Of a stretch of DNA of 64,000 nucleotides, positions 1 to 64,000 are shown in pieces. Made by a program: the position numbers and the translations under genes. How positions within the stretch are numbered: position 1 is the first letter of the stretch; each line of letters begins with the position of its first letter. Location: the IMG/VR virus record IMGVR_UViG_3300027782_000036. The stretch is one strand, 5' to 3'. The notes under the pieces were generated by a model. The model did not search any database and was not told the origin of the DNA. It saw nothing but the letters and a program-made list of their open reading frames with translations. This DNA comes from a virus.

Positions 1-1365
1 GTGTTGGGTAAACAATTGACAGATGGCAATATTGTTAGAGTTTCTTATGTTGTAACTAAAGGTAGTAGTTCTCTTGGTGCAAACAATTTTGTGTTGTTAG
101 ATACAATTAGTGGTAGTGGTGTACCAACAATCTATCCGCTGACAGGTGCGACAAACGGTTCAGATAAAGAATCAATCGACTCAATTAAATATACTGCACC
201 TAAAGCTTATTCAGCACAAGGTCGTGCAGTAACAATTGAAGATTATATTTCTGTTTTACAAAATAACAAAATTGGACTTACATTTGATTCTGTGAATGTA
301 TGGGGTGGCGTTGATTATACTACTCCAGCATTTGGTCAAGTATTCATTTCATTAAAACCAAGTGGTGCTTATAATATTACTGATACACAAAAACAAAGAT
401 TAATTAATGATGTATTGAAACCTGTTTCTGTGGTTACAGTTACACCAACTATTATTGATCCAGATTATACATATCTAAAAGTAACAGCGGATGTTGTATA
501 CGAACAAAAGAATACTAGTTTAACATCAGCGCAAATTCATGAAAATGTAAAAACGGCTGTTAGAAATTTTAGTAATGCTTCATTGAATACATTTAATTCA
601 TTATTTGATATGTCTGATTTATCAGCTGCAATTAAAGATGTTGATTCTTCTATTATTGCAACACAAGTTGATATTAAAGTTCAGAAAAAGTTTTACCCTA
701 TTTTAGGCATACATAAAAATTATATACTTAATTATGGTGTGGCATTAGAAAGAGGAGTATTTACTGCTGGTATTGTATCTTATCCAACTATTAAATATTA
801 TACAGATAATGGAGAATTAACGTTAATTAATGATGTATATCTTGAAGAAGTTCCTTTCCCTTCATCTGGTGTTGAATCTATTAATATATTAAACATTGGT
901 TTTGGTTATACTGAAAATCCAATAATTATTATTACTGGTGATGGTGAAGGTGCTACCGCTACTGCATCTGTGGTTAATGGAAGTATTTCTAAAATTAATG
1001 TCACAAATTCAGGCAATAACTATACACAAGCTATTGTTACTATCCAAAATTCTCCTACAGATACAAATGGTAACTCAGGTTCAGCGTATGCTGTTTTAAA
1101 AGGTCAATATGGTAAATTAAGAAGTTATTATTATGATTTTAATAATAAGAAAACTATTTTAAATGATAATCTTGCTACTGTTGATTATTATAATGGAATT
1201 GTAACTTTTATTAATTTTAATCCTAACGATATAAATGATCCTTTAGGACAATTAACTATAACTGCAACACCAAAAATAACTATTATTGAATCTACAAAAA
1301 ATAGAATTGTTTCTATCGATGAGTTTGATCCTAATGCCGTTGTCGTAAATGTAACTGCAAAGTAA
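1..1365 (+). CDS. gp6: Baseplate wedge subunit gp6 (5'-truncated by the window)
   Basis: Motif ESIDSIKYTAPKAYSAQGRAVTIEDY...VWGG...FGQVFISLKP is typical of gp6/baseplate J-like proteins; lies upstream of gp7-like and gp8 genes. Confidence 0.88.
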   Translation: MLGKQLTDGNIVRVSYVVTKGSSSLGANNFVLLDTISGSGVPTIYPLTGATNGSDKESIDSIKYTAPKAYSAQGRAVTIEDYISVLQNNKIGLTFDSVNVWGGVDYTTPAFGQVFISLKPSGAYNITDTQKQRLINDVLKPVSVVTVTPTIIDPDYTYLKVTADVVYEQKNTSLTSAQIHENVKTAVRNFSNASLNTFNSLFDMSDLSAAIKDVDSSIIATQVDIKVQKKFYPILGIHKNYILNYGVALERGVFTAGIVSYPTIKYYTDNGELTLINDVYLEEVPFPSSGVESINILNIGFGYTENPIIIITGDGEGATATASVVNGSISKINVTNSGNNYTQAIVTIQNSPTDTNGNSGSAYAVLKGQYGKLRSYYYDFNNKKTILNDNLATVDYYNGIVTFINFNPNDINDPLGQLTITATPKITIIESTKNRIVSIDEFDPNAVVVNVTAK

Positions 1366-1366
1366 A

Positions 1367-4300
1367 ATGATACCAAATAATTATAAAACATCATTAAGAA
1401 TACCATCTCAACTTCCCGAATTTGTTCGGGACGATGTGAACTATGAAACCTTTGTTTCATTTGTTGAGGCATATTATGAATGGTTAGAATTAGCTAATAC
1501 AGCAAACGCCAATACTACTATAGCATCAACTTCAGGTGAAGGTGTTACTTACGCCTCTAAAAACTTATCAAACTATTCTGATGTAGATTCTACACTTGAT
1601 GGGTTTTTAAAATATTACATAAATGATTTTCTACCATACTTCCCAGAAGATGCTTTAGCAGATAAAACTAAAGTATTAAAAATAGCAAAACAATTATATC
1701 AAGCCAAAGGCACGCCGGCTTCTTTTAGACTATTATTCAGATTGTTGTATAATTCAAGTGCTGAAATACTAATGACAGGTGATTTAGTGTTTCGTGCTTC
1801 TGCTGGTGATTGGTACGTTCCTAAATATTTAAAAATTAGAGGAGACATTTCACTCTGGCTTACTGCTGGCATGGAAAGTTACAGAGTATTTGGTTTAAGA
1901 TCAAAATCATTTGCTACTATTGAGAAGGTTTTATTAGATGGTACAAAATGTAATGTTTATATTTCAAATATTCAGAGATTGTTTGAATCTGGAGAAGATG
2001 TAATTGTTGTTGATTCAAATAATCAAACCGTATATGTTAAAGATGGTGAAATTTTAAATAATCCGGTTGTTGGATCAGAAACCGTTACAGGTAAAGTTGT
2101 AGGTGCTTTATCATCTATTAGCATTAATCCTAAATTTAGAGGACTAACCTATAATGTTGGTGATCCTGTTGTTGTATATGGTGGATTATCATCTAATACT
2201 TTACCTAGTGCAACCGCTGAGATTTCAGAAGTCACAAAAGGTTCTATACAAAGAATTAATGTGTTAGACGGTGGTTTTGGTTATATTCCAGGTGAAGCTA
2301 CTATTAATTTTGCTACTTTTTCAAATACAACTATTAATTTTTTAAATAATGGTGGCGCTCTTGCACATGTTGGTACGTTTGATACAACTCCTGGTTCCAA
2401 TTCTACAATCAGTTCTGTTATCACCGATAGAATATCAGTAAAACAAAATATCATATTATCAAATTCTAATTACTTTTTCTCAAATAGTAACACAACATCA
2501 TCTGTAAATACAAATACAAGATTGGTCGATGCCTTTAGTTATTATGAAACAATAGGTTATCCTATAGATACCGTTATTGTAGATAATGGTGGTGGTGGTT
2601 TTTCACAATTACCTATAGCTATAGCTAAATCACATTTTTATGATGTTGATACTGGTGGTATTCATAATTTAGATAATTTTGGTCAATTAGCACCTATTGA
2701 AATTATACATCCAGGTTTAGGTTATAAAGTTAATGATAGAATAACTATTGACGGTGGCCGAGGATGGGGCGCTACAGCTAATGTTAAAACTGTAGATGCT
2801 AGTGGTTCAATTACATCAGTTGAATATGTTCGATACGAAGAATTTGACAAAATTTATCCAATAGGTGGAATGGGATATCAACCTGAAGATATTTTAGGTG
2901 AAGGTTTATCACCTCAATTATCTTGTAGTGTAAGTTCAAATGTTGCCGTGAGTTCTATTTCTCAAGGTGATTTTGATTTATGGGAAATTGTATTTCAATC
3001 TCCAGATTATACAATAGCTAATGCTACTTTTGGTGGTATCGTAAATGGAATTGACACAACGAAGAAAGCATTAAAAATATACAACGTTCAAGGAACTTTA
3101 GACAATACTTATCCTATTATTGGTGTCAATAATGGAAATACCGTTATGGCTACATCTAATTCAGTATCAGGTATTGCCGCTGAATTATTTGTTCCTGGCA
3201 TATTAGGTTATGGTGCTGAGTTTCAATTAACAACTGATCGAATTGGTTCTGTCACTAAAATTAAAATTACTGATGCTGGTGAAGATTATATTTCAAACCC
3301 ACAAATATCTTTACGAGTTCAAGATTTGTGTGTAACAGGTGTTAATGGTATTGAATATATAACTCCTGGTTCATTAATATTTCAAGGTCAAGATGCTAAC
3401 AATTCTACTTATGTTTCATATGTGGATAGAATTACTCCTATAGATGATTTAGGGGCTGTGGTTAATAACACTTATAATTTGAGAGTTTACAATTACACTA
3501 CCACTCCATCATTATATGATCCAACTAATTCAGCTAATACTATAATACAAGTTGGTGGTTTAGTTGATGCTAGTGCAAACATGATTTTAACAATCACAAA
3601 AGATGTAAGTTTAGGTTATTCAAATGGCGTAAAAAAATATGGTGATGGTAATGCTCGTGCCTCTTCTAAATTCTTAAATGGTCTAATATTTGGCCAAGGT
3701 ATCTACTTAGATACTAAAGGTCAACCAAGTTCATTTTCAGTATTACAAAGTAGAAACTATAACGATTATACTTATGTATTATCAGTAGAACAACCCATTT
3801 CAAAATATAGACAGATACTCAAAAACTTATTACATCCGGCTGGTATGAAAGTTATTGGCCGTGATTTATTAAATAGTCAAAAAGCGTTTGGTGTTAAACA
3901 TGATTCAGGAACATCATTAATCAAACCATTGCAATATTGGGCTAATTGGCCAGTGGGTAATCCATATGCTCGTGTGACTATGAATGTATCTGGTATTATT
4001 GCTAACTCCATGATTAAAATTGTTTCTGGTGGTACAGGATATTCACCAAGCACAACCGTATCAATTAATGCTATTGATGGTCGTGGTACGGGTGCAACCG
4101 CAGTTGCTAATATTGCCAACGGCGCAATTGTGTCTATTGATGTTACTGCACCAGGTAAAGATTATATTCTTAATCCGGTTATTACTATTTCTGATCCAAC
4201 AACTCGTGGTGGTAATTCAAATGCTTCGGTAACTGTTTCTGTGGATTTATCATCCAATGTGATGATTATCCAAAACATGAATGGTGGTGGTCTCGAACCA

Positions 4301-4849
4301 GTAACTCAAAATACACATTGGATTACTGTATATCCAGAACAAACTGGTGGTAATTGTAAAGTTTATTCTACCACAAAAGAATATGATGACGCAAATTCTA
4401 TTATTATTTTAGAAGATGATACCTTCTTAACGTTCCCTAATATCATTTATGGCCATGCTAATACCAATAATGTAGCTATCAATATTGCTGAATTTAGTGT
4501 GGCAAATACTCCTGTTTATGATATTATTAATAATGGCGAATATAGTAACACTAAAAATCATTTAGTAGATATAATCTATCCTGGTGATAATCTGACCGTG
4601 GCTGGTAATACTTACGTTATTCAGGCTGTTGATTATTACGCACATCTGATTTATATTTTAAATAATCAAGCTGTATTAGATACTCAAGACGGAAATCAAA
4701 TATTGACGGAAGATGGTGTTCCAGGTAACTCCAATAACATAATTGTTGGCGCTTATACATTATCTTTTGGAACTCTAGAAAATCCTGTTCCAATGACGAT
4801 AAATAGAAGTATATCTACGGGTAACGTATTCATTAAAGCATTAATATAA
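1367..4849 (+). CDS. gp7: Baseplate wedge initiator, gp7-like
   Basis: N-terminal IPSQLPEFVR...FVEAYYEWLE, then LYQAKGTPASFRLLFRLLY and YNDYTYVL...LLHPAGMK; sits between gp6 and gp8. Confidence 0.7.
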   Translation: MIPNNYKTSLRIPSQLPEFVRDDVNYETFVSFVEAYYEWLELANTANANTTIASTSGEGVTYASKNLSNYSDVDSTLDGFLKYYINDFLPYFPEDALADKTKVLKIAKQLYQAKGTPASFRLLFRLLYNSSAEILMTGDLVFRASAGDWYVPKYLKIRGDISLWLTAGMESYRVFGLRSKSFATIEKVLLDGTKCNVYISNIQRLFESGEDVIVVDSNNQTVYVKDGEILNNPVVGSETVTGKVVGALSSISINPKFRGLTYNVGDPVVVYGGLSSNTLPSATAEISEVTKGSIQRINVLDGGFGYIPGEATINFATFSNTTINFLNNGGALAHVGTFDTTPGSNSTISSVITDRISVKQNIILSNSNYFFSNSNTTSSVNTNTRLVDAFSYYETIGYPIDTVIVDNGGGGFSQLPIAIAKSHFYDVDTGGIHNLDNFGQLAPIEIIHPGLGYKVNDRITIDGGRGWGATANVKTVDASGSITSVEYVRYEEFDKIYPIGGMGYQPEDILGEGLSPQLSCSVSSNVAVSSISQGDFDLWEIVFQSPDYTIANATFGGIVNGIDTTKKALKIYNVQGTLDNTYPIIGVNNGNTVMATSNSVSGIAAELFVPGILGYGAEFQLTTDRIGSVTKIKITDAGEDYISNPQISLRVQDLCVTGVNGIEYITPGSLIFQGQDANNSTYVSYVDRITPIDDLGAVVNNTYNLRVYNYTTTPSLYDPTNSANTIIQVGGLVDASANMILTITKDVSLGYSNGVKKYGDGNARASSKFLNGLIFGQGIYLDTKGQPSSFSVLQSRNYNDYTYVLSVEQPISKYRQILKNLLHPAGMKVIGRDLLNSQKAFGVKHDSGTSLIKPLQYWANWPVGNPYARVTMNVSGIIANSMIKIVSGGTGYSPSTTVSINAIDGRGTGATAVANIANGAIVSIDVTAPGKDYILNPVITISDPTTRGGNSNASVTVSVDLSSNVMIIQNMNGGGLEPVTQNTHWITVYPEQTGGNCKVYSTTKEYDDANSIIILEDDTFLTFPNIIYGHANTNNVAINIAEFSVANTPVYDIINNGEYSNTKNHLVDIIYPGDNLTVAGNTYVIQAVDYYAHLIYILNNQAVLDTQDGNQILTEDGVPGNSNNIIVGAYTLSFGTLENPVPMTINRSISTGNVFIKALI
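4798..4805 (+). promoter_or_regulatory. Putative T4-type late promoter (GATAAATA)
   Basis: NATAAATA variant ~60 nt upstream of the 4867 start, inside the gp7 3' end. Confidence 0.45.
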
Positions 4850-4866
4850 GAAATATAGGACTTTAA

Positions 4867-5985
4867 ATGGCTAATATTAAATTAACCGAACTAACAGAAT
4901 TAACAACATCGAATAACACCAATACCATATTTTATGTGGCAAATTTGGCTGTTAGTCCAAATGTATCTCATTACATTAGATTGGGAACTTTCACTTCTGA
5001 TAATGCGATTGCTTATGTAGCTTTTGCTCATGCTAATTCAGCTTTTCTAAGAGCAAATACAGCACTATCAGTAGGTTGGAATGCAAATATAGCATTTAAT
5101 CAAGCCAATTCAGCATATAATCAAGCTAATGCAACATTCAACCAAGCTAATAATGCAGCCTCATTTGCCAATGGTGCTTTTGTTACTGCTAATAGTTCGG
5201 CTTCATTTGCTAATGGTGCTTTTACATCTGCTAACGTTTCTCAAGCAATCAATAATACTCAAAATACAAACATTAGCTCAGCTCAATCATTTGCCAATGG
5301 TGCTTTTACTAGAGCTAACTCATCTTATGGCTTTGCTAATCTTGCTTACAACCATGCTAATTCTGCTTATGATTTTGCTAATACTATTTCAGGAAGTGGT
5401 GCTTTTGATCGAGCTAATGCCGCTTTTGCACAAGCAAATAATGCTTTCAATGTAACTAATGTTGCTTTTAATACGGCAAATTCAGCAGCTTCATTTGCTA
5501 ATGGTGCTTTTACTAAAGCGAATAATTCTGTATTAAAAACAGGTGATGCTATTTCTGGTATTGTAACTGCACCAACGGCAGCAAATAATTCAAGCAACAC
5601 AATGTTGGCAACAACTAGATATGTTGATAATGCTGTTAAAAATGCCATTACTCCTGGTGTAATAAAAGCTTATGCTACTGTAGCTATTTCAGGATCTATA
5701 GCCTCTTTAGAAAGAGGATTTAATATTTCTTCAGTATCACGATTAGGTACAGGACGTTATCAAATTAACTTTACAACTTTAATGGCCACCACATCATACG
5801 TTGTTACTGGTGCAGTATCTACATATAATCCAGGGGATTCAGGCGCTAATAGAAATTTTGATCACACAATTAATATTGAAGCAACAACTACATCTGCAGT
5901 TATAGTTAATACTGGTGATCCAGGAGTTAATCCTAATAATACCCCACATGATGTAGCTAAAATTTGGATAATGATAGTAGAATAG
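4867..5985 (+). CDS. Short fibre/appendage protein with Ala-Asn heptad repeats
   Basis: ANxAxxx heptads, fibre motif TAPTAA...ATTRYVD, C-terminal beta domain (NISSVSRLGTGRYQINF). Confidence 0.6.
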   Translation: MANIKLTELTELTTSNNTNTIFYVANLAVSPNVSHYIRLGTFTSDNAIAYVAFAHANSAFLRANTALSVGWNANIAFNQANSAYNQANATFNQANNAASFANGAFVTANSSASFANGAFTSANVSQAINNTQNTNISSAQSFANGAFTRANSSYGFANLAYNHANSAYDFANTISGSGAFDRANAAFAQANNAFNVTNVAFNTANSAASFANGAFTKANNSVLKTGDAISGIVTAPTAANNSSNTMLATTRYVDNAVKNAITPGVIKAYATVAISGSIASLERGFNISSVSRLGTGRYQINFTTLMATTSYVVTGAVSTYNPGDSGANRNFDHTINIEATTTSAVIVNTGDPGVNPNNTPHDVAKIWIMIVE

Positions 5986-5992
5986 GAAAAAT

Positions 5993-7375
5993 ATGTCAGC
6001 GAATACAGGAGTAGTCACCCACGGTGGTGCAACACATGAAGTTCAACAATATTATGATTCAGTTATTGTTCAGCTTCCAGATACTAATGTTACTAAAACA
6101 ACTAAGTATTGTTTTTTGTCTAGAGTTGATCCATGGGATGATCCTAATACGGAAGCTAATGAAGAAAATTTTCCACCAACACCATCATTAAGTCAAAAAA
6201 GTATCAATGATGTGTTTAAAAATATGTTTGTTATCAAACGTGTTTATCCACAAGATATGCGACCAATGATTGACCGTATCGACTGGATTACCGGATTTAA
6301 TTATGACATGTATCGAGATGATATTGATATTATTGCTCGTAATTCTAATGGTTATATGATTTATAAATTTTATGTAAAAAATAGATTTGATCAAGTATTT
6401 AAATGTTTATGGAATAATAACGGTGGTACTTCTACTGATGAACCTTATTTTCAACCAGGTACTTTAAATGCTAGTGGAATTTATACAGGCGCAGATGGTT
6501 ACAAATGGGTTTATATCTATACTATTGATGCAGCTTTAAAACAAAGATTTTTAGATGATGATTGGATGCCAACACCTTTAGCAATTCCAGCTGGTATTGG
6601 TGCAAATACAGTAAATTCTGGTAATGTTCCTGTTGTTAATCCTATAGTTAGGGGTTCAGGTTATGCATCCAACACAATTATTAAAATTATTGGTGCAAAT
6701 ACAAGACCGGCAGTCGCCACGGCTATAATTGAAAACGGCGAAATTGTTGATTATGTTGTCACTGATGCAGGTGAAGGATATACAAGTGCTAATGTGCAAA
6801 TCATTTCTACAACAGGTAGTGGTGCTATTGCTAGTGCTAATGTATCACCTATAGGTGGCCATGGTTCTGATCCATTTGAAGAATTTGGTGTTCAAAATAT
6901 TATGGTCACTAATACATTTACTGAAGATGAAGCTAGTTTAATACCGACAGATATTAATTATCGCCAAATCGGATTTGTTATTAATCCTGTTGCGAGGAGT
7001 GCTTTTCCTAATCAATGTCAGAAACCAATATATTCAACCACTACCGATTTGGTAGTTTCAAATGGTTTTGATTTTTATACATCCGATGAAGTTGTATATC
7101 AAGGAACTGATTTAGCTAATGCTACATTTAGTGGAACATGTTTAAGTTTTAATAATGATACCAATGTATTAAGGCTCATAAATACAACTGGAACAGCATC
7201 AAATGGTTTTACACTTATTGGTGAAACAACAGGAACTACCAGAACAGTTTTAAATGTATCTCTACCTGATTATATTCCTTATTCAGGATACATCACATAC
7301 ATAGAGAATAGAGCTGGAACACAAAGAAGTTCGGATGGTTCTGAGCAAGTTAGATTAGTTGTAGGATTTAATTAA
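5993..7375 (+). CDS. gp8: Baseplate wedge subunit gp8
   Basis: RIDWITG...YDMYRDD, FYVKN...QVFKCLWNN, DGYKWVYIY, SPIGGHGSDP and YRQIG motifs of T4-like gp8. Confidence 0.85.
   Translation: MSANTGVVTHGGATHEVQQYYDSVIVQLPDTNVTKTTKYCFLSRVDPWDDPNTEANEENFPPTPSLSQKSINDVFKNMFVIKRVYPQDMRPMIDRIDWITGFNYDMYRDDIDIIARNSNGYMIYKFYVKNRFDQVFKCLWNNNGGTSTDEPYFQPGTLNASGIYTGADGYKWVYIYTIDAALKQRFLDDDWMPTPLAIPAGIGANTVNSGNVPVVNPIVRGSGYASNTIIKIIGANTRPAVATAIIENGEIVDYVVTDAGEGYTSANVQIISTTGSGAIASANVSPIGGHGSDPFEEFGVQNIMVTNTFTEDEASLIPTDINYRQIGFVINPVARSAFPNQCQKPIYSTTTDLVVSNGFDFYTSDEVVYQGTDLANATFSGTCLSFNNDTNVLRLINTTGTASNGFTLIGETTGTTRTVLNVSLPDYIPYSGYITYIENRAGTQRSSDGSEQVRLVVGFN
7177..7184 (+). promoter_or_regulatory. Putative late promoter (CATAAATA) for the VrlC-like gene
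   Basis: NATAAATA inside gp8, ~200 nt upstream of 7386. Confidence 0.4.
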
Positions 7376-7385
7376 AGGATAAAAA

Positions 7386-10300
7386 ATGGCACTAAATTTT
7401 AACGTTGATCCGTATTATGATGATTTTGATCCAAATAAGAATTTTCATAGGATTCTTTTTAAACCTGGATATGCGGTTCAAGCACGTGAATTAACACAAT
7501 CCCAAACAATCTTACAAGATCAAATCTCTAAGTTTGCTAGCCATATATTTCAAAAAAATACACCGGTATCTGGTGCTAAAGTTACTTACAATTTAAAAGC
7601 ACAATATATTAAAATTAATACCGAAATGAATGGTTCACCAGTAGATGTTGCACTGTTTGATGGTATTTTAATTCAAAATGCAACCGGCGATGCTATCGCT
7701 CGTGTTCTTGCTGTTGCAGAAGAAGGTGGTGGTGATCCTGCAACACTAGTGGTTTCTTACTTATCTGGTTCGCAGTTCCAAGATTCTGACGTTATCTATT
7801 CGGTAGACAATGTAAATCTACAATGTCAAGCTATTAATTTAAATGCTACTGGTAGTAGTTCAGTTGCTTCGATTTCAGAAGGTGTATTCTATGTTATTAA
7901 TGGTTTTGATCAATCATTAATAACCGAAACCACATATTCTATTGGCAACTTTGTTAATGTATTACCACAAACAGTCATTCTAGAAAAATACGGCGTAACT
8001 CCTTCTTTAAGAGTTGGTCTTAATATTATAGAAACAATCTATGATTATGTTGATGATGTGAGTCTATTGGATCCTGCCGATGGATCACCAAACTATCAAG
8101 GTCCTGGTGCAGATCGTTATGTGATTCAATTAGATTTAGAAACTCGTCCTTTATCACTAGGTGATGATGACGGTTTTATTGAGGTATTACGTGTAGAAAA
8201 TGGTAATATACTTAAACAAATTGACGGCACAGTTTATTCTACAATCGATGATTATTTTGCTAAAAGAACATTTGAAGAATCTGGTGATTACATTGTAAAC
8301 GATTTTAAATTAGCACCATCAGCCAATACAAATAACAATGATTATTATGATTTAAAAATTGGTAAAGGTGTAGCTTATGTTCACGGATATCGTTTAGAAA
8401 ATCAATCAGAATTTACAATCACATCGTCAAGATCAAGAACAAAGAAAAATATTAATAATGATCCAACACTTATTCAATATGGTAATTATTTTTATGTAGA
8501 CTCAGCAAATGGTATTCCAGATTCATCAACAATGCCTACTGTTGATTTTCATATTGTTCCTTCAGCAAGTATTAGCACGATTGCTACCTCAGCTAATGCG
8601 GCTACATATAATTCTACCGTGGTTGGTACTGCTAAACTTAGAGCTATTGATTTTGATCGTTTAGGTGGAACTTCAAGTCAAACATCACAATATATTTACA
8701 AAGCATATCTAACTGATATTACTAATACAACATTGTCTTCAAATGTTAGAGTTGGAAGCACATCAGCTAATGTTGCTTTGTTTGACATTACAGGTAAATT
8801 CTCAACAGTAAATGATGCTTACGTTGGTGTAACTCTTACAGTTGATTCTGGTACAAGTGCTGGTGACACACGTAAAGTTACAGCATACAATCCAACAACA
8901 AAAACTTTAACTGTTGATGCTCCATTTACAGTCACTTTAGACACCACATCTAATATAACTTTAAGATTTGCAATTAAAGATGTTGAATGTTTGATGAAAA
9001 TAAATCCAGCAAATTATAAAATTGCTGCAAATGCAAATATTAGCGTTCAAAGTAAAGATAATAATTTGGCTACTGGTAATACAGTATTGATTGAAGCTTC
9101 ATCCAATCCAGAATTAGTATATCAACTTGGTTATCCGTATGTAGCTAATACTTCAGGTACACTCTATGAAACAACTTATGTTTTTAGAAATCAAAGTTTT
9201 GGTGCTACGACAGCAACTTTAAATTTAGGTTCAGCTCCTTTTGCTTTTTTAAGCACAGACCCAACAGATTATATTATTGTTAATGAATCTACTGGCGCTA
9301 TCGGTAATACTGCATGTATCAATAGTGTATCTTTATCACTTGATCAAAAAACAGCAACATTAAATATAAAACCAGGTTCACAACTTGCGAGTATCACTGC
9401 TACAGTATCTACTAAAGTTTCTGTTACAGATGCTGATGATGCAAATTATATTCGTAGAGTTAAAAATTTAAATACAGCAAATACAATATATGCCAATACA
9501 ACAGGTACAAAAATTACTTTATCTGGTGCAACTACGGCTAATGGAAATGTATTTGTTTCTTTAGTTGATGGCCAAACATTAATTCAAGCAAATGCTATCA
9601 CATCAATATCAACAGGCCAATTATTATATGTTTCTGATGTTAAACGTATTGTAAAAATTATTGATACTTTATCAAAAGATACTTTACCAACAGATTCAAT
9701 GTTAGATAATAACGCACATAATGTTACACCATATTATTCTTTAGATAATGGTCAACGAGATAGTTATTATGGTCACGCATCTATTAAATTAAATCCAGGA
9801 AAACCTGCACCAAAAGGTGATTTGTTGGTTTTATTTGATTATTATGAACATTCAGCATCTCAAGGTGACGGTTATTTTTCTGTTGATTCATACTTAGCAC
9901 CATTATCAGCACAACCAGAATCTTATGCACAAATTCCAACATACACTGCTAAAAATGGTAGAATATATTCATTAAAAGATTGTTTAGATTTTAGACCAAA
10001 AGTCGTAAATGCTCAAACATCATTTACGTTTGGCATTCATAATGCTTATTCATATATTCCTGTTAATGGATCAGTATTTTATGCAGATTATAGTTATTAT
10101 TTGGCAAGAAAAGATAAACTTATTTTAAGTAAAGACAAGAATTTTCAAATTATTGAAGGTACTCCAGCAGTTACACCTTTATATCCAACCGAACCTGATG
10201 GTTCTTTAGTTATTGCTAATCTATCTTTAGATGCATATACGGCTTACGTTCCAGGTGAAGTGAGGAGTGGAATTTTACCTAATCTATCAATTGAAAAAGT

Positions 10301-13300
10301 AAAACATAAACGTTGGACAATGCAAGACATTTCCAATATGGAAAATCGTGTTAATAATATTGAATACTATACAGCACTTAATGCGTTAGAAAAAAATGCT
10401 TATTCATTACAAGTACCAGATGTCAATGGTCTTAATAGATTTAAAAATGGCATTCTTGTAGATGATTTTTCTAGTTTTGCTACTGCTGATACAAGCAATT
10501 TAGATTTCAATTCTTCTATTAGTCGTAGAGAAAAAAGATTAACAGCTGCACATGATGTGTCTAATTTCCCATTGCAATCATTACAAATTCGTAATTCATT
10601 TGGACAATTGTCACCAACAACAGCTAACACTTTAGGATTTAGTGTAAAAACTATTGGTGAAACCACTATCTTTACATTACCGTATACAACAGCAAATCTT
10701 GCTTCACAACCTTTAGCAAGTAACACTGTTAATATTAATCCATTTGCTGTTAGAGTTAATCAAGGTACGATGATGTTGAATCCTCCAATGGACAATTGGG
10801 TAGATGATACTGCTCTTCCTGATTTATTAATTGTAGATCCAACATTACAAATATTCCAAGCAAGTAACAATGTTAATGTTTTACAAGTTGGTGACTGGAA
10901 ACCAGTTCCAGGAACATCAGCAACAAAAGCATCAACAAGTGTTAGTTCAGTAACAACGCCAACATCCGCTGGTGGTTCAACAATATCTACAACCACAACC
11001 ACAACAACTCAGACATATGCAACTTTATCACAATCAACTGTTTTAGGTGCTTATGATAGATTAGGTACAACATATAATCAAACAAATGGTTATATCACAG
11101 ATATTAGTATTTTACCTTATATTAGACCTCAACAGTTAGCATTCACGGCTAAAGGATTATTAACAAATACTCCTGTATCTGCTTGGTTTGATGGTGTAAA
11201 CGTTGATCGATATATTAATGCTACAGATACTATAGAATTAAAGGATGTTTTTGGAACATTCAAATCTGGTGATTTAATTGGACAATTTTTTGAGAGTAAT
11301 TTTTATCCTCTAGCTACGGTTAGTTCAGTTTACAGATACCCAAATACAAACGATGTTAGATTATCCATTATAGGTAATATTGGCACAACTCCAACTGGTG
11401 CCTCTAAGATTGAAAATTCTATATACGACACTACAGGTTCTAGAACAGGCAATACCGCTTTTGGAACACCAGTAACAACTAATACTATTATATCAATTCA
11501 TAGAAGTGGTTTAGTTTCTGGTGTTGGTGGTGGCGTTACTGCAAATACATTTGTGACTGATCCGAGTGTATCAACACCAGCCACTTTCACTTTCTATAGA
11601 GTTAGACCTTTTTGGTTGCTCTTCCCATGGCATGCAAGATTTGGTATCTGGAGCCGTCCAAATGGATTTGGGCAATTTTTAACAAATGCAACAGCAAATT
11701 CTACAATATTTAATTTTACAACCACTGGCGTATCTACTCACCATGTTAAAATTGGCGCTAATTGGTCTGATTTATCTTCTTTCCAGGTCAGAGTTAATGG
11801 TAATATTTTAAGCTTTACTGATGATGGAGATAATACAAGAAGAGCAATATTCACTACACTTAACGGAAGAAATAATGTTTCATTTACTGCAGTATCATCA
11901 TTAATAAATGGTAATTCTTTCCGAAATAATTGGTTTGGTTTAGCTATTGCTACAAGTCCTTGGTTGGGTTCCTTCACAACAGGTACAATTGTATTCAGCA
12001 CGGATGCACTGCCATCGGCAGCACCAATTACTAATGTTTCTTCAAACACAGGATTACCTGGTGGTGGTATTTACTATACTAAGGTTAGACAAATATCTTT
12101 ATCCGGTGTAGCTAATACAGCGAATGACTATTACAATAATTGTACCATTAAAATTAATTCAACAAATGTTTTATATGATACTATTACTAAAACTTATACA
12201 TTACAACCACAAACATATACTGCTAAAATTACAAAATATATTGGTCCAAATACAACCTGCTTTTTAGATTCAGATGTTAATATATCTATGGGTTATAATG
12301 CCAATGTTTCTAGTGATATTACCTCATCTTACAGTATTGATGGTACAGCCAATAATATAGTGATAGCAAGAACTGTTGGAGAAAATAGTGGAAATGGAAA
12401 CAATGTTCCTAAACTATCAACAGATGAAACGGGTTCTGTATCAGCTGTATTTAATATTCCCGCTAATTCATTTAAAACAGGTGAAAGATTATTTAAAATT
12501 GATAATCGTTTAATTCCTACTGATCCATATTCAGCAACAACGTTTGCCGAAGCTACATTTACTGCATCAGGTTTATCAACTAGATCACAAGGAATCGATT
12601 TTGCGGCTTCTCTTGATTCTGCTGCTGGTACATTTACTAGAACTGCAACTCAAGCAAATCAATTAATAAACACATCAGTATCTTCAAATACATCTGTGGT
12701 GACTATACCTCCACCACCACCACCACCTCGTATAGATCCAGTGGCACAAACATTTATTATCAGTAAAGAGAATTTTCCAAATGGTGCGTTTATCAATTCT
12801 ATTAAGTTATTCTTTAGAACTAAACCAACCACTACAAATTCTCCGGTTACATTAAGCATTCTTGGAACAGAAAATGGATATCCAAATGGTAAAATATTGG
12901 ATAATTCAATAGTAACTTTAACTCCAGATATGGTTAAGACTTCATCAACACCACATTATCTTGATTCAAATACATTTACTGAATTTGTTTTTAATAGTCC
13001 AGTTTATATTCAATCTAATATATTATATGCATTTATGTTAGAGTCATCATCATTAGATTATAATCTATTCTTGGCAGCTCAAAATGCAATAGCTATACCA
13101 TCATCTGTTAAGAATTTACCTTCAGACCCAATTCCTACTATTGTTACTAAAATTGGTGTTGCTCCGTATGTTGGTGGTTTATTTGAATCACAAAATGGTA
13201 TAACATGGTCTGTTGATCAAAGTAAAGCATTGATGTTTATTATTGATCGTTGTAGATTCAGAACATCGGCTACACCTAAAATACCTTTTGTTGTTCCAAG

Positions 13301-14408
13301 AAATTTACCTTATAGAAAATTAACATCACAAGCAGTTAAAACATTTTATGACGCCAATGGTGTTTCTAATTTATTTAATTTAATACCAGGTAGAGATGTT
13401 TTATCAGATGCGTATAATATAACAACTACAGATTTCGTACCAACAAATACTAGACTTAATTATACATTTAAATCAACAAAAGCTTCAGATTTAACATATA
13501 CAGCTGAAACTTCTGTCACTCCTGGTAAATTTGCTTGTCCAACATACGATGATATTACTTTAAATGATGGCCAAGGCCAAAGAGTATTGGTTTCTAATTC
13601 TAATTCATCATTTATATTATATGCTACACTATCATCTGGTGATGATACAGTATCTCCTGTTATTTCTGAAGATGGTTTATCGTTGTATAATATTGAATAT
13701 CGTATTAACAATATGGGATTATCTAATACGATTGTTACTATTCTTGATGGCGGGACAGGCTACGATCCAGTCAACACAGTTGTAACTATATCATCTCCAG
13801 ATGATCTAGCTGGTGTTCAAGCTATTGCAACCGCTAATGTAGTTGCTAATGTAATTCAGGATATTGTGTTTACTGAACCTGGTTCTGGTTATACAACAAC
13901 ACCGACAATTTCAATTACTGATCCTAACCGTGGTGGTAATGCTAATGTTTCAATTGTTGTTAGTGGTGAAACTGGTCCTAATGGTGGTAATGGTGTTGCT
14001 AAGTATTTTACTAAGAAAGTAGTATTAACACCAGGAAATGATTCTGGTGATTTGAGAGTTTATTATACTGCTTATAGACCAAAAGGCACAAATATTTATG
14101 TTTACTATAAGATTTTAAATAGAAATGATATTCAACCATTTGATGATTCTAGCTGGCAATTAATGACCACAACAACCGGATCTACAAATTACTCAGCATC
14201 TTCTGATAATTTAATAGAATTTGAATGTGCTCCTGGTTTAGATACGTATGCTGATGATACAGTTTCTTATACAAGCACAAGTGGTGTGACGTATACACAA
14301 TTCAGTCAATTTGCAATTAAGATTGTTCTCGCTACAAATGATAATACTAATGTACCATTTTTAACTGATGTCCGTGCATTAGCTTTACCACCAGGCACAG
14401 GTATCTAA
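7386..14408 (+). CDS. Large virion structural protein, VrlC/DUF4815-like
   Basis: N-terminal NFNVDPYYDDFD...FHRILFKPGYAVQARELTQSQ, plus GPGADR, RTFEESGDY, RFKNGILVDDF, DPVAQTF and C-terminal FAIKIVL. Confidence 0.85.
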   Translation: MALNFNVDPYYDDFDPNKNFHRILFKPGYAVQARELTQSQTILQDQISKFASHIFQKNTPVSGAKVTYNLKAQYIKINTEMNGSPVDVALFDGILIQNATGDAIARVLAVAEEGGGDPATLVVSYLSGSQFQDSDVIYSVDNVNLQCQAINLNATGSSSVASISEGVFYVINGFDQSLITETTYSIGNFVNVLPQTVILEKYGVTPSLRVGLNIIETIYDYVDDVSLLDPADGSPNYQGPGADRYVIQLDLETRPLSLGDDDGFIEVLRVENGNILKQIDGTVYSTIDDYFAKRTFEESGDYIVNDFKLAPSANTNNNDYYDLKIGKGVAYVHGYRLENQSEFTITSSRSRTKKNINNDPTLIQYGNYFYVDSANGIPDSSTMPTVDFHIVPSASISTIATSANAATYNSTVVGTAKLRAIDFDRLGGTSSQTSQYIYKAYLTDITNTTLSSNVRVGSTSANVALFDITGKFSTVNDAYVGVTLTVDSGTSAGDTRKVTAYNPTTKTLTVDAPFTVTLDTTSNITLRFAIKDVECLMKINPANYKIAANANISVQSKDNNLATGNTVLIEASSNPELVYQLGYPYVANTSGTLYETTYVFRNQSFGATTATLNLGSAPFAFLSTDPTDYIIVNESTGAIGNTACINSVSLSLDQKTATLNIKPGSQLASITATVSTKVSVTDADDANYIRRVKNLNTANTIYANTTGTKITLSGATTANGNVFVSLVDGQTLIQANAITSISTGQLLYVSDVKRIVKIIDTLSKDTLPTDSMLDNNAHNVTPYYSLDNGQRDSYYGHASIKLNPGKPAPKGDLLVLFDYYEHSASQGDGYFSVDSYLAPLSAQPESYAQIPTYTAKNGRIYSLKDCLDFRPKVVNAQTSFTFGIHNAYSYIPVNGSVFYADYSYYLARKDKLILSKDKNFQIIEGTPAVTPLYPTEPDGSLVIANLSLDAYTAYVPGEVRSGILPNLSIEKVKHKRWTMQDISNMENRVNNIEYYTALNALEKNAYSLQVPDVNGLNRFKNGILVDDFSSFATADTSNLDFNSSISRREKRLTAAHDVSNFPLQSLQIRNSFGQLSPTTANTLGFSVKTIGETTIFTLPYTTANLASQPLASNTVNINPFAVRVNQGTMMLNPPMDNWVDDTALPDLLIVDPTLQIFQASNNVNVLQVGDWKPVPGTSATKASTSVSSVTTPTSAGGSTISTTTTTTTQTYATLSQSTVLGAYDRLGTTYNQTNGYITDISILPYIRPQQLAFTAKGLLTNTPVSAWFDGVNVDRYINATDTIELKDVFGTFKSGDLIGQFFESNFYPLATVSSVYRYPNTNDVRLSIIGNIGTTPTGASKIENSIYDTTGSRTGNTAFGTPVTTNTIISIHRSGLVSGVGGGVTANTFVTDPSVSTPATFTFYRVRPFWLLFPWHARFGIWSRPNGFGQFLTNATANSTIFNFTTTGVSTHHVKIGANWSDLSSFQVRVNGNILSFTDDGDNTRRAIFTTLNGRNNVSFTAVSSLINGNSFRNNWFGLAIATSPWLGSFTTGTIVFSTDALPSAAPITNVSSNTGLPGGGIYYTKVRQISLSGVANTANDYYNNCTIKINSTNVLYDTITKTYTLQPQTYTAKITKYIGPNTTCFLDSDVNISMGYNANVSSDITSSYSIDGTANNIVIARTVGENSGNGNNVPKLSTDETGSVSAVFNIPANSFKTGERLFKIDNRLIPTDPYSATTFAEATFTASGLSTRSQGIDFAASLDSAAGTFTRTATQANQLINTSVSSNTSVVTIPPPPPPPRIDPVAQTFIISKENFPNGAFINSIKLFFRTKPTTTNSPVTLSILGTENGYPNGKILDNSIVTLTPDMVKTSSTPHYLDSNTFTEFVFNSPVYIQSNILYAFMLESSSLDYNLFLAAQNAIAIPSSVKNLPSDPIPTIVTKIGVAPYVGGLFESQNGITWSVDQSKALMFIIDRCRFRTSATPKIPFVVPRNLPYRKLTSQAVKTFYDANGVSNLFNLIPGRDVLSDAYNITTTDFVPTNTRLNYTFKSTKASDLTYTAETSVTPGKFACPTYDDITLNDGQGQRVLVSNSNSSFILYATLSSGDDTVSPVISEDGLSLYNIEYRINNMGLSNTIVTILDGGTGYDPVNTVVTISSPDDLAGVQAIATANVVANVIQDIVFTEPGSGYTTTPTISITDPNRGGNANVSIVVSGETGPNGGNGVAKYFTKKVVLTPGNDSGDLRVYYTAYRPKGTNIYVYYKILNRNDIQPFDDSSWQLMTTTTGSTNYSASSDNLIEFECAPGLDTYADDTVSYTSTSGVTYTQFSQFAIKIVLATNDNTNVPFLTDVRALALPPGTGI

Positions 14409-14409
14409 T

Positions 14410-14631
14410 ATGGGTGAATTAGTTAAAGTAAATGATTCTACTTTTGTTAGAGATGTTCAGAGTAGAGCTCTTATTAATCAAGACTACACTGGTAGAGATG
14501 AATATTATGCTAAGGTTAAGATGTTAAACAACCAAAAAACTGAAATAAATAAAGTAAATGCTGAGATCAACCAAATGAAATCTGAGATGTCTGAGATCAA
14601 AGATTTATTAAAACAATTACTACTAAAGTAG
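14410..14631 (+). CDS. Small conserved coiled-coil protein following VrlC-like gene
   Basis: VRDVQSRALINQD motif and C-terminal heptads (EINQMKSEMSEIKDLLKQLL); tight spacing with neighbours. Confidence 0.7.
   Translation: MGELVKVNDSTFVRDVQSRALINQDYTGRDEYYAKVKMLNNQKTEINKVNAEINQMKSEMSEIKDLLKQLLLK
14544..14551 (+). promoter_or_regulatory. Putative late promoter (AATAAATA)
   Basis: NATAAATA ~90 nt upstream of the 14639 fibre gene. Confidence 0.4.
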
Positions 14632-14638
14632 GACACAT

Positions 14639-17600
14639 ATGCCAGTCATAGAAAATTTAAGTTTAGCAAACACCTTTGGAGAATGGGTCAATATCACCAA
14701 TGATGCTGTTGATGCAATTAACACATTATATTTTGATAATTTTAATAAGCCGACAGGAACGTTATATTTAAGTGAACCAACAACAGGTTTAGTGGTTGCT
14801 AATAATTCTTTATTTCAAGGTTTAGTTCAAGTTGGCACTTCAGGTAGCATAGTATCTTATGGTCTGATTGAAGGTAAAGATAGTTTAGTTCTTTCAAATA
14901 CTAGTTCAAACAAAGTTGTTCTTACAGCAAATGGTATTGTTGAATTAATAGGTCCTAATGCTTCACTTAAAGTTTCTAATAATGCTATAATCTATGGTCG
15001 TTTAAACGTTGACAATATAGTTGCTAACACTATTACTGTTAAAAATTTCAATAATGATTTTTTAAATGCTGCTTTCAGTCAAGCCAACTCAGCAGCCTCT
15101 TTTGCTAATGGTGCTTTTACTAAAGCAAATACAACCAATGATTTAGCTTACTTAATTTATTCTTATGCTAATACTAGTTACACTCAAGCTAATAATGCGG
15201 CTAGTTTTGCTAATGGTGCTTTCACTAGAGCTAATACGACTAATGATTTAGCTTATATCATATATTCTTATGCTAATACTAGTTACACTCAAGCTAATAA
15301 TGCGGCTAGTTTTGCTAATGGTGCATTTAGTCGTGCCAATAGTGCTGCTTCATTTGCCAATGGTGCATTTACAACTGCTAACAATGCATTCAATGTAGCT
15401 AATGCAGCTTTCTTTCAAGCAAACAATGCATTCAATGTGACAAATGTAGTTTTTGGTGTTGCTAACAGTGCAGCTTCATTTGCTAACGGCGCTTTCGTAT
15501 CAGCTAACAGTGCAGCTTCATTTGCTAATGGTGCTTTTAATGCTGCTAATTCAGCAGCTTCATTTGCTAATGGTGCTTTCACTAAAGCTAATACGACTAA
15601 TGATTTAGCATACATCGTATATGCTTATGCTAATACAGGTTATGCTCAAGCCAATTCAGCAGCTTCATTTGCTAATGGTGTATTTACTACCGCTAATGCA
15701 GCTTTACCAAAATCAGGTGGAACATTAACAGGAGATATTACTGGTGCAAATGCTACATTTCAAAATATTTCTGCACAAGGTAATTTTACAATTAACGGCG
15801 TAACTGTTTATAACTCTGATGTATTTACATTAAATTCTGGTGCTGCAACTAATCAAAATGGTATATTCTCAAATTATAGACCTTCTGGTTCTTCTAATGC
15901 AGCTATTAGATGGAATGAATCTACCTTATCTTGGGGTATTAGAGATGTAAATAATACTGATACATCTACTGCTTATGCTAATGTTGTAACATCTAATACA
16001 ACATCATCAACAACACGTTCTGGTATTGTTCAATTAACTGATTCAATATCATCAACAAGCACAACTACAGCAGCAACACCTAATTCTGTTAAAACATCAT
16101 ATGATCTAGCACAAGGTTCTTTTAATCTCGCTAATACTTTGGTATATACATCAGGAGCATTTGATCGTGCTAACTCGGCCTATGCTCAAGCTAACTCAGC
16201 AGCCTCATTTGCTAACGGTGCATTTACAACCGCTAACTCAGCAGCCTCATTTGCTAACGGTGCTTTTGTTACTGCTAACAGTGCAGCTTCATTTGCTAAC
16301 GGTGCGTTTACTTTTGCTAATACAAGATATAGTGCATCAGGTGGTACTATCTCGGGTGATGTATCCGTAACAGGTAACTTAACAGTTAATGGTACAGCAA
16401 CATACATTTATTCTAAAGTAGTGGATATTAATGATTCATTAATTCATTTAGCTAATAATAATACTTCAAGTGATACTGTTGATATTGGTTTCTATGGAAC
16501 ATATAATACTGGTGGTTTTAACAGATATACTGGTTTGTTTAGAAAAGCAGCTGACAAATATTATTTGGTTCAAGCACTCACTACCGACCCATCACAAAAT
16601 ACTGTAACGTTTAATAATTTAAATCGATCAACCTTAGATGCAAACTTTACAGGTGGTACTGTTTCAGGCCTTTCATCTGCTATTCCTGTTGCTGACGGTG
16701 GTACAGGAACTACAACATCTACCGGTACAGGTTCGGTTGTATTACATACGGGTCCAGAACTTATTTCACCATCTATGTCTGGAATGCCTACTGCACCAAC
16801 TGCTGCAGCTGGTAATAATAGCACAATGGTGGCAACAACTGCATTTGTTCAAACTGCCGGCACCAATGTAATTGTTGCACCTTTCTTACAAGCTAACAAT
16901 TCATTTAATGTCGCTAACGCTTCATTTAATCAAGCAAATAATTCATTCAACGTAGCTAATGCTGCCTTTATTCAAGCTAACAATTCATTCAATGTAACTA
17001 ATGTTGCTTTCACTGCTGCTAATAGTGCAACTTCATTGATTAGAGGTTTTGGATTCTATACACAGAATGGTATAACTGCAAATACAGGTCCTGACGGAGT
17101 AAGATCAAGTAATAATGCTTTCATTGGATTAGCATCATCAGGTGTTTCTGTTGGCACATATGCTAATGCTAACACCATTTCTGTTGTTACCTATGATACG
17201 TATGGTCGTGCCACATATGCAGCTAACGTTCGTGTAGTTATCACATCATCACAAATTAGTGATTTATCAGCTACTATAACTCCACCTTTTGCACAAGCTA
17301 ATAATTCTTTTGCCCAAGCAAATAATTCATTCAACGTTGCTAATCTTGCATATACAGCAGCTAATGTAGCTTTTGGTCGAGTTTCAGTTACGGCAAATAC
17401 AGGCGACTTAATAGCTAATGGTATTAATACGGCAGTTGTTGGTAATGTAGTAATAGGTTTAGCAACAACTACTGTAGCTGCTGGCACATATGGTGGTACA
17501 TCACAAATTCCAGTAATTACAATTGATACTAAAGGTCGTGCTACATATGCAGCTAATGTCACCTTCTCTGGTGGTGCAACGATCACTGATGATATCACAA

Positions 17601-18010
17601 CAGATGCTACACGATATCCATTATTTGCTTCATCAACTTCTGGTACTTTATCGACTGCTTACACTTCATCTTCAGATTTAACTTATAATCCATCTACTGG
17701 TACTTTAAGTGCTGTAATCTTTACATCATTATCAGATAGAAGTGTTAAAGATAATATTCAAATTGTCACTGGTGCTTTAGATACTATTAAACAACTTGAG
17801 GGTGTATCATTTAATTGGAAAGAAAATGGTAACAAATCTTATGGTGTAATTGCTCAAGACATCGAACAAGTATTACCAGATATGGTACAAACTAATGATG
17901 CTGGTCTCAAGACTGTAGATTATCAAGCACTATCTGCTTTCTTAATTGAATCAATCAAAGAATTGAAAACAGAGATTGACACACTCAAAGAAAAGTTGTA
18001 TAATAAGTAG
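14639..18010 (+). CDS. Long fibre with Ala-Asn heptad shaft and C-terminal peptidase S74 intramolecular chaperone
   Basis: NTFGEW N-terminus, ANxA heptads, tail-fibre repeats GIVQLTDS...AATPNSVK and PTAPTAAAG...ATTAFV, S74 motif SDRSVKDNI...FNWK...GVIAQDIE. Confidence 0.85.
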   Translation: MPVIENLSLANTFGEWVNITNDAVDAINTLYFDNFNKPTGTLYLSEPTTGLVVANNSLFQGLVQVGTSGSIVSYGLIEGKDSLVLSNTSSNKVVLTANGIVELIGPNASLKVSNNAIIYGRLNVDNIVANTITVKNFNNDFLNAAFSQANSAASFANGAFTKANTTNDLAYLIYSYANTSYTQANNAASFANGAFTRANTTNDLAYIIYSYANTSYTQANNAASFANGAFSRANSAASFANGAFTTANNAFNVANAAFFQANNAFNVTNVVFGVANSAASFANGAFVSANSAASFANGAFNAANSAASFANGAFTKANTTNDLAYIVYAYANTGYAQANSAASFANGVFTTANAALPKSGGTLTGDITGANATFQNISAQGNFTINGVTVYNSDVFTLNSGAATNQNGIFSNYRPSGSSNAAIRWNESTLSWGIRDVNNTDTSTAYANVVTSNTTSSTTRSGIVQLTDSISSTSTTTAATPNSVKTSYDLAQGSFNLANTLVYTSGAFDRANSAYAQANSAASFANGAFTTANSAASFANGAFVTANSAASFANGAFTFANTRYSASGGTISGDVSVTGNLTVNGTATYIYSKVVDINDSLIHLANNNTSSDTVDIGFYGTYNTGGFNRYTGLFRKAADKYYLVQALTTDPSQNTVTFNNLNRSTLDANFTGGTVSGLSSAIPVADGGTGTTTSTGTGSVVLHTGPELISPSMSGMPTAPTAAAGNNSTMVATTAFVQTAGTNVIVAPFLQANNSFNVANASFNQANNSFNVANAAFIQANNSFNVTNVAFTAANSATSLIRGFGFYTQNGITANTGPDGVRSSNNAFIGLASSGVSVGTYANANTISVVTYDTYGRATYAANVRVVITSSQISDLSATITPPFAQANNSFAQANNSFNVANLAYTAANVAFGRVSVTANTGDLIANGINTAVVGNVVIGLATTTVAAGTYGGTSQIPVITIDTKGRATYAANVTFSGGATITDDITTDATRYPLFASSTSGTLSTAYTSSSDLTYNPSTGTLSAVIFTSLSDRSVKDNIQIVTGALDTIKQLEGVSFNWKENGNKSYGVIAQDIEQVLPDMVQTNDAGLKTVDYQALSAFLIESIKELKTEIDTLKEKLYNK
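15158..15324 (+). repeat. 105-nt-period tandem repeat (35 aa, five heptads) in the fibre shaft
   Basis: tattcttatgctaatactagttacactcaagctaataatgcggctagttttgctaatggtgc is identical at 15158 and 15263; a diverged third copy lies near 15560-15680. Confidence 0.85.
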
Positions 18011-18017
18011 ATAAATA
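18010..18017 (+). promoter_or_regulatory. Putative late promoter (GATAAATA) for glycosylation cluster 1
   Basis: NATAAATA directly upstream of the GAGGT RBS and the 18047 start. Confidence 0.55.
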
Positions 18018-18046
18018 AATTATATTATTTGAGAGGTAATTAATCC

Positions 18047-19651
18047 ATGTCTAAAGTGAAATTTCATACGGTTGATCAACCCGATTCAGACACAACCACC
18101 TTTGTATTATCATGTAATCGTCTTGATGTTCTAGACAAAACACTCCAATCGTTTTATGATACCAGAGACTATGTAACTAAAATGGTTATATTAGATGACT
18201 CAGCCGAGCCTGGTGTATTTGAAACTCTTGTTGAACGTTATGGTAAAGACTGTGATGTTATTTGTTTCCCACGTAATCGTTCACAATGGTTTGCCATGGA
18301 TTTTATGGTATCCTATTGTGATTCTGAATACATTTTCTATCTTGAAGATGATTGGGAACTCCGCCAGCCAGGTTATCTAAACAAATCAAAAGCTATTCTA
18401 CAAAAATACCGAGAAGTCGGTGTCGTTGATATCTCATGGAGAACGTTTGAGTTCCAAGGTATTGATTCATATGAAAAGAAACTTATCGATGGTGAATTCT
18501 TTTGGAAGAAACCATGGAAGATTACCGACAATCATGTAGCATGGCATCTATGGTGTGGCAGTCCTAATCTCAGACGTAGAGATGATCTTATTATGTTAGG
18601 TCGTGTAGAGAAGTGGCATAATGAATGGAACATTGATCGTAAGTTTACAGCATTAGGTTTCAAAGGTGTGTATCTTAATGGTGAATACGCAAGACATCTT
18701 GGAGATCATTGTTCTAAGATGGCTGGTCAAAGACCAGATGATTCTAAAACTCCATATGATTTTCTACCAGAAGAACTTAAAAGAAATCGTAGAGCACCTT
18801 ATATTAACTATAGGGAGATGGACTGGATCTATGAGTATCCTGCTGATGTAACATTAGTTACTATGGCTGTTGATATCTCTAGAGGTGATCGTGACTTTGA
18901 AGAACATTACATTAGAGGTCTTGATCAACTTCTTTCTGTTCGTAATCCTTTAGTTGTCTATGCTGATCCAAAATATCATGACTACATTAGAAATAAACGT
19001 AAAGAATTGAGTATTGCTACATCTAATAATCGTGTAGAGTGTAGATCATTGACATTAAGAGATTTAGAAACTAGAATACCTTTTAATGATATACAAAAAG
19101 TTATAACAGACACCAATTGGATTGATCAATCAGATTGGATTAAGAATTCACCTCTTATTAATCCTTATTATATACCACTCACTCTAATCAAGAATACAAT
19201 ACTTGAAGATGTTGCTGTTCAAAATCCATTGGGTTCAAAACGATTCTATTGGATTGATTCTGGTTTCTATAATAGCTTTGGTGTCACTGATCCAATCACC
19301 ACCTTCGACTTTCTAAAAATTACTAAAGATAATTTCTTACTTACATCTTATCCATATTCAACGAATTCAGAAATTCATGGACTTGATATTAAGTTTATGC
19401 AAGATACTATTGGTAAGAAACCGGAATATGTGTGTCGTGCTACAATCTTTGGTGGGACTAAAGATCAGATTCAAAAATTCAATGATAAATATTTTCAGTT
19501 AATGAGAAAGTCATTAGATGCTGGTCACATTGGAACAGAGGAAGCTTTGTTTACTATGGTTGAAATGATGTATCCAGATTTAGTCAAACGATATGTAATG
19601 CCTAATGGTGATATCAAAAATTATTTAATTAGTCTTAAAAAAGGTTTGTGA
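18047..19651 (+). CDS. Two-domain glycosyltransferase: GT-A (GT2-like) fused to HtrL/YibB-like domain
   Basis: N-half has VLSCNRLD, ILDDS and FYLEDDW (DxD-like); C-half has TLVT, FYWIDSG, EIHG, RATIFGG and GTEE, resembling HtrL/YibB. Confidence 0.7.
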   Translation: MSKVKFHTVDQPDSDTTTFVLSCNRLDVLDKTLQSFYDTRDYVTKMVILDDSAEPGVFETLVERYGKDCDVICFPRNRSQWFAMDFMVSYCDSEYIFYLEDDWELRQPGYLNKSKAILQKYREVGVVDISWRTFEFQGIDSYEKKLIDGEFFWKKPWKITDNHVAWHLWCGSPNLRRRDDLIMLGRVEKWHNEWNIDRKFTALGFKGVYLNGEYARHLGDHCSKMAGQRPDDSKTPYDFLPEELKRNRRAPYINYREMDWIYEYPADVTLVTMAVDISRGDRDFEEHYIRGLDQLLSVRNPLVVYADPKYHDYIRNKRKELSIATSNNRVECRSLTLRDLETRIPFNDIQKVITDTNWIDQSDWIKNSPLINPYYIPLTLIKNTILEDVAVQNPLGSKRFYWIDSGFYNSFGVTDPITTFDFLKITKDNFLLTSYPYSTNSEIHGLDIKFMQDTIGKKPEYVCRATIFGGTKDQIQKFNDKYFQLMRKSLDAGHIGTEEALFTMVEMMYPDLVKRYVMPNGDIKNYLISLKKGL

Positions 19652-20385
19652 TGTCCTCTTTGAGTTTTGTTCTATTTGGCTCTAATCAATTACAATCAGC
19701 TGATTTTGTTTTAGAGAATATTCGCAAACATTATCCTGATAATTATATTGCTTTACTTTCTGATTGTGGTGCCGATTATAGCAATCTATCTAAGAAATAC
19801 AATACAGAATACTTTTATTCTAAAAAGAAACTTAGTTATCCTGTTCAACCATTTGGTTGGAGAAAAGATAAAGTAATCGATTTTTTAGAACGACTATATA
19901 TAGCATGTCTGAGATGTAACACTACTCATATCATGTATGTTGAAGAAGATGTGATTGTATTTAAACAATTAGTAATACCAGATGATGCTGAAGTTATTGG
20001 ATTTAAAACATGTTATCCTGATGGCTCTAAATTCCCTAATGGATTTCCCGATGAGTTCATAAGAATCACCGAACAGTTTTCTGGTGTTAAACCAAATGTT
20101 ATTGGCTATGGCGCACAAGGTGGTGCAGTCTTAAAAGTTGATACATTCATAAACAACTTCTACAGAATTAAACAATTCTTATTAGATAATATGGATCATA
20201 TTCAAGACAATGTTTATCCAACAGCAGGCTGGATAGATTGTTTTCTAACTTGGTATTATCTATTATGTGGTAAAAAATATGTATTCAATCCGAATTACAT
20301 TGAAGTAAATGACCGTTTCGATTATAACAACCCACCAGCTCACGCTGAATTAGCAACACACTATCAAGGAAAATATGTAAAATGA
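19648..20385 (+). CDS. Putative GT-A fold glycosyltransferase
   Basis: NIRKHYPD...LLSDCG and HIMYVEEDV acidic motif; start overlaps the upstream stop (GTG 19648 or ATG 19651). Confidence 0.6.
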   Translation: MMSSLSFVLFGSNQLQSADFVLENIRKHYPDNYIALLSDCGADYSNLSKKYNTEYFYSKKKLSYPVQPFGWRKDKVIDFLERLYIACLRCNTTHIMYVEEDVIVFKQLVIPDDAEVIGFKTCYPDGSKFPNGFPDEFIRITEQFSGVKPNVIGYGAQGGAVLKVDTFINNFYRIKQFLLDNMDHIQDNVYPTAGWIDCFLTWYYLLCGKKYVFNPNYIEVNDRFDYNNPPAHAELATHYQGKYVK

Positions 20386-20942
20386 CCGACTTTATTGAAA
20401 AGATTAGAAATAGGAATATTGAATTAAAAATTAGACCAGAGTTCTTAGATCATTTACGTATATCGGAACACAAAGGTTGGTGGGTAAACACTAAAGGTGA
20501 CCACTATGCACTCTTATGTTGGATCTCAGAACAATTTAATAACACTACAATCTATGATGTTGGTACTTTCAGAGGTATGTCAGCACTAGCATTAGCAGCT
20601 AACCCTACAAATAAAGTTGTAACCTATGATATACATCCATGGCCTGATGATCGTATTCTTAATCCACCATCTAATATTGAATTCATTGTTGGTAATTTCT
20701 TTGAAGATAAAGACATTTTAAAATCACCACTCATTATGTTTGATGTTGATCCACATAATGGTATTATTGAAAGAGAATTTCTAAACTGGCTAGACGCAAA
20801 TGATTACAAAGGCATTGTATTCTTTGATGATATTCATTTAAATCCATCAATGCAATCTATTTGGGATTCTATTAATAAAGAAAAGTATGACTTAACAGAT
20901 TTAGGCCACTATTCTGGTTCAGGTATTGCAATTTATAATTAA
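20382..20942 (+). CDS. Class I SAM-dependent methyltransferase (Methyltransf_24-like)
   Basis: [18 protein letters not shown]-binding motif, VTYDI, DVDPH, FFDDIH; ATGA overlap. Confidence 0.75.
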
Positions 20943-20956
20943 TTCGGGAGTATATA

Positions 20957-22099
20957 ATGAGTGAAAAAATGACGTTTCATATCCTAGGTTTGCCACACAC
21001 AGTAACATCTAAAGAGTATGTAGCTTGTGCCTACACACAGAAAGTGTGGAAGTTTGGCAAGATGATGACTGAACGTGGTCATAAAGTAATACACTATGGT
21101 CATGAAGAATCTGATGTGCCATGTACCGAACATGTAACAGTCACTACTAATAAAGACCTAGAGATTGCTTATGGTAACTATGATTGGCGTAAGAACTTCT
21201 TTAAATTTTCTACAGGCGACCATGCTTATCAAGAGTTTTATAAGAACGCAATTCGTGAAGTTGGTCTTCGTAAACAACCAAAAGATTTCATTCTTCCATT
21301 TTGGGGATCAGGTACTAGACCAGTATGTGATGCTCATCCAGATTTAATCACTGTAGAACCTGGTATCGGTTATGCTGGTGGTCATTGGGCTAGATTTAAA
21401 ATTTTTGAATCATATGCTATCATGCACGCTTACTATGGTTTAACAGCGGTAGGAACTTGTAAGAATAACTTCTATGATGTTGTTATCCCCAATTACTTTG
21501 ATCCTGATGACTTTACCTTTGCACCTGAAACTAAGGAAGATTACTTCCTATTCTTAGGTCGAGTTTATGCCGGCAAAGGTGTTGATATTGCTGTTCAAGT
21601 CACAGAGAAGATTGGTGCTAAACTCAAGATTGCTGGACAAAATCCAGATAACACAAAGTTTCCACCTCATGTTGAATTTGTAGGTTATGCTGATGTAGAG
21701 AAACGTAGAGAACTTATGAGTAAAGCTAAAGCATCATTTGTGTGTTCAATGTATGTTGAACCATTTGGTGGTGTTCAAGTTGAAAATCTATTTTCCGGTA
21801 CACCAACAATTACTACAGATTGGGGTTCATTCACTGAGAATAATATTCATGGTGTAACTGGTTATCGTTGCAGAACTTTTGAAGAATTCTGTTGGGCTGC
21901 CAAGAATATCGATAAGATTAAACCACAAAATTGTCGTGATTGGGCTATGAATTTTTCACTCGACAAAGTGGCAAAGATGTATGAAGAATACTTTCAAGCT
22001 GTTTTAAATATCCATGGTAAAAAAGGATGGTATGAAGAGAATCCAGATAGAACGGATTTGAACTATGCTAGAAAATTATATCCTGGAACTGAACTATAA
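20957..22099 (+). CDS. GT-B glycosyltransferase, family 4-like
   Basis: [12 protein letters not shown] and EPFGGVQVE (EX7E) plus [14 protein letters not shown]. Confidence 0.85.
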
Positions 22100-22112
22100 C
22101 ACATATAATTCA

Positions 22113-22120
22113 TATAAATA
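22113..22120 (+). promoter_or_regulatory. T4 late promoter TATAAATA
   Basis: Exact consensus in the intergenic gap before 22156. Confidence 0.75.
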
Positions 22121-22155
22121 AGACCATATAAAAATCATTTATTTGAGTATAATAT

Positions 22156-22503
22156 ATGGCCACAGGTTATCAAGAACTATATCTAGAAAAAGGTGCTACA
22201 TTTAATGTTACTATTACATTAGATGCTGTTAATAATACCCCGTATAATTTGACAGGTTATACTGCAAATTCTCAGATGCGAACTTCATATTATTCAGCTA
22301 ATGCTGTAGCTACATTCTCCACTAGGATTGGAAATGATCCAACTAAAGGTCAAGTAATTCTTAATCTAACACATCAACAAACAGCTAATATATCTCCTGG
22401 AAGATATGTGTATGATATCTATATCTCCAATGGTTCAGATACGTGGCGTTCAAGAGTTTTAGAGGGAATTGTAAATGTCACTCCGTCTGTAACAGTATTT
22501 TAA
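22156..22503 (+). CDS. Small beta-sandwich virion adaptor protein (LxxxQGATF type)
   Basis: ELYLEKGATF...YNLTGYTANSQMR...GRYVYDI...RVLEGIVNVTPSVT, a family often found before fibre genes. Confidence 0.65.
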   Translation: MATGYQELYLEKGATFNVTITLDAVNNTPYNLTGYTANSQMRTSYYSANAVATFSTRIGNDPTKGQVILNLTHQQTANISPGRYVYDIYISNGSDTWRSRVLEGIVNVTPSVTVF

Positions 22504-22518
22504 GAATAGGTAAAATTA

Positions 22519-23646
22519 ATGCCAACCGTAGCCAGTGATTTATATACCGTAAACACTATACAATATGGAAGTGGTGAACCTGGTGCTACAGGTATCCAAG
22601 GTGCTAGTGGTGCTACAGGTACTCAAGGTGCTTCTGGTTCAGGTGCTGCTGGTGCAACAGGTATTCAAGGCGCTTCAGGTGCTACAGGTACTCAAGGTGC
22701 TACCGGTGTCCAAGGTGCCTCCGGCATAGGTGAAACGGGTGCCTCTGGTGCTGATTCAACGGTTCCAGGTGCTACCGGTGTTCAAGGTGCTTCTGGCATA
22801 GGTGAAATAGGTGCTTCAGGTGCCGACTCAACAGTTCCTGGTGCTACTGGAGAACAAGGTGCTACAGGTGTAGGTTTAACAGGTGCAACTGGTGTTGGTG
22901 GTTCTGGTGCCACTGGTTTATCAGGTGCTACAGGCGTAGGTTTAACAGGTGCAACTGGTGTAAGTGTTACTGGTGCTTCGGGCATAGCAGGTGCTACAGG
23001 CGTAGGTTTAACAGGTGCAACCGGTGTGAGTGTTACTGGTGCTACTGGTTTTGCTGGTGCTACTGGTATTGGTGTGGCTGCAATAACAACATTTAGAACA
23101 TCATCAACAGATCAAGTTGTCGTAGAAACAATCAATGCATCAACACAAAGAAGTGTTAAGTTTGAAATGCAATCAAATACATCTTCACAATTTCAAGCAT
23201 CAGAATTAAGATTATTAGTAGATTTACCTAACATATATCTCACTGAATATGGATCAATAGGTGAATCACTAGGCACATTTAAGACATATTATTCCCCAGC
23301 ATCTAATGATTATTCTTCACCTTATATAAATAATGGTGGACTTTCTGTGTGGAATGGAACAACATTGACTATCTACACAATTCATAATGAAGTCATTCAA
23401 GGTTTATTTTCAATGTATGCCGGTGATACATTTACTTTTAATGGTGGGGCTGCAACCGCCACATTAAGTTCAGTATTTACAGAAGTTTCTACTGGAATTT
23501 ATGAAGCAACTACAGCTGAAAATAGATCACCTCCATTATTATTATCAAGAATACAATGGACAGGAACTGGTAATATTGAATTAAGATATACACCAGTTAA
23601 TGCAGTAACAACATTAAGATATATTAAGGCAGAAATATCTGTCTAA
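22519..23646 (+). CDS. Collagen-like fibre protein 1
   Basis: Interrupted GAT/GAS triplet tracts; C-terminal domain QRSVKFEMQ...LTEYG...LRYTP. Confidence 0.8.
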
Positions 23647-23659
23647 CAACTTATTTTTT

Positions 23660-23667
23660 TATAAATA
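23660..23667 (+). promoter_or_regulatory. T4 late promoter TATAAATA
   Basis: Exact consensus, intergenic, upstream of 23712. Confidence 0.75.
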
Positions 23668-23711
23668 CAAGATAACAAAAGCACTAAAAATACCATCAAG
23701 GAGATAACACT

Positions 23712-25970
23712 GTGGCAACAAATAATTCAAAATTCGTAGTAAAAAACGGTCTGTCCGTAGGCAATGGTGCCACCGGTCCAATAGATGTCATTGACGAAAA
23801 TGGTAATTGGATAGGAGCTCAACTTCCTTCTGGTGCAACCGGTGCTACAGGTGCTCCTGGTGCCACAGGTTCTCTAGGTAATGATGGTGCGACTGGTTAT
23901 ACCGGCGCTACAGGTATTCAAGGTGCTTCGGGTGCCACAGGTATTGATGGTGCTTCAGGTCTAACAGGCGCAACCGGCATTGATGGTGCTTCAGGTGCAA
24001 CTGGTCTTCAAGGTGCTTCAGGTTTAACTGGAGCTACGGGTATTGATGGTGCTACGGGTATTGATGGCGCAACAGGTATAGATGGTGCTTCAGGTTTAAC
24101 TGGTGCTACAGGCATTGATGGTGCCTCAGGTGCGACTGGTCTCGATGGCGCAACTGGTTACACTGGTGCTACTGGTTCTGCTGGTCTTGATGGTGACAAA
24201 TATAACACCACATCATCTACATCATTATCAATTCCAGTTCTAGGTGCAACTGGTATCACGGTCGATGCTAATTTAGATTATTCACCTGCTCAAACTATCG
24301 TAATCGCAAAAGATGCTAACAACTATCAATTAGGTACAGTCTCATCATATTCAGGAACGACATTAGCTTTTGTTCCAACAACTTATGTAGGTACTGCCTT
24401 AAATCATACTTCATGGACCGTTAATCTAGACGGTGCTCAAGGTGTTCAAGGTGCTACTGGTTACACTGGTGCTACTGGTATCCAAGGTGCTTCGGGTGCT
24501 ACAGGCGCTGATGGTGCTTCAGGTGCCACTGGTTATACTGGTGCTACAGGTATTCAAGGTGCATCTGGCGCTACAGGCGCAGATGGTGCCACTGGTTACA
24601 CAGGTGCTACAGGTATTCAAGGTGCATCAGGTGCCACTGGTGCTGATGGTGCTACAGGAGAAACAGGAGCTACAGGTTACACAGGTGCTACTGGTATTCG
24701 TGGTGCATCAGGTGCTACAGGTTTTGATGGTGCTACAGGAGAAACAGGATCTACAGGTCCAACTGGCCAAGTAGGTGCTTCAGGTGCTACAGGTTCTCAA
24801 GGTTTAGATGGTGCTACAGGTATTCAAGGTGCTTCAGGTGCTACGGGTATTGTAGGTGCTACAGGTTTACAAGGTGCTAGTGGATCAACGGGTATCGATG
24901 GTGCAACCGGTTTAACGGGTGCTACTGGTATCGATGGTGCAACTGGTATTGATGGTGCTACCGGTTATACTGGTGCAACTGGTATCGATGGTGCTTCTGG
25001 TATTGAAGGTGCTACAGGTATTGGTGGTGCTTCTGGTGCTACTGGTCTTGATGGCGCCACAGGTATTGGCGGAGCTACTGGTTATACAGGTGCTACAGGT
25101 ATTGGTGGTGCTTCAGGTGCTGATGGAGATACATATCATGCTCTATCAACTTCAGTGTTTACGATTGGTGGATCTGGTCAAATCACAATAACATTAAATG
25201 CTACAACATACGATTACACTCCAGGCCAATCAATCATAGTTGCTTATAATGCAAGTAACTATCAATTAGGTACAGTTGTAAGTTTAACTACAAATCAACT
25301 TATATTTAATAAGACTACATCAGTTGGTTCAGGTGAACACGATTCATGGACAATAAACTTAGATGGTGCTCAAGGTGTTCAAGGCGCTACTGGTTATACT
25401 GGTGCCACGGGTTCTTCAGGTAATGATGGTGCTACCGGTGTTCAAGGCGCTACTGGTTATACTGGAGCTACAGGCGTTCAAGGTGCTACCGGTGAAACAG
25501 GTGCTACAGGTATTAATGGTGCAACTGGTGAAACAGGCGCTACAGGATATACAGGTGCTACCGGCGTTCAAGGTGCTACAGGCGAAACAGGCGCTACTGG
25601 TGCCACTGGTTCTGATGGTCTTGTAGGTGCTACTGGTTATACAGGTGCTACTGGTGCTGGTTTACAAATTGGTGCATCAGGTTTAACTACAACCGTTCCA
25701 AATCAAACAATCGACACATATGATGCTACTGTATATAGAACTGCTAAGTATATCATTCAAGCTACTCATAGTTCTGACGTTCATTCAACAGAAGTTATTG
25801 TAACACATAATGGAACAGATGCTTCAGTGACAGAATATGCTACACTCTACTCAACATCTAGTTTGATGACGGTTAGTGCACTTTATAGTTCTGGTTATGT
25901 TTATGTTAAAGTCTCACCAGTAAATACAAACACAACTATTGACTTCTTACGTGAAGCAGTATTAGCTTAA
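23712..25970 (+). CDS. Collagen-like fibre protein 2
   Basis: GTG start with AGGAG RBS; FVVKNGL N-terminus; long Gly-X-Y runs split by two globular inserts; C-terminal YRTAKY...TEY domain. Confidence 0.85.
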
Positions 25971-26011
25971 TACAATAAAAATAAAACAAAAATAATCTAG
26001 GGAGATTACTT

Positions 26012-29000
26012 GTGTCACTACCAACGAATGATATAAAATTTAATGTAACGAATGGCCTGGCGGTAGGTGCTTCTGGCATACAAGTAATTAATACATCAGC
26101 TGAATGGGTTGGTAATTCAGGTCCTGGTGAAAGTCCTTATGGCGCTACAGGTCCAGACGGTGTTCAAGGTGCTGATGGTGCTTCAGGTGTTAATGGTGCT
26201 TCGGGTGTAACAGGTCAAGACGGTGCAACAGGTATTGTTGGTACTCGAGCAGAAGATGGCGCTTCAGGTGCTGATGGTCTACAAGGAGCTACAGGTCCTC
26301 TTGGTGCTATAAAACTTCAACATGGATATGAGTGGACTAATGATCAATTACAATGGAGAGGTAATGCATACGCTGGCGGTGCATCTCCAGCAGTATCAAG
26401 ACTAGAATTTCTTCAATCAGATCCTATTTACTCATATTTAAATGCAATATCTCCAGGTACTTCGTTAGTTATAGATTGGACTGGTTTAACTGTTGCTACA
26501 GTTACCACTATAGGCACTGTTCAATCTCCAACAGCATATACTAATGGAAGACATTATCTACAAATAAGTGCAAATCCTGATGGATATTCTTCTGGTGGAT
26601 ATGGATCAACCAATGCATCTGATGTATTAATGATTGGCACAGGTCCACGAAATCAAGGTATTCGTGGAATTGCGGGTGTCGATGGTTCTACAGGTTTAAC
26701 AGGCGTTATAGGTACCGATGGTGCTTCTGGTGTAACAGGCGCTTCAGGTGCTCAAGGTTTAGACGGCGCTACTGGTGCTACAGGCGTAATTGGTATAGAT
26801 GGCGCAACAGGTGTGACGGGTGACGATGGTGCAACGGGTGTTTCAGGTGCAAGATACCATACAACAAGTTCAACTAATCTAGACTTTGGTACACTGTTCA
26901 CTACTTCTATTTTAGTAGATGACGATCACTTAAACTATTCAGCTGGTCAAACTATAATTATTAATGACCTTGCACACGCAGGTCAACATTTTCATGCTAC
27001 AGTTAATTACTATGACCAAGAAACACATGATTTAAACTTCACAGTTATTGACTATGTTGGTACTATATCATCAACTTCATGGGAAATTAACCTTGATGGT
27101 GCAGTAGGTCAAGTGGGGGCTTCAGGTGTAACTGGTACTAATGGTGATCAAGGTCAAATAGGTTCAGATGGCACACAAGGTTCTAACTTTGATTCACAAG
27201 GTGAGACAGGATCAAATGGTGACCAAGGTATTGATGGTTCATTAGGCACACAAGGTTCAAGAGGATCAAATGGGGTTCAAGGTGACCAAGGTATTGCTGG
27301 TTCTGACGGCACACAAGGTTCAAATGGAACACTAGGTGTAAGAGGTGTGACCGGTGAAAATGGCGATCAAGGTGTAGATGGTGATCAAGGAACTTCAGGC
27401 AATAATGGTGCAGTAGGTCAAGATGGTGCTACTGGTGCTCAAGGTGGTGATGGTTCCACCACAACTGGTCCCGTATCATTACTTTTTGGTGTAGCTTATT
27501 CAAATGTCTCTTGGGTAGATGTATCACAAGGTGCTATAGGAATAAATCGTATTGAATATGAATCAACAGAGCCAATAGCATCAACTCTAAATTATTTAAA
27601 CGTAGGTGATACTCTTACTCTAAATTGGGGATACACAAATGGCGGTGGATGGACACAAGCCATAGTAACGGTCACTGAAACATGGACAACAAATGGTGGT
27701 GCAACTGGAACATTTAATGATTGGTATATTGGTGTAGATATTAGTCCTATCACGGAAAGTGGACTTGGATCACCTTCTGTCATATTCTCTACTGCTCCAG
27801 GTGATACAATTGTTTATGAATCATTTACAGGTCCAACAAATACAGGTTATACAGGTTCAACTGGTGCCACAGGTCCTCAAGGAGATGTGGGTAATCAAGG
27901 TTATAATGCTGATCAACTCACTACTGGTAATCCACGTGGTGCATGGGATCCTTACACATTATACTATGTAAATGATATCGTAGTTACTGCTGCTCCTGCT
28001 GATTCACACAGATGTATAGTGCAAAATACAGGCAACGATCCAGATACTACTTCAGGATATTGGGTAACTACAGCTTGGGCTGGTGCTAGTGGTGCTTCAG
28101 GCACAGATGGTGCTTCAGGTGTTACTGGTGAAATTGGTACAGATGGCGCTTCAGGTATAACAGGAGCTAGCGGTGTTACAGGCGATAATGGTCAACAAGG
28201 TATATCTGGATATGATCAATTATATGGTGGTGCAACAGGTTCATTTGGTGCAACAGGTATCGATGGCGCTACAGGCGTTGATGGTGCTTCAGGTGTAACT
28301 GGCACTACTGGTGTAGACGGTGCAACAGGTTCAAACGGATTAAGATTCCATGCACTTGCTGATGGTACATATTCAATTCAAGGTGTAGGTACTAGCACAG
28401 GAGTTACATTATTACCTGACTCACAATCAGAAGATTATTCTTATTCATTTGCAGTTGGTATGTATATTGTTGTTGCTCGTGATGTCAATAACTACATGAT
28501 TGGTATAGTTACTGCATACAATAATACAAATGGTGCATTATCCTTTGACGTAACTACTTCAGTAGGTAGCGGTTCAGGTAGTGGCTGGATAGTCAATCTT
28601 GATGGTGCAGTAGGTATCGCAGGTGCAACTGGTGTAACTGGTCAAGATGGTGCTACAGGTGCTACAGGTACTATAGGTTCTCAAGGTGACCAAGGTGATA
28701 CTGGTTTATCCGGCACTTATGGTGTTCAAGGTACTACAGGTAGAACTGGCGCTACAGGCGTTAAAGGTGACACTGGTCAAAACGGATTAGTAGGTGAAAC
28801 CGGTTCTGATGGTGTCATTGGTGTAACTGGTTTAGATGGTGAACAAGGTGAAACTGGTGCTACAGGCGCTACTGGTGTTACTGGTCTAAAAGGTTTTAGT
28901 TTAGCACAAGGTTCAACTGGTTTAACTGGCACATCACAACAAACTATTAATATATTTGCTGCTAACGAAATTGGAACGGCTAAGTATCTTGTTCAAGGTG

Positions 29001-29509
29001 TATATAGTTCTAACGTTCAAGCTACTGAAGTTATTCTAACACAAAACGGTAGTGGTGTATACATCACAGAATATGCAACACTCAAAACTGGATCTAAAGT
29101 GATGGATGTAACCGCATCTAGTGACGGTTCGGTGATATCACTCAGAGTAACTCCAACAGTTTCTCCTACAACCTACAATTGGGTTCGTGAATCAATTAAA
29201 GGAAGAATTGGTGGAACAACTATAGAAGATATAACTGGAACTAGTTTCTTCTTTTCATATTCACATACAGATAATCCAGCAATTGCAGTAGGTAAAGCTA
29301 ATCTATATTTTGGAACATATTGGACAAACTTAATTAATTTCACATCATTAATTGGTTCAAGTGTAACATTTGATGAAGCTGGTGTTGGACCACAAAGTCC
29401 GGCAGTAGGTGTTGTTGATAGTTGGGACGGCACAACATTAGTTGTAACTATCTCAAGTGGATCATTTACAAATAGAACCACATTGGATAAAATCACCTAT
29501 GGCTACTAA
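26012..29509 (+). CDS. Collagen-like fibre protein 3 with multiple inserted globular domains
   Basis: GTG start with GGGAG RBS; FNVTNGL N-terminus; Gly-X-Y tracts; CBM-like motif; GTAKY...TEY domain plus an extra terminal domain. Confidence 0.85.
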   Translation: MSLPTNDIKFNVTNGLAVGASGIQVINTSAEWVGNSGPGESPYGATGPDGVQGADGASGVNGASGVTGQDGATGIVGTRAEDGASGADGLQGATGPLGAIKLQHGYEWTNDQLQWRGNAYAGGASPAVSRLEFLQSDPIYSYLNAISPGTSLVIDWTGLTVATVTTIGTVQSPTAYTNGRHYLQISANPDGYSSGGYGSTNASDVLMIGTGPRNQGIRGIAGVDGSTGLTGVIGTDGASGVTGASGAQGLDGATGATGVIGIDGATGVTGDDGATGVSGARYHTTSSTNLDFGTLFTTSILVDDDHLNYSAGQTIIINDLAHAGQHFHATVNYYDQETHDLNFTVIDYVGTISSTSWEINLDGAVGQVGASGVTGTNGDQGQIGSDGTQGSNFDSQGETGSNGDQGIDGSLGTQGSRGSNGVQGDQGIAGSDGTQGSNGTLGVRGVTGENGDQGVDGDQGTSGNNGAVGQDGATGAQGGDGSTTTGPVSLLFGVAYSNVSWVDVSQGAIGINRIEYESTEPIASTLNYLNVGDTLTLNWGYTNGGGWTQAIVTVTETWTTNGGATGTFNDWYIGVDISPITESGLGSPSVIFSTAPGDTIVYESFTGPTNTGYTGSTGATGPQGDVGNQGYNADQLTTGNPRGAWDPYTLYYVNDIVVTAAPADSHRCIVQNTGNDPDTTSGYWVTTAWAGASGASGTDGASGVTGEIGTDGASGITGASGVTGDNGQQGISGYDQLYGGATGSFGATGIDGATGVDGASGVTGTTGVDGATGSNGLRFHALADGTYSIQGVGTSTGVTLLPDSQSEDYSYSFAVGMYIVVARDVNNYMIGIVTAYNNTNGALSFDVTTSVGSGSGSGWIVNLDGAVGIAGATGVTGQDGATGATGTIGSQGDQGDTGLSGTYGVQGTTGRTGATGVKGDTGQNGLVGETGSDGVIGVTGLDGEQGETGATGATGVTGLKGFSLAQGSTGLTGTSQQTINIFAANEIGTAKYLVQGVYSSNVQATEVILTQNGSGVYITEYATLKTGSKVMDVTASSDGSVISLRVTPTVSPTTYNWVRESIKGRIGGTTIEDITGTSFFFSYSHTDNPAIAVGKANLYFGTYWTNLINFTSLIGSSVTFDEAGVGPQSPAVGVVDSWDGTTLVVTISSGSFTNRTTLDKITYGY

Positions 29510-29515
29510 TAAATA
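29508..29515 (+). promoter_or_regulatory. Putative late promoter (AATAAATA)
   Basis: Overlaps the 26012 stop codon, upstream of 29553. Confidence 0.6.
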
Positions 29516-29552
29516 ACATATAACAATCGTATAACACCGGGGAAAATGAACC

Positions 29553-32500
29553 GTGTCAACAACAAATAAATCTTTTCTAGTAAAGAACGGCCTTGCCGTT
29601 GGCGGTGCGTCTGGCATCGTTGAAGTCATTGACACTTCTGGTGCTTGGATTGGTGCAACAGGAACATTACATGGTGCTACAGGATATACTGGTGCTACAG
29701 GATTAACTGGTGCAACTGGTGTTCAAGGTGCTAGTGGTTCTACAGGATTAACTGGTGCTACAGGTGTTCAAGGTTTACAAGGTGCTTCTGGTGCCACAGG
29801 AACTCAAGGCGACCAAGGTGCTAGTGGATCAACAGGATTAACTGGCGCTACAGGTATCCAAGGTTTACAAGGTGCTTCGGGTGCTACAGGCACTGATGGT
29901 ATTCAAGGTGCTTCTGGTGCCACTGGCACACAAGGTGCTTCAGGTTCTACAGGTTTAACTGGTGCTACCGGTGTTCAAGGTAACCAAGGCGCTTCTGGTG
30001 CTACAGGTATTGGTCAACAAGGTGCTAGTGGTTCTACAGGTCTTCAAGGTCCATCCGGACAATCATCGAGTTATTATAACTATAATGCAAAAACTAATCA
30101 GCAATCAGGTGATCCAGGTAGCGGTCATGTAAACTGGAATAACGTTACTCTATTATCATCTACATACCTTCAAATCAGTCATTTAACTGGTGATTCAGTT
30201 GATGTGGATTTATTCCTAAGTATCATTAATCTAAATGATATCATCATTATCCAAGAACAAAATGATTCTTCAAGATTTCAAAAATGGCAAGTCAATGGCA
30301 CTCCAATAGCTCATACGAATTCATACTATGAATTTCCAGTAACACTACTTGATAGTGGAGGTACTGGTATTGGTAATAATAATAGTATCATCGTAGCTAT
30401 CGTATCGACACCAGTTGATGGTGCGACAGGATCTCAAGGTGCTACTGGTTTAACAGGTGCTACAGGTGTTCAAGGTATAACAGGTGCTTCAGGTGCTACA
30501 GGATCACAAGGTAACCAAGGGGCTACCGGCACTCAAGGTATACAAGGTGCTAGTGGTTCAACCGGCCTCACAGGCGCTACCGGTATTCAAGGTTTACAAG
30601 GCGCTTCAGGTGCTACCGGCACTGATGGTGTTCAAGGTGCTTCAGGTTCAACAGGACTTACCGGTGCTACCGGCGTTCAAGGTGCTTCAGGTGCCACAGG
30701 TGCTACAGGTTTCCAAGGTGCTAGTGGTTCTACAGGTCTTACTGGCGCTACTGGCGTTCAAGGAATTCAAGGTGCTTCAGGTGCTACTGGTTTAACTGGT
30801 GCTACTGGTGAAGCTCCGGCAGTTACAATTTATACAGCAAATTCTATTTCTTTAACAGATGGTGTTTATGTTTCAGGTAACGTTCAAAGCATCCAAGCAT
30901 TTAATGATGGTGATCAATACATATTAACAGACGGAAGTCATGCAGGTCCAGCGTGGATATTCAATGTAGATTACATCAATGTAGATAAATTTAATATTGT
31001 TGATCTTAATATTCAATATACTCAGGCTTCAGGCCATACGGTCTATATACAATTATATAATAATAATACATCAACATGGGATTCAATTGGTTCATATAAT
31101 GGTTTAGCTGGTTATTATATGTTTGAACTAGGCGTAATCTCATCATTACCATATGTATCAGCTGGTGTTGTATTATTAAGACTATACCACTCAAATACAG
31201 GTAACGTTTCACATCAATCAAATATAGATTATATTGCTCTTGTAGATTCTATACAAGGCGGTCAAGGTCCTACAGGTAGACCAGGCGCTACAGGTATTTC
31301 TGGTGCTACAGGCGTTCAAGGTATACAAGGCGCATCAGGTGCTACGGGAGCTGCGGGTTCAAATGGTACTAATGGCGCCACAGGTGTTCAAGGTATTCAA
31401 GGTGCTAGTGGCGCAACTGGTATTCAAGGTATTCAAGGTGCATCAGGAGCGACTGGTTCATTCAGTGCATTCACTGCACAGTTTGGTCCACAGACAGCTG
31501 CGACTGGTGCGACAGGTTATGTATTTGTATTAGGTACATTAACAGTAGGTACAGGAGCAACTGGCGCCACTGGTATCACAGGTGCAACTGGTTCTATCAA
31601 TGCTTCAGGTGATATTACAGTTAGAGCTGGTTCGACTACTGGTTCTGCAACAATTACTACACCATCTACTGAATTAGTATTAACACAAACTGGTGATCAA
31701 TATGGTCCTTCAACTTTAAGGCTACAAAGTCGTACTGGCTTAAATGGCGCTTTATTTGATTGTTCCGCTAATCCTTATGCTTTAGTTGATTTTGGATTTA
31801 AAACATCTGCCGCACAAAGAGTTTTAAGATTTGAAACAAGACCTGTTTTTGGTATTATTACTCAAGTTACACCTCGTGAATTCCAAATTGGCGATGCAGG
31901 TACTCCAACTTTAGTTACTGACGATACTGTAGTATTAGTAAACAAAACTACAGCATCAACCTCTACCACCTCTGGTGCTTTACAGGTCAAGGGTGGAGCA
32001 GGTGTTGCTGGAAATCTATATGTAGGTGGTAATACAGTTATCACAGGCGACTTATCTGTAAATGGTAACTTATCTGTATTAGGTACGGTGACATCAGTTA
32101 ATACTGTTAATCTATTAGTTCGTGATAATATTGTTACATTAGATTCGACCATACCTACAAACGTTCCAGCACCATCAATTGATTCTGGTATTGAAGTTAA
32201 TCGTGGTCTCTATCAAAATACTCAGTTGGTTTGGTCTGAAGTTGCAACTGCATGGAGAATGTCTGATGGTAATACGTTTGCTTCTATTTCTTCAGCAAAC
32301 TTAACTCAAGCGGCCTTCGGTCAATCTAACAATGCCTTTAACGTTGCTAATGCAGCCTTTACTCAGGCTAATAATTCATTTAATGTGGCCAATGCAATCT
32401 TTACATTAGCTAATAATACCACAGGTGTTGATACAACCCAAAACACTAATATATCATCAGCACAATCTTATGCTAATGGTGCCTTTGTTACTGCTAACTC

Positions 32501-34301
32501 AGCGGCCTCTTTTGCTAATGCAGCCTTTACACTTGCTAATAGTACCACAGGTGTTGATACAACACAGAATACAAACATTAGTTCTGCTCAGTCTTATGCT
32601 AATGGTGCCTTTGTTACTGCTAACTCAGCGGCCTCTTTTGCTAACGGTGCATTTACAGCTGCTAACGTTTCTCAAGCAATCAACAATACGCAAAATACTA
32701 ATATTAGTTCTGCTCAGTCTTATGCCAACTCAGCCTTCAATATTGCTAACTTGGCCTATTCACAAGCAAACATAGCCACACCAGCATTCGCTCAAGCTAA
32801 CAATGCCTTTAACGTGGCTAATTTAGCTTACACCCAAGCAAATAATGCGGCTTCATTTGCTAACTCAGCCTTTACGTTAGCAAACAACACCACTGGTGTA
32901 GATACTACTCAAAATACAAACATTAGTTCAGCACAATCTTATGCTAACGGTGCTTTTGTAACTGCTAACTCAGCGGCTTCATTTGCTAATGCAGCCTTTA
33001 CATTAGCTAATAATACGACAGGCGTTGATACAACACAAAATACAAACATTAGTTCTGCTCAATCATTTGCTAACGGTGCCTTCACGGCAGCTAACGTTGC
33101 ATACGGTAGAATTCAAATTACTGCTAACACAGGTGATTTACTTGCAAATGGTGTAAATACTCCAATTACAGGTAACATATTATTAGGTTTAGCAACGACT
33201 GCTGTAACGGCAGCTTCATATGCTAATGCTAATACAATTTCAGTTTATACTGTTGACACAAAAGGTCGTTTAACATATTCAGCTAACGTTCCTGTATCAA
33301 TCTCAGCCGCTCAAGTTACATCAGGTAGTTTAGCGATAGCTCAAGGTGGTACTAATCAATCTGCATTTACGACTGGTCAAAGATTATTCTATAACGGCGC
33401 TGCTTTTGTTTCATTAGCTAACTCAGCATTAACTCAAGGTCAATACGCTAACGCTAACACAATGGCTGTGTTTACGACAAATGCTTATGGTGATATTACT
33501 GCTGTAACTAATACGGCATTAGTAATTACATCATCACAAATTAGTGATCTATCAGCAACTATAACTCCACCTTTTGCACAAGCTAATAATGCTTTCAACG
33601 TAGCTAACGCTGCCTTTACTCAAGCAAATAATTCATTCAATGTAGCTAACGTAGCCTTTACAGCCGCTAACGTTGCTTATGGTAGAATACAATTAACTGC
33701 AAATACTGGTGACTTATTAGCTAACGGTATTAATACTCCTGTTACAGGTAATATATTACTTGGTTTAGCAACGACTGCTGTGACTGCGGCTACATATGGT
33801 GGTACAACAGCCATACCTGTATTCACAGTTGATACAAAAGGTCGTTTAACATATGCAGCCAACGTAGCATCACCAGCAGTAACAATCACTGATGACACAA
33901 CGACTGACGCTACCCGATATCCATTGTTTGCAGCTGCAACATCAGGTACATTATCTACTGTATATACTGGTTCTTCGGACTTACAATATAACCCATCTAC
34001 TGGTACTTTGAGTGCGGTTATATTCACTTCACTATCCGATGAAAATCAAAAAACTAATATTAAACCAATTCAAAATGCCCTAAATATAGTGAAGAATATT
34101 AAAGGTGTTACATTTGACTGGAAAGAAAGTAATCTTCCTTCTGCCGGTCTATTAGCACAAGATGTTGAAAAATATCTACCAGAATTAATAGAAACATCTG
34201 ATGATAAAAAGACACTTAATTACAATGGCGTCATCGGTATTTTAGTGGAAGCAATCAAAGAACTTAACGAAAAAGTTAAACAATTAGAGAATAAAGAATA
34301 A
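29553..34301 (+). CDS. Chimeric fibre: collagen + Ala-Asn coiled coil + S74 intramolecular chaperone
   Basis: FLVKNGL N-terminus, Gly-X-Y tracts, ANxA heptads, S74 motif SDENQKTNI...FDWK...GLLAQDVE. Confidence 0.85.
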   Translation: MSTTNKSFLVKNGLAVGGASGIVEVIDTSGAWIGATGTLHGATGYTGATGLTGATGVQGASGSTGLTGATGVQGLQGASGATGTQGDQGASGSTGLTGATGIQGLQGASGATGTDGIQGASGATGTQGASGSTGLTGATGVQGNQGASGATGIGQQGASGSTGLQGPSGQSSSYYNYNAKTNQQSGDPGSGHVNWNNVTLLSSTYLQISHLTGDSVDVDLFLSIINLNDIIIIQEQNDSSRFQKWQVNGTPIAHTNSYYEFPVTLLDSGGTGIGNNNSIIVAIVSTPVDGATGSQGATGLTGATGVQGITGASGATGSQGNQGATGTQGIQGASGSTGLTGATGIQGLQGASGATGTDGVQGASGSTGLTGATGVQGASGATGATGFQGASGSTGLTGATGVQGIQGASGATGLTGATGEAPAVTIYTANSISLTDGVYVSGNVQSIQAFNDGDQYILTDGSHAGPAWIFNVDYINVDKFNIVDLNIQYTQASGHTVYIQLYNNNTSTWDSIGSYNGLAGYYMFELGVISSLPYVSAGVVLLRLYHSNTGNVSHQSNIDYIALVDSIQGGQGPTGRPGATGISGATGVQGIQGASGATGAAGSNGTNGATGVQGIQGASGATGIQGIQGASGATGSFSAFTAQFGPQTAATGATGYVFVLGTLTVGTGATGATGITGATGSINASGDITVRAGSTTGSATITTPSTELVLTQTGDQYGPSTLRLQSRTGLNGALFDCSANPYALVDFGFKTSAAQRVLRFETRPVFGIITQVTPREFQIGDAGTPTLVTDDTVVLVNKTTASTSTTSGALQVKGGAGVAGNLYVGGNTVITGDLSVNGNLSVLGTVTSVNTVNLLVRDNIVTLDSTIPTNVPAPSIDSGIEVNRGLYQNTQLVWSEVATAWRMSDGNTFASISSANLTQAAFGQSNNAFNVANAAFTQANNSFNVANAIFTLANNTTGVDTTQNTNISSAQSYANGAFVTANSAASFANAAFTLANSTTGVDTTQNTNISSAQSYANGAFVTANSAASFANGAFTAANVSQAINNTQNTNISSAQSYANSAFNIANLAYSQANIATPAFAQANNAFNVANLAYTQANNAASFANSAFTLANNTTGVDTTQNTNISSAQSYANGAFVTANSAASFANAAFTLANNTTGVDTTQNTNISSAQSFANGAFTAANVAYGRIQITANTGDLLANGVNTPITGNILLGLATTAVTAASYANANTISVYTVDTKGRLTYSANVPVSISAAQVTSGSLAIAQGGTNQSAFTTGQRLFYNGAAFVSLANSALTQGQYANANTMAVFTTNAYGDITAVTNTALVITSSQISDLSATITPPFAQANNAFNVANAAFTQANNSFNVANVAFTAANVAYGRIQLTANTGDLLANGINTPVTGNILLGLATTAVTAATYGGTTAIPVFTVDTKGRLTYAANVASPAVTITDDTTTDATRYPLFAAATSGTLSTVYTGSSDLQYNPSTGTLSAVIFTSLSDENQKTNIKPIQNALNIVKNIKGVTFDWKESNLPSAGLLAQDVEKYLPELIETSDDKKTLNYNGVIGILVEAIKELNEKVKQLENKE
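32410..33090 (+). repeat. Tandem ~42-aa coding repeats (ANNTTGVDTTQNTNISSAQSYANGAFVTANSAASFANAAFTL)
   Basis: Four TTGVDTTQNTNISSAQS copies plus one AINNTQNTNISSAQS variant in the translation. Confidence 0.8.
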
Positions 34302-36418
34302 TGCCAGCACCAGTCAAAACCGTATTTTTAACCACAATTGGACAGTATTCATATACTATACCTAGTGACTTTAAATCATTAGTATCTGTTGAGGCTATAG
34401 GTGGTGGTGGTGCTGGTGCGGTAAATGCTCAAGCTGGTGGTGGTGGAGGCGGTGGTGCTTATGCCAAATCAACCACGATGTCATTAACTGCAAATCAAAC
34501 CTGTTTTGTTAGAGTGGGTGTTGCATTGTCTTCATGGTTTAACCCAACAGCAAATGCGTCTCCAACATTAAACTTATCAAGTGGCACTTCGGGAGTATTA
34601 GCTGCAGCAGGAGGGACCGGCACCACAGGTAACTCAGGTGCTGGTGGAGCTGGCGGTACAGTTGCAAATTCTACCGGTGACCTTAGATATGCGGGCGGAA
34701 ACGGTGGAACCGGTGGACCCGGCCCCTCTTCATACGGTGGTGCAGGTGGTGGAGCTGCTGGACCTGGTGGCATTGGAGGCAATGGTGGTAACGCAGTTCT
34801 TACATCTCCAAGTAGCCGAAATGGTGGTGGAGGATCAGGTGCAACATTAACTGTCGCAGGAACAAATGGTGTTAGTGGAACAAGTGGTGTAACTGGTGCT
34901 GGTGGTGCTTCGGCAGGTCAAACATCTGGTACAGCAGGCGATCCAGGTGGCCCCGGATCAAATGGTGGTGGCGGTGGTGGTGGATTGCTTAATGGTGGTG
35001 GTAGAGGTGGTGATGGTACATATTGGACATCTTTAACGGGTGCAACAGCCGGATCTGGCGGAGGTGCGGGTGGTAGCACTGCACTTGGTGGACTTTACGG
35101 AGGCGGTGATTCCGCTACAAATACCGCAAGTTCTGGTACCCAAGGCATCATCGTATTCACATATTATGCTAGAGTTGGTTCAGGCTTCGAAAAACCCGAT
35201 GATGTATTCGGCACAATAGACTTAGACGATCAATACGTCACAGACCAGTGGTTGGTTGACAAGTATGTCGGTGGCACATTGTTTGCGTGGGGAGTTGGTA
35301 CAGGGGGTGCATTAGGACTTGGCAATATTGCATATTACTCTTCACCTATTCAAGTGGGTTCTTTAGCTTCATGGAGTTACGTAAGTGCATCGTCATTTCA
35401 AAGTGGTGGTTTTACAAATTATTCAACGGCGATAAAAAACGATGGCACATTATGGTCTTGGGGTGTAAACGGATCTGGTCAATTAGGTGTTGGTAACACA
35501 ACAAGCTATTCATCACCTGTTCAAGTGGGTGCATTAACTAACTGGAAACAAACATCTACTGGTATTTTATATTGTTTAGCTATTAAAACTGATGGCACAT
35601 TATGGGCATGGGGATCAAATTCTGCCGGTCAATTAGGTAATAACAATATAACCAGTTATTCATCACCAATTCAAATAGGTGCATTAAACAATTGGAAACA
35701 AGTGTCAGCGAATAAAGGTTCTCCGGCTGTTGAACAATCAAGTGCTGCAGTAAAATTAGATGGCACTTTATGGGTTTGGGGTAGTAATAAAAATGGAGCA
35801 TTAGGAACTGCTGGTGTTAATAATTACTATTCTTCACCAATTCAAGTTGGTGCATTAAACAATTGGAAACAAGTATCTTCAGCATTTTTTCCAGGAACAA
35901 CTTCTTCTGGATGGATGGCATCCGTTAAAACAGATGGCACTTTATGGACATGGGGATATAATGCTTTTGGACAATTAGGTAATGGTAATAGAACATATTA
36001 TTCATCACCAATTCAAATAGGTGCATTAAACAATTGGAAACAAGTATACGCTGGTGGTCAACATTGTTTAGCCATTAAAACTGATGGCACATTATGGGCA
36101 TGGGGATCAAATTCTACCGGTCAATTAGGCAATGGCACTGTAACAAGTTATTCATCACCAATTCAAATAGGTACATTAACTAATTGGAAACAAGTATCTA
36201 CCAACTATGATGGAGTTACAGCTTCAACTTTAGCCATTAAAACTGATGGCACTTTATGGGCATGGGGCGGTAATGCTCTTGGCCAATTAGGTCAAAATTA
36301 TTCTGCAACAACATCTTATTATTCTTCACCAATTCAAGTTGGTTCTTTGACTAATTGGAAGTATGTTTCATTTGGTGGAAACCATGTATTAGGAATCACC
36401 TTTACGGATTTAAACTAG
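34301..36418 (+). CDS. Polyglycine-rich domain + 7-repeat RCC1-like beta-propeller protein A
   Basis: VEAIGGGG...QGIIVFTY Gly-rich domain; seven SSPxQxG..xWKQV...KTDGTLWxWG repeats; TAATG coupling to the upstream fibre. Confidence 0.85.
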   Translation: MPAPVKTVFLTTIGQYSYTIPSDFKSLVSVEAIGGGGAGAVNAQAGGGGGGGAYAKSTTMSLTANQTCFVRVGVALSSWFNPTANASPTLNLSSGTSGVLAAAGGTGTTGNSGAGGAGGTVANSTGDLRYAGGNGGTGGPGPSSYGGAGGGAAGPGGIGGNGGNAVLTSPSSRNGGGGSGATLTVAGTNGVSGTSGVTGAGGASAGQTSGTAGDPGGPGSNGGGGGGGLLNGGGRGGDGTYWTSLTGATAGSGGGAGGSTALGGLYGGGDSATNTASSGTQGIIVFTYYARVGSGFEKPDDVFGTIDLDDQYVTDQWLVDKYVGGTLFAWGVGTGGALGLGNIAYYSSPIQVGSLASWSYVSASSFQSGGFTNYSTAIKNDGTLWSWGVNGSGQLGVGNTTSYSSPVQVGALTNWKQTSTGILYCLAIKTDGTLWAWGSNSAGQLGNNNITSYSSPIQIGALNNWKQVSANKGSPAVEQSSAAVKLDGTLWVWGSNKNGALGTAGVNNYYSSPIQVGALNNWKQVSSAFFPGTTSSGWMASVKTDGTLWTWGYNAFGQLGNGNRTYYSSPIQIGALNNWKQVYAGGQHCLAIKTDGTLWAWGSNSTGQLGNGTVTSYSSPIQIGTLTNWKQVSTNYDGVTASTLAIKTDGTLWAWGGNALGQLGQNYSATTSYYSSPIQVGSLTNWKYVSFGGNHVLGITFTDLN

Positions 36419-36449
36419 ATATATAATAAAAAAACTTAGGAAATAAAAT

Positions 36450-37091
36450 ATGAAATACTTACTCGTTCAAAACAAAACAACTGTTCTTTTAGGACCTATT
36501 GAATGGCGTCCTAGATTTATTCAGTCAGAACTTAATGATCTGTTTGATGCTGGTGAAAAAGCAACGGCTTACACTATCTCACCCACAGAAACAGGTTACA
36601 TAGACTGTAATGATGGATTTGAAATATTTCCTATCGCATCATCAGAAGGTTCTGCTCATGATCCAATCTATGAACAACTTGCTGGTCCATTCTACACATA
36701 CGATAACAATGTAGCTTCAGAAGTTTACAATGTTCTCGATAGAGACATCTCTCATGTTAAAGAATCACTCAAACAAGTGGCAAAGTTAGAAAGACAACGT
36801 AAACAACTATTAGGAACTACCCTAAATATTGGTGGAACTGATGTGACATTAGCGACTGATGCTGATGAGTTGGCAAACTTTGTTTCTTTACTTGCTTCGA
36901 TTGGTGTAGATTCAGTTAATTGGAAATTCAAAGAAGGATTTATCACGTTGACTAAAGCAAATGTTCAAAGTATCGTTGATGCAATTCGTTCACACATTCA
37001 AACTCAATTTGATTGGGAAAAAACAATTGGTGAAACAATTGAAACTGCAACAGAATTATCTTCATTAAAATCTCTTACTATTACTGAGTAA
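36450..37091 (+). CDS. DUF4376-like protein, putative fibre assembly/attachment factor
   Basis: AKLERQRKQLLG...VNWKFKEGFITLT...IRSHIQTQFDWE; lies among fibre genes. Confidence 0.55.
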   Translation: MKYLLVQNKTTVLLGPIEWRPRFIQSELNDLFDAGEKATAYTISPTETGYIDCNDGFEIFPIASSEGSAHDPIYEQLAGPFYTYDNNVASEVYNVLDRDISHVKESLKQVAKLERQRKQLLGTTLNIGGTDVTLATDADELANFVSLLASIGVDSVNWKFKEGFITLTKANVQSIVDAIRSHIQTQFDWEKTIGETIETATELSSLKSLTITE

Positions 37092-37094
37092 TCA

Positions 37095-39203
37095 ATGGCA
37101 CAAAAAGTCGTCTTTATAACCACAATTGGTGCCGGTACATTCACGGTACCTGTTGATTTCGCATCACTAGTATCCGTCGAGGCTATTGGTGGTGGCGGAG
37201 GTGGTGGAAGTTCTACATCAAATGGTGGTGGTGGTGGAGGTGCATATGCAAAATCTACATCAGTTACAAGTTTAGTTGCGGGTGGTACAGCATATTATTC
37301 AGTAGGAATATTCGGCGTTGGTGGTAGTACCGGTACCGCAGGAGGCGATTCATGGTTCAATGCAGCCTCTAACGCTGCACCAACATTAAATACACAAGGT
37401 TGTTTAGCCAAAGGTGGCGGTGGTGGTGGCAATTCTGGAGGTTCTGGTGGTGCGTCAGCATCATGTATACCTATTACAGGAGCATTCTCTGGAGGAACTG
37501 GAGGCAATCCTGGAGGTACTTCAGCCGGTGGTGGCGGTGGTGCTGCAGGTCCAGGTGGTATCGGCGGTAATGGTAGCGCAGCTTTTGGAACCGGTCAAGG
37601 TAAAGGTGGCGGTGGCGGTGGTGCTTCATTATTAGCTGCAGGAAATAATGCTGGAACTGCTACATCGACAAACGGAGGTTCAGGTGGTAATGGTGGCAGT
37701 GGCACCGGTGGCGGTACTGCTGGTACTAATGCAATTAATGCTACTAGTGGCACTGCGGGAACTGGCGGTGGTGGTGGTGGTGGAGGCACATTTGGTGGTG
37801 ATGGCGGCGCAGGTGGCACAGGAAGTTATTGGACACAATCTTCTAATTCAGCAACAGCAGGTTCTGGTGGAGGTGGTGGTGGAGGCAATGGTGTTGGTGG
37901 ATTGTATGGTGGTGGCGGTTCAGGCAGTGGCACTAATGGCGCTCAAGGCATCATCGTATTCACATATAATGTTTCAGCAACTGGTCAAGGCAATATACCA
38001 TACCAACCAGGAACAGGATTTAGAACGACAGACCCTAATACAAATAATACACAAGATTTAGGTTCACGATATATCACAAAGGATTATTTACTCGATGTTT
38101 ATCCTAACATAGCATCAAGCACAGGTAACAGAACGGCACCAGGATTGTGGGGTTGGGGAGTTAATGATACAGGTCAATTAGGTAATGGTAACACTACATA
38201 TTATTCATCACCTGTTCAAGTTGGTTCATTAACTAATTGGAAGCAAGTAAGCAGTAATCAAAATACAGGCCAAGTTGCAGCAATCAAGACAGATGGTACA
38301 CTATGGACATGGGGGGTTGGGTTTGCTGGTGCATTAGGACTTAGTAATACTGTCTCTTATTCATCTCCTGTTCAAGTAGGGGCATTGACAAACTGGAAAC
38401 AAGTAGAAATGGGGGTTTATACTTGCATAGCTATTAAGACTGATGGTACGTTATGGGGATGGGGACGTAATTCTGCGTTTGGGCAAGTAGGTAATAATTC
38501 TTTAATAGATATATCATCACCTGTTCAAATTGGAGCATTGACAAATTGGAAACAAGTATCCACTACTAATAGTTATGCTGTTGCAGCAATCAAGACAGAT
38601 GGTACACTATGGACCTGGGGATATAATCTCAATGGACAATTAGGTGTTGGTAATATCACAAACTATTCAAGTCCGGTACAAGTAGGAACATTAACAACAT
38701 GGAAACAAGTAGTTTGTAAATCTGCAACATACGCTATAAAAACAGATGGTACATTATGGGCGTGGGGAGATAATTCAAGTGGACAGTTAGGTATTGGAAA
38801 TAGAACATCATATTCATCACCGGTTCAAGTTGGTTCATTGACAAATTGGAAACAACTTTATCCTGGAAGTTCATCTAATAGTATACATGCTATAAAAACA
38901 GATGGTACATTATGGGCATGGGGAGATAATAGTCTCGGTATACTCGGTATAAATAATACTAGAAACTATTCATCACCTGTTCAAGTAGGGGCATTAACTA
39001 ACTGGAAAGCAGTTGCTACAGGATCAGGTTATGCAACATTAGCACTAAAGACTGATGGAACTTTATGGGGTTGGGGAAATAATTCATATGGTCAAATAGG
39101 TTTAAATAACACAGCATATTTCTCATCACCAGTTCAAGTAGGGACATTAACTACGTGGAAAGCAGTATCAGGATCAATCGCAATTCAAGACGGATACATA
39201 TAA
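37095..39203 (+). CDS. Polyglycine-rich domain + 7-repeat RCC1-like beta-propeller protein B
   Basis: Paralogue of 34301; seven LWxWG repeats. Confidence 0.85.
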   Translation: MAQKVVFITTIGAGTFTVPVDFASLVSVEAIGGGGGGGSSTSNGGGGGGAYAKSTSVTSLVAGGTAYYSVGIFGVGGSTGTAGGDSWFNAASNAAPTLNTQGCLAKGGGGGGNSGGSGGASASCIPITGAFSGGTGGNPGGTSAGGGGGAAGPGGIGGNGSAAFGTGQGKGGGGGGASLLAAGNNAGTATSTNGGSGGNGGSGTGGGTAGTNAINATSGTAGTGGGGGGGGTFGGDGGAGGTGSYWTQSSNSATAGSGGGGGGGNGVGGLYGGGGSGSGTNGAQGIIVFTYNVSATGQGNIPYQPGTGFRTTDPNTNNTQDLGSRYITKDYLLDVYPNIASSTGNRTAPGLWGWGVNDTGQLGNGNTTYYSSPVQVGSLTNWKQVSSNQNTGQVAAIKTDGTLWTWGVGFAGALGLSNTVSYSSPVQVGALTNWKQVEMGVYTCIAIKTDGTLWGWGRNSAFGQVGNNSLIDISSPVQIGALTNWKQVSTTNSYAVAAIKTDGTLWTWGYNLNGQLGVGNITNYSSPVQVGTLTTWKQVVCKSATYAIKTDGTLWAWGDNSSGQLGIGNRTSYSSPVQVGSLTNWKQLYPGSSSNSIHAIKTDGTLWAWGDNSLGILGINNTRNYSSPVQVGALTNWKAVATGSGYATLALKTDGTLWGWGNNSYGQIGLNNTAYFSSPVQVGTLTTWKAVSGSIAIQDGYI
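38948..38955 (+). promoter_or_regulatory. Possible embedded late promoter TATAAATA for the 39259 gene
   Basis: Exact consensus inside the coding sequence, ~300 nt upstream of 39259. Confidence 0.4.
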
Positions 39204-39258
39204 ACTATGGCATATTTGAGACGCTGTTGCAATAAAAACACTAGCATAAGGAAAATAA

Positions 39259-42200
39259 ATGGCAACAATTAATAGAACCGTTGCATTTACATCAGGTACT
39301 AGCAGCTGGCAAGTTCCTACGGATTTTGTAAGTTTAGTTTCTATAGAGGCTATTGGTGCTGGTGGTGGATCTTCTACCGTAAATACTGGTAATGGTGGTG
39401 CTGGTGGTGGTGCTTATGCTAAAACAATTTCAGTCACAGGCTTTACAGTTGGTGCAACTCTTAATTATCAAGTAGGTGTTGGTGGTAGTGGAGCAATTGC
39501 CGCTACTGATACATGGGCTAACATAGCTTCAGCGGCCGCTCCTACATTAACAACTCAAGGTGTTTTAGCTAAAGCTGGTGGAAATTCAACCGGAGCATCT
39601 ATTACTCCTGGCGCCGGTGGATTAGCATCTGCCTCTGTAGGTACAACCAAATTTGATGGTGGTACAGGAGGAGCTGGATTTTCAACTGCAAATAACTCTG
39701 CTGCTGGTGGCGGCGGTGGTGCAGCAGGACCTAGTGGAGCTGGTGCAACTGGTGGTGCAGGTTCAGCAGCTGGCAACAGTGCAACTGGCGGCGGTGGTGG
39801 TGGTGCAAATGGAGGTACCGCTGGTACTGCCGGTGGTAGTGGTGGCGCTGGTGGATCTCCTGGTGGTGGAGCTGGTAATGCTGGAAATAGTAGTGCTGGT
39901 ACTACATCAACCATTTATACTATAGATGGAGTTGCATATGGTCCTGGTGGTGGCGGTGGTGGTGCCGGAACTAATGTTATAGGTATAAAAGGCACTGGAG
40001 GTGCTGGTGGTTCATATGGCGGTGGCGCTGGTGGAGGATCAGCTAACGTTTCAGGTGGCGGTGGTCTTATTTTAATTACTTATGTTTCAACTGTTGATCG
40101 TTACTGGGTAGGTGGTGCTGGAACTTGGTCTAGCACTAGTAGAACTAACTGGTCAGTTTCATCTGGAGGAGCATCCGGTGCTTTAGCTCCAACTAGTGAT
40201 GATGTTGTTTATTTTAATGGAAGTTCTGGATCGGGAACAGTTACATTAACAGGTGCCTTATATTGTAAAGGTTTAGTTACTACTGGATCATCGTTTACAT
40301 TTAGCAGCACAGGTACTATAGGTATTTATGGAAACCTAACTCTTTCAGCAACTACTGTATGGAGTGCTACAGGAGCCGTAACAATTGCTGGCACAGGTAC
40401 AATTTCTACAAACAGTATTTCTATGGCATCTCCTTTAACTATTGATGGTGTTGGAATTACAGCAACATTAGGTAGTAATTTTGTCACTACAGGAGCACTT
40501 ACTTTAACTAATGGTACTTTAAATGGAAGCACATTTAATGTATCCGCAAGCACATTCGCTTCTAGTAACAGCAATACTAGAACACTTACTATGGGTTCTG
40601 GCACATGGACATTATCTGGTACAGGCACTGTATGGAATACTGGTACTACAACAGGGCTTACATTTAGTTCTGGAACCACAAATATTATTTTGTCTGATAC
40701 TTCTACTACTGCAAGAACCTTTACACCTGGCTCCGGACAAACGTTTAATGAATTAACTATAGGTGGAACTACAGGAATATCCACTACAACTATTAGCGCT
40801 GGATGCACAATTACAACATTATCAAGCACTAAAACTGTAGCACACACTATTGTTATTACTGCTGGAACTACACTTACTTGCCCAAATTTTAATATTGATG
40901 GTACTTCTGGAAACATCTTTACTTTAAAATCGTCAAGCGCTTCAATAGCAACTTTATCTTCTGCAAACTCATTTACAACAAATTACACATATGTAACAAA
41001 CATAACACTATCTTCAGCAAACGGAACAGTTTCTTATGGACAACTTATTAGTTCAACTGGATGGCTTAATAATAATACTAGTTCAGTTCTAATTGTATTG
41101 TCTTCAGGCACTAGTTATTCTATTCCATCGAATTGGAATAATTCCAACAACACTATTCATCTTTTTGGTGGTGGTGGTGGCGGTGGTGGTGGTGCTACTT
41201 CTGGCACTGGCGCTGGCGGTGGCGGTGGTGGTGGAGGGTATACAAAAATTACTAATTTTGTATCGTCACCTTCAACGAGCATCACTTATGCAATAGGAGC
41301 GGCAGGTTCCGCAGGTTCTGGTACCGGTTCTGGCACTGCGGGTGGTACTGGTGGAACAACATCATGGAACTCTGGGGCATCTACAGCAGGTGGTGGTGGC
41401 GGAGGAGCTAGGGGTGGTACTGGCACTGGAGGCACTGCAGGTGTAGGCACTACATTTAACGGTGGAGCTGGCGGTTCAGGCCGATCAGGTGGAGGATCTA
41501 ACTACGGAGGTGGCGGCGGTGGTGCTGGCGGACCTCTAGGCGCTGGTGGTTCTGGTGGTAATGGCGTTGCAAGTCCAGGTTCTGGTGGTGGTAACGGAGG
41601 CGGTACTGCTGGTGGTACAGGAGCTACTGGTGGTAATAATGCACAAGGTTCTGGCGGTGGTGCTCTTTCTAGTGGTTCTGGATCTAATGGTGGCGGTGGT
41701 GGTCCAGCTAATGCCGGCTCAGGTGGAGGTGGTACCGGTGGAGATGGTATTGATATCTTAGATTATATTGGTGGCGGTGGCGGCGGTGGAGGTGGAGGCG
41801 GAGCCGCAGGTGGTGATGGTGGATCATACGGCGGTGGAGGCGGTGGAGGACCTAATTCTATTTTAGGTGGTGCTGCTGGAGGTGCTGGTAAAAGCGGTAT
41901 TATTATTATTAATTATTTTGCATTTGGCGCTGCCGATGCGTTTTCGGTTTCACCTTCTTCAGGTGCCATTGGAACTGTGGTTACAATATCTGGATCTTCA
42001 TTTAATTCAACATCAAGTGTAACTTTTGGTGGAGTATCAGCATCTTTTATAATTGTAGATGATTTTACAATTATCGCTACTGCACCTACACACAGTCTTG
42101 GTTCAAAAACAGTAGCAGTTACAAACTCGGCAGGTTCAGGAACAACATCTTCATTTACTTATCGAACACCAGGTAATTCAGGTTACAAATTCCCTATATT

Positions 42201-43383
42201 AAACTATGATGGTTCTGTATCAGGCACACTAGTAGACTTTGATGACATGTTTGTTCGAAAAGAATTATTCTTAGATGCTGGACTGTATGCGTGGGGATAT
42301 AATGCTAATGGTATGTTAGGTAATCAAAACACTACATATTACTCATCACCAGTTCAAGTAGGTACATTGACCAATTGGAAACAAGTAGGTGTTAGCCAAA
42401 GGCATACTGCAGCAGTTAAGACTGATGGATCATTATGGACATGGGGTGAAAATACACGTGGTGCATTAGGTGATGGTACTACCGTAGCTAAATCATCACC
42501 AGTTCAAGTAGGATCATCATACGATTGGTTACAAGTAACAGGTGGAGTTGATCAGGATGGTGGATTTGTTGGTTACACTTTAGCCACTAAGACAGATGGT
42601 ACTTTATGGAGTTGGGGTCATAATGCATATGGAGAGTTGGGTCTAAACAACAGAACATATTATTCATCACCAGTTCAAGTCGGTTCTTTAACTAATTGGA
42701 AGCAAGTTGTTGCGCCAAGTAATGGAGAACACGTTGCTGGAATTAAAACAGACGGTACATTATGGATGTGGGGCAGGAATGGCAGTGGCCAACTAGGTAA
42801 CGGTAATACGACAAATTATTCGTCACCAATTCAAATTGGAGCTTTAACTAATTGGAAACAAGTTGCTTGTGGTCAAGCTTTTTCTGCTGCTATCAAAACC
42901 GACGGAACATTATGGATGTGGGGTCAAAATGATCAAGGTCAACTAGGCAATGGTAATAGAACAAACTATCCATCACCAGTTCAAGTAGGTTCTTTAACTA
43001 ATTGGAAGCAAGTTGCTTGTGGGCTTCTATCAACAGCTGCTATTAAAACAGATGGTACATTATGGACATGGGGAAGTAATTCACGTGGTGCATTAGGTAA
43101 CGGTACTACCACATCTTATTCATCACCTATTCAAATTGGAGCTTTAACTAATTGGAAACAAGTTTCTGGCGGAGTTTATTTTTTTTCTATGGTTAAAACA
43201 GATGGAACTTTATGGGCTGTAGGTAGCAACACAGGAGATGGTGGTGTTAATACTGGAGTATTAGGTCAAAATAATCTCACAAACTATTCGTCACCCATTC
43301 AAGTTGGAGCATTAACTAATTGGAAACAAACAGAAACTGGAAGTTTTTCTTGTTTTGCTATATCTTCACCAGACTTGCCATAG
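39259..43383 (+). CDS. Multidomain putative adhesin C: two Gly-rich domains, beta-rich shaft, IPT/TIG-like domain, 7-repeat RCC1 propeller
   Basis: Two Gly-rich domains, RYWVGG...NWS region, SVSPSSG...VTISGSSF...VTFGG (IPT/TIG-like), seven RCC1 repeats. Confidence 0.82.
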   Translation: MATINRTVAFTSGTSSWQVPTDFVSLVSIEAIGAGGGSSTVNTGNGGAGGGAYAKTISVTGFTVGATLNYQVGVGGSGAIAATDTWANIASAAAPTLTTQGVLAKAGGNSTGASITPGAGGLASASVGTTKFDGGTGGAGFSTANNSAAGGGGGAAGPSGAGATGGAGSAAGNSATGGGGGGANGGTAGTAGGSGGAGGSPGGGAGNAGNSSAGTTSTIYTIDGVAYGPGGGGGGAGTNVIGIKGTGGAGGSYGGGAGGGSANVSGGGGLILITYVSTVDRYWVGGAGTWSSTSRTNWSVSSGGASGALAPTSDDVVYFNGSSGSGTVTLTGALYCKGLVTTGSSFTFSSTGTIGIYGNLTLSATTVWSATGAVTIAGTGTISTNSISMASPLTIDGVGITATLGSNFVTTGALTLTNGTLNGSTFNVSASTFASSNSNTRTLTMGSGTWTLSGTGTVWNTGTTTGLTFSSGTTNIILSDTSTTARTFTPGSGQTFNELTIGGTTGISTTTISAGCTITTLSSTKTVAHTIVITAGTTLTCPNFNIDGTSGNIFTLKSSSASIATLSSANSFTTNYTYVTNITLSSANGTVSYGQLISSTGWLNNNTSSVLIVLSSGTSYSIPSNWNNSNNTIHLFGGGGGGGGGATSGTGAGGGGGGGGYTKITNFVSSPSTSITYAIGAAGSAGSGTGSGTAGGTGGTTSWNSGASTAGGGGGGARGGTGTGGTAGVGTTFNGGAGGSGRSGGGSNYGGGGGGAGGPLGAGGSGGNGVASPGSGGGNGGGTAGGTGATGGNNAQGSGGGALSSGSGSNGGGGGPANAGSGGGGTGGDGIDILDYIGGGGGGGGGGGAAGGDGGSYGGGGGGGPNSILGGAAGGAGKSGIIIINYFAFGAADAFSVSPSSGAIGTVVTISGSSFNSTSSVTFGGVSASFIIVDDFTIIATAPTHSLGSKTVAVTNSAGSGTTSSFTYRTPGNSGYKFPILNYDGSVSGTLVDFDDMFVRKELFLDAGLYAWGYNANGMLGNQNTTYYSSPVQVGTLTNWKQVGVSQRHTAAVKTDGSLWTWGENTRGALGDGTTVAKSSPVQVGSSYDWLQVTGGVDQDGGFVGYTLATKTDGTLWSWGHNAYGELGLNNRTYYSSPVQVGSLTNWKQVVAPSNGEHVAGIKTDGTLWMWGRNGSGQLGNGNTTNYSSPIQIGALTNWKQVACGQAFSAAIKTDGTLWMWGQNDQGQLGNGNRTNYPSPVQVGSLTNWKQVACGLLSTAAIKTDGTLWTWGSNSRGALGNGTTTSYSSPIQIGALTNWKQVSGGVYFFSMVKTDGTLWAVGSNTGDGGVNTGVLGQNNLTNYSSPIQVGALTNWKQTETGSFSCFAISSPDLP

Positions 43384-43403
43384 ATCAGTTTTTCTGTTAT
43401 ACT
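43375..43403 (+). promoter_or_regulatory. Sigma70-type promoter TTGCCA-17-TATACT with extended -10 TG
   Basis: -35 at 43375-43380, TG at 43395-43396, -10 at 43398-43403, upstream of the AGGAG RBS and TTG start at 43437. Confidence 0.65.
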
Positions 43404-43436
43404 ATATAATGGTCTAAATTAATTAGGAGTATTGAA

Positions 43437-44831
43437 TTGAGTCGCATTTTAGAATATGAATTTGGCAAAAATGAACCTATTGCTCAGGTTGTTGAATTCT
43501 TAGAAAAAACAAATAACGAAAAACTGGCATCACAACTTCTTGATGTGTATGTTAAGTATTCAAATCAGCTAGAACAATTCAATCTTCTCACCAAACTTTA
43601 TCATGACATTCGTGATAATGCCAAAGCAGAAAAACTTGGCTTAAAAGTTTTAGAGATGGCACCTAGCGAAGAAGCAAAATACAATGTTCGTGCTAATCTT
43701 GCCAAGATGTTTAATCTAATGAACTCACCAGAGAAAGCATTAGAACATATCTCAATCAATCGTCAATTAACACCAAACGATCCTGATACATTATTAGAAA
43801 CTGTATTCTCACTTTATCTTCTTAATCGTAAAGCTGAAGCAGAAGTCATTCTTCGTGACCTCAAAAAGAATCAACATCTATTACCTACACAAAAACTTAA
43901 AGACTTGGTAGACTTCAATCTTGGTACCTATAATATGGAACAAGGTAAGTTTCTAGAAGGTCTTGCTGGGTTTCTATTGAACACCAAGAAGTTAGAGTTA
44001 TGGTTCTCGACTAGAGAGTTACCATACAAATATTGGAACGGTGAAATTATTCCAGGTAAAACGATCATCATGTTTATGGAAGGTGGTGGTATCGGTGATG
44101 AGATGATTGCTGTTCGATTTATGGATCACATCAAAGCCAAAGGCATGAGACCAGTATTCTATACAGGCCGAAAAGATATGTATAACATATTCAACCGTTG
44201 TGGTTATGAAACAGTATTAAATACTGATGCTATGCCACAAGATTCTATGTGGATATATGCGATGCACGTGCCATTAGCATTACAACTCAATGAACAAGAT
44301 GTTAAACGAACTGATCCATATCTTTTCCCATCACAACAAGCCATCGATAAGTTTGCTGATATGAAACAATCTAAGAAGTTTAAGATTGGTGTTCGTTGGC
44401 AAGGTAATGCAAAGAACGAAAGAGATTTACATAGACAAGTTAAACTTGATGATGTGATGACTATGTTGAAAGATGTTTATGGTGATACAGTAGAATATTA
44501 TTCATTACAGATAGAAGACACTGATGGAATGGAACGTTATCCAGAACTCATAGATATATCAGATAGAATCAAATCTTATGATGATACATTTGGATTATTA
44601 CAGAATTTAGATTTGGTGGTAACATCATGCACCTCTGTGTTACATGCAGCTGCTCTAACAGGAACAGAAACACTTGGACTTATTCCAATCTCTGCTTACT
44701 TCACTTGGTTGACTCCATGTCCAAATAGAACAACAACTTGGTATGGTGATAATCTAAAACTATTCAGACAAGTGACGCCTAAAAAATGGGACGAACCAAT
44801 TTCAAAGATGAAAGAATACTTATTAAAATGA
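43437..44831 (+). CDS. TPR-like helical domain + GT-B (GT9-like) glycosyltransferase
   Basis: Helical repeat N-terminus; EGGGIGDEM, KIGVRWQGN, YSLQ, LDLVVTSCTSVLHAAA, WY...LFRQ...W motifs. Confidence 0.75.
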   Translation: MSRILEYEFGKNEPIAQVVEFLEKTNNEKLASQLLDVYVKYSNQLEQFNLLTKLYHDIRDNAKAEKLGLKVLEMAPSEEAKYNVRANLAKMFNLMNSPEKALEHISINRQLTPNDPDTLLETVFSLYLLNRKAEAEVILRDLKKNQHLLPTQKLKDLVDFNLGTYNMEQGKFLEGLAGFLLNTKKLELWFSTRELPYKYWNGEIIPGKTIIMFMEGGGIGDEMIAVRFMDHIKAKGMRPVFYTGRKDMYNIFNRCGYETVLNTDAMPQDSMWIYAMHVPLALQLNEQDVKRTDPYLFPSQQAIDKFADMKQSKKFKIGVRWQGNAKNERDLHRQVKLDDVMTMLKDVYGDTVEYYSLQIEDTDGMERYPELIDISDRIKSYDDTFGLLQNLDLVVTSCTSVLHAAALTGTETLGLIPISAYFTWLTPCPNRTTTWYGDNLKLFRQVTPKKWDEPISKMKEYLLK

Positions 44832-45619
44832 AACTTGATGTAATTCTTAGAACATGTAAAAAATCTACTCTTGAAAATAATTTAAAAGATAAATCTCCAC
44901 AATATCATAGAATTTGTGGTGATGATAGAGAAAAGATGATATTTAGATGTATCAAATCTTTAATTAAATCAATTTCTAAGTCAGAACATGATATTAAATT
45001 AACCGTTTTAGATGATAATTCTGATGTTAATTTTCTAATAAAATTAGATAAACTATTGTCATCATGTAGTAAAAGTGTAGATTTAATTCAATTAGATGAA
45101 TCTGGATTTAATAATTCAGCGTATCAGCAATTTAAATTGGCATCTGAATGTAAAGATTTGGTTTATACCGTTGAAGATGATTATCTACATGAAGAAGATG
45201 CTATTGATAACATGATTGTAGCTTATAATTATTTTTTTAGTGTATTTAAATTAGGTACAGTTATATTTCCTTTTGATTGTCCTTTTAGATATGAATCCGG
45301 TAAAGAAGAACATACATTATTATTACATGATGGTACAAGATATTGGAGACAAGTTAAACATACTTCATATACAATATTAACACATAGTTCTATTTTTAAA
45401 AAACATTTAGATGTATTTTCTAAACTAGCTTTAGAGTATCCTAAAGTGAATGAAGAACACACAATAAATAAATTGTATAAATCTGTAATATCAAATGAAG
45501 GTGAGTTATGTGTTTTTAATCCTATTCCATCTGTAGCATATCATCTTTCTTATCAAGAACCTGTATCAATAAAAACAACACATTTAAATTGGAAAAATCT
45601 TTGGGATAATTATGAATAA
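44828..45619 (+). CDS. Putative GT-A fold glycosyltransferase
   Basis: VILRTC, VLDDNSD, YTVEDDYLH; the probable start is the ATGA overlap at 44828 rather than 44786. Confidence 0.7.
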   Translation: MKLDVILRTCKKSTLENNLKDKSPQYHRICGDDREKMIFRCIKSLIKSISKSEHDIKLTVLDDNSDVNFLIKLDKLLSSCSKSVDLIQLDESGFNNSAYQQFKLASECKDLVYTVEDDYLHEEDAIDNMIVAYNYFFSVFKLGTVIFPFDCPFRYESGKEEHTLLLHDGTRYWRQVKHTSYTILTHSSIFKKHLDVFSKLALEYPKVNEEHTINKLYKSVISNEGELCVFNPIPSVAYHLSYQEPVSIKTTHLNWKNLWDNYE

Positions 45620-46163
45620 AATTAAAAGAAAACTTAGAGAGTTGGTAGAATTGCCATCAGATATTAATCAACACTTATATAATCTTATGGGTTATGCAGA
45701 AGGTTGTGACCATATTACAGAGATGGGTGTTCGTGGTGTTGTTTCTACTTGGGCTTTTCTGGCTGCTAATCCTAAAAAGTTTGTAGGTATTGATATTCTA
45801 GATTGTCCTGTTGATGAATCTAAACAGTTTGCTGAAGAGGCTGGTATTGAATATCAGTTTATCAAAGCAGACACAATTGATCCTAATTTTGAAATAGAAG
45901 AAACAGACTTTCTATTCATCGACACTTTACATTCATACACTCAACTCAAACAAGAATTGGCAAAACATGCCAGTAAAGTAAAACAATATATTGGCTTTCA
46001 TGACACAACAACATTTGGTTTTCAAAATGAACCTGGTGTAACGACTACACCATATTCCGGTTTACGACCAGCAATCATGGAGTTTTTAGAAACACATCCG
46101 GAATGGGTATTTCAAAATACTTGGGACCACAATAACGGTGTTACAATACTGAAACGTAAATGA
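45612..46163 (+). CDS. Class I SAM-dependent methyltransferase (Methyltransf_24-like)
   Basis: ITEMGVRGVVST, GIDI, FLFIDTLH, FHDT, NNGVTIL. Confidence 0.75.
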   Translation: MNKIKRKLRELVELPSDINQHLYNLMGYAEGCDHITEMGVRGVVSTWAFLAANPKKFVGIDILDCPVDESKQFAEEAGIEYQFIKADTIDPNFEIEETDFLFIDTLHSYTQLKQELAKHASKVKQYIGFHDTTTFGFQNEPGVTTTPYSGLRPAIMEFLETHPEWVFQNTWDHNNGVTILKRK

Positions 46164-46891
46164 ATCTATTCTTAGTCACGTCTGCCATATCAACAAACTA
46201 TAGTCTTACATCTAAAGAAGATAGATTAAAAGAAACTATCGATACTGCTTTAAGTATTAAACAGTATGCACCTGATTCTAAAATCATTCTTGTAGAAGGT
46301 GGTAAACCTTTACCTCAAGAGATGAAAGACCAATTAAGTATCTTTGATGAAATATTTGATTTCTCTGACCACGCAGTTCCAAAGATGACACAGAGTGATG
46401 CTCAGCTAGCCGTAGATAACGTTGGTCATTCTATTAAGAGTGCTGGTGAAGCCTATTTACTTAAAGAAGCACTCGCTTTACTTGAAGATAAGTATGATCG
46501 TATATTCAAATTAAGTGGTCGTTATAGACTAACAGAACGATTTAATATTAATGACCATATGCACAAAGATAAGTTTGTGTTTCTACCAAAAGCACCTACA
46601 CAAAAAACAAAAATGGTAGATGCCAATGGTCAAGAAGTCGTAACAAAAACATCGAGTGACTTTTCTCCATGGAGATATGAAACAACATTTTATTCTTTTG
46701 ACAATGTACCAAAAGCGAAGATGACATTTGATTACATATTCAATTCATTGGTAGAAGTGTATTCGGAAAGTAATTACATAGACATAGAAACGGCAACGTA
46801 TTTGACAATCAATAAAGAAGACGTGATTGAGGTGCCGGTGATTGGCTTAACAGGAACTTTAGGTATGGATAATAGGAGTATTGATAAATGA
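46160..46891 (+). CDS. Hypothetical protein, possible divergent glycosyltransferase (paralogue 1)
   Basis: FLVTSAI...IILVEGG...RIFKLSGRY...YIDIE; lies in the GT operon. Confidence 0.5.
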   Translation: MNLFLVTSAISTNYSLTSKEDRLKETIDTALSIKQYAPDSKIILVEGGKPLPQEMKDQLSIFDEIFDFSDHAVPKMTQSDAQLAVDNVGHSIKSAGEAYLLKEALALLEDKYDRIFKLSGRYRLTERFNINDHMHKDKFVFLPKAPTQKTKMVDANGQEVVTKTSSDFSPWRYETTFYSFDNVPKAKMTFDYIFNSLVEVYSESNYIDIETATYLTINKEDVIEVPVIGLTGTLGMDNRSIDK

Positions 46892-47619
46892 GTAATATCT
46901 TTTTAGTGACATCAGCCATTCATGGACCTGGTGGTATGAGTGGACAATTGTCTAGTGATCAACGTATTATGCAAACAGTGAATACGGCTATCAGTATTCG
47001 TAAACATATACCAGACGCTAAAATCTATTTACTTGAAGGTGGTATTATGCCACTTAACATACAGATTAGGCAGATGTTTCTGATGCACTATGATGATATA
47101 TTAGATTACTCTATGTCTGAATTTATTCAATTTGCTCATCGCCAAAGAGATGTTAATAGACAAGAGATTACTGTCATTAAAGGTCCTTGTGAGTCTTATA
47201 TGTTAAGAGAAACTTGTAAGATTTTAACCACAACATTACAAGATAGAATCTTTAAGATTTCTGGTCGATATGAATTGTCTGATGAGTTCAATCTACAAGC
47301 ACATAATGTTCCGGGTAAGTATGTCTTTAAAACCAAAGATGAATGTCTACCATGGTATAAAGATGAAACTAAACCAAACTATTCACCATATCAATATAAG
47401 ACAAGGTTATATTCATTTTGTGGTTCATTAAAAGATATGGCTATCGTTAATTATGATAAGACAATGAATGGTATTTTAGACCTATATGCTAAGAATGATT
47501 ATATTGATATTGAACATATGACTTATCTGACTATAAATCCATCACTTATTCAAGAGATTTCACCTGTTGGATTGACTGGTTCTTTTGCAGAAGTGCCAGA
47601 TTCTATAATCAAAGAATAA
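46888..47619 (+). CDS. Hypothetical protein, possible divergent glycosyltransferase (paralogue 2)
   Basis: FLVTSAI...IYLLEGG...RIFKISGRY...YIDIE; ATGA overlap with paralogue 1. Confidence 0.5.
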   Translation: MSNIFLVTSAIHGPGGMSGQLSSDQRIMQTVNTAISIRKHIPDAKIYLLEGGIMPLNIQIRQMFLMHYDDILDYSMSEFIQFAHRQRDVNRQEITVIKGPCESYMLRETCKILTTTLQDRIFKISGRYELSDEFNLQAHNVPGKYVFKTKDECLPWYKDETKPNYSPYQYKTRLYSFCGSLKDMAIVNYDKTMNGILDLYAKNDYIDIEHMTYLTINPSLIQEISPVGLTGSFAEVPDSIIKE

Positions 47620-47626
47620 AAACTAG

Positions 47627-47634
47627 CATAAATA
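47627..47634 (+). promoter_or_regulatory. Late promoter (CATAAATA) for the neck/terminase genes
   Basis: Intergenic NATAAATA upstream of gp13. Confidence 0.7.
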
Positions 47635-47664
47635 GATCATAATAACCGACTTAAATGGATAATT

Positions 47665-48444
47665 ATGGCTACCGTAAACAACAGACAAACATTTAAAGAT
47701 TACTGCCTACGTAGATTAGGTTTCCCTGTAATCGAAATCAATGTGGACAATGATCAAGTTGAAGATCGTATAGACGATGCTCTTCAATATTGGACTGATT
47801 ATCACTATGATAGTCTTCAAAAATTCTATTACGCTAAACGATTAGATGCTACTGATATGACTAATCGTTATATCAATTTAGATCCTAGTGTTGTGGTCGA
47901 TAAAAGTAACAATTCACTTCAAGTTGTTGGTGTCACCAGAGTTTTTCCAATTCAAGATTCTCAATCAACAGTTAATATGTTTGACTTGAGATACCAATTA
48001 CGTCTTAATGAATTATATGATTTTACTTCAGCATCATATATCAACTATACAATGACACAACAACATTTACGTTCACTAGAATTATTATTTACTGGTGAAA
48101 TTCCTATTAGATATCAACGTCACATGAATAGACTTTATATTGATTGGAATTGGGGAACTGCAGGAGTTAGTGAAGGTTCAGTTATGGTTATGGAATGTTA
48201 TGCAGCTCTTAATCCGGATGTTTATTCGGCTATGTGGAATGACCGTTGGTTAAAAGAATACGCTACAGCACTTATTAAACGTGCTTGGGGAAATAATCTG
48301 AAAAAGTTTAGTGGTATGCAATTACCAGGTGGCGTATTAATGAATGGTGATAAAATCTATGAAGAAGCAGAAACAGAAATTAAAACATTAGAAAAAGAAA
48401 TGTTAGATAATTTTGGCGGCGTGCTAGAATTCTACCTCAACTAA
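47665..48444 (+). CDS. gp13: Neck protein gp13
   Basis: YCLRRLGFPVIEINVD..QVEDRIDDALQY; WLKEYATALIKRAWG.NL.KF.GMQLPGGV. Confidence 0.93.
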   Translation: MATVNNRQTFKDYCLRRLGFPVIEINVDNDQVEDRIDDALQYWTDYHYDSLQKFYYAKRLDATDMTNRYINLDPSVVVDKSNNSLQVVGVTRVFPIQDSQSTVNMFDLRYQLRLNELYDFTSASYINYTMTQQHLRSLELLFTGEIPIRYQRHMNRLYIDWNWGTAGVSEGSVMVMECYAALNPDVYSAMWNDRWLKEYATALIKRAWGNNLKKFSGMQLPGGVLMNGDKIYEEAETEIKTLEKEMLDNFGGVLEFYLN

Positions 48445-48456
48445 AGGGTAAGTTAA

Positions 48457-49341
48457 GTGCCAACCAGCGTATATTTTAATAACTACAACTCAAAGGCTGA
48501 ACAACGCCTTTATGAAGATGTGCTTGTCGAATCTATTAAAATTATGGGATTTGATGCTTACTATCTACCTAATGATAATGATCAAGCTCGTGATCTTCTT
48601 TTTGGTGAAGATCCTGTTAAGAAATTTGAATCATCATTTCCTTGTGAAATGTATCTATCTTCCGCACTTGAATATGCAGGTGATAAAGAATTCTTTTCAA
48701 AATTTGGTCTTGAAATTCGTAACAATGTTTCAGTTATTGTCTCTAAACGTTCATTCAATTTAAGAGTTCCACAAAATAGATTTACTAGACCACGTGAAGG
48801 TGATCTTATTTGGATACCATTTTTATATGGAACCGGTGAACTTTATGAAATTAAATTTGTAGATTCTACTAAAGATTTCTTTGCATTAGGTCGTGCTAAT
48901 CCATATTTCTATGAAATGCAACTTGAGAAATTTAAATATTCAAATGAAATTATTGATACTGGTATTTACAATATTGATCAAGTTTCTATAGAAGATTCAT
49001 ACACAATTAATCTATTAGTAGATGATGTAGAGGCTAATGCAATTAATTGGTTACTAAGAGAACTTGTATATCAAGGAACTAGTTATGAAACTGCTACTGT
49101 TGTTGGAACTGTTTCTAATTGGGATGCAGCTAATAATATATTACACGTAACAAATATTGCTGGTGAATTTAGAGCTAATGCTAATGTTATTGGTCAAACA
49201 TCAAATACAAGTATTAAACTATTATCATTTGATCCATTAGATGTCACATTAGCACGTGAAACTTACGATAATAAACTTATTAGAACCGAAGCAGATCAAA
49301 TTATTGACTTCTCAGAACAAAATCCATTTGGACCAATATAA
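48457..49341 (+). CDS. gp14: Neck protein gp14
   Basis: ESIKIMG.DAYYLP, FSKFGLEIR, RPREGDLI, DFSEQNPFG. Confidence 0.92.
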   Translation: MPTSVYFNNYNSKAEQRLYEDVLVESIKIMGFDAYYLPNDNDQARDLLFGEDPVKKFESSFPCEMYLSSALEYAGDKEFFSKFGLEIRNNVSVIVSKRSFNLRVPQNRFTRPREGDLIWIPFLYGTGELYEIKFVDSTKDFFALGRANPYFYEMQLEKFKYSNEIIDTGIYNIDQVSIEDSYTINLLVDDVEANAINWLLRELVYQGTSYETATVVGTVSNWDAANNILHVTNIAGEFRANANVIGQTSNTSIKLLSFDPLDVTLARETYDNKLIRTEADQIIDFSEQNPFGPI

Positions 49342-50339
49342 TGTCAACACCAACATATAATAGAGTTATAAGAAAAATGGTTGTAGCTTTTGGTAATGTT
49401 TTCAATAACATTACTTTAGTAAGATACAATCCAGATACTTCTGAAGCTGAGCGAATGAAAGTGCCTATTGCTTATGCAGGCAAAGAACGTTATGTGATGC
49501 GTTTACAAGATGATCCATATTTGGATAAAAAAGTTCAAACAACTTTACCTCGAATGTCGTTTGAAATGACTGGTATTCAATATGATTCATCAAGAAAACA
49601 ATTAACTAATATTAAAAACTTTGCCAAAGCATCTAATGCTGATACAGTATTATCTCAATACAATCCTGTTCCATATGACTTTGATTTTTCATTATTCATA
49701 TATGTAAGAAACGTTGAAGATGGTACTCAAATTATTGAACACATTTTACCATTTTTTACACCAGATTATACACTTAAAGTTAATTTAATTCCAGAAATGG
49801 GAGTTATAAAAAACATTCCTGTTTTATTAAAAAACACAGAATATGAAGTTAAATATGAAGGTGATCGTGAACAAGAAACTCGAACAGTTATTTGGACTTT
49901 AAATTTTACTGTTAAAGGTTTCATTTATGGTGCTATATCTGAACCTAAAATTATTAAAGCATCTTTCACAAATATTTTTGATGATTCATTATTAGGTCAA
50001 TCTCAAATTGAACTTAACATGGCAACAGGTGGTCTTGGTTCATATCAAGAAGGAGAGTTTGTTTATCAAGGATATTCTTTTGATACTGCAACTGCATCTG
50101 CAAGAGTTGTTACATGGAATAATGATACATTTAAATTAGTAATTGATAACTTAAATGGCAATTTTGTATCTTCAAAACCTTTATATGCAGCAAAAACAGG
50201 TGCAACTTATACAATACAATCAGCAATGTTACGTCCTGAACAATTAGTTAAAATTGTAGTAACTCCAAATCCACCCACTGCTAATGCTAGTGATAATTAT
50301 ACATATACGACAGTTATAACTGAATTCCCGGATATTTAA
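49341..50339 (+). CDS. gp15: Tail sheath stabiliser/terminator gp15
   Basis: AFGNVFNNI, KVPIAY, TLPRMSFE, QIIEHILPFFTP, WTLNFTVKG. Confidence 0.92.
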   Translation: MSTPTYNRVIRKMVVAFGNVFNNITLVRYNPDTSEAERMKVPIAYAGKERYVMRLQDDPYLDKKVQTTLPRMSFEMTGIQYDSSRKQLTNIKNFAKASNADTVLSQYNPVPYDFDFSLFIYVRNVEDGTQIIEHILPFFTPDYTLKVNLIPEMGVIKNIPVLLKNTEYEVKYEGDREQETRTVIWTLNFTVKGFIYGAISEPKIIKASFTNIFDDSLLGQSQIELNMATGGLGSYQEGEFVYQGYSFDTATASARVVTWNNDTFKLVIDNLNGNFVSSKPLYAAKTGATYTIQSAMLRPEQLVKIVVTPNPPTANASDNYTYTTVITEFPDI

Positions 50340-50344
50340 AAATC

Positions 50345-50797
50345 ATGTCTAAATTTGATGAAAATATGAGTGAAATATTTGATACTGATCCTATCAATAA
50401 ACAGATAGAACAATTACCAATAGTTCAAGAAGAACCTCAACTACTTGATGCTAAAGGTGTTGATAAGATTCTACAAGATGATCTAATGAAAGATTATGAA
50501 GCTTCTCGTAGAGCACTTCGAGATATTGTAAGCAAAGGTAATAATGCTATTGATGATATACTAGAGATTGCTAGAGAATCAGAACATCCAAGAGCTTTTG
50601 AAGTAGCAGCTACCATGATTAAAAACGTGGCAGAAGTCAATGAGAAATTAATCAATCTACAAAAACAAATGAAAGACATTACTGGTGCTAAAAATCAAGC
50701 ACAATTGAATGTGGGTAAGGCTGCAATATTTGTAGGTTCAACTGCTGAACTTTCTAAAATGATTAAGAATGAAATTAAAACTATAGATAATGAGTGA
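50345..50797 (+). CDS. gp16: Terminase small subunit gp16
   Basis: DYEASR, ARESEHPRAFEVA, FVGSTAEL. Confidence 0.92.
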   Translation: MSKFDENMSEIFDTDPINKQIEQLPIVQEEPQLLDAKGVDKILQDDLMKDYEASRRALRDIVSKGNNAIDDILEIARESEHPRAFEVAATMIKNVAEVNEKLINLQKQMKDITGAKNQAQLNVGKAAIFVGSTAELSKMIKNEIKTIDNE

Positions 50798-52466
50798 TAA
50801 AGAAACCTATCGGGACAACCCTCTACTCAAACGAGTAGGTATTAAGTATAACTTTTCACAAGAAGAAATTGCTGAGTATATTAAATGTTCACAAGATGCC
50901 GTTTACTTTGTTGAAAAATATATAAAGATTGTAAACGTTGATGAAGGTCTTATCCCATTTAAAATGTGGGACTTTCAAAGAAAGATGATAGCAACGTTTA
51001 GAGATAATCGTTTTGTTATCATGAAGATGCCTCGTCAGGTTGGTAAAACTACCACAACAGTAGGTTATCTTCTTTGGCATACACTATTTCAAGATTCACA
51101 GAACGTTGCTATTCTAGCCAATAAAGGTTCTTTAGCACGTGACATTCTTGCCAAGTATCAACTAGCTTATGAAAACTTACCTATCTGGTTGCAACAAGGT
51201 ATCGTAACATGGAATAAAGGTAATGTAGAATTAGAAAATGGTTCTAAGATTATATCTGCTTCGACATCATCAAGTGCGATTCGAGGAGGTTCTTTCAATC
51301 TAGTATTCTTAGATGAGTTTGCTTTCGTACCAACTAATATGGCGACCGAGTTTTTTAACTCAGTTTATCCTGTAATTTCTTCTGGTAAATCTACCAAGAT
51401 TTTTATCGTTTCTACACCAAACGGTATGAATTTGTTCTACAAGATGTGGAAAGATGCTGAAGAAAAGAAGAGTAGTTATGTACCACTTAATATTCATTGG
51501 TCGGATGTTCCAGGTCGTGATCAAAAATGGCGTGAAGAAACTATTCGTAATACCAGTGAAGACCAATTCAGACAAGAGTTTGAAACAGAGTTTTTAGGGT
51601 CTTCTAATACACTTATCTCTGGTCCTAAATTACAGTCTATGAGATATACAAATGCTTTAGGTAAGCACCAGGATATGGATATCTATGAACATCCGGTTAA
51701 AGAAAATGAAGATGGTTCCGTAAAAGACCATTTATATGCTATCTGTGTAGATGTGGCTGAGGGTAAACAACTAGATTCTTCAGCATTTACCGTGATAGAT
51801 GTATCGACCACACCATATAAATTTGTGGCCAAGTATAAGAGTGCGGCTATTTCACCTATACTTTTTCCTACCATTATTCATAATGCGGCTAGATATTATA
51901 ATAATGCTTACATTTTGGTTGAGATAAATAATAATCCACAGGTAGCAGAGATTCTACATTCTGACCTAGAGTATGAAAACTTAGTGAAGATTATGACGGG
52001 TAATAAGAAAGCTCAGCAGATTTCAGCTGGCTTTGGTAGAGGAGTGCAATTAGGTGTTCGTATGACACCTCTTGTTAAACGTGCCGGATGTTCTAATTTA
52101 AAAACATTAATAGAGTCCGACAAGTTATTAATTGAAGATTTTGATACTATATCTGAACTTTCAACTTTTGTAGCTGGTAGAAGTTCATATGAAGCAGAAG
52201 AAGGTGCTAATGACGATCTTGTTATGACCCTTGTTCTATTCGCTTGGATGACCACCCAAAAGTATTTTAAAGATATTGTATCTCATGACATACGAAAACA
52301 ATTACAATTACAGCATTTTTCACAAGTAGATGAAGAAATATTACCAGTTGGTGAACTAAATGATGGTTTGGATGTGCCTTTTGTAGTAGAAGATGGTGAT
52401 GTTTGGGTATCCGGTTCAGGTGAACCTTATGCTGAATATTTCAAAGATATAACAAAGGGTCTATAA
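50790..52466 (+). CDS. gp17: Terminase large subunit gp17
   Basis: Walker A PRQVGKTT, Walker B FLDEFAF, STPNG, FRQEFETEF, nuclease VDVAEG and NDDLVM. Confidence 0.96.
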   Translation: MSDKETYRDNPLLKRVGIKYNFSQEEIAEYIKCSQDAVYFVEKYIKIVNVDEGLIPFKMWDFQRKMIATFRDNRFVIMKMPRQVGKTTTTVGYLLWHTLFQDSQNVAILANKGSLARDILAKYQLAYENLPIWLQQGIVTWNKGNVELENGSKIISASTSSSAIRGGSFNLVFLDEFAFVPTNMATEFFNSVYPVISSGKSTKIFIVSTPNGMNLFYKMWKDAEEKKSSYVPLNIHWSDVPGRDQKWREETIRNTSEDQFRQEFETEFLGSSNTLISGPKLQSMRYTNALGKHQDMDIYEHPVKENEDGSVKDHLYAICVDVAEGKQLDSSAFTVIDVSTTPYKFVAKYKSAAISPILFPTIIHNAARYYNNAYILVEINNNPQVAEILHSDLEYENLVKIMTGNKKAQQISAGFGRGVQLGVRMTPLVKRAGCSNLKTLIESDKLLIEDFDTISELSTFVAGRSSYEAEEGANDDLVMTLVLFAWMTTQKYFKDIVSHDIRKQLQLQHFSQVDEEILPVGELNDGLDVPFVVEDGDVWVSGSGEPYAEYFKDITKGL

Positions 52467-52477
52467 AAGTTGCGATT

Positions 52478-52485
52478 CATAAATA
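52478..52485 (+). promoter_or_regulatory. Late promoter (CATAAATA) for gp18
   Basis: Intergenic NATAAATA upstream of the AAGGAG RBS. Confidence 0.7.
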
Positions 52486-52539
52486 CATGTATAGCAAAGT
52501 CTATATTCCCACATATTATAAAATTATAAGGAGAAAAAA

Positions 52540-54279
52540 ATGGGGTTTCAATTATCTCCAGGCGTAAATGTTTCTGAAATTGACTTAACCACGGTCATAC
52601 CTTCAGTTTCAACTACAGCCGGTGCCATTGTTGGTGAATTCGTTTGGGGTCCAGTAAACAAAAGAATTCTTGTTGATAGCGAAATAACACTCGTAAATCG
52701 TTTTGGTAAGCCTAATAGTAATACATACGTATCATTCCTAACCGCTGCTAACTTTTTAGCATATGGTAATAATCTTCGAGTTGTTCGTGTTGTTGATGAA
52801 GTTTTAGGTTCTTCAGCAAATAACGCAACATCACAAGGTGTTGGTAATTTAATTCAAAATGAAGATGATTACGAAAATAACTGGACAGCAAATACGTCTG
52901 CTTCTTTTGGTTCATTCTATGCAAGATATCCTGGTGATTTAGGTAATAATCTTGATGTTGTTGCTTGTGCTAACAGCGCAGCAACAGGTTTTTCTAGTTG
53001 GACATACACAAATGTTAATGGTGTTGTTGTTGATCTTTCTACATATTTTGACAGTGCTCCAGGTACTTCAATCTATGCTTCATCGGTTGGCGGTTCAAAT
53101 GACGAATTACATATTGCAGTTATCGATAGGACAGGTAAAATTTCAGGTGAAGTTGGTACAGTTTTAGAAACTTTTGCTCACGTATCAAAAGCATCAGATG
53201 CTAAAAATGATGATGGTTCACCAAACTATTATGTAACTAAAATCTTTAATAATTCACAATACATCTACATAGCTGCACATTGGGCAACAGGTTGGGGTGT
53301 ATCTGCTGTAGGTACAAACTTTGGTACTACTACACCTAATATAGAAAATTCACTAAGTGGTGGCCTTGATGGTAGCACAGGAACAGCTATTTCAGATGAA
53401 TATACATCAGGTTGGGATTTATTTGGTAGTGCTGAAGAAGTAGACGTATCACTTCTTCTTGGAGGTAATGCTTCTGAAGTGTCAGCCGCTTTACAAAATT
53501 ACATTGCTGATTTAGCTACAACACGTAAAGATTGTGTTGCTTTCTTATCACCAACTAGAGCTACTGTAGTTGACAATCCTGTTAATACTGCTGACGAACT
53601 TGTTACATATAGAAATAACACATTAACAATCAACAGTTCATATGCATTTATGGATTCTGGTTGGAAATACCAATTTGACAAATACAATAACGTTTATCGT
53701 TATGTACCACTCAATGGTGATACTGCTGGTCTATGTGTATATACAGATAACGTAAGAGATCCATGGTGGTCACCTGCTGGTTTCAATCGTGGTATTATTA
53801 AAAACGTTGTTAAACTAGCATGGAATCCAAATAAAACAGACAGAGATACAATCTATCCAGCTGGTATTAATCCTGTAGTTGCTTTCCCTGGTCAAGGTGT
53901 AGTCTTATTTGGTGACAAAACACTTCAAGCTAAACCATCTGCATTTGATCGTATCAATGTTCGTAGATTGTTTATTGTGCTTGAAAAAGCAATTGCTGTG
54001 GCTGCTAAATTTTCTCTCTTTGAATTCAATGATGAGTTTACACGTGCATCTTTCATTGCATTAGTAGAACCATTCTTGAGAGATGTTAAAGGTCGCCGTG
54101 GTATCTATGACTATAGAGTTGTTTGTGATACAACAAATAATACTCCACAAGTTATTGATTCTAATCAGTTTGTTGGTGACATCTATATCAAACCAGCACG
54201 TTCAATCAACTTTATCCAGTTGAACTTCATTGCTGTAAGAACAGGTGTTGAGTTTAGTGAAATCGTTGGGAAATTCTAA
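52540..54279 (+). CDS. gp18: Tail sheath protein gp18
   Basis: LSPGVNVSEIDLT, PWWSPAGFNRG, FDRINVRRLF, KPARSINFIQLNF. Confidence 0.96.
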   Translation: MGFQLSPGVNVSEIDLTTVIPSVSTTAGAIVGEFVWGPVNKRILVDSEITLVNRFGKPNSNTYVSFLTAANFLAYGNNLRVVRVVDEVLGSSANNATSQGVGNLIQNEDDYENNWTANTSASFGSFYARYPGDLGNNLDVVACANSAATGFSSWTYTNVNGVVVDLSTYFDSAPGTSIYASSVGGSNDELHIAVIDRTGKISGEVGTVLETFAHVSKASDAKNDDGSPNYYVTKIFNNSQYIYIAAHWATGWGVSAVGTNFGTTTPNIENSLSGGLDGSTGTAISDEYTSGWDLFGSAEEVDVSLLLGGNASEVSAALQNYIADLATTRKDCVAFLSPTRATVVDNPVNTADELVTYRNNTLTINSSYAFMDSGWKYQFDKYNNVYRYVPLNGDTAGLCVYTDNVRDPWWSPAGFNRGIIKNVVKLAWNPNKTDRDTIYPAGINPVVAFPGQGVVLFGDKTLQAKPSAFDRINVRRLFIVLEKAIAVAAKFSLFEFNDEFTRASFIALVEPFLRDVKGRRGIYDYRVVCDTTNNTPQVIDSNQFVGDIYIKPARSINFIQLNFIAVRTGVEFSEIVGKF

Positions 54280-54285
54280 TAAATA
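54278..54285 (+). promoter_or_regulatory. Late promoter (AATAAATA) for gp19
   Basis: Overlaps the gp18 stop, upstream of the AGGAG RBS. Confidence 0.65.
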
Positions 54286-54304
54286 GAATAATAGGAGAAA
54301 AAAC

Positions 54305-54844
54305 ATGGCATTTAATGTAACAGAATTTAGAGCAAATCTTTTAGGAGATGGTGCTCGTCCAAATCTGTTCCAGGTTTCGTTAACCTTCCCAGCAGTTGCT
54401 AATTCACCCGTAGCAGGTCAAAGACTTTCTTTCCTTGCTAAGACAGCACAGTTGCCAGGTTCAACAGTTGGAACAGCACCATTGTATTACTTTGGTCGTG
54501 AACTTAAATTTGCAGGCAATAGATCCTTCCCGGATTGGTCTATTACAATTATTAACGATGAAGATTTCAATGTGCGTAATGCATTTGAATCATGGATGGA
54601 TGCTTTAAACAGCCATTCTCTCAACGTTAGAAATCCAGCTGCATTTAATCAGTTGTTATATACAGCTGATGCTAAGGTTACACAGTTTAGTAAAACTGGT
54701 GCACCATTAAAAACTTATAACTTTGTAGGTTTATTCCCAACAGATGTATCACCAATCGAACTTGATTGGGGAACAAATGATAGTATTGAAGAGTTTAGTG
54801 TTACACTAGCTTATCAATTCTGGGAATCTGATACTACTAGTTAA
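54305..54844 (+). CDS. gp19: Tail tube protein gp19
   Basis: GARPNLFQV, AQLPGS, GRELKFAGNR, FPTDVSPIELDW, IEEFSVT. Confidence 0.95.
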   Translation: MAFNVTEFRANLLGDGARPNLFQVSLTFPAVANSPVAGQRLSFLAKTAQLPGSTVGTAPLYYFGRELKFAGNRSFPDWSITIINDEDFNVRNAFESWMDALNSHSLNVRNPAAFNQLLYTADAKVTQFSKTGAPLKTYNFVGLFPTDVSPIELDWGTNDSIEEFSVTLAYQFWESDTTS

Positions 54845-54865
54845 TATTATGTTATATTACGTATT

Positions 54866-54901
54866 AGGGGAAGACTTAGGTCTTTCCCCTTTATACATTT
54901 T
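54866..54901 (+). terminator. Probable intrinsic terminator after gp19
   Basis: AGGGGAAGAC-TTAG-GTCTTTCCCCT hairpin (one bulge) followed by T-rich sequence. Confidence 0.7.
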
Positions 54902-54922
54902 GACACTTGAAGGAGTATAATT

Positions 54923-56587
54923 TTGGCATTTTCACTTTTTGGTTTTCAAATTTCACGTCAAGAAGACGATGAAAATAAAGCTTCTCAACAGTCTTTTGTA
55001 CCGCCACCTAATGATGACGGTGCTCTTACCATTTCTCAAGCCGCATACTACGGCACATATGTTGATTTAGACGGTACCGCTAAGAATGAGGTTGAACTCA
55101 TCGGTCGTTATCGTGAAATGGCCATGCAACCAGAAGTTGAATCAGCTATTGAAGACATTGTAAATGAAGCCATTGTTCAAGATGATGATGGAACTTCTAC
55201 TAAAATTGTTTTAGATAAATTAGAACAATCAGATAAGATTAAAAAAGCAATTGAGAATGAGTTTAATACTATTTTAAAACTTCTCAATTATAACAATATG
55301 TCACAAGACATATTCAAACGATACTATATTGATGGTCGTCTATTTTATCAAATTATGGTAGATAAAGATAATCCAATAACTGGTATTAAAGAATTAAGAT
55401 ATATTGACCCACGAAAGATTCGTAAGATTCGTGAAGTTAAAAAAGATAAAGACCCACGTAGTGGTGTTGAATTGATGAATGTAGTTAATGAATACTACAT
55501 CTTTAATGACAAATCAATTAATGGTTCACAAAGTAATTATGGACCAGTAGGAGCTAGAATTGCAAAAGATGCTATTATTAATGTCAATTCTGGTCTTATG
55601 GATTCTCGTAGAGCATCAGTTTTATCCTACTTACATAAAGCTATTAAACCTCTCAATCAATTAAGAATGATTGAAGATGCGGTTGTTATTTACCGTATCT
55701 CTAGAGCCCCAGAAAGACGTATATTCTACATCGATGTAGGTAATCTACCTAAGATGAAGGCGGAACAATACCTCCGTGACATTATGGTCAAGTATAAAAA
55801 CAAACTTGTCTATGATGCTAACACAGGTGAAGTTCGTGACGACCGTAAGTTCCTTTCAATGATGGAAGACTTTTGGTTACCACGTAGAGAAGGTGGTAAA
55901 GGTACAGAAATTCAAACATTACCAGGTGGTCAAAACCTTGGTGAGTTGGAAGATGTAAAATACTTTGAGAAGAAACTTTATAAGTGTCTCAATGTGCCTA
56001 TCTCAAGACTAGAACAAAGCACTGCTTTTTCTATTGGTCGTGCCACTGAAATTACTAGAGATGAATTAAAGTTTTCTAAATTTGTATCTAAATTAAGAAA
56101 CAAGTTTACCGAATTATTTGATCATGCTTTAAGAGTTCAATGTGTTCTTAAAGGTATTTGTACCGATGAAGAATGGACTGAATTTAAAGAACAAATCTAT
56201 TATGATTTTATTAAAGATAATAACTTTGCTGAACTTAAAGATGCAGAATTATTAAGAGAAAGATTAACTTTATTATCATCAATTGATGCTTATACTGGCC
56301 GTTACTATTCTATGGATTGGATCCGCCGTAACGTATTAAGATTCAATGATGATGATATTCAAAAGATTGATGCTGAAATTAAAAAAGAACGTAAAGATGG
56401 TATTCCTATGCCGGCTGATATGCCATATATTGGTGTAGAAATCGAAGGAAATGGTAAAGCTGCACAGTCACCAACCATGACACAAGCTATGCCTGAAGCA
56501 CCACCTGGACAACCACAGGACACTGGCGGTGGAGATTTAAATCTTAAAGAAGAAAATAAAATCTCTAGACTTACCAAAGTAATATAA
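54923..56587 (+). CDS. gp20: Portal protein gp20
   Basis: TTG start with AAGGAG RBS; YRISRAPERRIFYIDVGNLPK, EDFWLPRREGGKGTEI. Confidence 0.96.
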   Translation: MAFSLFGFQISRQEDDENKASQQSFVPPPNDDGALTISQAAYYGTYVDLDGTAKNEVELIGRYREMAMQPEVESAIEDIVNEAIVQDDDGTSTKIVLDKLEQSDKIKKAIENEFNTILKLLNYNNMSQDIFKRYYIDGRLFYQIMVDKDNPITGIKELRYIDPRKIRKIREVKKDKDPRSGVELMNVVNEYYIFNDKSINGSQSNYGPVGARIAKDAIINVNSGLMDSRRASVLSYLHKAIKPLNQLRMIEDAVVIYRISRAPERRIFYIDVGNLPKMKAEQYLRDIMVKYKNKLVYDANTGEVRDDRKFLSMMEDFWLPRREGGKGTEIQTLPGGQNLGELEDVKYFEKKLYKCLNVPISRLEQSTAFSIGRATEITRDELKFSKFVSKLRNKFTELFDHALRVQCVLKGICTDEEWTEFKEQIYYDFIKDNNFAELKDAELLRERLTLLSSIDAYTGRYYSMDWIRRNVLRFNDDDIQKIDAEIKKERKDGIPMPADMPYIGVEIEGNGKAAQSPTMTQAMPEAPPGQPQDTGGGDLNLKEENKISRLTKVI

Positions 56588-56590
56588 ATA
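56583..56590 (+). promoter_or_regulatory. T4 late promoter TATAAATA
   Basis: Exact consensus overlapping the gp20 stop. Confidence 0.75.
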
Positions 56591-56618
56591 ACTTAATAAT
56601 CAATCGGAGATTAATAAA

Positions 56619-57173
56619 ATGACAGACCCAAGACAAATTATCGATTACGCAGCTGACGGAGACGCAGTAGGAGTTCGTGAGACAATGTATTCAGCACTCT
56701 ATGACCGTGTAACAGCAGCTATTGAAGCTAAAAAACAAGAAGTTGGCGCTACATTAGTTGGTGGTATGCCACTTGCTACAGAAGAAACACAACTTGATGA
56801 TGATGTTTCGGACATTCTTGATGAAGCTGAAAAATGCGATAGTGAAGAAGATCATGAAGACGCAGCACAAGATAAAAAAATGATGACTGGTGTTGCTACA
56901 AAAGTGGCTAAAAAAGAAGTAAAAGGCCATGAAACACGTATGCATAAAGAAGACGAAGACCTAGAAGAAGGTATTGTTAAAAAAGTAGGAGACACTTTAG
57001 AAAAAGGTGCTGATGCTCTTGGTGATGCAGGTAACGCAATTGGTTCATTAGCTGGTAAAGCTTTAGGTGGCATTTCTAAAACTGTTGGTGTAATTAGACA
57101 AACTCCAGCAGCTGTAGGCATGGCATATAATAAAGGCCGTGTAGGCGCACAAAAATCTATTGCCGGAAAATAA
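56619..57173 (+). CDS. Prohead core protein, gp67-like, with C-terminal extension
   Basis: Position after portal; helical N-terminus (DRVTAAIEAKKQEVG); acidic middle. Confidence 0.55.
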   Translation: MTDPRQIIDYAADGDAVGVRETMYSALYDRVTAAIEAKKQEVGATLVGGMPLATEETQLDDDVSDILDEAEKCDSEEDHEDAAQDKKMMTGVATKVAKKEVKGHETRMHKEDEDLEEGIVKKVGDTLEKGADALGDAGNAIGSLAGKALGGISKTVGVIRQTPAAVGMAYNKGRVGAQKSIAGK

Positions 57174-57649
57174 TGAAATTACTAAGTGACTTTGTTGTAT
57201 CAGACACAATTGCAGAAGAGATCGAAGAGTTAGAAGAAGTAAAATCTAAATCTAGACCACAAGATCCTCCTGCAATTTTGGTCATGCGTAGGAAGTCTGT
57301 TAGACAATTTCCTAATGGACAAAGGGTTGCTTTGTATTTTGTAGATAAGTTAAAAAAGTTTGTAACTATACCTTATGATGATGAAAGTGTGAGTATTTCA
57401 CCTAATATGTCAATGGTTAAAGAAGATGTAATGAATCATTTAAATGATATTGTTACTTCTGGTACAGGTAAAAGAATTAGTTTTAAAGATGGTTCATCTG
57501 TTAAAGTAGACCGACAAACTGCTCATGCAGTGTTAAAAGTTCACGGTGCTTTAAATGATGAAAATAAAGAGAAAGTTAAAGACATGGCACATAAGAGTAA
57601 ACAACATTTTATGAAAGTTGTTGACTTTGCCTGGAAGCATACAAAATAG
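57173..57649 (+). CDS. Putative prohead core protein (gp68-like position)
   Basis: Between portal and protease; Glu-rich N-terminus with I/L-x-E sites; FKDGSSVKVD motif. Confidence 0.5.
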   Translation: MKLLSDFVVSDTIAEEIEELEEVKSKSRPQDPPAILVMRRKSVRQFPNGQRVALYFVDKLKKFVTIPYDDESVSISPNMSMVKEDVMNHLNDIVTSGTGKRISFKDGSSVKVDRQTAHAVLKVHGALNDENKEKVKDMAHKSKQHFMKVVDFAWKHTK

Positions 57650-57659
57650 AGGATAAAAA

Positions 57660-58202
57660 ATGGCAAATCAATTTACATATCAAGTAATAAAAGATACGAA
57701 TACTCATTCTGTAATTAAACTTACAGGATTTTTTGATGGTTCATCTGGTGATGAATCAAATACAAAACGAATTGTAGCTAATTCACTTTTTGGAGCTTTA
57801 GATAGTTCAAAGGCAAATCTTTTATCTTCAACATCAAATACCGGCGCTAATAATTACTACGGTTTATCTGTAAGTAAAGTTTGGTATAATTGTGCCGCTT
57901 CTGGTACTGGACATGTCCGTTTATATTGGACTGCTGATACTAAACAAACTATTTTAGGTTTTGGTAACGGTTCAGGTGTATATAACGATAATGGTAATAT
58001 GATTACAATTCCAAATTCATCACGTGGCACATCAAATGCAAATGGTAATATTGGTATTGAAACGTATGGTATTGGTTCTGTAGCTAACTCAATATACAAT
58101 GTTATTATTGAATTACGTAAAGATAACTATGAGTATAGCCGTGGTCAGGACAGAGATCCTGGCGCATTTAACTATGGTCCTGACTATACTATTAGACCAT
58201 AA
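57660..58202 (+). CDS. Hypothetical protein in the head-assembly cluster
   Basis: 180-aa beta-rich ORF with GAGG RBS, immediately before gp21. Confidence 0.6.
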   Translation: MANQFTYQVIKDTNTHSVIKLTGFFDGSSGDESNTKRIVANSLFGALDSSKANLLSSTSNTGANNYYGLSVSKVWYNCAASGTGHVRLYWTADTKQTILGFGNGSGVYNDNGNMITIPNSSRGTSNANGNIGIETYGIGSVANSIYNVIIELRKDNYEYSRGQDRDPGAFNYGPDYTIRP

Positions 58203-58213
58203 GAGAGACAACT

Positions 58214-58858
58214 ATGAAACTAATTAAAGAAGTATTCGACAAGGTTGACTTTATTACCGAAGAAAAAGACGGTAAGAAACAACTTTATATTCAAGGTCCT
58301 TTTCTCCAATGTGAGAAAAAGAATAGAAACGGCCGTGTATATCTTAAAGAAACCATGCGTAAAGAGGTTGAAAGATATACTGAAGAATATATTAACAAAA
58401 ATCGTGCCTTTGGAGAATTAGGTCATCCTGATACTCCTTCAATCAATCTAGACCGTGTATCTCACATGATTGTGGGTTTACATGAAGAAGGTAATGATTG
58501 GATTGGCAAAGCAAAAATTCTTGATACACCTTTTGGTACTATCGTCAAGAATCTTATCGATGGTGGTGCTCAATTAGGAGTTTCATCAAGAGGTATGGGT
58601 TCATTGAAGACGCAAAATGGTGTCAATGTAGTTCAAGATGATTTCTATCTAGCCACAGCGGCGGATATTGTCGCAGATCCATCTGCGCCGGATGCGTTTG
58701 TTCAAGGCATCATGGAAAATAAAGAATGGATGTTAGTAGATGGTGTGTGGACCGAGATGCATCAAGAGCAAGCAAAAACGTTGATTAAACGTGCTACTCA
58801 AAGAGATATCGAAGAAGTATCAATGCACATATTTAAGAACTTCATTAAAAAGTTATAA
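58214..58858 (+). CDS. gp21: Prohead protease gp21
   Basis: NRNGRVY, GELGHP, RVSH, GVSSRGMGS, DIVADPSAPDAFV. Confidence 0.96.
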   Translation: MKLIKEVFDKVDFITEEKDGKKQLYIQGPFLQCEKKNRNGRVYLKETMRKEVERYTEEYINKNRAFGELGHPDTPSINLDRVSHMIVGLHEEGNDWIGKAKILDTPFGTIVKNLIDGGAQLGVSSRGMGSLKTQNGVNVVQDDFYLATAADIVADPSAPDAFVQGIMENKEWMLVDGVWTEMHQEQAKTLIKRATQRDIEEVSMHIFKNFIKKL

Positions 58859-58861
58859 TAA

Positions 58862-58869
58862 CATAAATA
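58862..58869 (+). promoter_or_regulatory. Late promoter (CATAAATA) for gp22-gp23
   Basis: Intergenic NATAAATA. Confidence 0.7.
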
Positions 58870-58902
58870 AACAATATACAAAAAGTCCAAGGAGATTTTC
58901 AA

Positions 58903-60078
58903 ATGACTAAAAAACTTAAACTTTCGGAAGCCGCTGCTGACATCTTAGGTGGTAATGTTGCCGCTAAAAGATCAGGCCAGGATTCGTTCGGATTAGGTAA
59001 ATCACTTAACCCAGCTGGTGTTCAAGCAGGTCAAATAGATTTAGGTGCAGCTCATACTAAAACTACTGATGCTAACCCAGAATATACAAAAGGCGTTCCA
59101 TCTGCTACTGCTCCAGGTAAATCTGGTTTAGGTAAACAAACAGACGGTGTTGGTGCTACTAAATTATCAGGTCCTGCAGATTCAGAAGGTCAAGCAGTTG
59201 TAGATGGTGAGCAAGATGCTGATTCTTTAGAAACAATCGCTAATCGTAAACCAGGTAAAAAACCAACTCAAACAATGCAAGCAAATCCAGGTGCTCTTAC
59301 TACTGCTGAAGAATATGAATCAGATGAAGATACACTTGTTGAATTTGACATCACAGAAGACGTTGATGCACTTTTAGCAGGCGAAAATCTTTCAGAAGAA
59401 TTCAAAACAAAAGCTGCAGTAATTTTTGAAGCTGCTGTTAATGCTCGTGTTCAATCAATCTCAGAACAAGTTCAAGAAAAACTAGTTCAACAATTTGATG
59501 AAGAGTTTGATACATACAAACAAGAACTTGCAGAACGTGTTGACGATTATCTTAACTACGTTGTAGAGCAATTCATGGAAGAAAACAAATTAGCAGTTGA
59601 ACAAGGCTTACGTGCTGAAATCACAGAAAGCTTTATCAACGGTATGAAGAATTTATTCGAAGATCATTACATTGATATTCCTGAAGAAAAAGTTGACTTA
59701 GTTACAGAACTAGCAGACAAAGTAACTTCATTAGAAGATCAATTAAATGAACAGATCAATAAGTCTGTTGATTTGAATAAAGAGCTCAATGAGCATAAAA
59801 AAATGGAAGCTATTCACGCAGTATGTGAAGGCTTGACTCAAACCCAAGTAGAAAAAGTCGTGTCACTTGCAGAAGGTGTTGATTTTACTACTCAAGAAGA
59901 GTTTGTCGAGAAGTTGGAAATGATTAAAGAATCATATTTCCCTTCTAACGTAAAAGTGGCAGACAAATCTGAATTTTTAGATGAACAAGCATACACATCA
60001 GCACCGGAAGAAACTACAAAGTATGTAGATCCTGAAGTTGCTATGATTGCTAAATCAATTACAAAATTCACAAAATAA
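58903..60078 (+). CDS. gp22: Prohead core scaffold gp22
   Basis: LSEEFKTKAAVIFEAAV, VDDYLNYVVE, LFEDHYIDIPEEK, IKESYF. Confidence 0.92.
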   Translation: MTKKLKLSEAAADILGGNVAAKRSGQDSFGLGKSLNPAGVQAGQIDLGAAHTKTTDANPEYTKGVPSATAPGKSGLGKQTDGVGATKLSGPADSEGQAVVDGEQDADSLETIANRKPGKKPTQTMQANPGALTTAEEYESDEDTLVEFDITEDVDALLAGENLSEEFKTKAAVIFEAAVNARVQSISEQVQEKLVQQFDEEFDTYKQELAERVDDYLNYVVEQFMEENKLAVEQGLRAEITESFINGMKNLFEDHYIDIPEEKVDLVTELADKVTSLEDQLNEQINKSVDLNKELNEHKKMEAIHAVCEGLTQTQVEKVVSLAEGVDFTTQEEFVEKLEMIKESYFPSNVKVADKSEFLDEQAYTSAPEETTKYVDPEVAMIAKSITKFTK

Positions 60079-60109
60079 CAATAACAACTTTAACAAAAAA
60101 GGAAACAAA

Positions 60110-61459
60110 ATGTATCTTTCAGAAGACATTCAAAAAAAATGGGAGCCAGTTCTAGAACATCCAGAATTGGAGTCAATTAAAGACCCATACAAGAAAGCTG
60201 TTACTGCGATGATTCTTGAGAATCAATCACGTGCAATGCAAAACGACCGTGAACAACTCAATGAAACATTGACAGACAACGGTCCAACAAACCTTACTGG
60301 TGGTGTTAAGAACTACGACCCAATTTTAATTTCATTGGTTCGCCGTGCTTTACCTAACTTAATCGCTTATGATGTTGCTGGTGTTCAACCAATGACAGGT
60401 CCTACAGGTCTTATTTTCGCAATGAGAGCTAAATATAACGATCAAGCTGGTACAGAAGCATTCTTTAACGAAGCTAATACCATTTTCTCTGGTAACAATT
60501 CTATCAACAACCAATTTGGTTTTGGTGGTACTAACTCAACTGACGCTAATACAAACCCAGCTGCTTATGGTAACATTAACCAAACAACTAACGGTTCTAA
60601 CAACTTCACATCTGGTATCGGTATTTCAACAGCTCAAGCTGAAGTTTTAGGTTCTGAAGTTGGTGGTGTATTCAATCAAATGGCATTCTCAATTGAGAAA
60701 GTTTCTGTAACTGCTCAATCACGTGCTCTTAAAGCTGAATACTCATTAGAATTAGCACAAGACTTAAAAGCAATTCATGGTCTTGACGCTGAAACAGAGT
60801 TAAGTAACATTCTTTCAACAGAAATTCTTGCTGAAATCAACCGTGAAGTAATCAGAACGATCTACACAGTTGCTAAAGCAGGTGCTCAATACGGTACTCA
60901 AACTGCTGGTATTTTCAATCTTGACACAGACTCAAACGGTCGTTGGTCAGTTGAACGTTTCAAAGGTTTGATTTTCCAAATCGAAAGAGATGCTAACGTT
61001 ATTGCTAAGACAACTCGTAGAGGTAAAGGTAATGTTCTTATCGTTTCTTCTGATGTTGCTTCAGCTTTAGCAATGGCTGGTGTATTACAATATACTCCTG
61101 CTCTTTCTGCTGATCTTCAAGTTGACGATACTGGTAACACTTTTGCTGGTCTATTACATGGCCGCATCAAAGTGTATATCGATCCATACTTCGGTGGTTA
61201 TCAATCAAACAACGAGTTAGTAACAGTTGGCTATAAAGGTTCTTCACCTTATGATGCTGGTTTGTTCTATTGCCCATACGTTCCATTACAAATGGTTCGT
61301 GCAGTTGATCAATTCACATTCCAACCAAAAATCGGCTTCAAGACACGATATGGTATGGTAGCTAACCCATTTGCTGAAGGTACAGATGTAGGCAATGGTC
61401 GTTTAGTAACACGTTCTAACAACTACTATAGAATTTTCCAAGTTGCAAACTTAATGTAA
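60110..61459 (+). CDS. gp23: Major capsid protein gp23
   Basis: KWEPVL, LVRRALPNLIAYDVAGVQPMTGPTGLIFAMR, RALKAEYSLELAQDLKAIHGLDAE, FQPKIGFKTRYG; ATG at 60110 follows an AAGGA RBS. Confidence 0.97.
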   Translation: MYLSEDIQKKWEPVLEHPELESIKDPYKKAVTAMILENQSRAMQNDREQLNETLTDNGPTNLTGGVKNYDPILISLVRRALPNLIAYDVAGVQPMTGPTGLIFAMRAKYNDQAGTEAFFNEANTIFSGNNSINNQFGFGGTNSTDANTNPAAYGNINQTTNGSNNFTSGIGISTAQAEVLGSEVGGVFNQMAFSIEKVSVTAQSRALKAEYSLELAQDLKAIHGLDAETELSNILSTEILAEINREVIRTIYTVAKAGAQYGTQTAGIFNLDTDSNGRWSVERFKGLIFQIERDANVIAKTTRRGKGNVLIVSSDVASALAMAGVLQYTPALSADLQVDDTGNTFAGLLHGRIKVYIDPYFGGYQSNNELVTVGYKGSSPYDAGLFYCPYVPLQMVRAVDQFTFQPKIGFKTRYGMVANPFAEGTDVGNGRLVTRSNNYYRIFQVANLM

Positions 61460-61487
61460 TATTGGAAGTTTTAGTAATAGTCCTAAG

Positions 61488-61515
61488 AAAGGGAGAAGAA
61501 ATTCTCCCTTTTTTT
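61488..61515 (+). terminator. Intrinsic terminator after gp23
   Basis: AAAGGGAGAA-GAAA-TTCTCCCTTT hairpin with GNRA loop and a T7 tract. Confidence 0.9.
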
Positions 61516-61518
61516 ACG

Positions 61519-61526
61519 CCTAAATA
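61519..61526 (+). promoter_or_regulatory. Putative late promoter variant (CCTAAATA) for gp3
   Basis: TAAATA core directly after the terminator and before the AAGGAG RBS. Confidence 0.5.
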
Positions 61527-61546
61527 ATAGATACAAGGAGAAACAA

Positions 61547-62128
61547 ATGGCTGGACATAACGGCGCTTTAACAAGACAACCTGAAAATACAAATTTATTA
61601 CAAGTCACTAAGTATATAATGACATTACCACGTGTAAATAATGTTCAATATTTTTGTCAAGAAGCCAATTTACCTGGTGTTTCTATTTCTCAGATTGCAA
61701 GACAAACACCCATAGTTGATCTATGGTCACCTGGTAGTAAATTATCATATAATGAATTTGATGTAACATTTGTTATTGATGAAGATTTACGTGCTTGGAC
61801 AGATATCCATGATTGGATGAGAGGTCTTTCTGGTGGTGTTGATGATAATGAATGGTCTAATATGATGAGAAAATCAGCAGTATCACAAGATGCATCTGTT
61901 GAACAAAATAAAAATCCTAATGCCAGACCTTTTCCACAATACTCTGATGGTGTTTTAACACTATTGACTGGATTAAATAATCCAAAAATTCGTATTAAGT
62001 TTGCTCAAATGTTTCCAACTGATTTATCTGATATACAATTTGACTCAAAACTTTCTTCTGATACAATCCTTACGGCTACTGCCAAATTTAGATTTGACTA
62101 TTTTAATATAGAACGCTTGACAGGTTAA
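61547..62128 (+). CDS. gp3: Tail completion/tube terminator protein, gp3-like
   Basis: YFCQEANLPGVS, FVIDEDL...IHDWM, FPTDLSDIQF; position after gp23. Confidence 0.8.
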   Translation: MAGHNGALTRQPENTNLLQVTKYIMTLPRVNNVQYFCQEANLPGVSISQIARQTPIVDLWSPGSKLSYNEFDVTFVIDEDLRAWTDIHDWMRGLSGGVDDNEWSNMMRKSAVSQDASVEQNKNPNARPFPQYSDGVLTLLTGLNNPKIRIKFAQMFPTDLSDIQFDSKLSSDTILTATAKFRFDYFNIERLTG

Positions 62129-62145
62129 CATTTTTTTGTTATAAT
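62117..62145 (+). promoter_or_regulatory. Consensus sigma70 promoter TTGACA-17-TATAAT with extended -10 TG
   Basis: -35 at 62117-62122, TG at 62137-62138, -10 at 62140-62145, upstream of uvsY. Confidence 0.85.
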
Positions 62146-62175
62146 ATAAGCATTTAGCTTAATTGAGAGTTTATT

Positions 62176-62631
62176 ATGAGTGAAATATTACCACAATCAG
62201 AAATTGATTATGTTTTAGACCTTTGGAAAAAAGATTCTGAAATTGACCTTACCGAACCTAGTAGAGAAATCCTAAAGATTCCTAATCTACATAGTCGTTA
62301 TCTTACCATACTTACCAAAAACAAAGTAGCCTCTAAAAAGAAACTATTTGAATATAGTAAACTCAAGAAAATTAAATGGGAATACTACACAGGTAAAATG
62401 TCACAAGAAGATTTAGACAAGTATAATTGGGAACCATTCCGTTTTACTCTTAAATCTGATATCACTACTTACTTAGAATCAGATTCCCATTTAATTAAAC
62501 TCATGCAAGATAAAATGATTCACGATGAAATATGTGAAGCTTGCACTGCCATACTTAAAGAACTTAATAATAGAACTTGGCAACTTCGTGAGTATATGAC
62601 ACAAGAAAGATTTATAGCTGGTGCCAGATAA
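62176..62631 (+). CDS. uvsY: Recombination mediator UvsY
   Basis: WKKDSEID, IPNLHSRY, KWEYYTGK, NRTWQLR...RFIAG. Confidence 0.88.
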   Translation: MSEILPQSEIDYVLDLWKKDSEIDLTEPSREILKIPNLHSRYLTILTKNKVASKKKLFEYSKLKKIKWEYYTGKMSQEDLDKYNWEPFRFTLKSDITTYLESDSHLIKLMQDKMIHDEICEACTAILKELNNRTWQLREYMTQERFIAGAR

Positions 62632-63094
62632 AAAATCTAATCAAGCTAAAGGTAGAACTAGTTATGACGCTAACGTTGATAACAGTTTAGTCACGTTTTT
62701 TAATCGTAATGTATCTCCATATCCTACAGAAGTTGGTAGTCCTAAGTTTGATTTAATACCAATTGAAAAACAAAAAGATGTAATGGTTAATGTTGCTCGT
62801 TTACATGCTAAACAAGAATACAACAGAATTATGGACGTGGTTAAAGTATTACAAAGTCAAGCCTCTGAAATTAAAAAAAGATTAGACTTGACAGACATGG
62901 TTCATGGTGCTGTTTATGATTTTCAAATCTCTCATGGCCAAACTTATTGGTTATTATATGACAGTAGAATATTAAAAACTAGATTGTGTTTACAAGGTCC
63001 TGATGATTGGACAACCGGCAAACCAGAGAGTTATGAATATATCTGTCAGGTAAAATGGTTAGGTGATTACACTTGGATTGAAATAGATGACTGA
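62621..63094 (+). CDS. DUF2452-like hypothetical protein
   Basis: PYPTEVGSPKF, LQSQA, VHGAVYDFQISHGQTYWL, GPDDW pattern recalled for DUF2452. Confidence 0.5.
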   Translation: MPDKKSNQAKGRTSYDANVDNSLVTFFNRNVSPYPTEVGSPKFDLIPIEKQKDVMVNVARLHAKQEYNRIMDVVKVLQSQASEIKKRLDLTDMVHGAVYDFQISHGQTYWLLYDSRILKTRLCLQGPDDWTTGKPESYEYICQVKWLGDYTWIEIDD

Positions 63095-64000
63095 TAAATT
63101 AATCATTTCTAAAAAAGATGAAGTCTATGCTAAGGTAACTTGTGAGAAACATCACGCACAAGAGTTATCAGAGTTCTTTACATTCTTTGTTCCTGGACAC
63201 CAGTTCACACCAGCATTTAGAAATCGACTGTGGGACGGAAAAATAAGATTGTTCGATTTAAGATCGAATAGTTTGTATCTTGGTTTAATCCCTTATCTAC
63301 GTAATTTTTGTGAAGAAAGACAATACGATCTTGAATTTGACGAAACTGGTGCCGATCTTACTGATGATTATCCTGTTTATCATGGTGAAAAATTTGTTGC
63401 TGATTTAAAACTACAATCAGCTGGTAAAAATATTCAAGTTAGAGATTACCAACTTGATGCTTTCATTCAAGGTATGCGTCATAGACGCCAATTACTTTTA
63501 TCACCCACGGCATCTGGTAAATCATTAATCATTTATCTATTTGTTCGTCAATTCATTCAATATCAAAATCTTCGTGGTTTAATTATTGTTCCTACCACAT
63601 CACTTGTTGAACAACTCTATTCAGATTTTGATGACTATTCAAATGCTAATGGTTGGAATGTAGAAGATAATGTTCATCGAGTATATCAAGGTCGAGATAA
63701 ACAATCAGATAAAAATGTAGTCATATCTACTTGGCAATCTCTTTACACGTTACCAAAAGAATACTTTGAACAATATGATTATATAATTGGTGATGAAGCA
63801 CACCAATTTAAAGCATTATCACTCACCAAAATAATGACATCGTTATCCAAAACCAAATATCGTATTGGTTTAACTGGTACATTAGATGGTACCAAAACAC
63901 ACAAACTTGTATTAGAAGGTTTATTTGGACCTGTCCGTAAGGTCACATCAACAAAAGAATTGATTGATAAAGGTCAATTATCTGAATTTGAGATTAAATG
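63087..64000 (+). CDS. uvsW: UvsW SF2 DNA helicase (3'-truncated; not in the supplied ORF track)
   Basis: Manual translation from ATG 63087: MTDKLIISKKDEVY...FTFFVPG...WDGKIRLF...RDYQ...SPTASGKSLII...STWQS...GDEAH...GLTGT; open to the window end. Confidence 0.93.
   Translation, partial: MTDKLIISKKDEVYAKVTCEKHHAQELSEFFTFFVPGHQFTPAFRNRLWDGKIRLFDLRSNSLYLGLIPYLRNFCEERQYDLEFDETGADLTDDYPVYHGEKFVADLKLQSAGKNIQVRDYQLDAFIQGMRHRRQLLLSPTASGKSLIIYLFVRQFIQYQNLRGLIIVPTTSLVEQLYSDFDDYSNANGWNVEDNVHRVYQGRDKQSDKNVVISTWQSLYTLPKEYFEQYDYIIGDEAHQFKALSLTKIMTSLSKTKYRIGLTGTLDGTKTHKLVLEGLFGPVRKVTSTKELIDKGQLSEFEIK

Follow-up and report, generated by a model that had tools for sequence, protein, structure and literature searches.

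The fibre block of IMG/VR record IMGVR_UViG_3300027782_000036, a divergent T4-like myovirus of aquatic origin with a lytic T4-like layout, is proposed to contain two separate cytoplasmic protein-glycosylation modules, and the best reading, on balance a probable one, is that the phage O-glycosylates its own fibres. Enzyme folds and families, gene order, co-occurrence patterns and glycosyltransferase (GT)-methyltransferase fusions are established here; we infer which acceptor and sugars are used and what the phage gains. The first-pass annotation had taken the two enzyme clusters bracketing the fibres as one system. No such conserved unit is found: the modules are independent and have different partners, collagens in one case and RCC1 propellers in the other. 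The new finding is that each cluster is a mobile module of its own and goes with a single fibre class. The accompanying idea of self-glycosylated, O-methylated fibres gains partial support from the cassette/collagen link and the fusions, and this support is limited by the bracketing, the Ser/Thr/Asn content, the promoter type and the published view of such genes as host O-chain modifiers.

Module A (18047-22099), containing GT2-HtrL, ORF 19648, a methyltransferase and GT4, would build a short, partly O-methylated glycan on the collagen-like fibres, drawing on host nucleotide sugars and SAM. The predicted acceptor is Thr/Ser at Y of the Gly-Ala-Thr/Ser triplets in four proline-free collagen-like fibres (proline about 1%; Pro at X 1%), where the glycan may take the place of hydroxyproline, so that the triple helix is stabilised and hydrated and the stalk is shielded. 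Module B (43437-47619), containing TPR-GT9, a GT2-like protein, a methyltransferase and two GT-A-fold paralogues, would decorate the RCC1-propeller fibre proteins, the protein substrate being recruited by the TPR domain. The evidence is stronger for module A than for module B.

Gene layout and enzymes of the two clusters

The window is the whole analysed stretch of 64,000 nucleotides. All ORFs of at least 100 aa read as genes are on the + strand; short - strand ORFs nested in larger genes are also listed and were treated as spurious. The gene layout bears out the earlier description of a ten-gene fibre/adaptor block (14639-43383) around two enzyme clusters inside the structural module, with one fibre gene (14639-18010) 5' of cluster 1 and nine fibre/adaptor genes between the clusters (Table 1). 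Genes for nucleotide-sugar synthesis or DNA modification, said to be absent, are indeed not found among the window's ORFs.

Table 1. Features of the fibre block and its two enzyme clusters.
Feature	Position	Strand	Evidence
Tail fibre, phage fibre repeat and C-terminal S74 intramolecular chaperone	14639..18010	+	Pfam Peptidase_S74 5e-15, Phage_fiber_2 5e-12
Perfect sigma-70-type promoter-like site, TTGACA-17-TATAAT, before cluster 1	17976..18004	+	12/12 match
T4-late-promoter-like ATAAATA motif, before cluster 1	18011..18017	+	
Two-domain glycosyltransferase, GT2 (GT-A) N-terminal and HtrL/YibB-like C-terminal domain	18047..19651	+	Pfam PF00535 26.1 bits, PF09612 (HtrL_YibB) 46.9 bits, both above cut-off
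245-aa protein, possible GT-A on motif order	19648..20385	+	No family match
Methyltransf_24-like class I SAM methyltransferase (weak)	20382..20942	+	PF13578 6e-5, 24.3 bits, below cut-off of 26.3
GT4 (GT-B) glycosyltransferase	20957..22099	+	PF00534 7e-15; phrog_3408 3e-206
LtfC-like beta-sandwich adaptor	22156..22503	+	PF23926 3e-5, below cut-off
Four collagen-like fibre genes, the last with an S74 chaperone at its end	22519-23646, 23712-25970, 26012-29509, 29553-34301	+	Pfam Collagen, best 2.5e-65
Three Gly-rich proteins with terminal seven-blade RCC1 propellers	34301-36418, 37095-39203, 39259-43383	+	Pfam RCC1, 1e-56 to 2.5e-65
DUF4376 protein	36450-37091	+	Pfam DUF4376 2e-8
Sigma-70-type promoter-like site, extended -10 (TTGCCA-17-TG.TATACT), before cluster 2	43375..43403	+	10/12 match plus TG
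TPR superhelix (residues ~14-185) fused to GT9-fold GT-B domain (residues ~202-464)	43437..44831	+	AF2 (pLDDT 91.8), VIA
Probable GT-A (GT2-like) glycosyltransferase	44786..45619	+	PF00535 1.3e-3, below cut-off
Methyltransf_24-like methyltransferase (weak)	45612..46163	+	PF13578 2.5e-3
Two paralogous 243-aa GT-A-fold proteins	46160-46891, 46888-47619	+	AF2 (pLDDT 93), VIA
gp13-like neck protein, downstream edge of variable fibre block	47665..48444	+	phrog_211 2e-41

Cluster 1 shows the GT2-HtrL and GT4 genes first annotated there, and its methyltransferase is a weak match. GT2-HtrL has homologues at 42 IMG/VR loci (45-97% identity), and GT4 is 75-77% identical to a GT of S-CAM7 and ACG-2014f. 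The second GT-A gene claimed for this cluster, ORF 19648, shows no match in Pfam, PDB or PHROG; it contains an invariant E99-E100-D101, and its SD.G and EED motifs follow a GT-A-like order that lines up with the GT2 domain of 18047 in a non-significant alignment (hhalign probability 1.6%). In cluster 2, the TPR-GT-B protein (GT9 fold) and both GT-like paralogues (GT-A fold) hold, and the GT2-like protein and the methyltransferase are weak. The GT2-like protein shows invariant DD.S and EDD motifs, and its best matches in a profile search of PDB are GT25 and SpsA (E ~0.04). The paralogues share 36% identity (E 2e-42) and do not show the canonical DxD motif; their models match GT6, GT8 and GlyE in VIA with Z 11-13, the PBCV-1 GT structure 2p6w being among the GT-A matches (Z 11), and nucleotidyltransferases with Z ~11.

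Neither a hydrophobic segment nor a signal-like N-terminus is present in any of the nine enzymes of the two clusters, and all appear soluble. Most GT4 relatives carry a fused C-terminal SAM methyltransferase, and relative L016 encodes a 430-aa protein formed by a GT2 (8e-8) and a homologue of the 45612 methyltransferase domain. These GT4-methyltransferase and GT2-methyltransferase fusions assign the methyltransferases to the glycan pathway and support methylated sugars as a predicted product. The Ser/Thr/Asn richness also noted in the structural proteins is present in the fibres (28-36% Ser+Thr+Asn vs 15-21% in the enzymes), but it is not specific evidence, since baseplate and sheath proteins reach 25-30% and the fibre richness is thus ordinary composition.

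The GT4 cassette and collagen type

The survey of relatives for co-occurrence of GAT collagens and GTs, suggested earlier and run in part, links the GT4 cassette to GAT-type collagens across independent lineages. The triplets of the four collagen-like genes in the window are mostly GAT/GAS (GAT 109, GAS 49), with Thr at 43% of Y positions. Searching through GT2-HtrL gave eight long contigs that bear the GT2-HtrL+GT4 pair. Triplets were counted in six of them (G001, G004, G005, G007, G008 and G009), G006 being a duplicate of G001 and G010 lying outside the count, and all six show GAT/GST/GAS-dominated collagens with Thr at Y in 36-64%. Among 19 long contigs without the pair, seven show GXQ, GYS or mixed GSQ/GYT collagens and 12 show none. 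The association between the pair and GAT-type collagen has a Fisher p of 3e-6 by contig and 1e-4 by lineage, values that count the GAT-fetched G041 and G062 (below) as GT4-positive and are uncorrected for contig picking. On the TerL tree the pair label changes (gains or losses) at least five times, and G012, G014 and G018, sisters of pair-bearing lineages, have neither the pair nor GAT collagen. GT2-HtrL shows 57-79% identity between phages whose TerL shares 26-48%, so the cassette is horizontally mobile. Neighbouring genes that are transferred together can look functionally coupled, and this weakens the fibre reading.

Among contigs fetched by the (GAT)4 DNA pattern alone, G041 and G062, which are unrelated, non-T4-like and high-GC, encode GT4 homologues of 33-34% identity on the strand of their GAT/GPT collagen genes and 2-4 kb away from these, and G058 has a 66-67%-identical GT4 located 6 kb from a GAT/GPT collagen gene. 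The cyanophage isolate S-CAM7 shows two GAT-rich collagen-like genes followed directly by GT4 (77% identity). GAT/GPT collagens are also common in small phages without this GT4 (0/8 records <62 kb carry it, all essentially complete, 98-100%), and this counts against fibre glycosylation. So do the general frequency of Thr at Y in bacterial collagens, where no residue is commoner at that position (PMC8968730), and the position of the pair in jumbo-size relatives, among non-structural genes and ~24 kb from the collagen gene.

The location outside the fibre block favours a somewhat unlikely alternative, host envelope remodelling, in which the soluble GTs and methyltransferases would act from the cytoplasmic side on the host's LPS core, its O-chain or some other surface glycan, blocking superinfection or stopping progeny from re-adsorbing to debris. 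HtrL/YibB, GT4, GT2 and GT9 are classic LPS families, which again weakens the fibre reading, and on this view the co-variation of the enzymes with fibre type would follow from their masking of the receptor bound by the fibre. However, such remodelling leaves the tracking of collagen triplet chemistry (Thr/Ser at Y) by the GT4 cassette unexplained, and the collagen stalks are not receptor-binding tips. It is also opposed by the solubility of all the enzymes and by the absence of an initiating transferase, flippase, polymerase or Gtr-type membrane protein.

The TPR-GT9 protein and its RCC1 neighbours

In 48 of 80 loci (32-63% identity) an RCC1 gene precedes TPR-GT9 by at most three genes, and in 36 of the 80 the 46160-type paralogues follow it at most three genes downstream. 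The cyanophage isolate S-SRM01 also shows the RCC1-then-TPR-GT9 order, and the RCC1/DUF4376 gene order is common to the relatives and this isolate. Among 10 long contigs fetched independently of TPR-GT9, RCC1 is found only in the single one bearing it. Since a receptor-masking enzyme is also expected to co-vary with a receptor-binding protein, this association is weaker evidence for fibre glycosylation.

At sequence level TPR-GT9 shows no Pfam GT9 match. The VIA comparison of its GT9 domain gives 3tov (GT9, Z 17.1), WaaF (15.6) and TibC (15.6); the LPS heptosyltransferases WaaC and WaaF match with Z 15-16, and TibC, an adhesin heptosyltransferase acting in the cytoplasm, is as close as both. 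The best Foldseek matches are OGT and SPINDLY, with which it shares an N-terminal TPR superhelix and a C-terminal GT-B domain, although TM-scores to OGT are only ~0.3 and its catalytic domain resembles GT9, not GT41. This is the layout of protein O-glycosyltransferases and counts for a protein acceptor, and a GT9 domain fused to TPR suggests that its partner is a protein, against envelope remodelling. FlmG is another TPR-GT-B protein O-glycosyltransferase.

The GT9 fold, equally near the LPS heptosyltransferases, also fits a split of function, in which module A glycosylates the collagen-like fibres and module B acts on a host glycan or as an RCC1 fibre-assembly factor, instead of glycosylating the RCC1 proteins. 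Substrate chemistry backs module A, and module B has neighbourhood and architecture only. This split is improbable: the GGGIGD and TSCTS..H motifs, of catalytic type and invariant in the TPR-GT9 family, argue for an enzyme and not a pure chaperone, and GT-A, sulfotransferase and 2OG-oxygenase genes further cluster with TPR-GT9 beside RCC1 genes.

Promoter-like sites and related systems

Both clusters show host-type (early) promoter-like sites, and not late ones alone. The + strand of the window contains two 12/12 sigma-70-type sites, one before cluster 1 and the other before uvsY, and 19 of 23 relatives (≥75% identity) have a site of at least 10/12 ahead of GT2-HtrL. The cluster 2 site is 34 nt ahead of the start. 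ATAAATA shows 17 copies on the + strand vs two on the - strand, 10 of the 17 at most 70 nt upstream of gene starts; none is found in the gap before cluster 2. Early expression also fits host-surface remodelling, which counts against fibre glycosylation.

An early function would likewise fit DNA hypermodification, in which the GTs glycosylate hydroxymethylated pyrimidines of phage DNA and evade restriction, as in T4 and further phages. Phage GTs with such activity are known (Pyle 2024, as presented in PMC12619734), and divergent ThyA-family genes are found in G001 and G004. A ThyA/hydroxymethylase-family gene is nevertheless absent from the complete pair-bearing genome G005 and also from G007 and G008, the genes are located in the structural module, and the TPR fusion, GT-methyltransferase fusions and co-variation with fibre type are unexpected for DNA enzymes, making this explanation extremely doubtful.

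Fibre glycosylation has parallels in several systems. The chlorovirus PBCV-1 protein A064R is a GT-GT-methyltransferase. Mimivirus L230 modifies collagen, as cited in PMC8968730. Mimivirus glycosylates hydroxylysine and not Thr. Common ground with the giant viruses lies in the linkage of GTs with a sugar methyltransferase and in collagen modified by a virus, but they are eukaryotic viruses and have no sequence relationship to the phage enzymes beyond fold. In C. difficile, SgtA, encoded beside bclA3, adds O-GlcNAc onto Thr of GPT collagen repeats (PMC7157674), and for SgtA-BclA3/BclA the Thr O-glycosylation was shown in vitro, Ser being accepted too (PMC7157674; PMC8968730). As in C. difficile SgtA-BclA3 and B. 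anthracis BclA, a GT gene adjoins a Gly-X-Thr collagen-like gene; the likeness is one of gene arrangement and repeats. Those repeats are proline-rich (GPT) and on the bacterial spore surface, whereas the phage repeats are GAT and on the virion. Mycobacteriophage virion proteins are O-glycosylated by phage GTs encoded near structural genes (Freeman et al. 2023, as described in PMC12619734). The proteins modified there are capsid and tail-tube proteins of actinobacteriophages, at their C-terminal extensions, whereas the targets proposed here are collagen-like and RCC1 fibres of a T4-like phage, with methyltransferases.

Serotype-converting phage Gtr proteins are phage GTs that change the O-antigen of the host, to which the phage itself binds as its receptor; they are integral membrane proteins of temperate phages, unlike the present enzymes and lytic layout. 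Closer in setting is the tail-fibre hypervariable region (HRC) of pelagimyophages and cyanomyophages, whose GTs were read as host O-chain modifiers (Zaragoza-Solas et al. 2020, PMC7029224), a published view that favours envelope remodelling (PMC7029224; PMC12801897). The HRC also shows several GTs interspersed with tail-fibre genes in the baseplate-to-neck interval of marine T4-like phages, and this general pattern is already published for pelagimyophages. The present analysis reports a link to fibre type, GT-methyltransferase fusions and TPR-GT9/RCC1 synteny, which PMC7029224 does not.

Structural module and enzyme clusters of the window

All genes read in the window (ORFs of at least 100 aa) lie on the plus strand, the short minus-strand ORFs nested in larger genes being treated as spurious, and their families and order are those of a T4-type structural module. 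The window shows a G+C content of about 33%. Its closest isolates, the Pelagibacter phage HTVC008M and the cyanophages P-SSM2 and S-SRM01, show only about 67-70% DNA identity in the sheath-terminase region, which indicates an uncultured, divergent, aquatic T4-like myovirus as the source phage. The first-pass annotation counted ten fibre and adaptor genes, of which nine lie in the interval separating the two enzyme clusters, and this count is correct.

Coordinates of the main features of the window
Feature	Coordinates	Strand	Remarks
Baseplate wedge proteins	1-14408	+	T4-type structural module
2340-aa ORF	7386-14408	+	After baseplate wedge genes; homologue at locus L004 76% identical
Variable fibre block	14639-47619	+	Between baseplate wedge and neck genes
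Perfect TTGACA-17-TATAAT site	17976-18004	+	Before cluster 1
Cluster 1	18047-22099	+	GT2-HtrL (18047), ORF 19648, methyltransferase-like (20382), GT4 (20957)
Collagen-like genes	22519-34301	+	Four genes
RCC1-propeller genes and a DUF4376 gene	34301-43383	+	Alignment A4
Cluster 2	43437-47619	+	TPR-GT9 (43437), GT2-like (44786), methyltransferase-like (45612), paralogues (46160, 46888)
gp13-, gp14-, gp15-like neck and sheath-stabiliser, small and large terminase, sheath (in order)		+	Downstream of fibre block
Tube, portal, prohead protease, scaffold, major capsid protein, UvsY, helicase		+	After sheath
Main tail tube gene	54305-54844	+	
Second tail-tube-like gene	61547-62128	+	phrog_45, 1.6e-28; 3' of major capsid gene
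Perfect TTGACA-17-TATAAT site	62117-62145	+	Before uvsY

In cluster 1, ORF 20957 shows a C-terminal Rossmann domain of PF00534 (GT4, Glycos_transf_1; 55.4 bits, gathering cut-off 26.4) and matches phrog_3408 at 3e-206. ORF 18047 shows an N-terminal PF00535 domain (GT2; 26.1 bits, cut-off 23.3) with an LEDD motif in the alignment, and a PF09612 (HtrL/YibB) domain at residues 267-514 (46.9 bits, cut-off 24.1), so that the GT-A plus HtrL-like and GT4 assignments made from the sequence alone are both above the Pfam cut-offs. With 54 bits, the HtrL domain falls well short of the 265 bits set by NCBIfam for an equivalog, so that ORF 18047 is classed as a member of the HtrL/YibB family and not as a YibB orthologue. 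Four other T4-like contigs (loci L041, L042, L044 and L045) contain a gene encoding a 261-aa protein with 58-60% identity that has only the GT2 domain, without HtrL, located between gp15 and the small terminase, the most conserved stretch of the structural module. No family was found for ORF 19648: it shows no sequence or profile match in the PDB, a Pfam scan of 15 homologues gave nothing useful, and hhalign aligned its family significantly neither with the GT-A paralogues nor with the GT2 domain. Searches of the PDB by sequence and by profile with ORFs 20382, 45612, 46160 and 44786 were empty or insignificant.

The two genes annotated as methyltransferases (20382 and 45612) encode methyltransferase-like proteins, candidate class I SAM enzymes with a conserved E.G...G.S motif, but their Pfam scores, 24.3 and 19.1 bits respectively, are under the cut-off of 26.3. 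Most relatives show a SAM methyltransferase at the C-terminus of GT4, the 45612-type methyltransferase is fused to GT2 domains elsewhere, and the fused domains of relatives score well (Methyltransf_23, 1e-10; Methyltransf_24, 4e-19). These fusions to GT4 and GT2 argue that the methyltransferases would act on the sugars.

In cluster 2, ORF 43437 shows no sequence match to PF01075 (GT9), and its Pfam and NCBIfam scans are both empty. Its AF2 model (pLDDT 91.8) contains a TPR superhelix (helices 14-185) and a GT-B domain (202-464), in agreement with the TPR-GT-B assignment first given to it, and the top matches of the Foldseek check are XcOGT, SPY and OGT. The TPR profile matches CTPR proteins at 2e-5. 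Residues 202-464 give VIA Z scores of 17.1 with 3tov, 15.6 with WaaF, 15.6 with TibC and 15.1 with WaaC; the closest solved structures to the modelled domain are GT9 enzymes. G218, G220 and D221 are invariant in the TPR-GT9 family alignment, and D221 may be the counterpart of the GT9 catalytic Asp. The predicted architecture, an N-terminal TPR array and a C-terminal GT-B domain, resembles that of the OGT/SPY/FlmG-type protein O-glycosyltransferases. For ORF 44786, annotated as GT-A, the PF00535 match (19.2 bits) is sub-threshold, although its DD.S and EDD motifs are invariant; the PDB profile search with its family gave GT-A matches only, all weak. ORFs 46160 and 46888 are, as annotated, GT-like paralogues: they are 36% identical and show a GT-A fold, for which the structural Z score is 11-13 against glycosyltransferases and about 11 against nucleotidyltransferases. 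The canonical DxD motif is absent from both. A DNA-level search of isolates with cluster 2 gave a neck gene as the sole match.

The GT4 cassette and the collagen type

The window collagens contain 109 GAT and 49 GAS triplets, with Thr at 43% of Y positions and about 1% proline; the prevalence of GAT and GAS among the triplets and the scarcity of proline are the unusual features of these proteins. The richness in Ser, Thr and Asn first pointed out for the fibres is real, but it is ordinary among virion proteins and hence no special mark. Only 57 nt separate the end of cluster 1 from the adaptor-collagen genes.

The pair formed by GT2-HtrL and GT4 is found in 42 IMG/VR loci, where its proteins are usually 75-85% identical to those of the window and the neck and sheath proteins 30-55%. 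In several carriers GT2-HtrL is 57-79% identical versus 26-48% for TerL, an excess which indicates that the cassette moves horizontally, and the TerL tree shows at least five gains or losses of the pair. Collagens were compared in contigs of at least 93 kb, eight with the pair and nineteen without it, the latter fetched via TPR-GT9. Collagen genes are present in all eight pair-bearing contigs versus seven of the 19 pair-less ones. The triplet counts cover six pair-bearing contigs, all but G010 and G006, the latter a near-duplicate of G001; the collagens of these six are dominated by GAT, GST and GAS, with Thr at 36-64% of Y positions. Pair-less collagens are mostly of the GXQ type, with Gln at 67-91% of Y positions, and one contig shows GYS/GIS/GWS and another mixed GSQ/GYT triplets, so that triplet counts part the two sets cleanly. 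GAT collagen is absent from all three pair-less sisters on the TerL tree (G012, G014 and G018). In a crude Fisher test, uncorrected for contig choice, p is about 3e-6 when contigs are counted and 1e-4 when lineages are.

The first-pass annotation had proposed a survey of GAT collagens and glycosyltransferases, and in it the GT4 cassette tracks GAT-type collagens across independent lineages and with distant GT4 homologues. In a reverse survey seeded by a (GAT)4 DNA pattern, the high-GC, non-T4-like contigs G041 and G062 each show a GT4 of 33-34% identity that shares its strand with a GAT/GPT collagen gene 2-4 kb away, and G058 shows one of 66-67% identity 6 kb from such a gene. In the cultured cyanophage S-CAM7, GT4 (77% identity) comes directly after two GAT-rich collagen-like genes, and next to it stand genes for a 2OG-Fe(II) oxygenase and, further downstream, a tail fibre. 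The GAT collagens of this phage include gp014 and gp015. That GAT collagen always needs this glycosyltransferase was considered and rejected: 38 of the 41 GAT-collagen records lack GT4, including eight essentially complete small phages.

Expression signals, location and proposed substrate of the enzymes

ATAAATA is the core of the T4 late promoter. In the window this motif shows a strong strand bias and lies close to gene starts, with one copy 5' of cluster 1. The plus strand contains only two perfect TTGACA-17-TATAAT sites, which suggests that a few strong promoters of host type are embedded in the late region. Relatives keep similar sigma-70-type sites 5' of GT2-HtrL. Cluster 2 shows a 10/12 sigma-70-type site with an extended -10 and lacks the late motif. 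Purely late expression of cluster 1, considered from its ATAAATA copy, was dropped because the perfect sigma-70 site also precedes the cluster.

Glycosylated virions have precedents in mycobacteriophages and giant viruses, as have glycosylated collagen-like filaments in spore-formers. The T4-like myoviruses that infect cyanobacteria, SAR11 and freshwater bacteria rank among the most abundant aquatic viruses, and the sugar enzymes of their fibre regions have hitherto been classed as auxiliary genes acting on host LPS. In pelagimyophages and cyanomyophages, glycosyltransferases encoded amid the fibre genes are already described and read as modifiers of the host O-chain that block co-infection (PMC7029224), with similar reasoning in PMC12801897; the bare observation is therefore known, and the question is the substrate. 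Remodelling of the host envelope suits early expression and enzyme families typical of LPS, but the GT4 cassette tracks the Thr/Ser chemistry of collagen stalks, which are no receptor-binding tips, and we regard this function as rather unlikely. Early expression is also compatible with enzymes being ready ahead of fibre synthesis.

That the phage enzymes put sugars on their own fibres is, in our judgement, somewhat probable. The glycosyltransferases are encoded with, and co-vary with, the structural genes proposed as acceptors in the loci and contigs of relatives. The result that discriminates best is that the GT4 cassette co-varies with Thr/Ser at Y of the collagen stalks, since these are no receptor-binding tips. 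The proven case is SgtA, which is encoded beside BclA3 and puts O-GlcNAc on Thr of collagen repeats (PMC7157674); the window resembles it, and BclA-type filaments, in having Gly-X-Thr/Ser repeats beside a glycosyltransferase gene. Several points speak against fibre glycosylation: many small phages encode GAT collagens but lack this GT4, the enzymes belong to families typical of LPS, the glycan on the fibres is so far a prediction, and bacterial collagens that are not glycosylated commonly have Thr at Y (PMC8968730).

No hydrophobic segment is found in the nine enzymes of the two clusters (maximum 19-residue Kyte-Doolittle mean at most 1.49), so they would work in the cytoplasm, where the fibres fold. 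They differ in this from Gtr O-antigen seroconversion, which depends on integral membrane GtrA/GtrB/GtrC-like proteins; no Gtr family appeared in the Pfam scan. NTP_transferase-family (sugar-nucleotidyltransferase) genes are absent from five genomes of relatives, some of which have only a sugar epimerase (a single one in G001), so that the sugar donors would be mostly host-made. DNA modification by these enzymes is very improbable, because the complete pair-bearing genome G005 lacks a PF00303 (ThyA/hydroxymethylase-family) gene; a divergent gene of this family is present in the pair-bearing relatives G001 and G004.

TPR-GT9 and RCC1 genes in relatives

The TPR-GT9 family contains at least 584 members in IMG/VR. 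The best 80 loci of these (32-63% identity) show a recurring order, S74 fibre, RCC1, DUF4376, RCC1, TPR-GT9, one ORF and a GT-A paralogue, often with another RCC1 gene a few ORFs further on. The isolated cyanophage S-SRM01, whose RCC1 proteins include gp335, gp337 and gp344, shares this order; downstream of it lie genes for a 2OG-Fe(II) oxygenase, a sulfotransferase, a glycosyltransferase and a sugar epimerase. In other relatives the additional genes encode sulfotransferases, GT2-methyltransferase fusions and an FkbM methyltransferase. Strong RCC1 matches are found in 15 of the 19 TPR-GT9 contigs and many weaker candidates in two more; among ten long contigs obtained by routes other than TPR-GT9, a single one carries that gene, and RCC1 genes are confined to it. 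An apparent literature link of RCC1 to prasinoviruses was dismissed, the term there denoting culture-collection numbers. The predicted complex of TPR-GT9 with the RCC1 propeller of ORF 39259 scores 0.00, which counts neither for nor against binding. The case for fibre glycosylation is firmer for the first module (cluster 1) than for the second (cluster 2), and a split function of the two modules is improbable.

Tentatively, we propose that abundant aquatic T4-like, some jumbo and other large phages carry both as horizontally mobile modules of writer plus fibre, and that their host-recognition fibres bear a phage-encoded, post-translational glyco-code helping to set stability and host range. 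The GT2-HtrL/GT4-methyltransferase cassette would O-glycosylate and methylate Thr/Ser of the proline-free GAT collagens, the glycan taking over the job of hydroxyproline, and the TPR-GT9 toolkit would decorate the RCC1-propeller adhesins, joined in relatives by 2OG oxygenase and sulfotransferase. What is new here is that T4-like and other large aquatic phages pair, module by module, particular enzyme cassettes with particular fibre chemistries. If the enzymes do modify the fibres, predictions of host range made only from fibre sequence would overlook one layer, virion stability, grazing and antibody recognition would hinge on phage-made glycans, and proline-free collagens would gain a plausible stabilising mechanism. 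Cultured carriers, S-CAM7 and ACG-2014f (GT4 and GAT collagens) and S-SRM01 (TPR-GT9 and RCC1), make the question testable.

Every RCC1 blade shows a near-invariant Ser/Thr-rich strand of consensus S-T-P-V-T-T, then GGTNWKQVS; such repeated, hydroxyl-rich strands would be candidate sites if the second module glycosylates the propellers. In L046 (S-SRM01 gp338-gp349), L115 (11319-21248) and L052 (7901-8674), RCC1 and TPR-GT9 adjoin genes for 2OG-Fe(II) oxygenases, sulfotransferases and an FkbM methyltransferase, which points to hydroxylation and sulfation as possible further modifications of fibre or glycan. The TerL frame of L279 (G026), a TPR-GT9-carrying 276-kb contig with terminal repeats, has five in-frame TAG codons, which suggests amber-codon reassignment in this jumbo phage. 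Single in-frame TGA codons are found in the TPR-GT9 gene of G001 and the TerL gene of G010, and two in the ThyA-like gene of G024.

Follow-up and report, generated by a model that had tools for sequence, protein, structure and literature searches.

Five genes on the plus strand of a 64,000-nucleotide stretch of DNA from a marine T4-like phage (IMG/VR record IMGVR_UViG_3300027782_000036, referred to in full as the window) encode a small beta-sandwich protein and four fibre proteins with Gly-X-Y repeats. We call the N-terminal block shared by fibres 2 to 4 the plug and the C-terminal domain shared by fibres 1 to 3 the socket, after the roles that they might play. The features of the locus are as follows, with predicted contacts taken from the complex model described below.

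22156..22503, + strand: proposed virion-side LtfC-like adaptor, 115 aa, Ig/beta-sandwich
22519..23646, + strand: fibre 1, 375 aa; no plug, imperfect Gly-X-Y, then socket 1
23077..23643, + strand: socket 1 region; socket aa 187-295 (E 1.5e-45), about 55 residues, then aa 350-374, which match the end of the socket profile
23712..25970, + strand: fibre 2, 752 aa, GTG start; plug A, 456 aa of Gly-X-Y, two globular inserts, socket 2
23712..23822, + strand: plug A, aa 1-37 of fibre 2 (E 1.8e-25)
25671..25967, + strand: socket 2, aa 654-752 of fibre 2; predicted eight-stranded beta sandwich
25818..25847: predicted plug-contact strand of socket 2, D703-L712 (VTEYAT)
26012..29509, + strand: fibre 3, 1165 aa, GTG start; plug B, 441 aa of Gly-X-Y, globular inserts, socket 3, 101-aa extension
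26012..26131, + strand: plug B, aa 1-40 of fibre 3
26027..26053: predicted socket 2 contacts N6-N14 of plug B (A20-G22, further on, are also predicted contacts)
28904..29203, + strand: socket 3, aa 965-1064 of fibre 3 (hmmsearch E 1.4e-46)
29553..34301, + strand: fibre 4, 1582 aa, GTG start; plug C, 345 aa of Gly-X-Y, long non-collagen shaft, C-terminal Peptidase_S74
29553..29663, + strand: plug C, aa 1-37 of fibre 4 (E 1.1e-26)
34035..34187, + strand: Peptidase_S74 (chaperone of endosialidase), aa 1495-1545 of fibre 4 (PF13884, E 1.5e-13)

The pattern [FYLIV].[VIL].NG[LIV].[VIL]G was run over all six frames of the 64-kb window and matched exactly three times, within residues 8-19 of fibres 2, 3, and 4. 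The motif begins at ORF residue 8-10 in each of these proteins and reads FNVTNGLAVG in fibre 3 and FLVKNGLAVG in fibre 4. The N-terminus of fibre 1, which is short, beta-strand-like, and Gly-rich, carries no such motif. This is the distribution that an initial annotation of the locus had given for an N-terminal FxVxNGLxVG, but the conserved block proved to be longer than that motif. It extends for about 37 aa and includes a second element, V-[IV]-[DN]-x-x-[GA]-x-W-[IV]-G, ahead of the first Gly-X-Y, and the plugs are 52-59% identical to one another.

Sockets were located with the pattern [RGK][STA].K[YF]..[QE], for which the window also holds exactly three matches, and then by a profile search (hmmsearch). 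The profile covers aa 187-295 of fibre 1, aa 654-751 of fibre 2, and aa 965-1064 of fibre 3 (E 1e-45 to 1e-47), and fibre 4 has no socket. The C-terminal domain is therefore present in the three proteins to which it had been assigned and absent from the fourth, but it sits at the extreme C-terminus only in fibre 2. About 80 aa trail the socket in fibre 1 and 101 aa in fibre 3, and similarity between these two pieces was not detectable. Because the last 25 aa of fibre 1 match the end of the socket profile a second time (domain E 0.011), the extra piece in this protein looks like an insertion. Relaxed searches of the 64-kb window found no extra copies of either plug or socket.

Between these terminal elements lie Gly-X-Y runs of 66, 456, 441, and 345 aa in fibres 1 to 4, respectively. 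The Pfam collagen family PF01391 is borderline in fibre 1 (27.0 versus 27.2 bits) and clear in fibre 2 (E 2.5e-65), fibre 3 (E 4.1e-57), and fibre 4 (E 1.1e-43). As had been noted initially, fibre 4 ends in an S74 domain, which scores 51.3 bits (cut-off 22). The gp34-37 profiles of Pfam and PHROGs matched none of the four fibres, and the 14.5-kb module gave no megablast match to phage genomes.

The first gene of the module, 22156, matches phrog_3304 ("L-shaped tail fiber protein assembly") at 1e-19 and Pfam PF23926 (LtfC) with an E-value of 3.3e-5 and 24.8 bits, which is under the cut-off of 27, and it is a member of cyanophage core cluster T4-GC 211. The top four Foldseek matches of its AF2 model (pLDDT 87.8) are DT57C LtfC (8hqz_T/Q) and its T5 counterpart (7qg9_L/J), with E-values of 6e-9 to 8e-8 and TMq of 0.69-0.75; for 8hqz_T, the values are 6e-9 and 0.75 at 21% identity. 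Judged by this model, 22156 is a predicted structural homologue of LtfC, the fibre-anchoring collar protein of T5 and DT57C. The fold fits the role of anchoring adaptor that the initial annotation had proposed, and by analogy 22156 may hold fibre 1; a ring on the tail that takes up fibre strands would be in keeping with the adjacency of the two genes and with the short, beta-strand-like, Gly-rich N-terminus of fibre 1. Orthologues of fibre 1 lie directly 3' of an LtfC-like gene in nine contigs, and homologues of 22156 occupy the equivalent place in HTVC008M, P-HM1, and Melnitz. Because the particle is contractile-tailed and T4-like, one cannot take for granted that 22156 forms a dodecameric ring of the kind found around a siphovirus tail tip.

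To identify relatives of the module, IMG/VR was searched with the plug alone. The gene order read originally from the window (adaptor, socket only, plug and socket, plug and socket, plug only) recurs in about 12 related contigs retrieved in this way, with an LtfC-like gene at the start and S74 in the final, plug-only protein. Furthermore, the plugs and sockets sort into position-specific orthologous classes (A, B, and C; 1, 2, and 3) that are kept across contigs. Plugs and sockets are also equal in number: three of each in a 160-kb record that is 99% complete, in a 127-kb record, and in a 118-kb record; one of each in a 160-kb record that is 93% complete and in a 70-kb record; and two of each in S-TIM5. 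We rejected the idea of a separate baseplate socket that takes all plugs, because the 99%-complete relative has no fourth socket.

The arrangement extends to lineages whose fibres are not collagen-like, where each C-terminal socket is followed 60-95 nt on by a gene that starts with a plug. A socket-only search from locus L022 returned 11 distinct contigs (12 loci, one being the L022 contig), and a plug gene comes next in 11 of 11. In these contigs, the socket terminates a fibre gene (296 aa in L022, more than 500 to about 1,450 aa in the others), and the next ORF, 78-94 nt downstream, begins MSTNKKFR[VI]QNG. The socket-then-plug arrangement is found in L054 and L055-57 too. Likewise, S-TIM5 gp132 ends with a socket and gp131 begins MATNKHFHIKHGLTVG, and both are annotated as virion structural proteins. 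A DNA pattern for M-A-T-N-N-x-K-F gave 23 loci in viral contigs, of which only L022 is real; this pattern missed the collagen family because plug genes there start with GTG or TTG. No match was obtained with the 46-aa plug, a very short query, in a tblastn search of phages or with plug residues 1-42 in a word-indexed protein search.

Adjacency of socket and plug is also expected from tight linkage and tandem duplication. With no more than 40-95 nt between a socket's coding region and that of the plug, linkage would confound a mirror-tree test. When compensatory covariation was sought at the predicted cross-strand pairs (socket i + plug j = 98) of 35 junctions, no clean pattern was seen.

The AF2 model of socket 2 has eight strands (pLDDT 78.8 overall and above 90 within the domain), and its best match in the PDB is the C-terminal domain of T4 gp9 (1qex_A residues 166-283; Z 13.6, rmsd 2.6 A, 109 aligned residues, 15% identity; Foldseek E 7.8e-5). 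In T4, gp9 is the "socket protein" of the long tail fibre (PMC3004832), which attaches coaxially to the gp9 C-terminal domain through the N-terminus of gp34 (PMC3004832, PMC10253068), and the same domain also drives trimerisation (PMC10253068). The socket profile found nothing relevant among PDB sequences, and no fibre matched a gp9 family in Pfam. Because sequence homology was not detected, our claim concerns the gp9 fold and mode of action rather than family membership. A C1q/TNF-like collagen head of the BclA type was rejected for this domain, as C1q heads rank far lower (rmsd above 11 A by Foldseek; Z 4.3-4.7 by VIA).

The multimer prediction that had been suggested as a check on docking was carried out for one of the three junctions, with three copies of socket 2 and three of plug B, and it gave ipSAE values of 0.80, 0.80, and 0.78 compared with 0.02 for the best control. 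In calibration, 58 of 80 solved complexes passed the mark used, as did 2 of 110 mismatched pairs; that set is unlike the present job, which was run with 3+3 chains on shallow alignments of 16 and 21 rows. The runs agreed in at least 68% of contacts, and the partner pLDDT was at least 69. The modelled interface is three-fold symmetric and identical in its three copies, and it pairs the FxVxN strand of the plug with the TEY strand of the socket, which are the most conserved motifs of the two partners.

We consider it reasonably probable that the five genes specify one composite tail fibre, whose parts are held together by repeats of a single plug-and-socket joint like that of T4 gp9 and gp34. 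The socket would be a C-terminal beta-sandwich of about 100 aa, probably also nucleating the trimerisation of its own chain as gp9 does, and the plug would consist of the N-terminal ~37 residues of the protein encoded next. Each of three plug strands (K-F-x-V-K/T-N) would add antiparallel to the V-T-E-Y-A-T strand of one socket subunit, and two trimers would therefore be joined with three-fold symmetry. Gene order would give the order of assembly: the LtfC-like 22156 would sit on the virion; fibre 1 would offer its free N-terminus to this adaptor and socket 1 at its other side; fibre 2 (plug A and socket 2) and fibre 3 (plug B and socket 3) would continue the chain; and fibre 4 would enter through plug C as the proposed distal segment, its end matured by its own S74 chaperone. 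That each N-terminal motif docks in the C-terminal domain of another fibre, as originally proposed, is largely supported, in silico, by gene order, equal counts, adjacency, the complex model, and the gp9 fold. We infer that the other two junctions work like that of socket 2 and plug B, that pairing follows gene order, and that the chain is linear. With about 1,300 Gly-X-Y residues at ~0.29 nm each, plus the non-collagen parts, the fibre would measure about 0.4 micrometre or more, and a linear fibre of at least 0.4 micrometre would be unusually long. At sockets 1 and 3, coaxial docking could be changed or prevented by the extra 80-100 aa that follow.

A different arrangement, which we regard as unlikely, is that fibres 2 to 4 hang separately from the virion. 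The plug would then be a common virion tag for a site other than the socket, for example the LtfC-like protein, by beta-strand donation as in DT57C, or a baseplate protein. The C-terminal domain would act only as a trimerisation and folding nucleus and distal knob of the collagen helix, replaced by S74 in fibre 4. In general, collagen-like proteins trimerise with the help of a globular domain, which they need. In addition, a gp9-like domain need not be a socket, because the fold is found without a partner: it ends the partner-less Acinetobacter tailspikes 6e1r and 6c72 (Z 9-10), and in S-SM2, whose genome holds no credible plug, one socket is C-terminal (SSM2_107) and two further socket-like copies are internal. 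The plug is a predicted beta-strand, LtfC anchors via short N-terminal beta-strands, and the gp9 C-terminal domain is itself required for folding and trimerisation (PMC10253068). However, separate attachment leaves unexplained why plugs and sockets are equal in number in complete records, why the first fibre is always plugless and the last always socketless, and why a plug gene follows a socket in the non-collagen fibres of other lineages. HTVC008M, P-HM1, and Melnitz also speak against it, since they have the LtfC-like gene and neither plug nor socket, as does the socket-plug model (0.80 versus 0.02).

Docking might instead be promiscuous or lateral, so that any plug enters any socket, or sockets 1 and 3 hold side branches, giving branched or heterogeneous fibres or alternative tips. 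The plugs are alike and their predicted socket-contact residues are common to all of them, and the complex model is silent on pairing specificity because close cousins of the true partner also pass. Some relatives point the same way: S-TIM5 has one socket-only protein (gp132) for two plug bearers (gp131 and gp024), and gp024, an isolated gene with both plug and socket, is at odds with a simple ordered chain. The plug-only fibre of L011/L021 and L010 is 5-10 kb away, and a fibre of another type is inserted in these loci. Branched fibres are known in DT57C (LtfA/LtfB, PMC4728585). Nevertheless, the conserved position-specific classes of plugs and sockets are expected if junctions are specific, the predicted interface has three-fold symmetry with the same contacts in each copy, and gp9 binds its fibre coaxially (PMC3004832). 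We judge promiscuous or lateral docking to be quite improbable.

Very improbable, in our judgement, is a transient contact for assembly only, in which the next plug, or the socket, is a templating or chaperone surface during folding and leaves no stable link in the virion: phage fibres commonly need chaperones and fibre 4 has an S74 chaperone, which is normally cleaved off, but S-TIM5 gp132 and gp131 are both annotated as virion structural, and the plug is kept on long structural proteins at the N-terminus, the usual fibre attachment site.

Marine T4-like phages are generally described as having no recognisable gp9-12 or gp34-37 genes, and how their many giant fibre proteins attach to the virion has been largely unexplained. 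More broadly than for this one locus, and with rather less confidence than in the composite fibre itself, we suggest that a gp9-like socket and a gp34-like plug may form a portable, reiterated coupling that strings trimeric fibres in fixed order in several marine myophage lineages. Here, it would string four Pro-poor collagen segments into one fibre of about 0.4-0.5 micrometre, several times the T4 long tail fibre. A plug-and-socket code of this kind would make fibre architecture readable from sequence, both the mounting of one protein on another and the length of the fibre, and it would account for shafts being exchanged while the joints stay the same. It would also place T4 gp9/gp34 within a broader family of joints between fibre proteins; if the reading is true, gp9 and the gp34 N-terminus are a specialised case of a joint that first linked fibre to fibre and is older. 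By EM, the prediction is a single, very long fibre made of segments, with a knot at each joint. A natural coupling of trimer to trimer may also serve modular fibre building in laboratory phage work.

Among known systems, LtfC is the closest to the adaptor. Like LtfC, 22156 has the predicted fold and sits just upstream of the first fibre gene, and DT57C LtfC takes up the N-terminal beta-strands of LtfA by the same kind of strand addition that is predicted for plug and socket. Unlike LtfC, 22156 is 115 rather than 140 aa, falls below the Pfam cut-off, and belongs to a contractile-tailed T4-like phage. Branched systems (DT57C LtfA/LtfB and RaK2) resemble the proposed fibre in mounting one receptor-binding protein on another (PMC10253068, PMC4728585), but their branching relies on different docking domains. 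A gp9-like domain is also found at the end of RaK2 gp529 (PMC10253068), where it was read only as a trimerisation aid, with no plug motif reported.

The closest parallel to the joint is that of T4 gp9 and gp34. The gp9 C-terminal domain gives the best superposition with the socket model, and the plug weakly resembles the gp34 N-terminus in having F-x-[AV]-x-[DN]-G-L-x-[AV]-x-G at the same distance from residue 1. In gp34, the conserved N-terminal block is F-R-A-x-x-G-L-D-A-A-G-E-K-V-I-N-V (residues ~8-24), and E-F-R-A-E-D-G-L-D-A-G-G aligns in register with the plug (hhalign P 6.7e-4, probability 27%, 19 columns). Single-profile searches with plug and socket gave nothing significant in T4 gp34-37 (hmmsearch of the plug against gp34, -0.7 bits; gp35-37 unmatched), and the weak likeness of plug and gp34 N-terminus is no more than suggestive. 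Unlike in T4, the socket lies on the distal end of fibre proteins and not on a baseplate protein, and the proposed joint is used three times in series between collagen-like shafts. As in the T4 long tail fibre (gp34-gp35-gp36-gp37), several trimeric proteins would be joined N-to-C with gene order running from proximal to distal (PMC3004832; bioRxiv 10.64898/2026.03.06.709160), and the last segment has a C-terminal folding aid with candidate tip proteins after it. The T4 joint differs at each position and includes the monomeric hinge gp35, whereas here one homologous joint is repeated. The system would work like a T4-type fibre and is not a member by homology, and its proposed joint is of the gp9/gp34 type, reiterated.

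Four collagen-like fiber genes (22519, 23712, 26012, and 29553; fibers 1 to 4) follow the gene for a putative LtfC-like adaptor (22156), and the initial annotation held that an N-terminal FxVxNGLxVG block (plug) on one fiber docks in a C-terminal domain (socket) on another. The motif pattern behind this proposal holds in the window. Across the six reading frames, a relaxed regular expression gave only three plug matches, which fall at residues 8-19 of 23712, 26012, and 29553 (plugs A, B, and C), and an expression for the start of the socket domain matched only 22519, 23712, and 26012 (sockets 1, 2, and 3). The C-terminal end of 29553 is Peptidase_S74 (S74), an intramolecular chaperone, as had been claimed, and the gene order reads adaptor, socket only, plug plus socket twice, and plug only. 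The plug extends over a block of ~37 aa with 52-59% identity among the three genes. The socket spans ~100 aa and is terminal in 23712, and it is followed by 80 further residues in 22519 and by 101 in 26012. Relaxed profile searches revealed no other copy of either element in the window.

The window has a low GC content (31-45%) and represents a T4-like marine myophage. Upstream of the fiber module are baseplate genes, a giant VrlC-like protein, an S74 fiber, and glycosyltransferases, and downstream are three Gly-rich/RCC1 proteins followed by neck, terminase, sheath, and tube genes. A nucleotide search yielded no close DNA relative of the module among sequenced phages. The last ~150 residues of the two S74-terminated fibers (14639-18010 and 29553-34301) are very alike, and the LtfC-like gene of Pelagibacter phage HTVC008M is likewise flanked by two S74 fibers. 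The first S74 fiber is separated from the VrlC-like gene by a small ORF of ~73 aa at 14409-14630, which is shorter than the length cut-offs of the ORF calls for the window. By position this ORF matches the small cyanomyophage virion protein “T4-GC 112”, and it has a coiled-coil look by eye.

Docking was modeled for one junction by multimer prediction, the check that the initial annotation had suggested, with three copies of the last 129 aa of 23712 and three copies of the first 65 aa of 26012, using alignments of orthologs and paralogs for each partner. The socket 2 trimer with plug B gave ipSAE values of 0.80, 0.80, and 0.78, versus 0.02 for the best of three controls, in agreement with the proposed interaction. 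In the calibration, 58 of 80 solved complexes and 2 of 110 mismatched pairs pass the mark used here, but our self-made alignments and 3+3 chains are unlike the calibration set, a pass is support for binding rather than proof of it, and the method does not separate cognate from cousin partners. At least 68% of contacts were common to the runs, partner pLDDT was at least 69, and the predicted interface was the same in all three copies. It joins T693, D703-L712, and S716-L724 of socket 2 to N6-N14 and A20-G22 of plug B. Because the listed contact pairs obey i + j = 98, the model describes K-F-N-V-T-N adding as an antiparallel strand to V-T-E-Y-A-T, and in each partner the strand involved is the motif with the highest conservation.

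The socket monomer was modeled as an eight-stranded beta-sandwich (pLDDT 78.8 overall and >90 in the domain) whose best match in the PDB is T4 gp9 (Foldseek, E 7.8e-5). A second structural alignment superimposed gp9 residues 166-283 on the model with a Z score of 13.6 and an rmsd of 2.6 Å over 109 residues, well above the scores of a baseplate chain from Klebsiella phage KP1 (Z 10.5) and of Acinetobacter tailspike C-terminal domains (Z 9-10). The T4 long tail fiber attaches to this gp9 domain through the gp34 N-terminus, and the domain is also required for folding and trimerization (PMC10253068). The N-terminus of T4 gp34 is M-A-E-I-K-R-E-F-R-A-E-D-G-L-D-A-G-G-D-K-I-I-N-V, and the gp34 family consensus F-R-A-x-x-G-L-D-A-A-G-E-K-V-I-N-V is in register with the plug sequence K-F-x-V-K-N-G-L-A-V-G-G...I-D-V-I from residue 1. 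Profile-profile comparison gave P 6.7e-4 with a probability of only 27%, and we take kinship between plug and gp34 as a lead rather than a demonstration.

By scanning IMG/VR with the plug alignment, we obtained 17 loci. Every contig that covers the module keeps the same order: the LtfC-like gene, a socket-only gene, a plug-plus-socket gene of ~760 aa, a second plug-plus-socket gene, a plug-only gene with S74, and RCC1-type genes. Plugs and sockets each fall into three position-specific classes that are conserved across contigs. Their numbers are equal in whole records, which leaves no additional “baseplate socket” awaiting plugs.

Plug and socket counts from whole-record searches
160-kb record, 99% complete: 3 plugs, 3 sockets
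127-kb record: 3 plugs, 3 sockets
118-kb record: 3 plugs, 3 sockets
160-kb record, 93% complete: 1 plug, 1 socket
70-kb record: 1 plug, 1 socket
Cyanophage S-TIM5: 2 plugs, 2 sockets

Several other features of these loci were observed. All 30 start codons checked for collagen-family plug genes (window and related loci L006-L021) are non-ATG (25 GTG and 5 TTG) and are preceded by a good Shine-Dalgarno sequence, and such starts may tune expression of the fiber segments; plug genes of non-collagen lineages start with ATG (11/11). The Gly-X-Y total of fiber 2 is exactly 456 residues in the window and in the whole copies of L006, L008, L011, L012, L019, and L020, with exceptions in L016 and L017 (462) and L010 (618). 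This length is constant although identity drops to about 65%, which suggests a ruler-like constraint. L010 (16298-16729) and L011 (~14670-15100) share an in-frame stop within socket 3, past about profile position 65, and the remainder of the socket, together with the ~100-aa extension, is encoded in frame by an ORF of its own of 138 aa. This interruption could reflect a split socket, read-through, or decay. The next fiber gene in both has a T4 gp37-like start (M-A-K-T-L-Q-F-R-R-D...), and the plug-only fiber comes later still, downstream by about 5 kb more in the L011 contig (S74 end seen) and about 10 kb more in the L010 record. In L006, the closest relative, two genes at 7241-9938 take the place of fiber 1. 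The first keeps the N-terminus M-P-T-V-I-S-N-D-L-Y-N-V-N-T-I-Q-Y-G on a body that is tailspike beta-helix-like by eye, and the second encodes a separate 247-aa protein with a nearly identical socket 1. The joint is retained here while shafts are exchanged.

Judged by gene sequences, plug-socket pairing is independent of collagen. Locus L022 encodes a 296-aa protein with a terminal socket, and 84 nt after it the following gene begins M-A-T-N-N-K-K-F-R-L-Q-N-G. With this socket alone as the query, 11 distinct contigs were recovered, each with the socket at the end of a long non-collagen fiber gene and a plug ORF starting 78-94 nt downstream. Likewise, in S-TIM5, which belongs to a different genus, the socket-terminated virion protein gp132 is followed by virion protein gp131 (both in L023, 8453-10784), an 81-aa plug protein; gp131 begins M-A-T-N-K-H-F-H-I-K-H-G-L-T-V-G. 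This arrangement is repeated in relatives L054 and L055-57. A distant, isolated S-TIM5 gene, gp024 (L005, 8561-10255), combines a plug-like N-terminus (F-D-V-K-H-G-I-S-V-N-G) with a C-terminal socket, and the three proteins may provide alternative tips for one socket or form a three-part chain. In cyanophage S-SM2, a C-terminal socket occurs in SSM2_107, between gp16 and gp17, and a 4,159-aa ORF holds two internal socket-like copies (S-SM2 loci L004 13627-15291 and NC_015279.1 71346-71915). There is no credible plug in the S-SM2 genome, and these are orphan uses of the domain.

The 115-aa product of 22156 is closest to an HTVC008M protein (49% identity). It is similar as well to the cyanomyophage (Kyanoviridae) core protein “T4-GC 211”, whose gene has the same position, following gp8, VrlC, and a small structural protein. 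It falls just below the Pfam LtfC cut-off and strongly matches the PHROG of that name, and the four best structural matches to its model (pLDDT 87.8) are DT57C and T5 LtfC/p132 chains. In DT57C, a collar of twelve LtfC holds lateral fibers by two LtfA N-terminal beta-strands that enter LtfC sheets (PMC10713586). In the window (22519-22580) and most relatives, the gene after the LtfC-like gene has a short hydrophobic strand-like start (for example Y-V-E-V-T-A-V-G-I-Q-G-L) and then Gly-rich sequence; HTVC008M, P-HM1, and Melnitz have V-S-V-T-V and V-T-R-V-[AT]-[TV]. Such starts recur in Kyanoviridae-like phages (L001 12346, L002 12340, and L003 12344), and in P-HM1 and Melnitz the gene has a length of only 73-90 aa. 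We infer by analogy that the strand-like N-terminus is a candidate for the segment held by the LtfC-like protein, which would fit the LtfC/LtfA mode of anchoring.

We favor, with moderate confidence, a serial fiber joined by plugs and sockets. N-termini would face the virion, as in other phage fibers, and assembly would follow gene order from 22156 through fibers 1, 2, 3, and 4. At every joint, three plug strands would be clasped on a gp9-like socket with three-fold symmetry, and the socket probably also sets the register of its own chain's collagen helix. The S74 domain of fiber 4 would act in folding and then leave the distal end, where the downstream Gly-rich/RCC1 proteins may act. A collagen triple helix rises ~0.29 nm per residue, and therefore the Gly-X-Y runs of fibers 1 to 4 (66, 456, 441, and 345 residues) correspond to about 380 nm. 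Globular inserts, together with the ~900 aa of fiber 4 that are not collagen, add to this length, and the predicted segmented fiber would measure at least 0.4 micrometer. Against a serial fiber, sockets 1 and 3 carry extra pieces. Furthermore, socket-plug adjacency could be explained by linkage, and clean compensatory changes were not seen at the predicted contact pairs.

It is unlikely that the fibers attach in parallel and that the C-terminal domain serves merely for folding, but the gp9-like fold also terminates tailspikes that have no partner, and the terminal and internal sockets of S-SM2 lack a credible plug, so the basal role of the domain may be trimerization. Promiscuous or branched docking, which we rank below parallel attachment as improbable too, is suggested by the union of plug and socket in gp024, which points to alternative partners or branching. 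A contact made only transiently during assembly is very improbable.

Known systems already include multiprotein fibers (T4 gp34-37), fiber sockets (gp9), and anchoring by strand donation (LtfC). What appears to be new is the use of one homologous gp9/gp34-type joint at the ends of fiber proteins, up to three times in series, and this joint appears to couple collagen-like shafts and to recur in several marine myophage lineages. The literature searched on cyanophage fibers, LtfC, and gp9/gp34 contained no account of such an arrangement.
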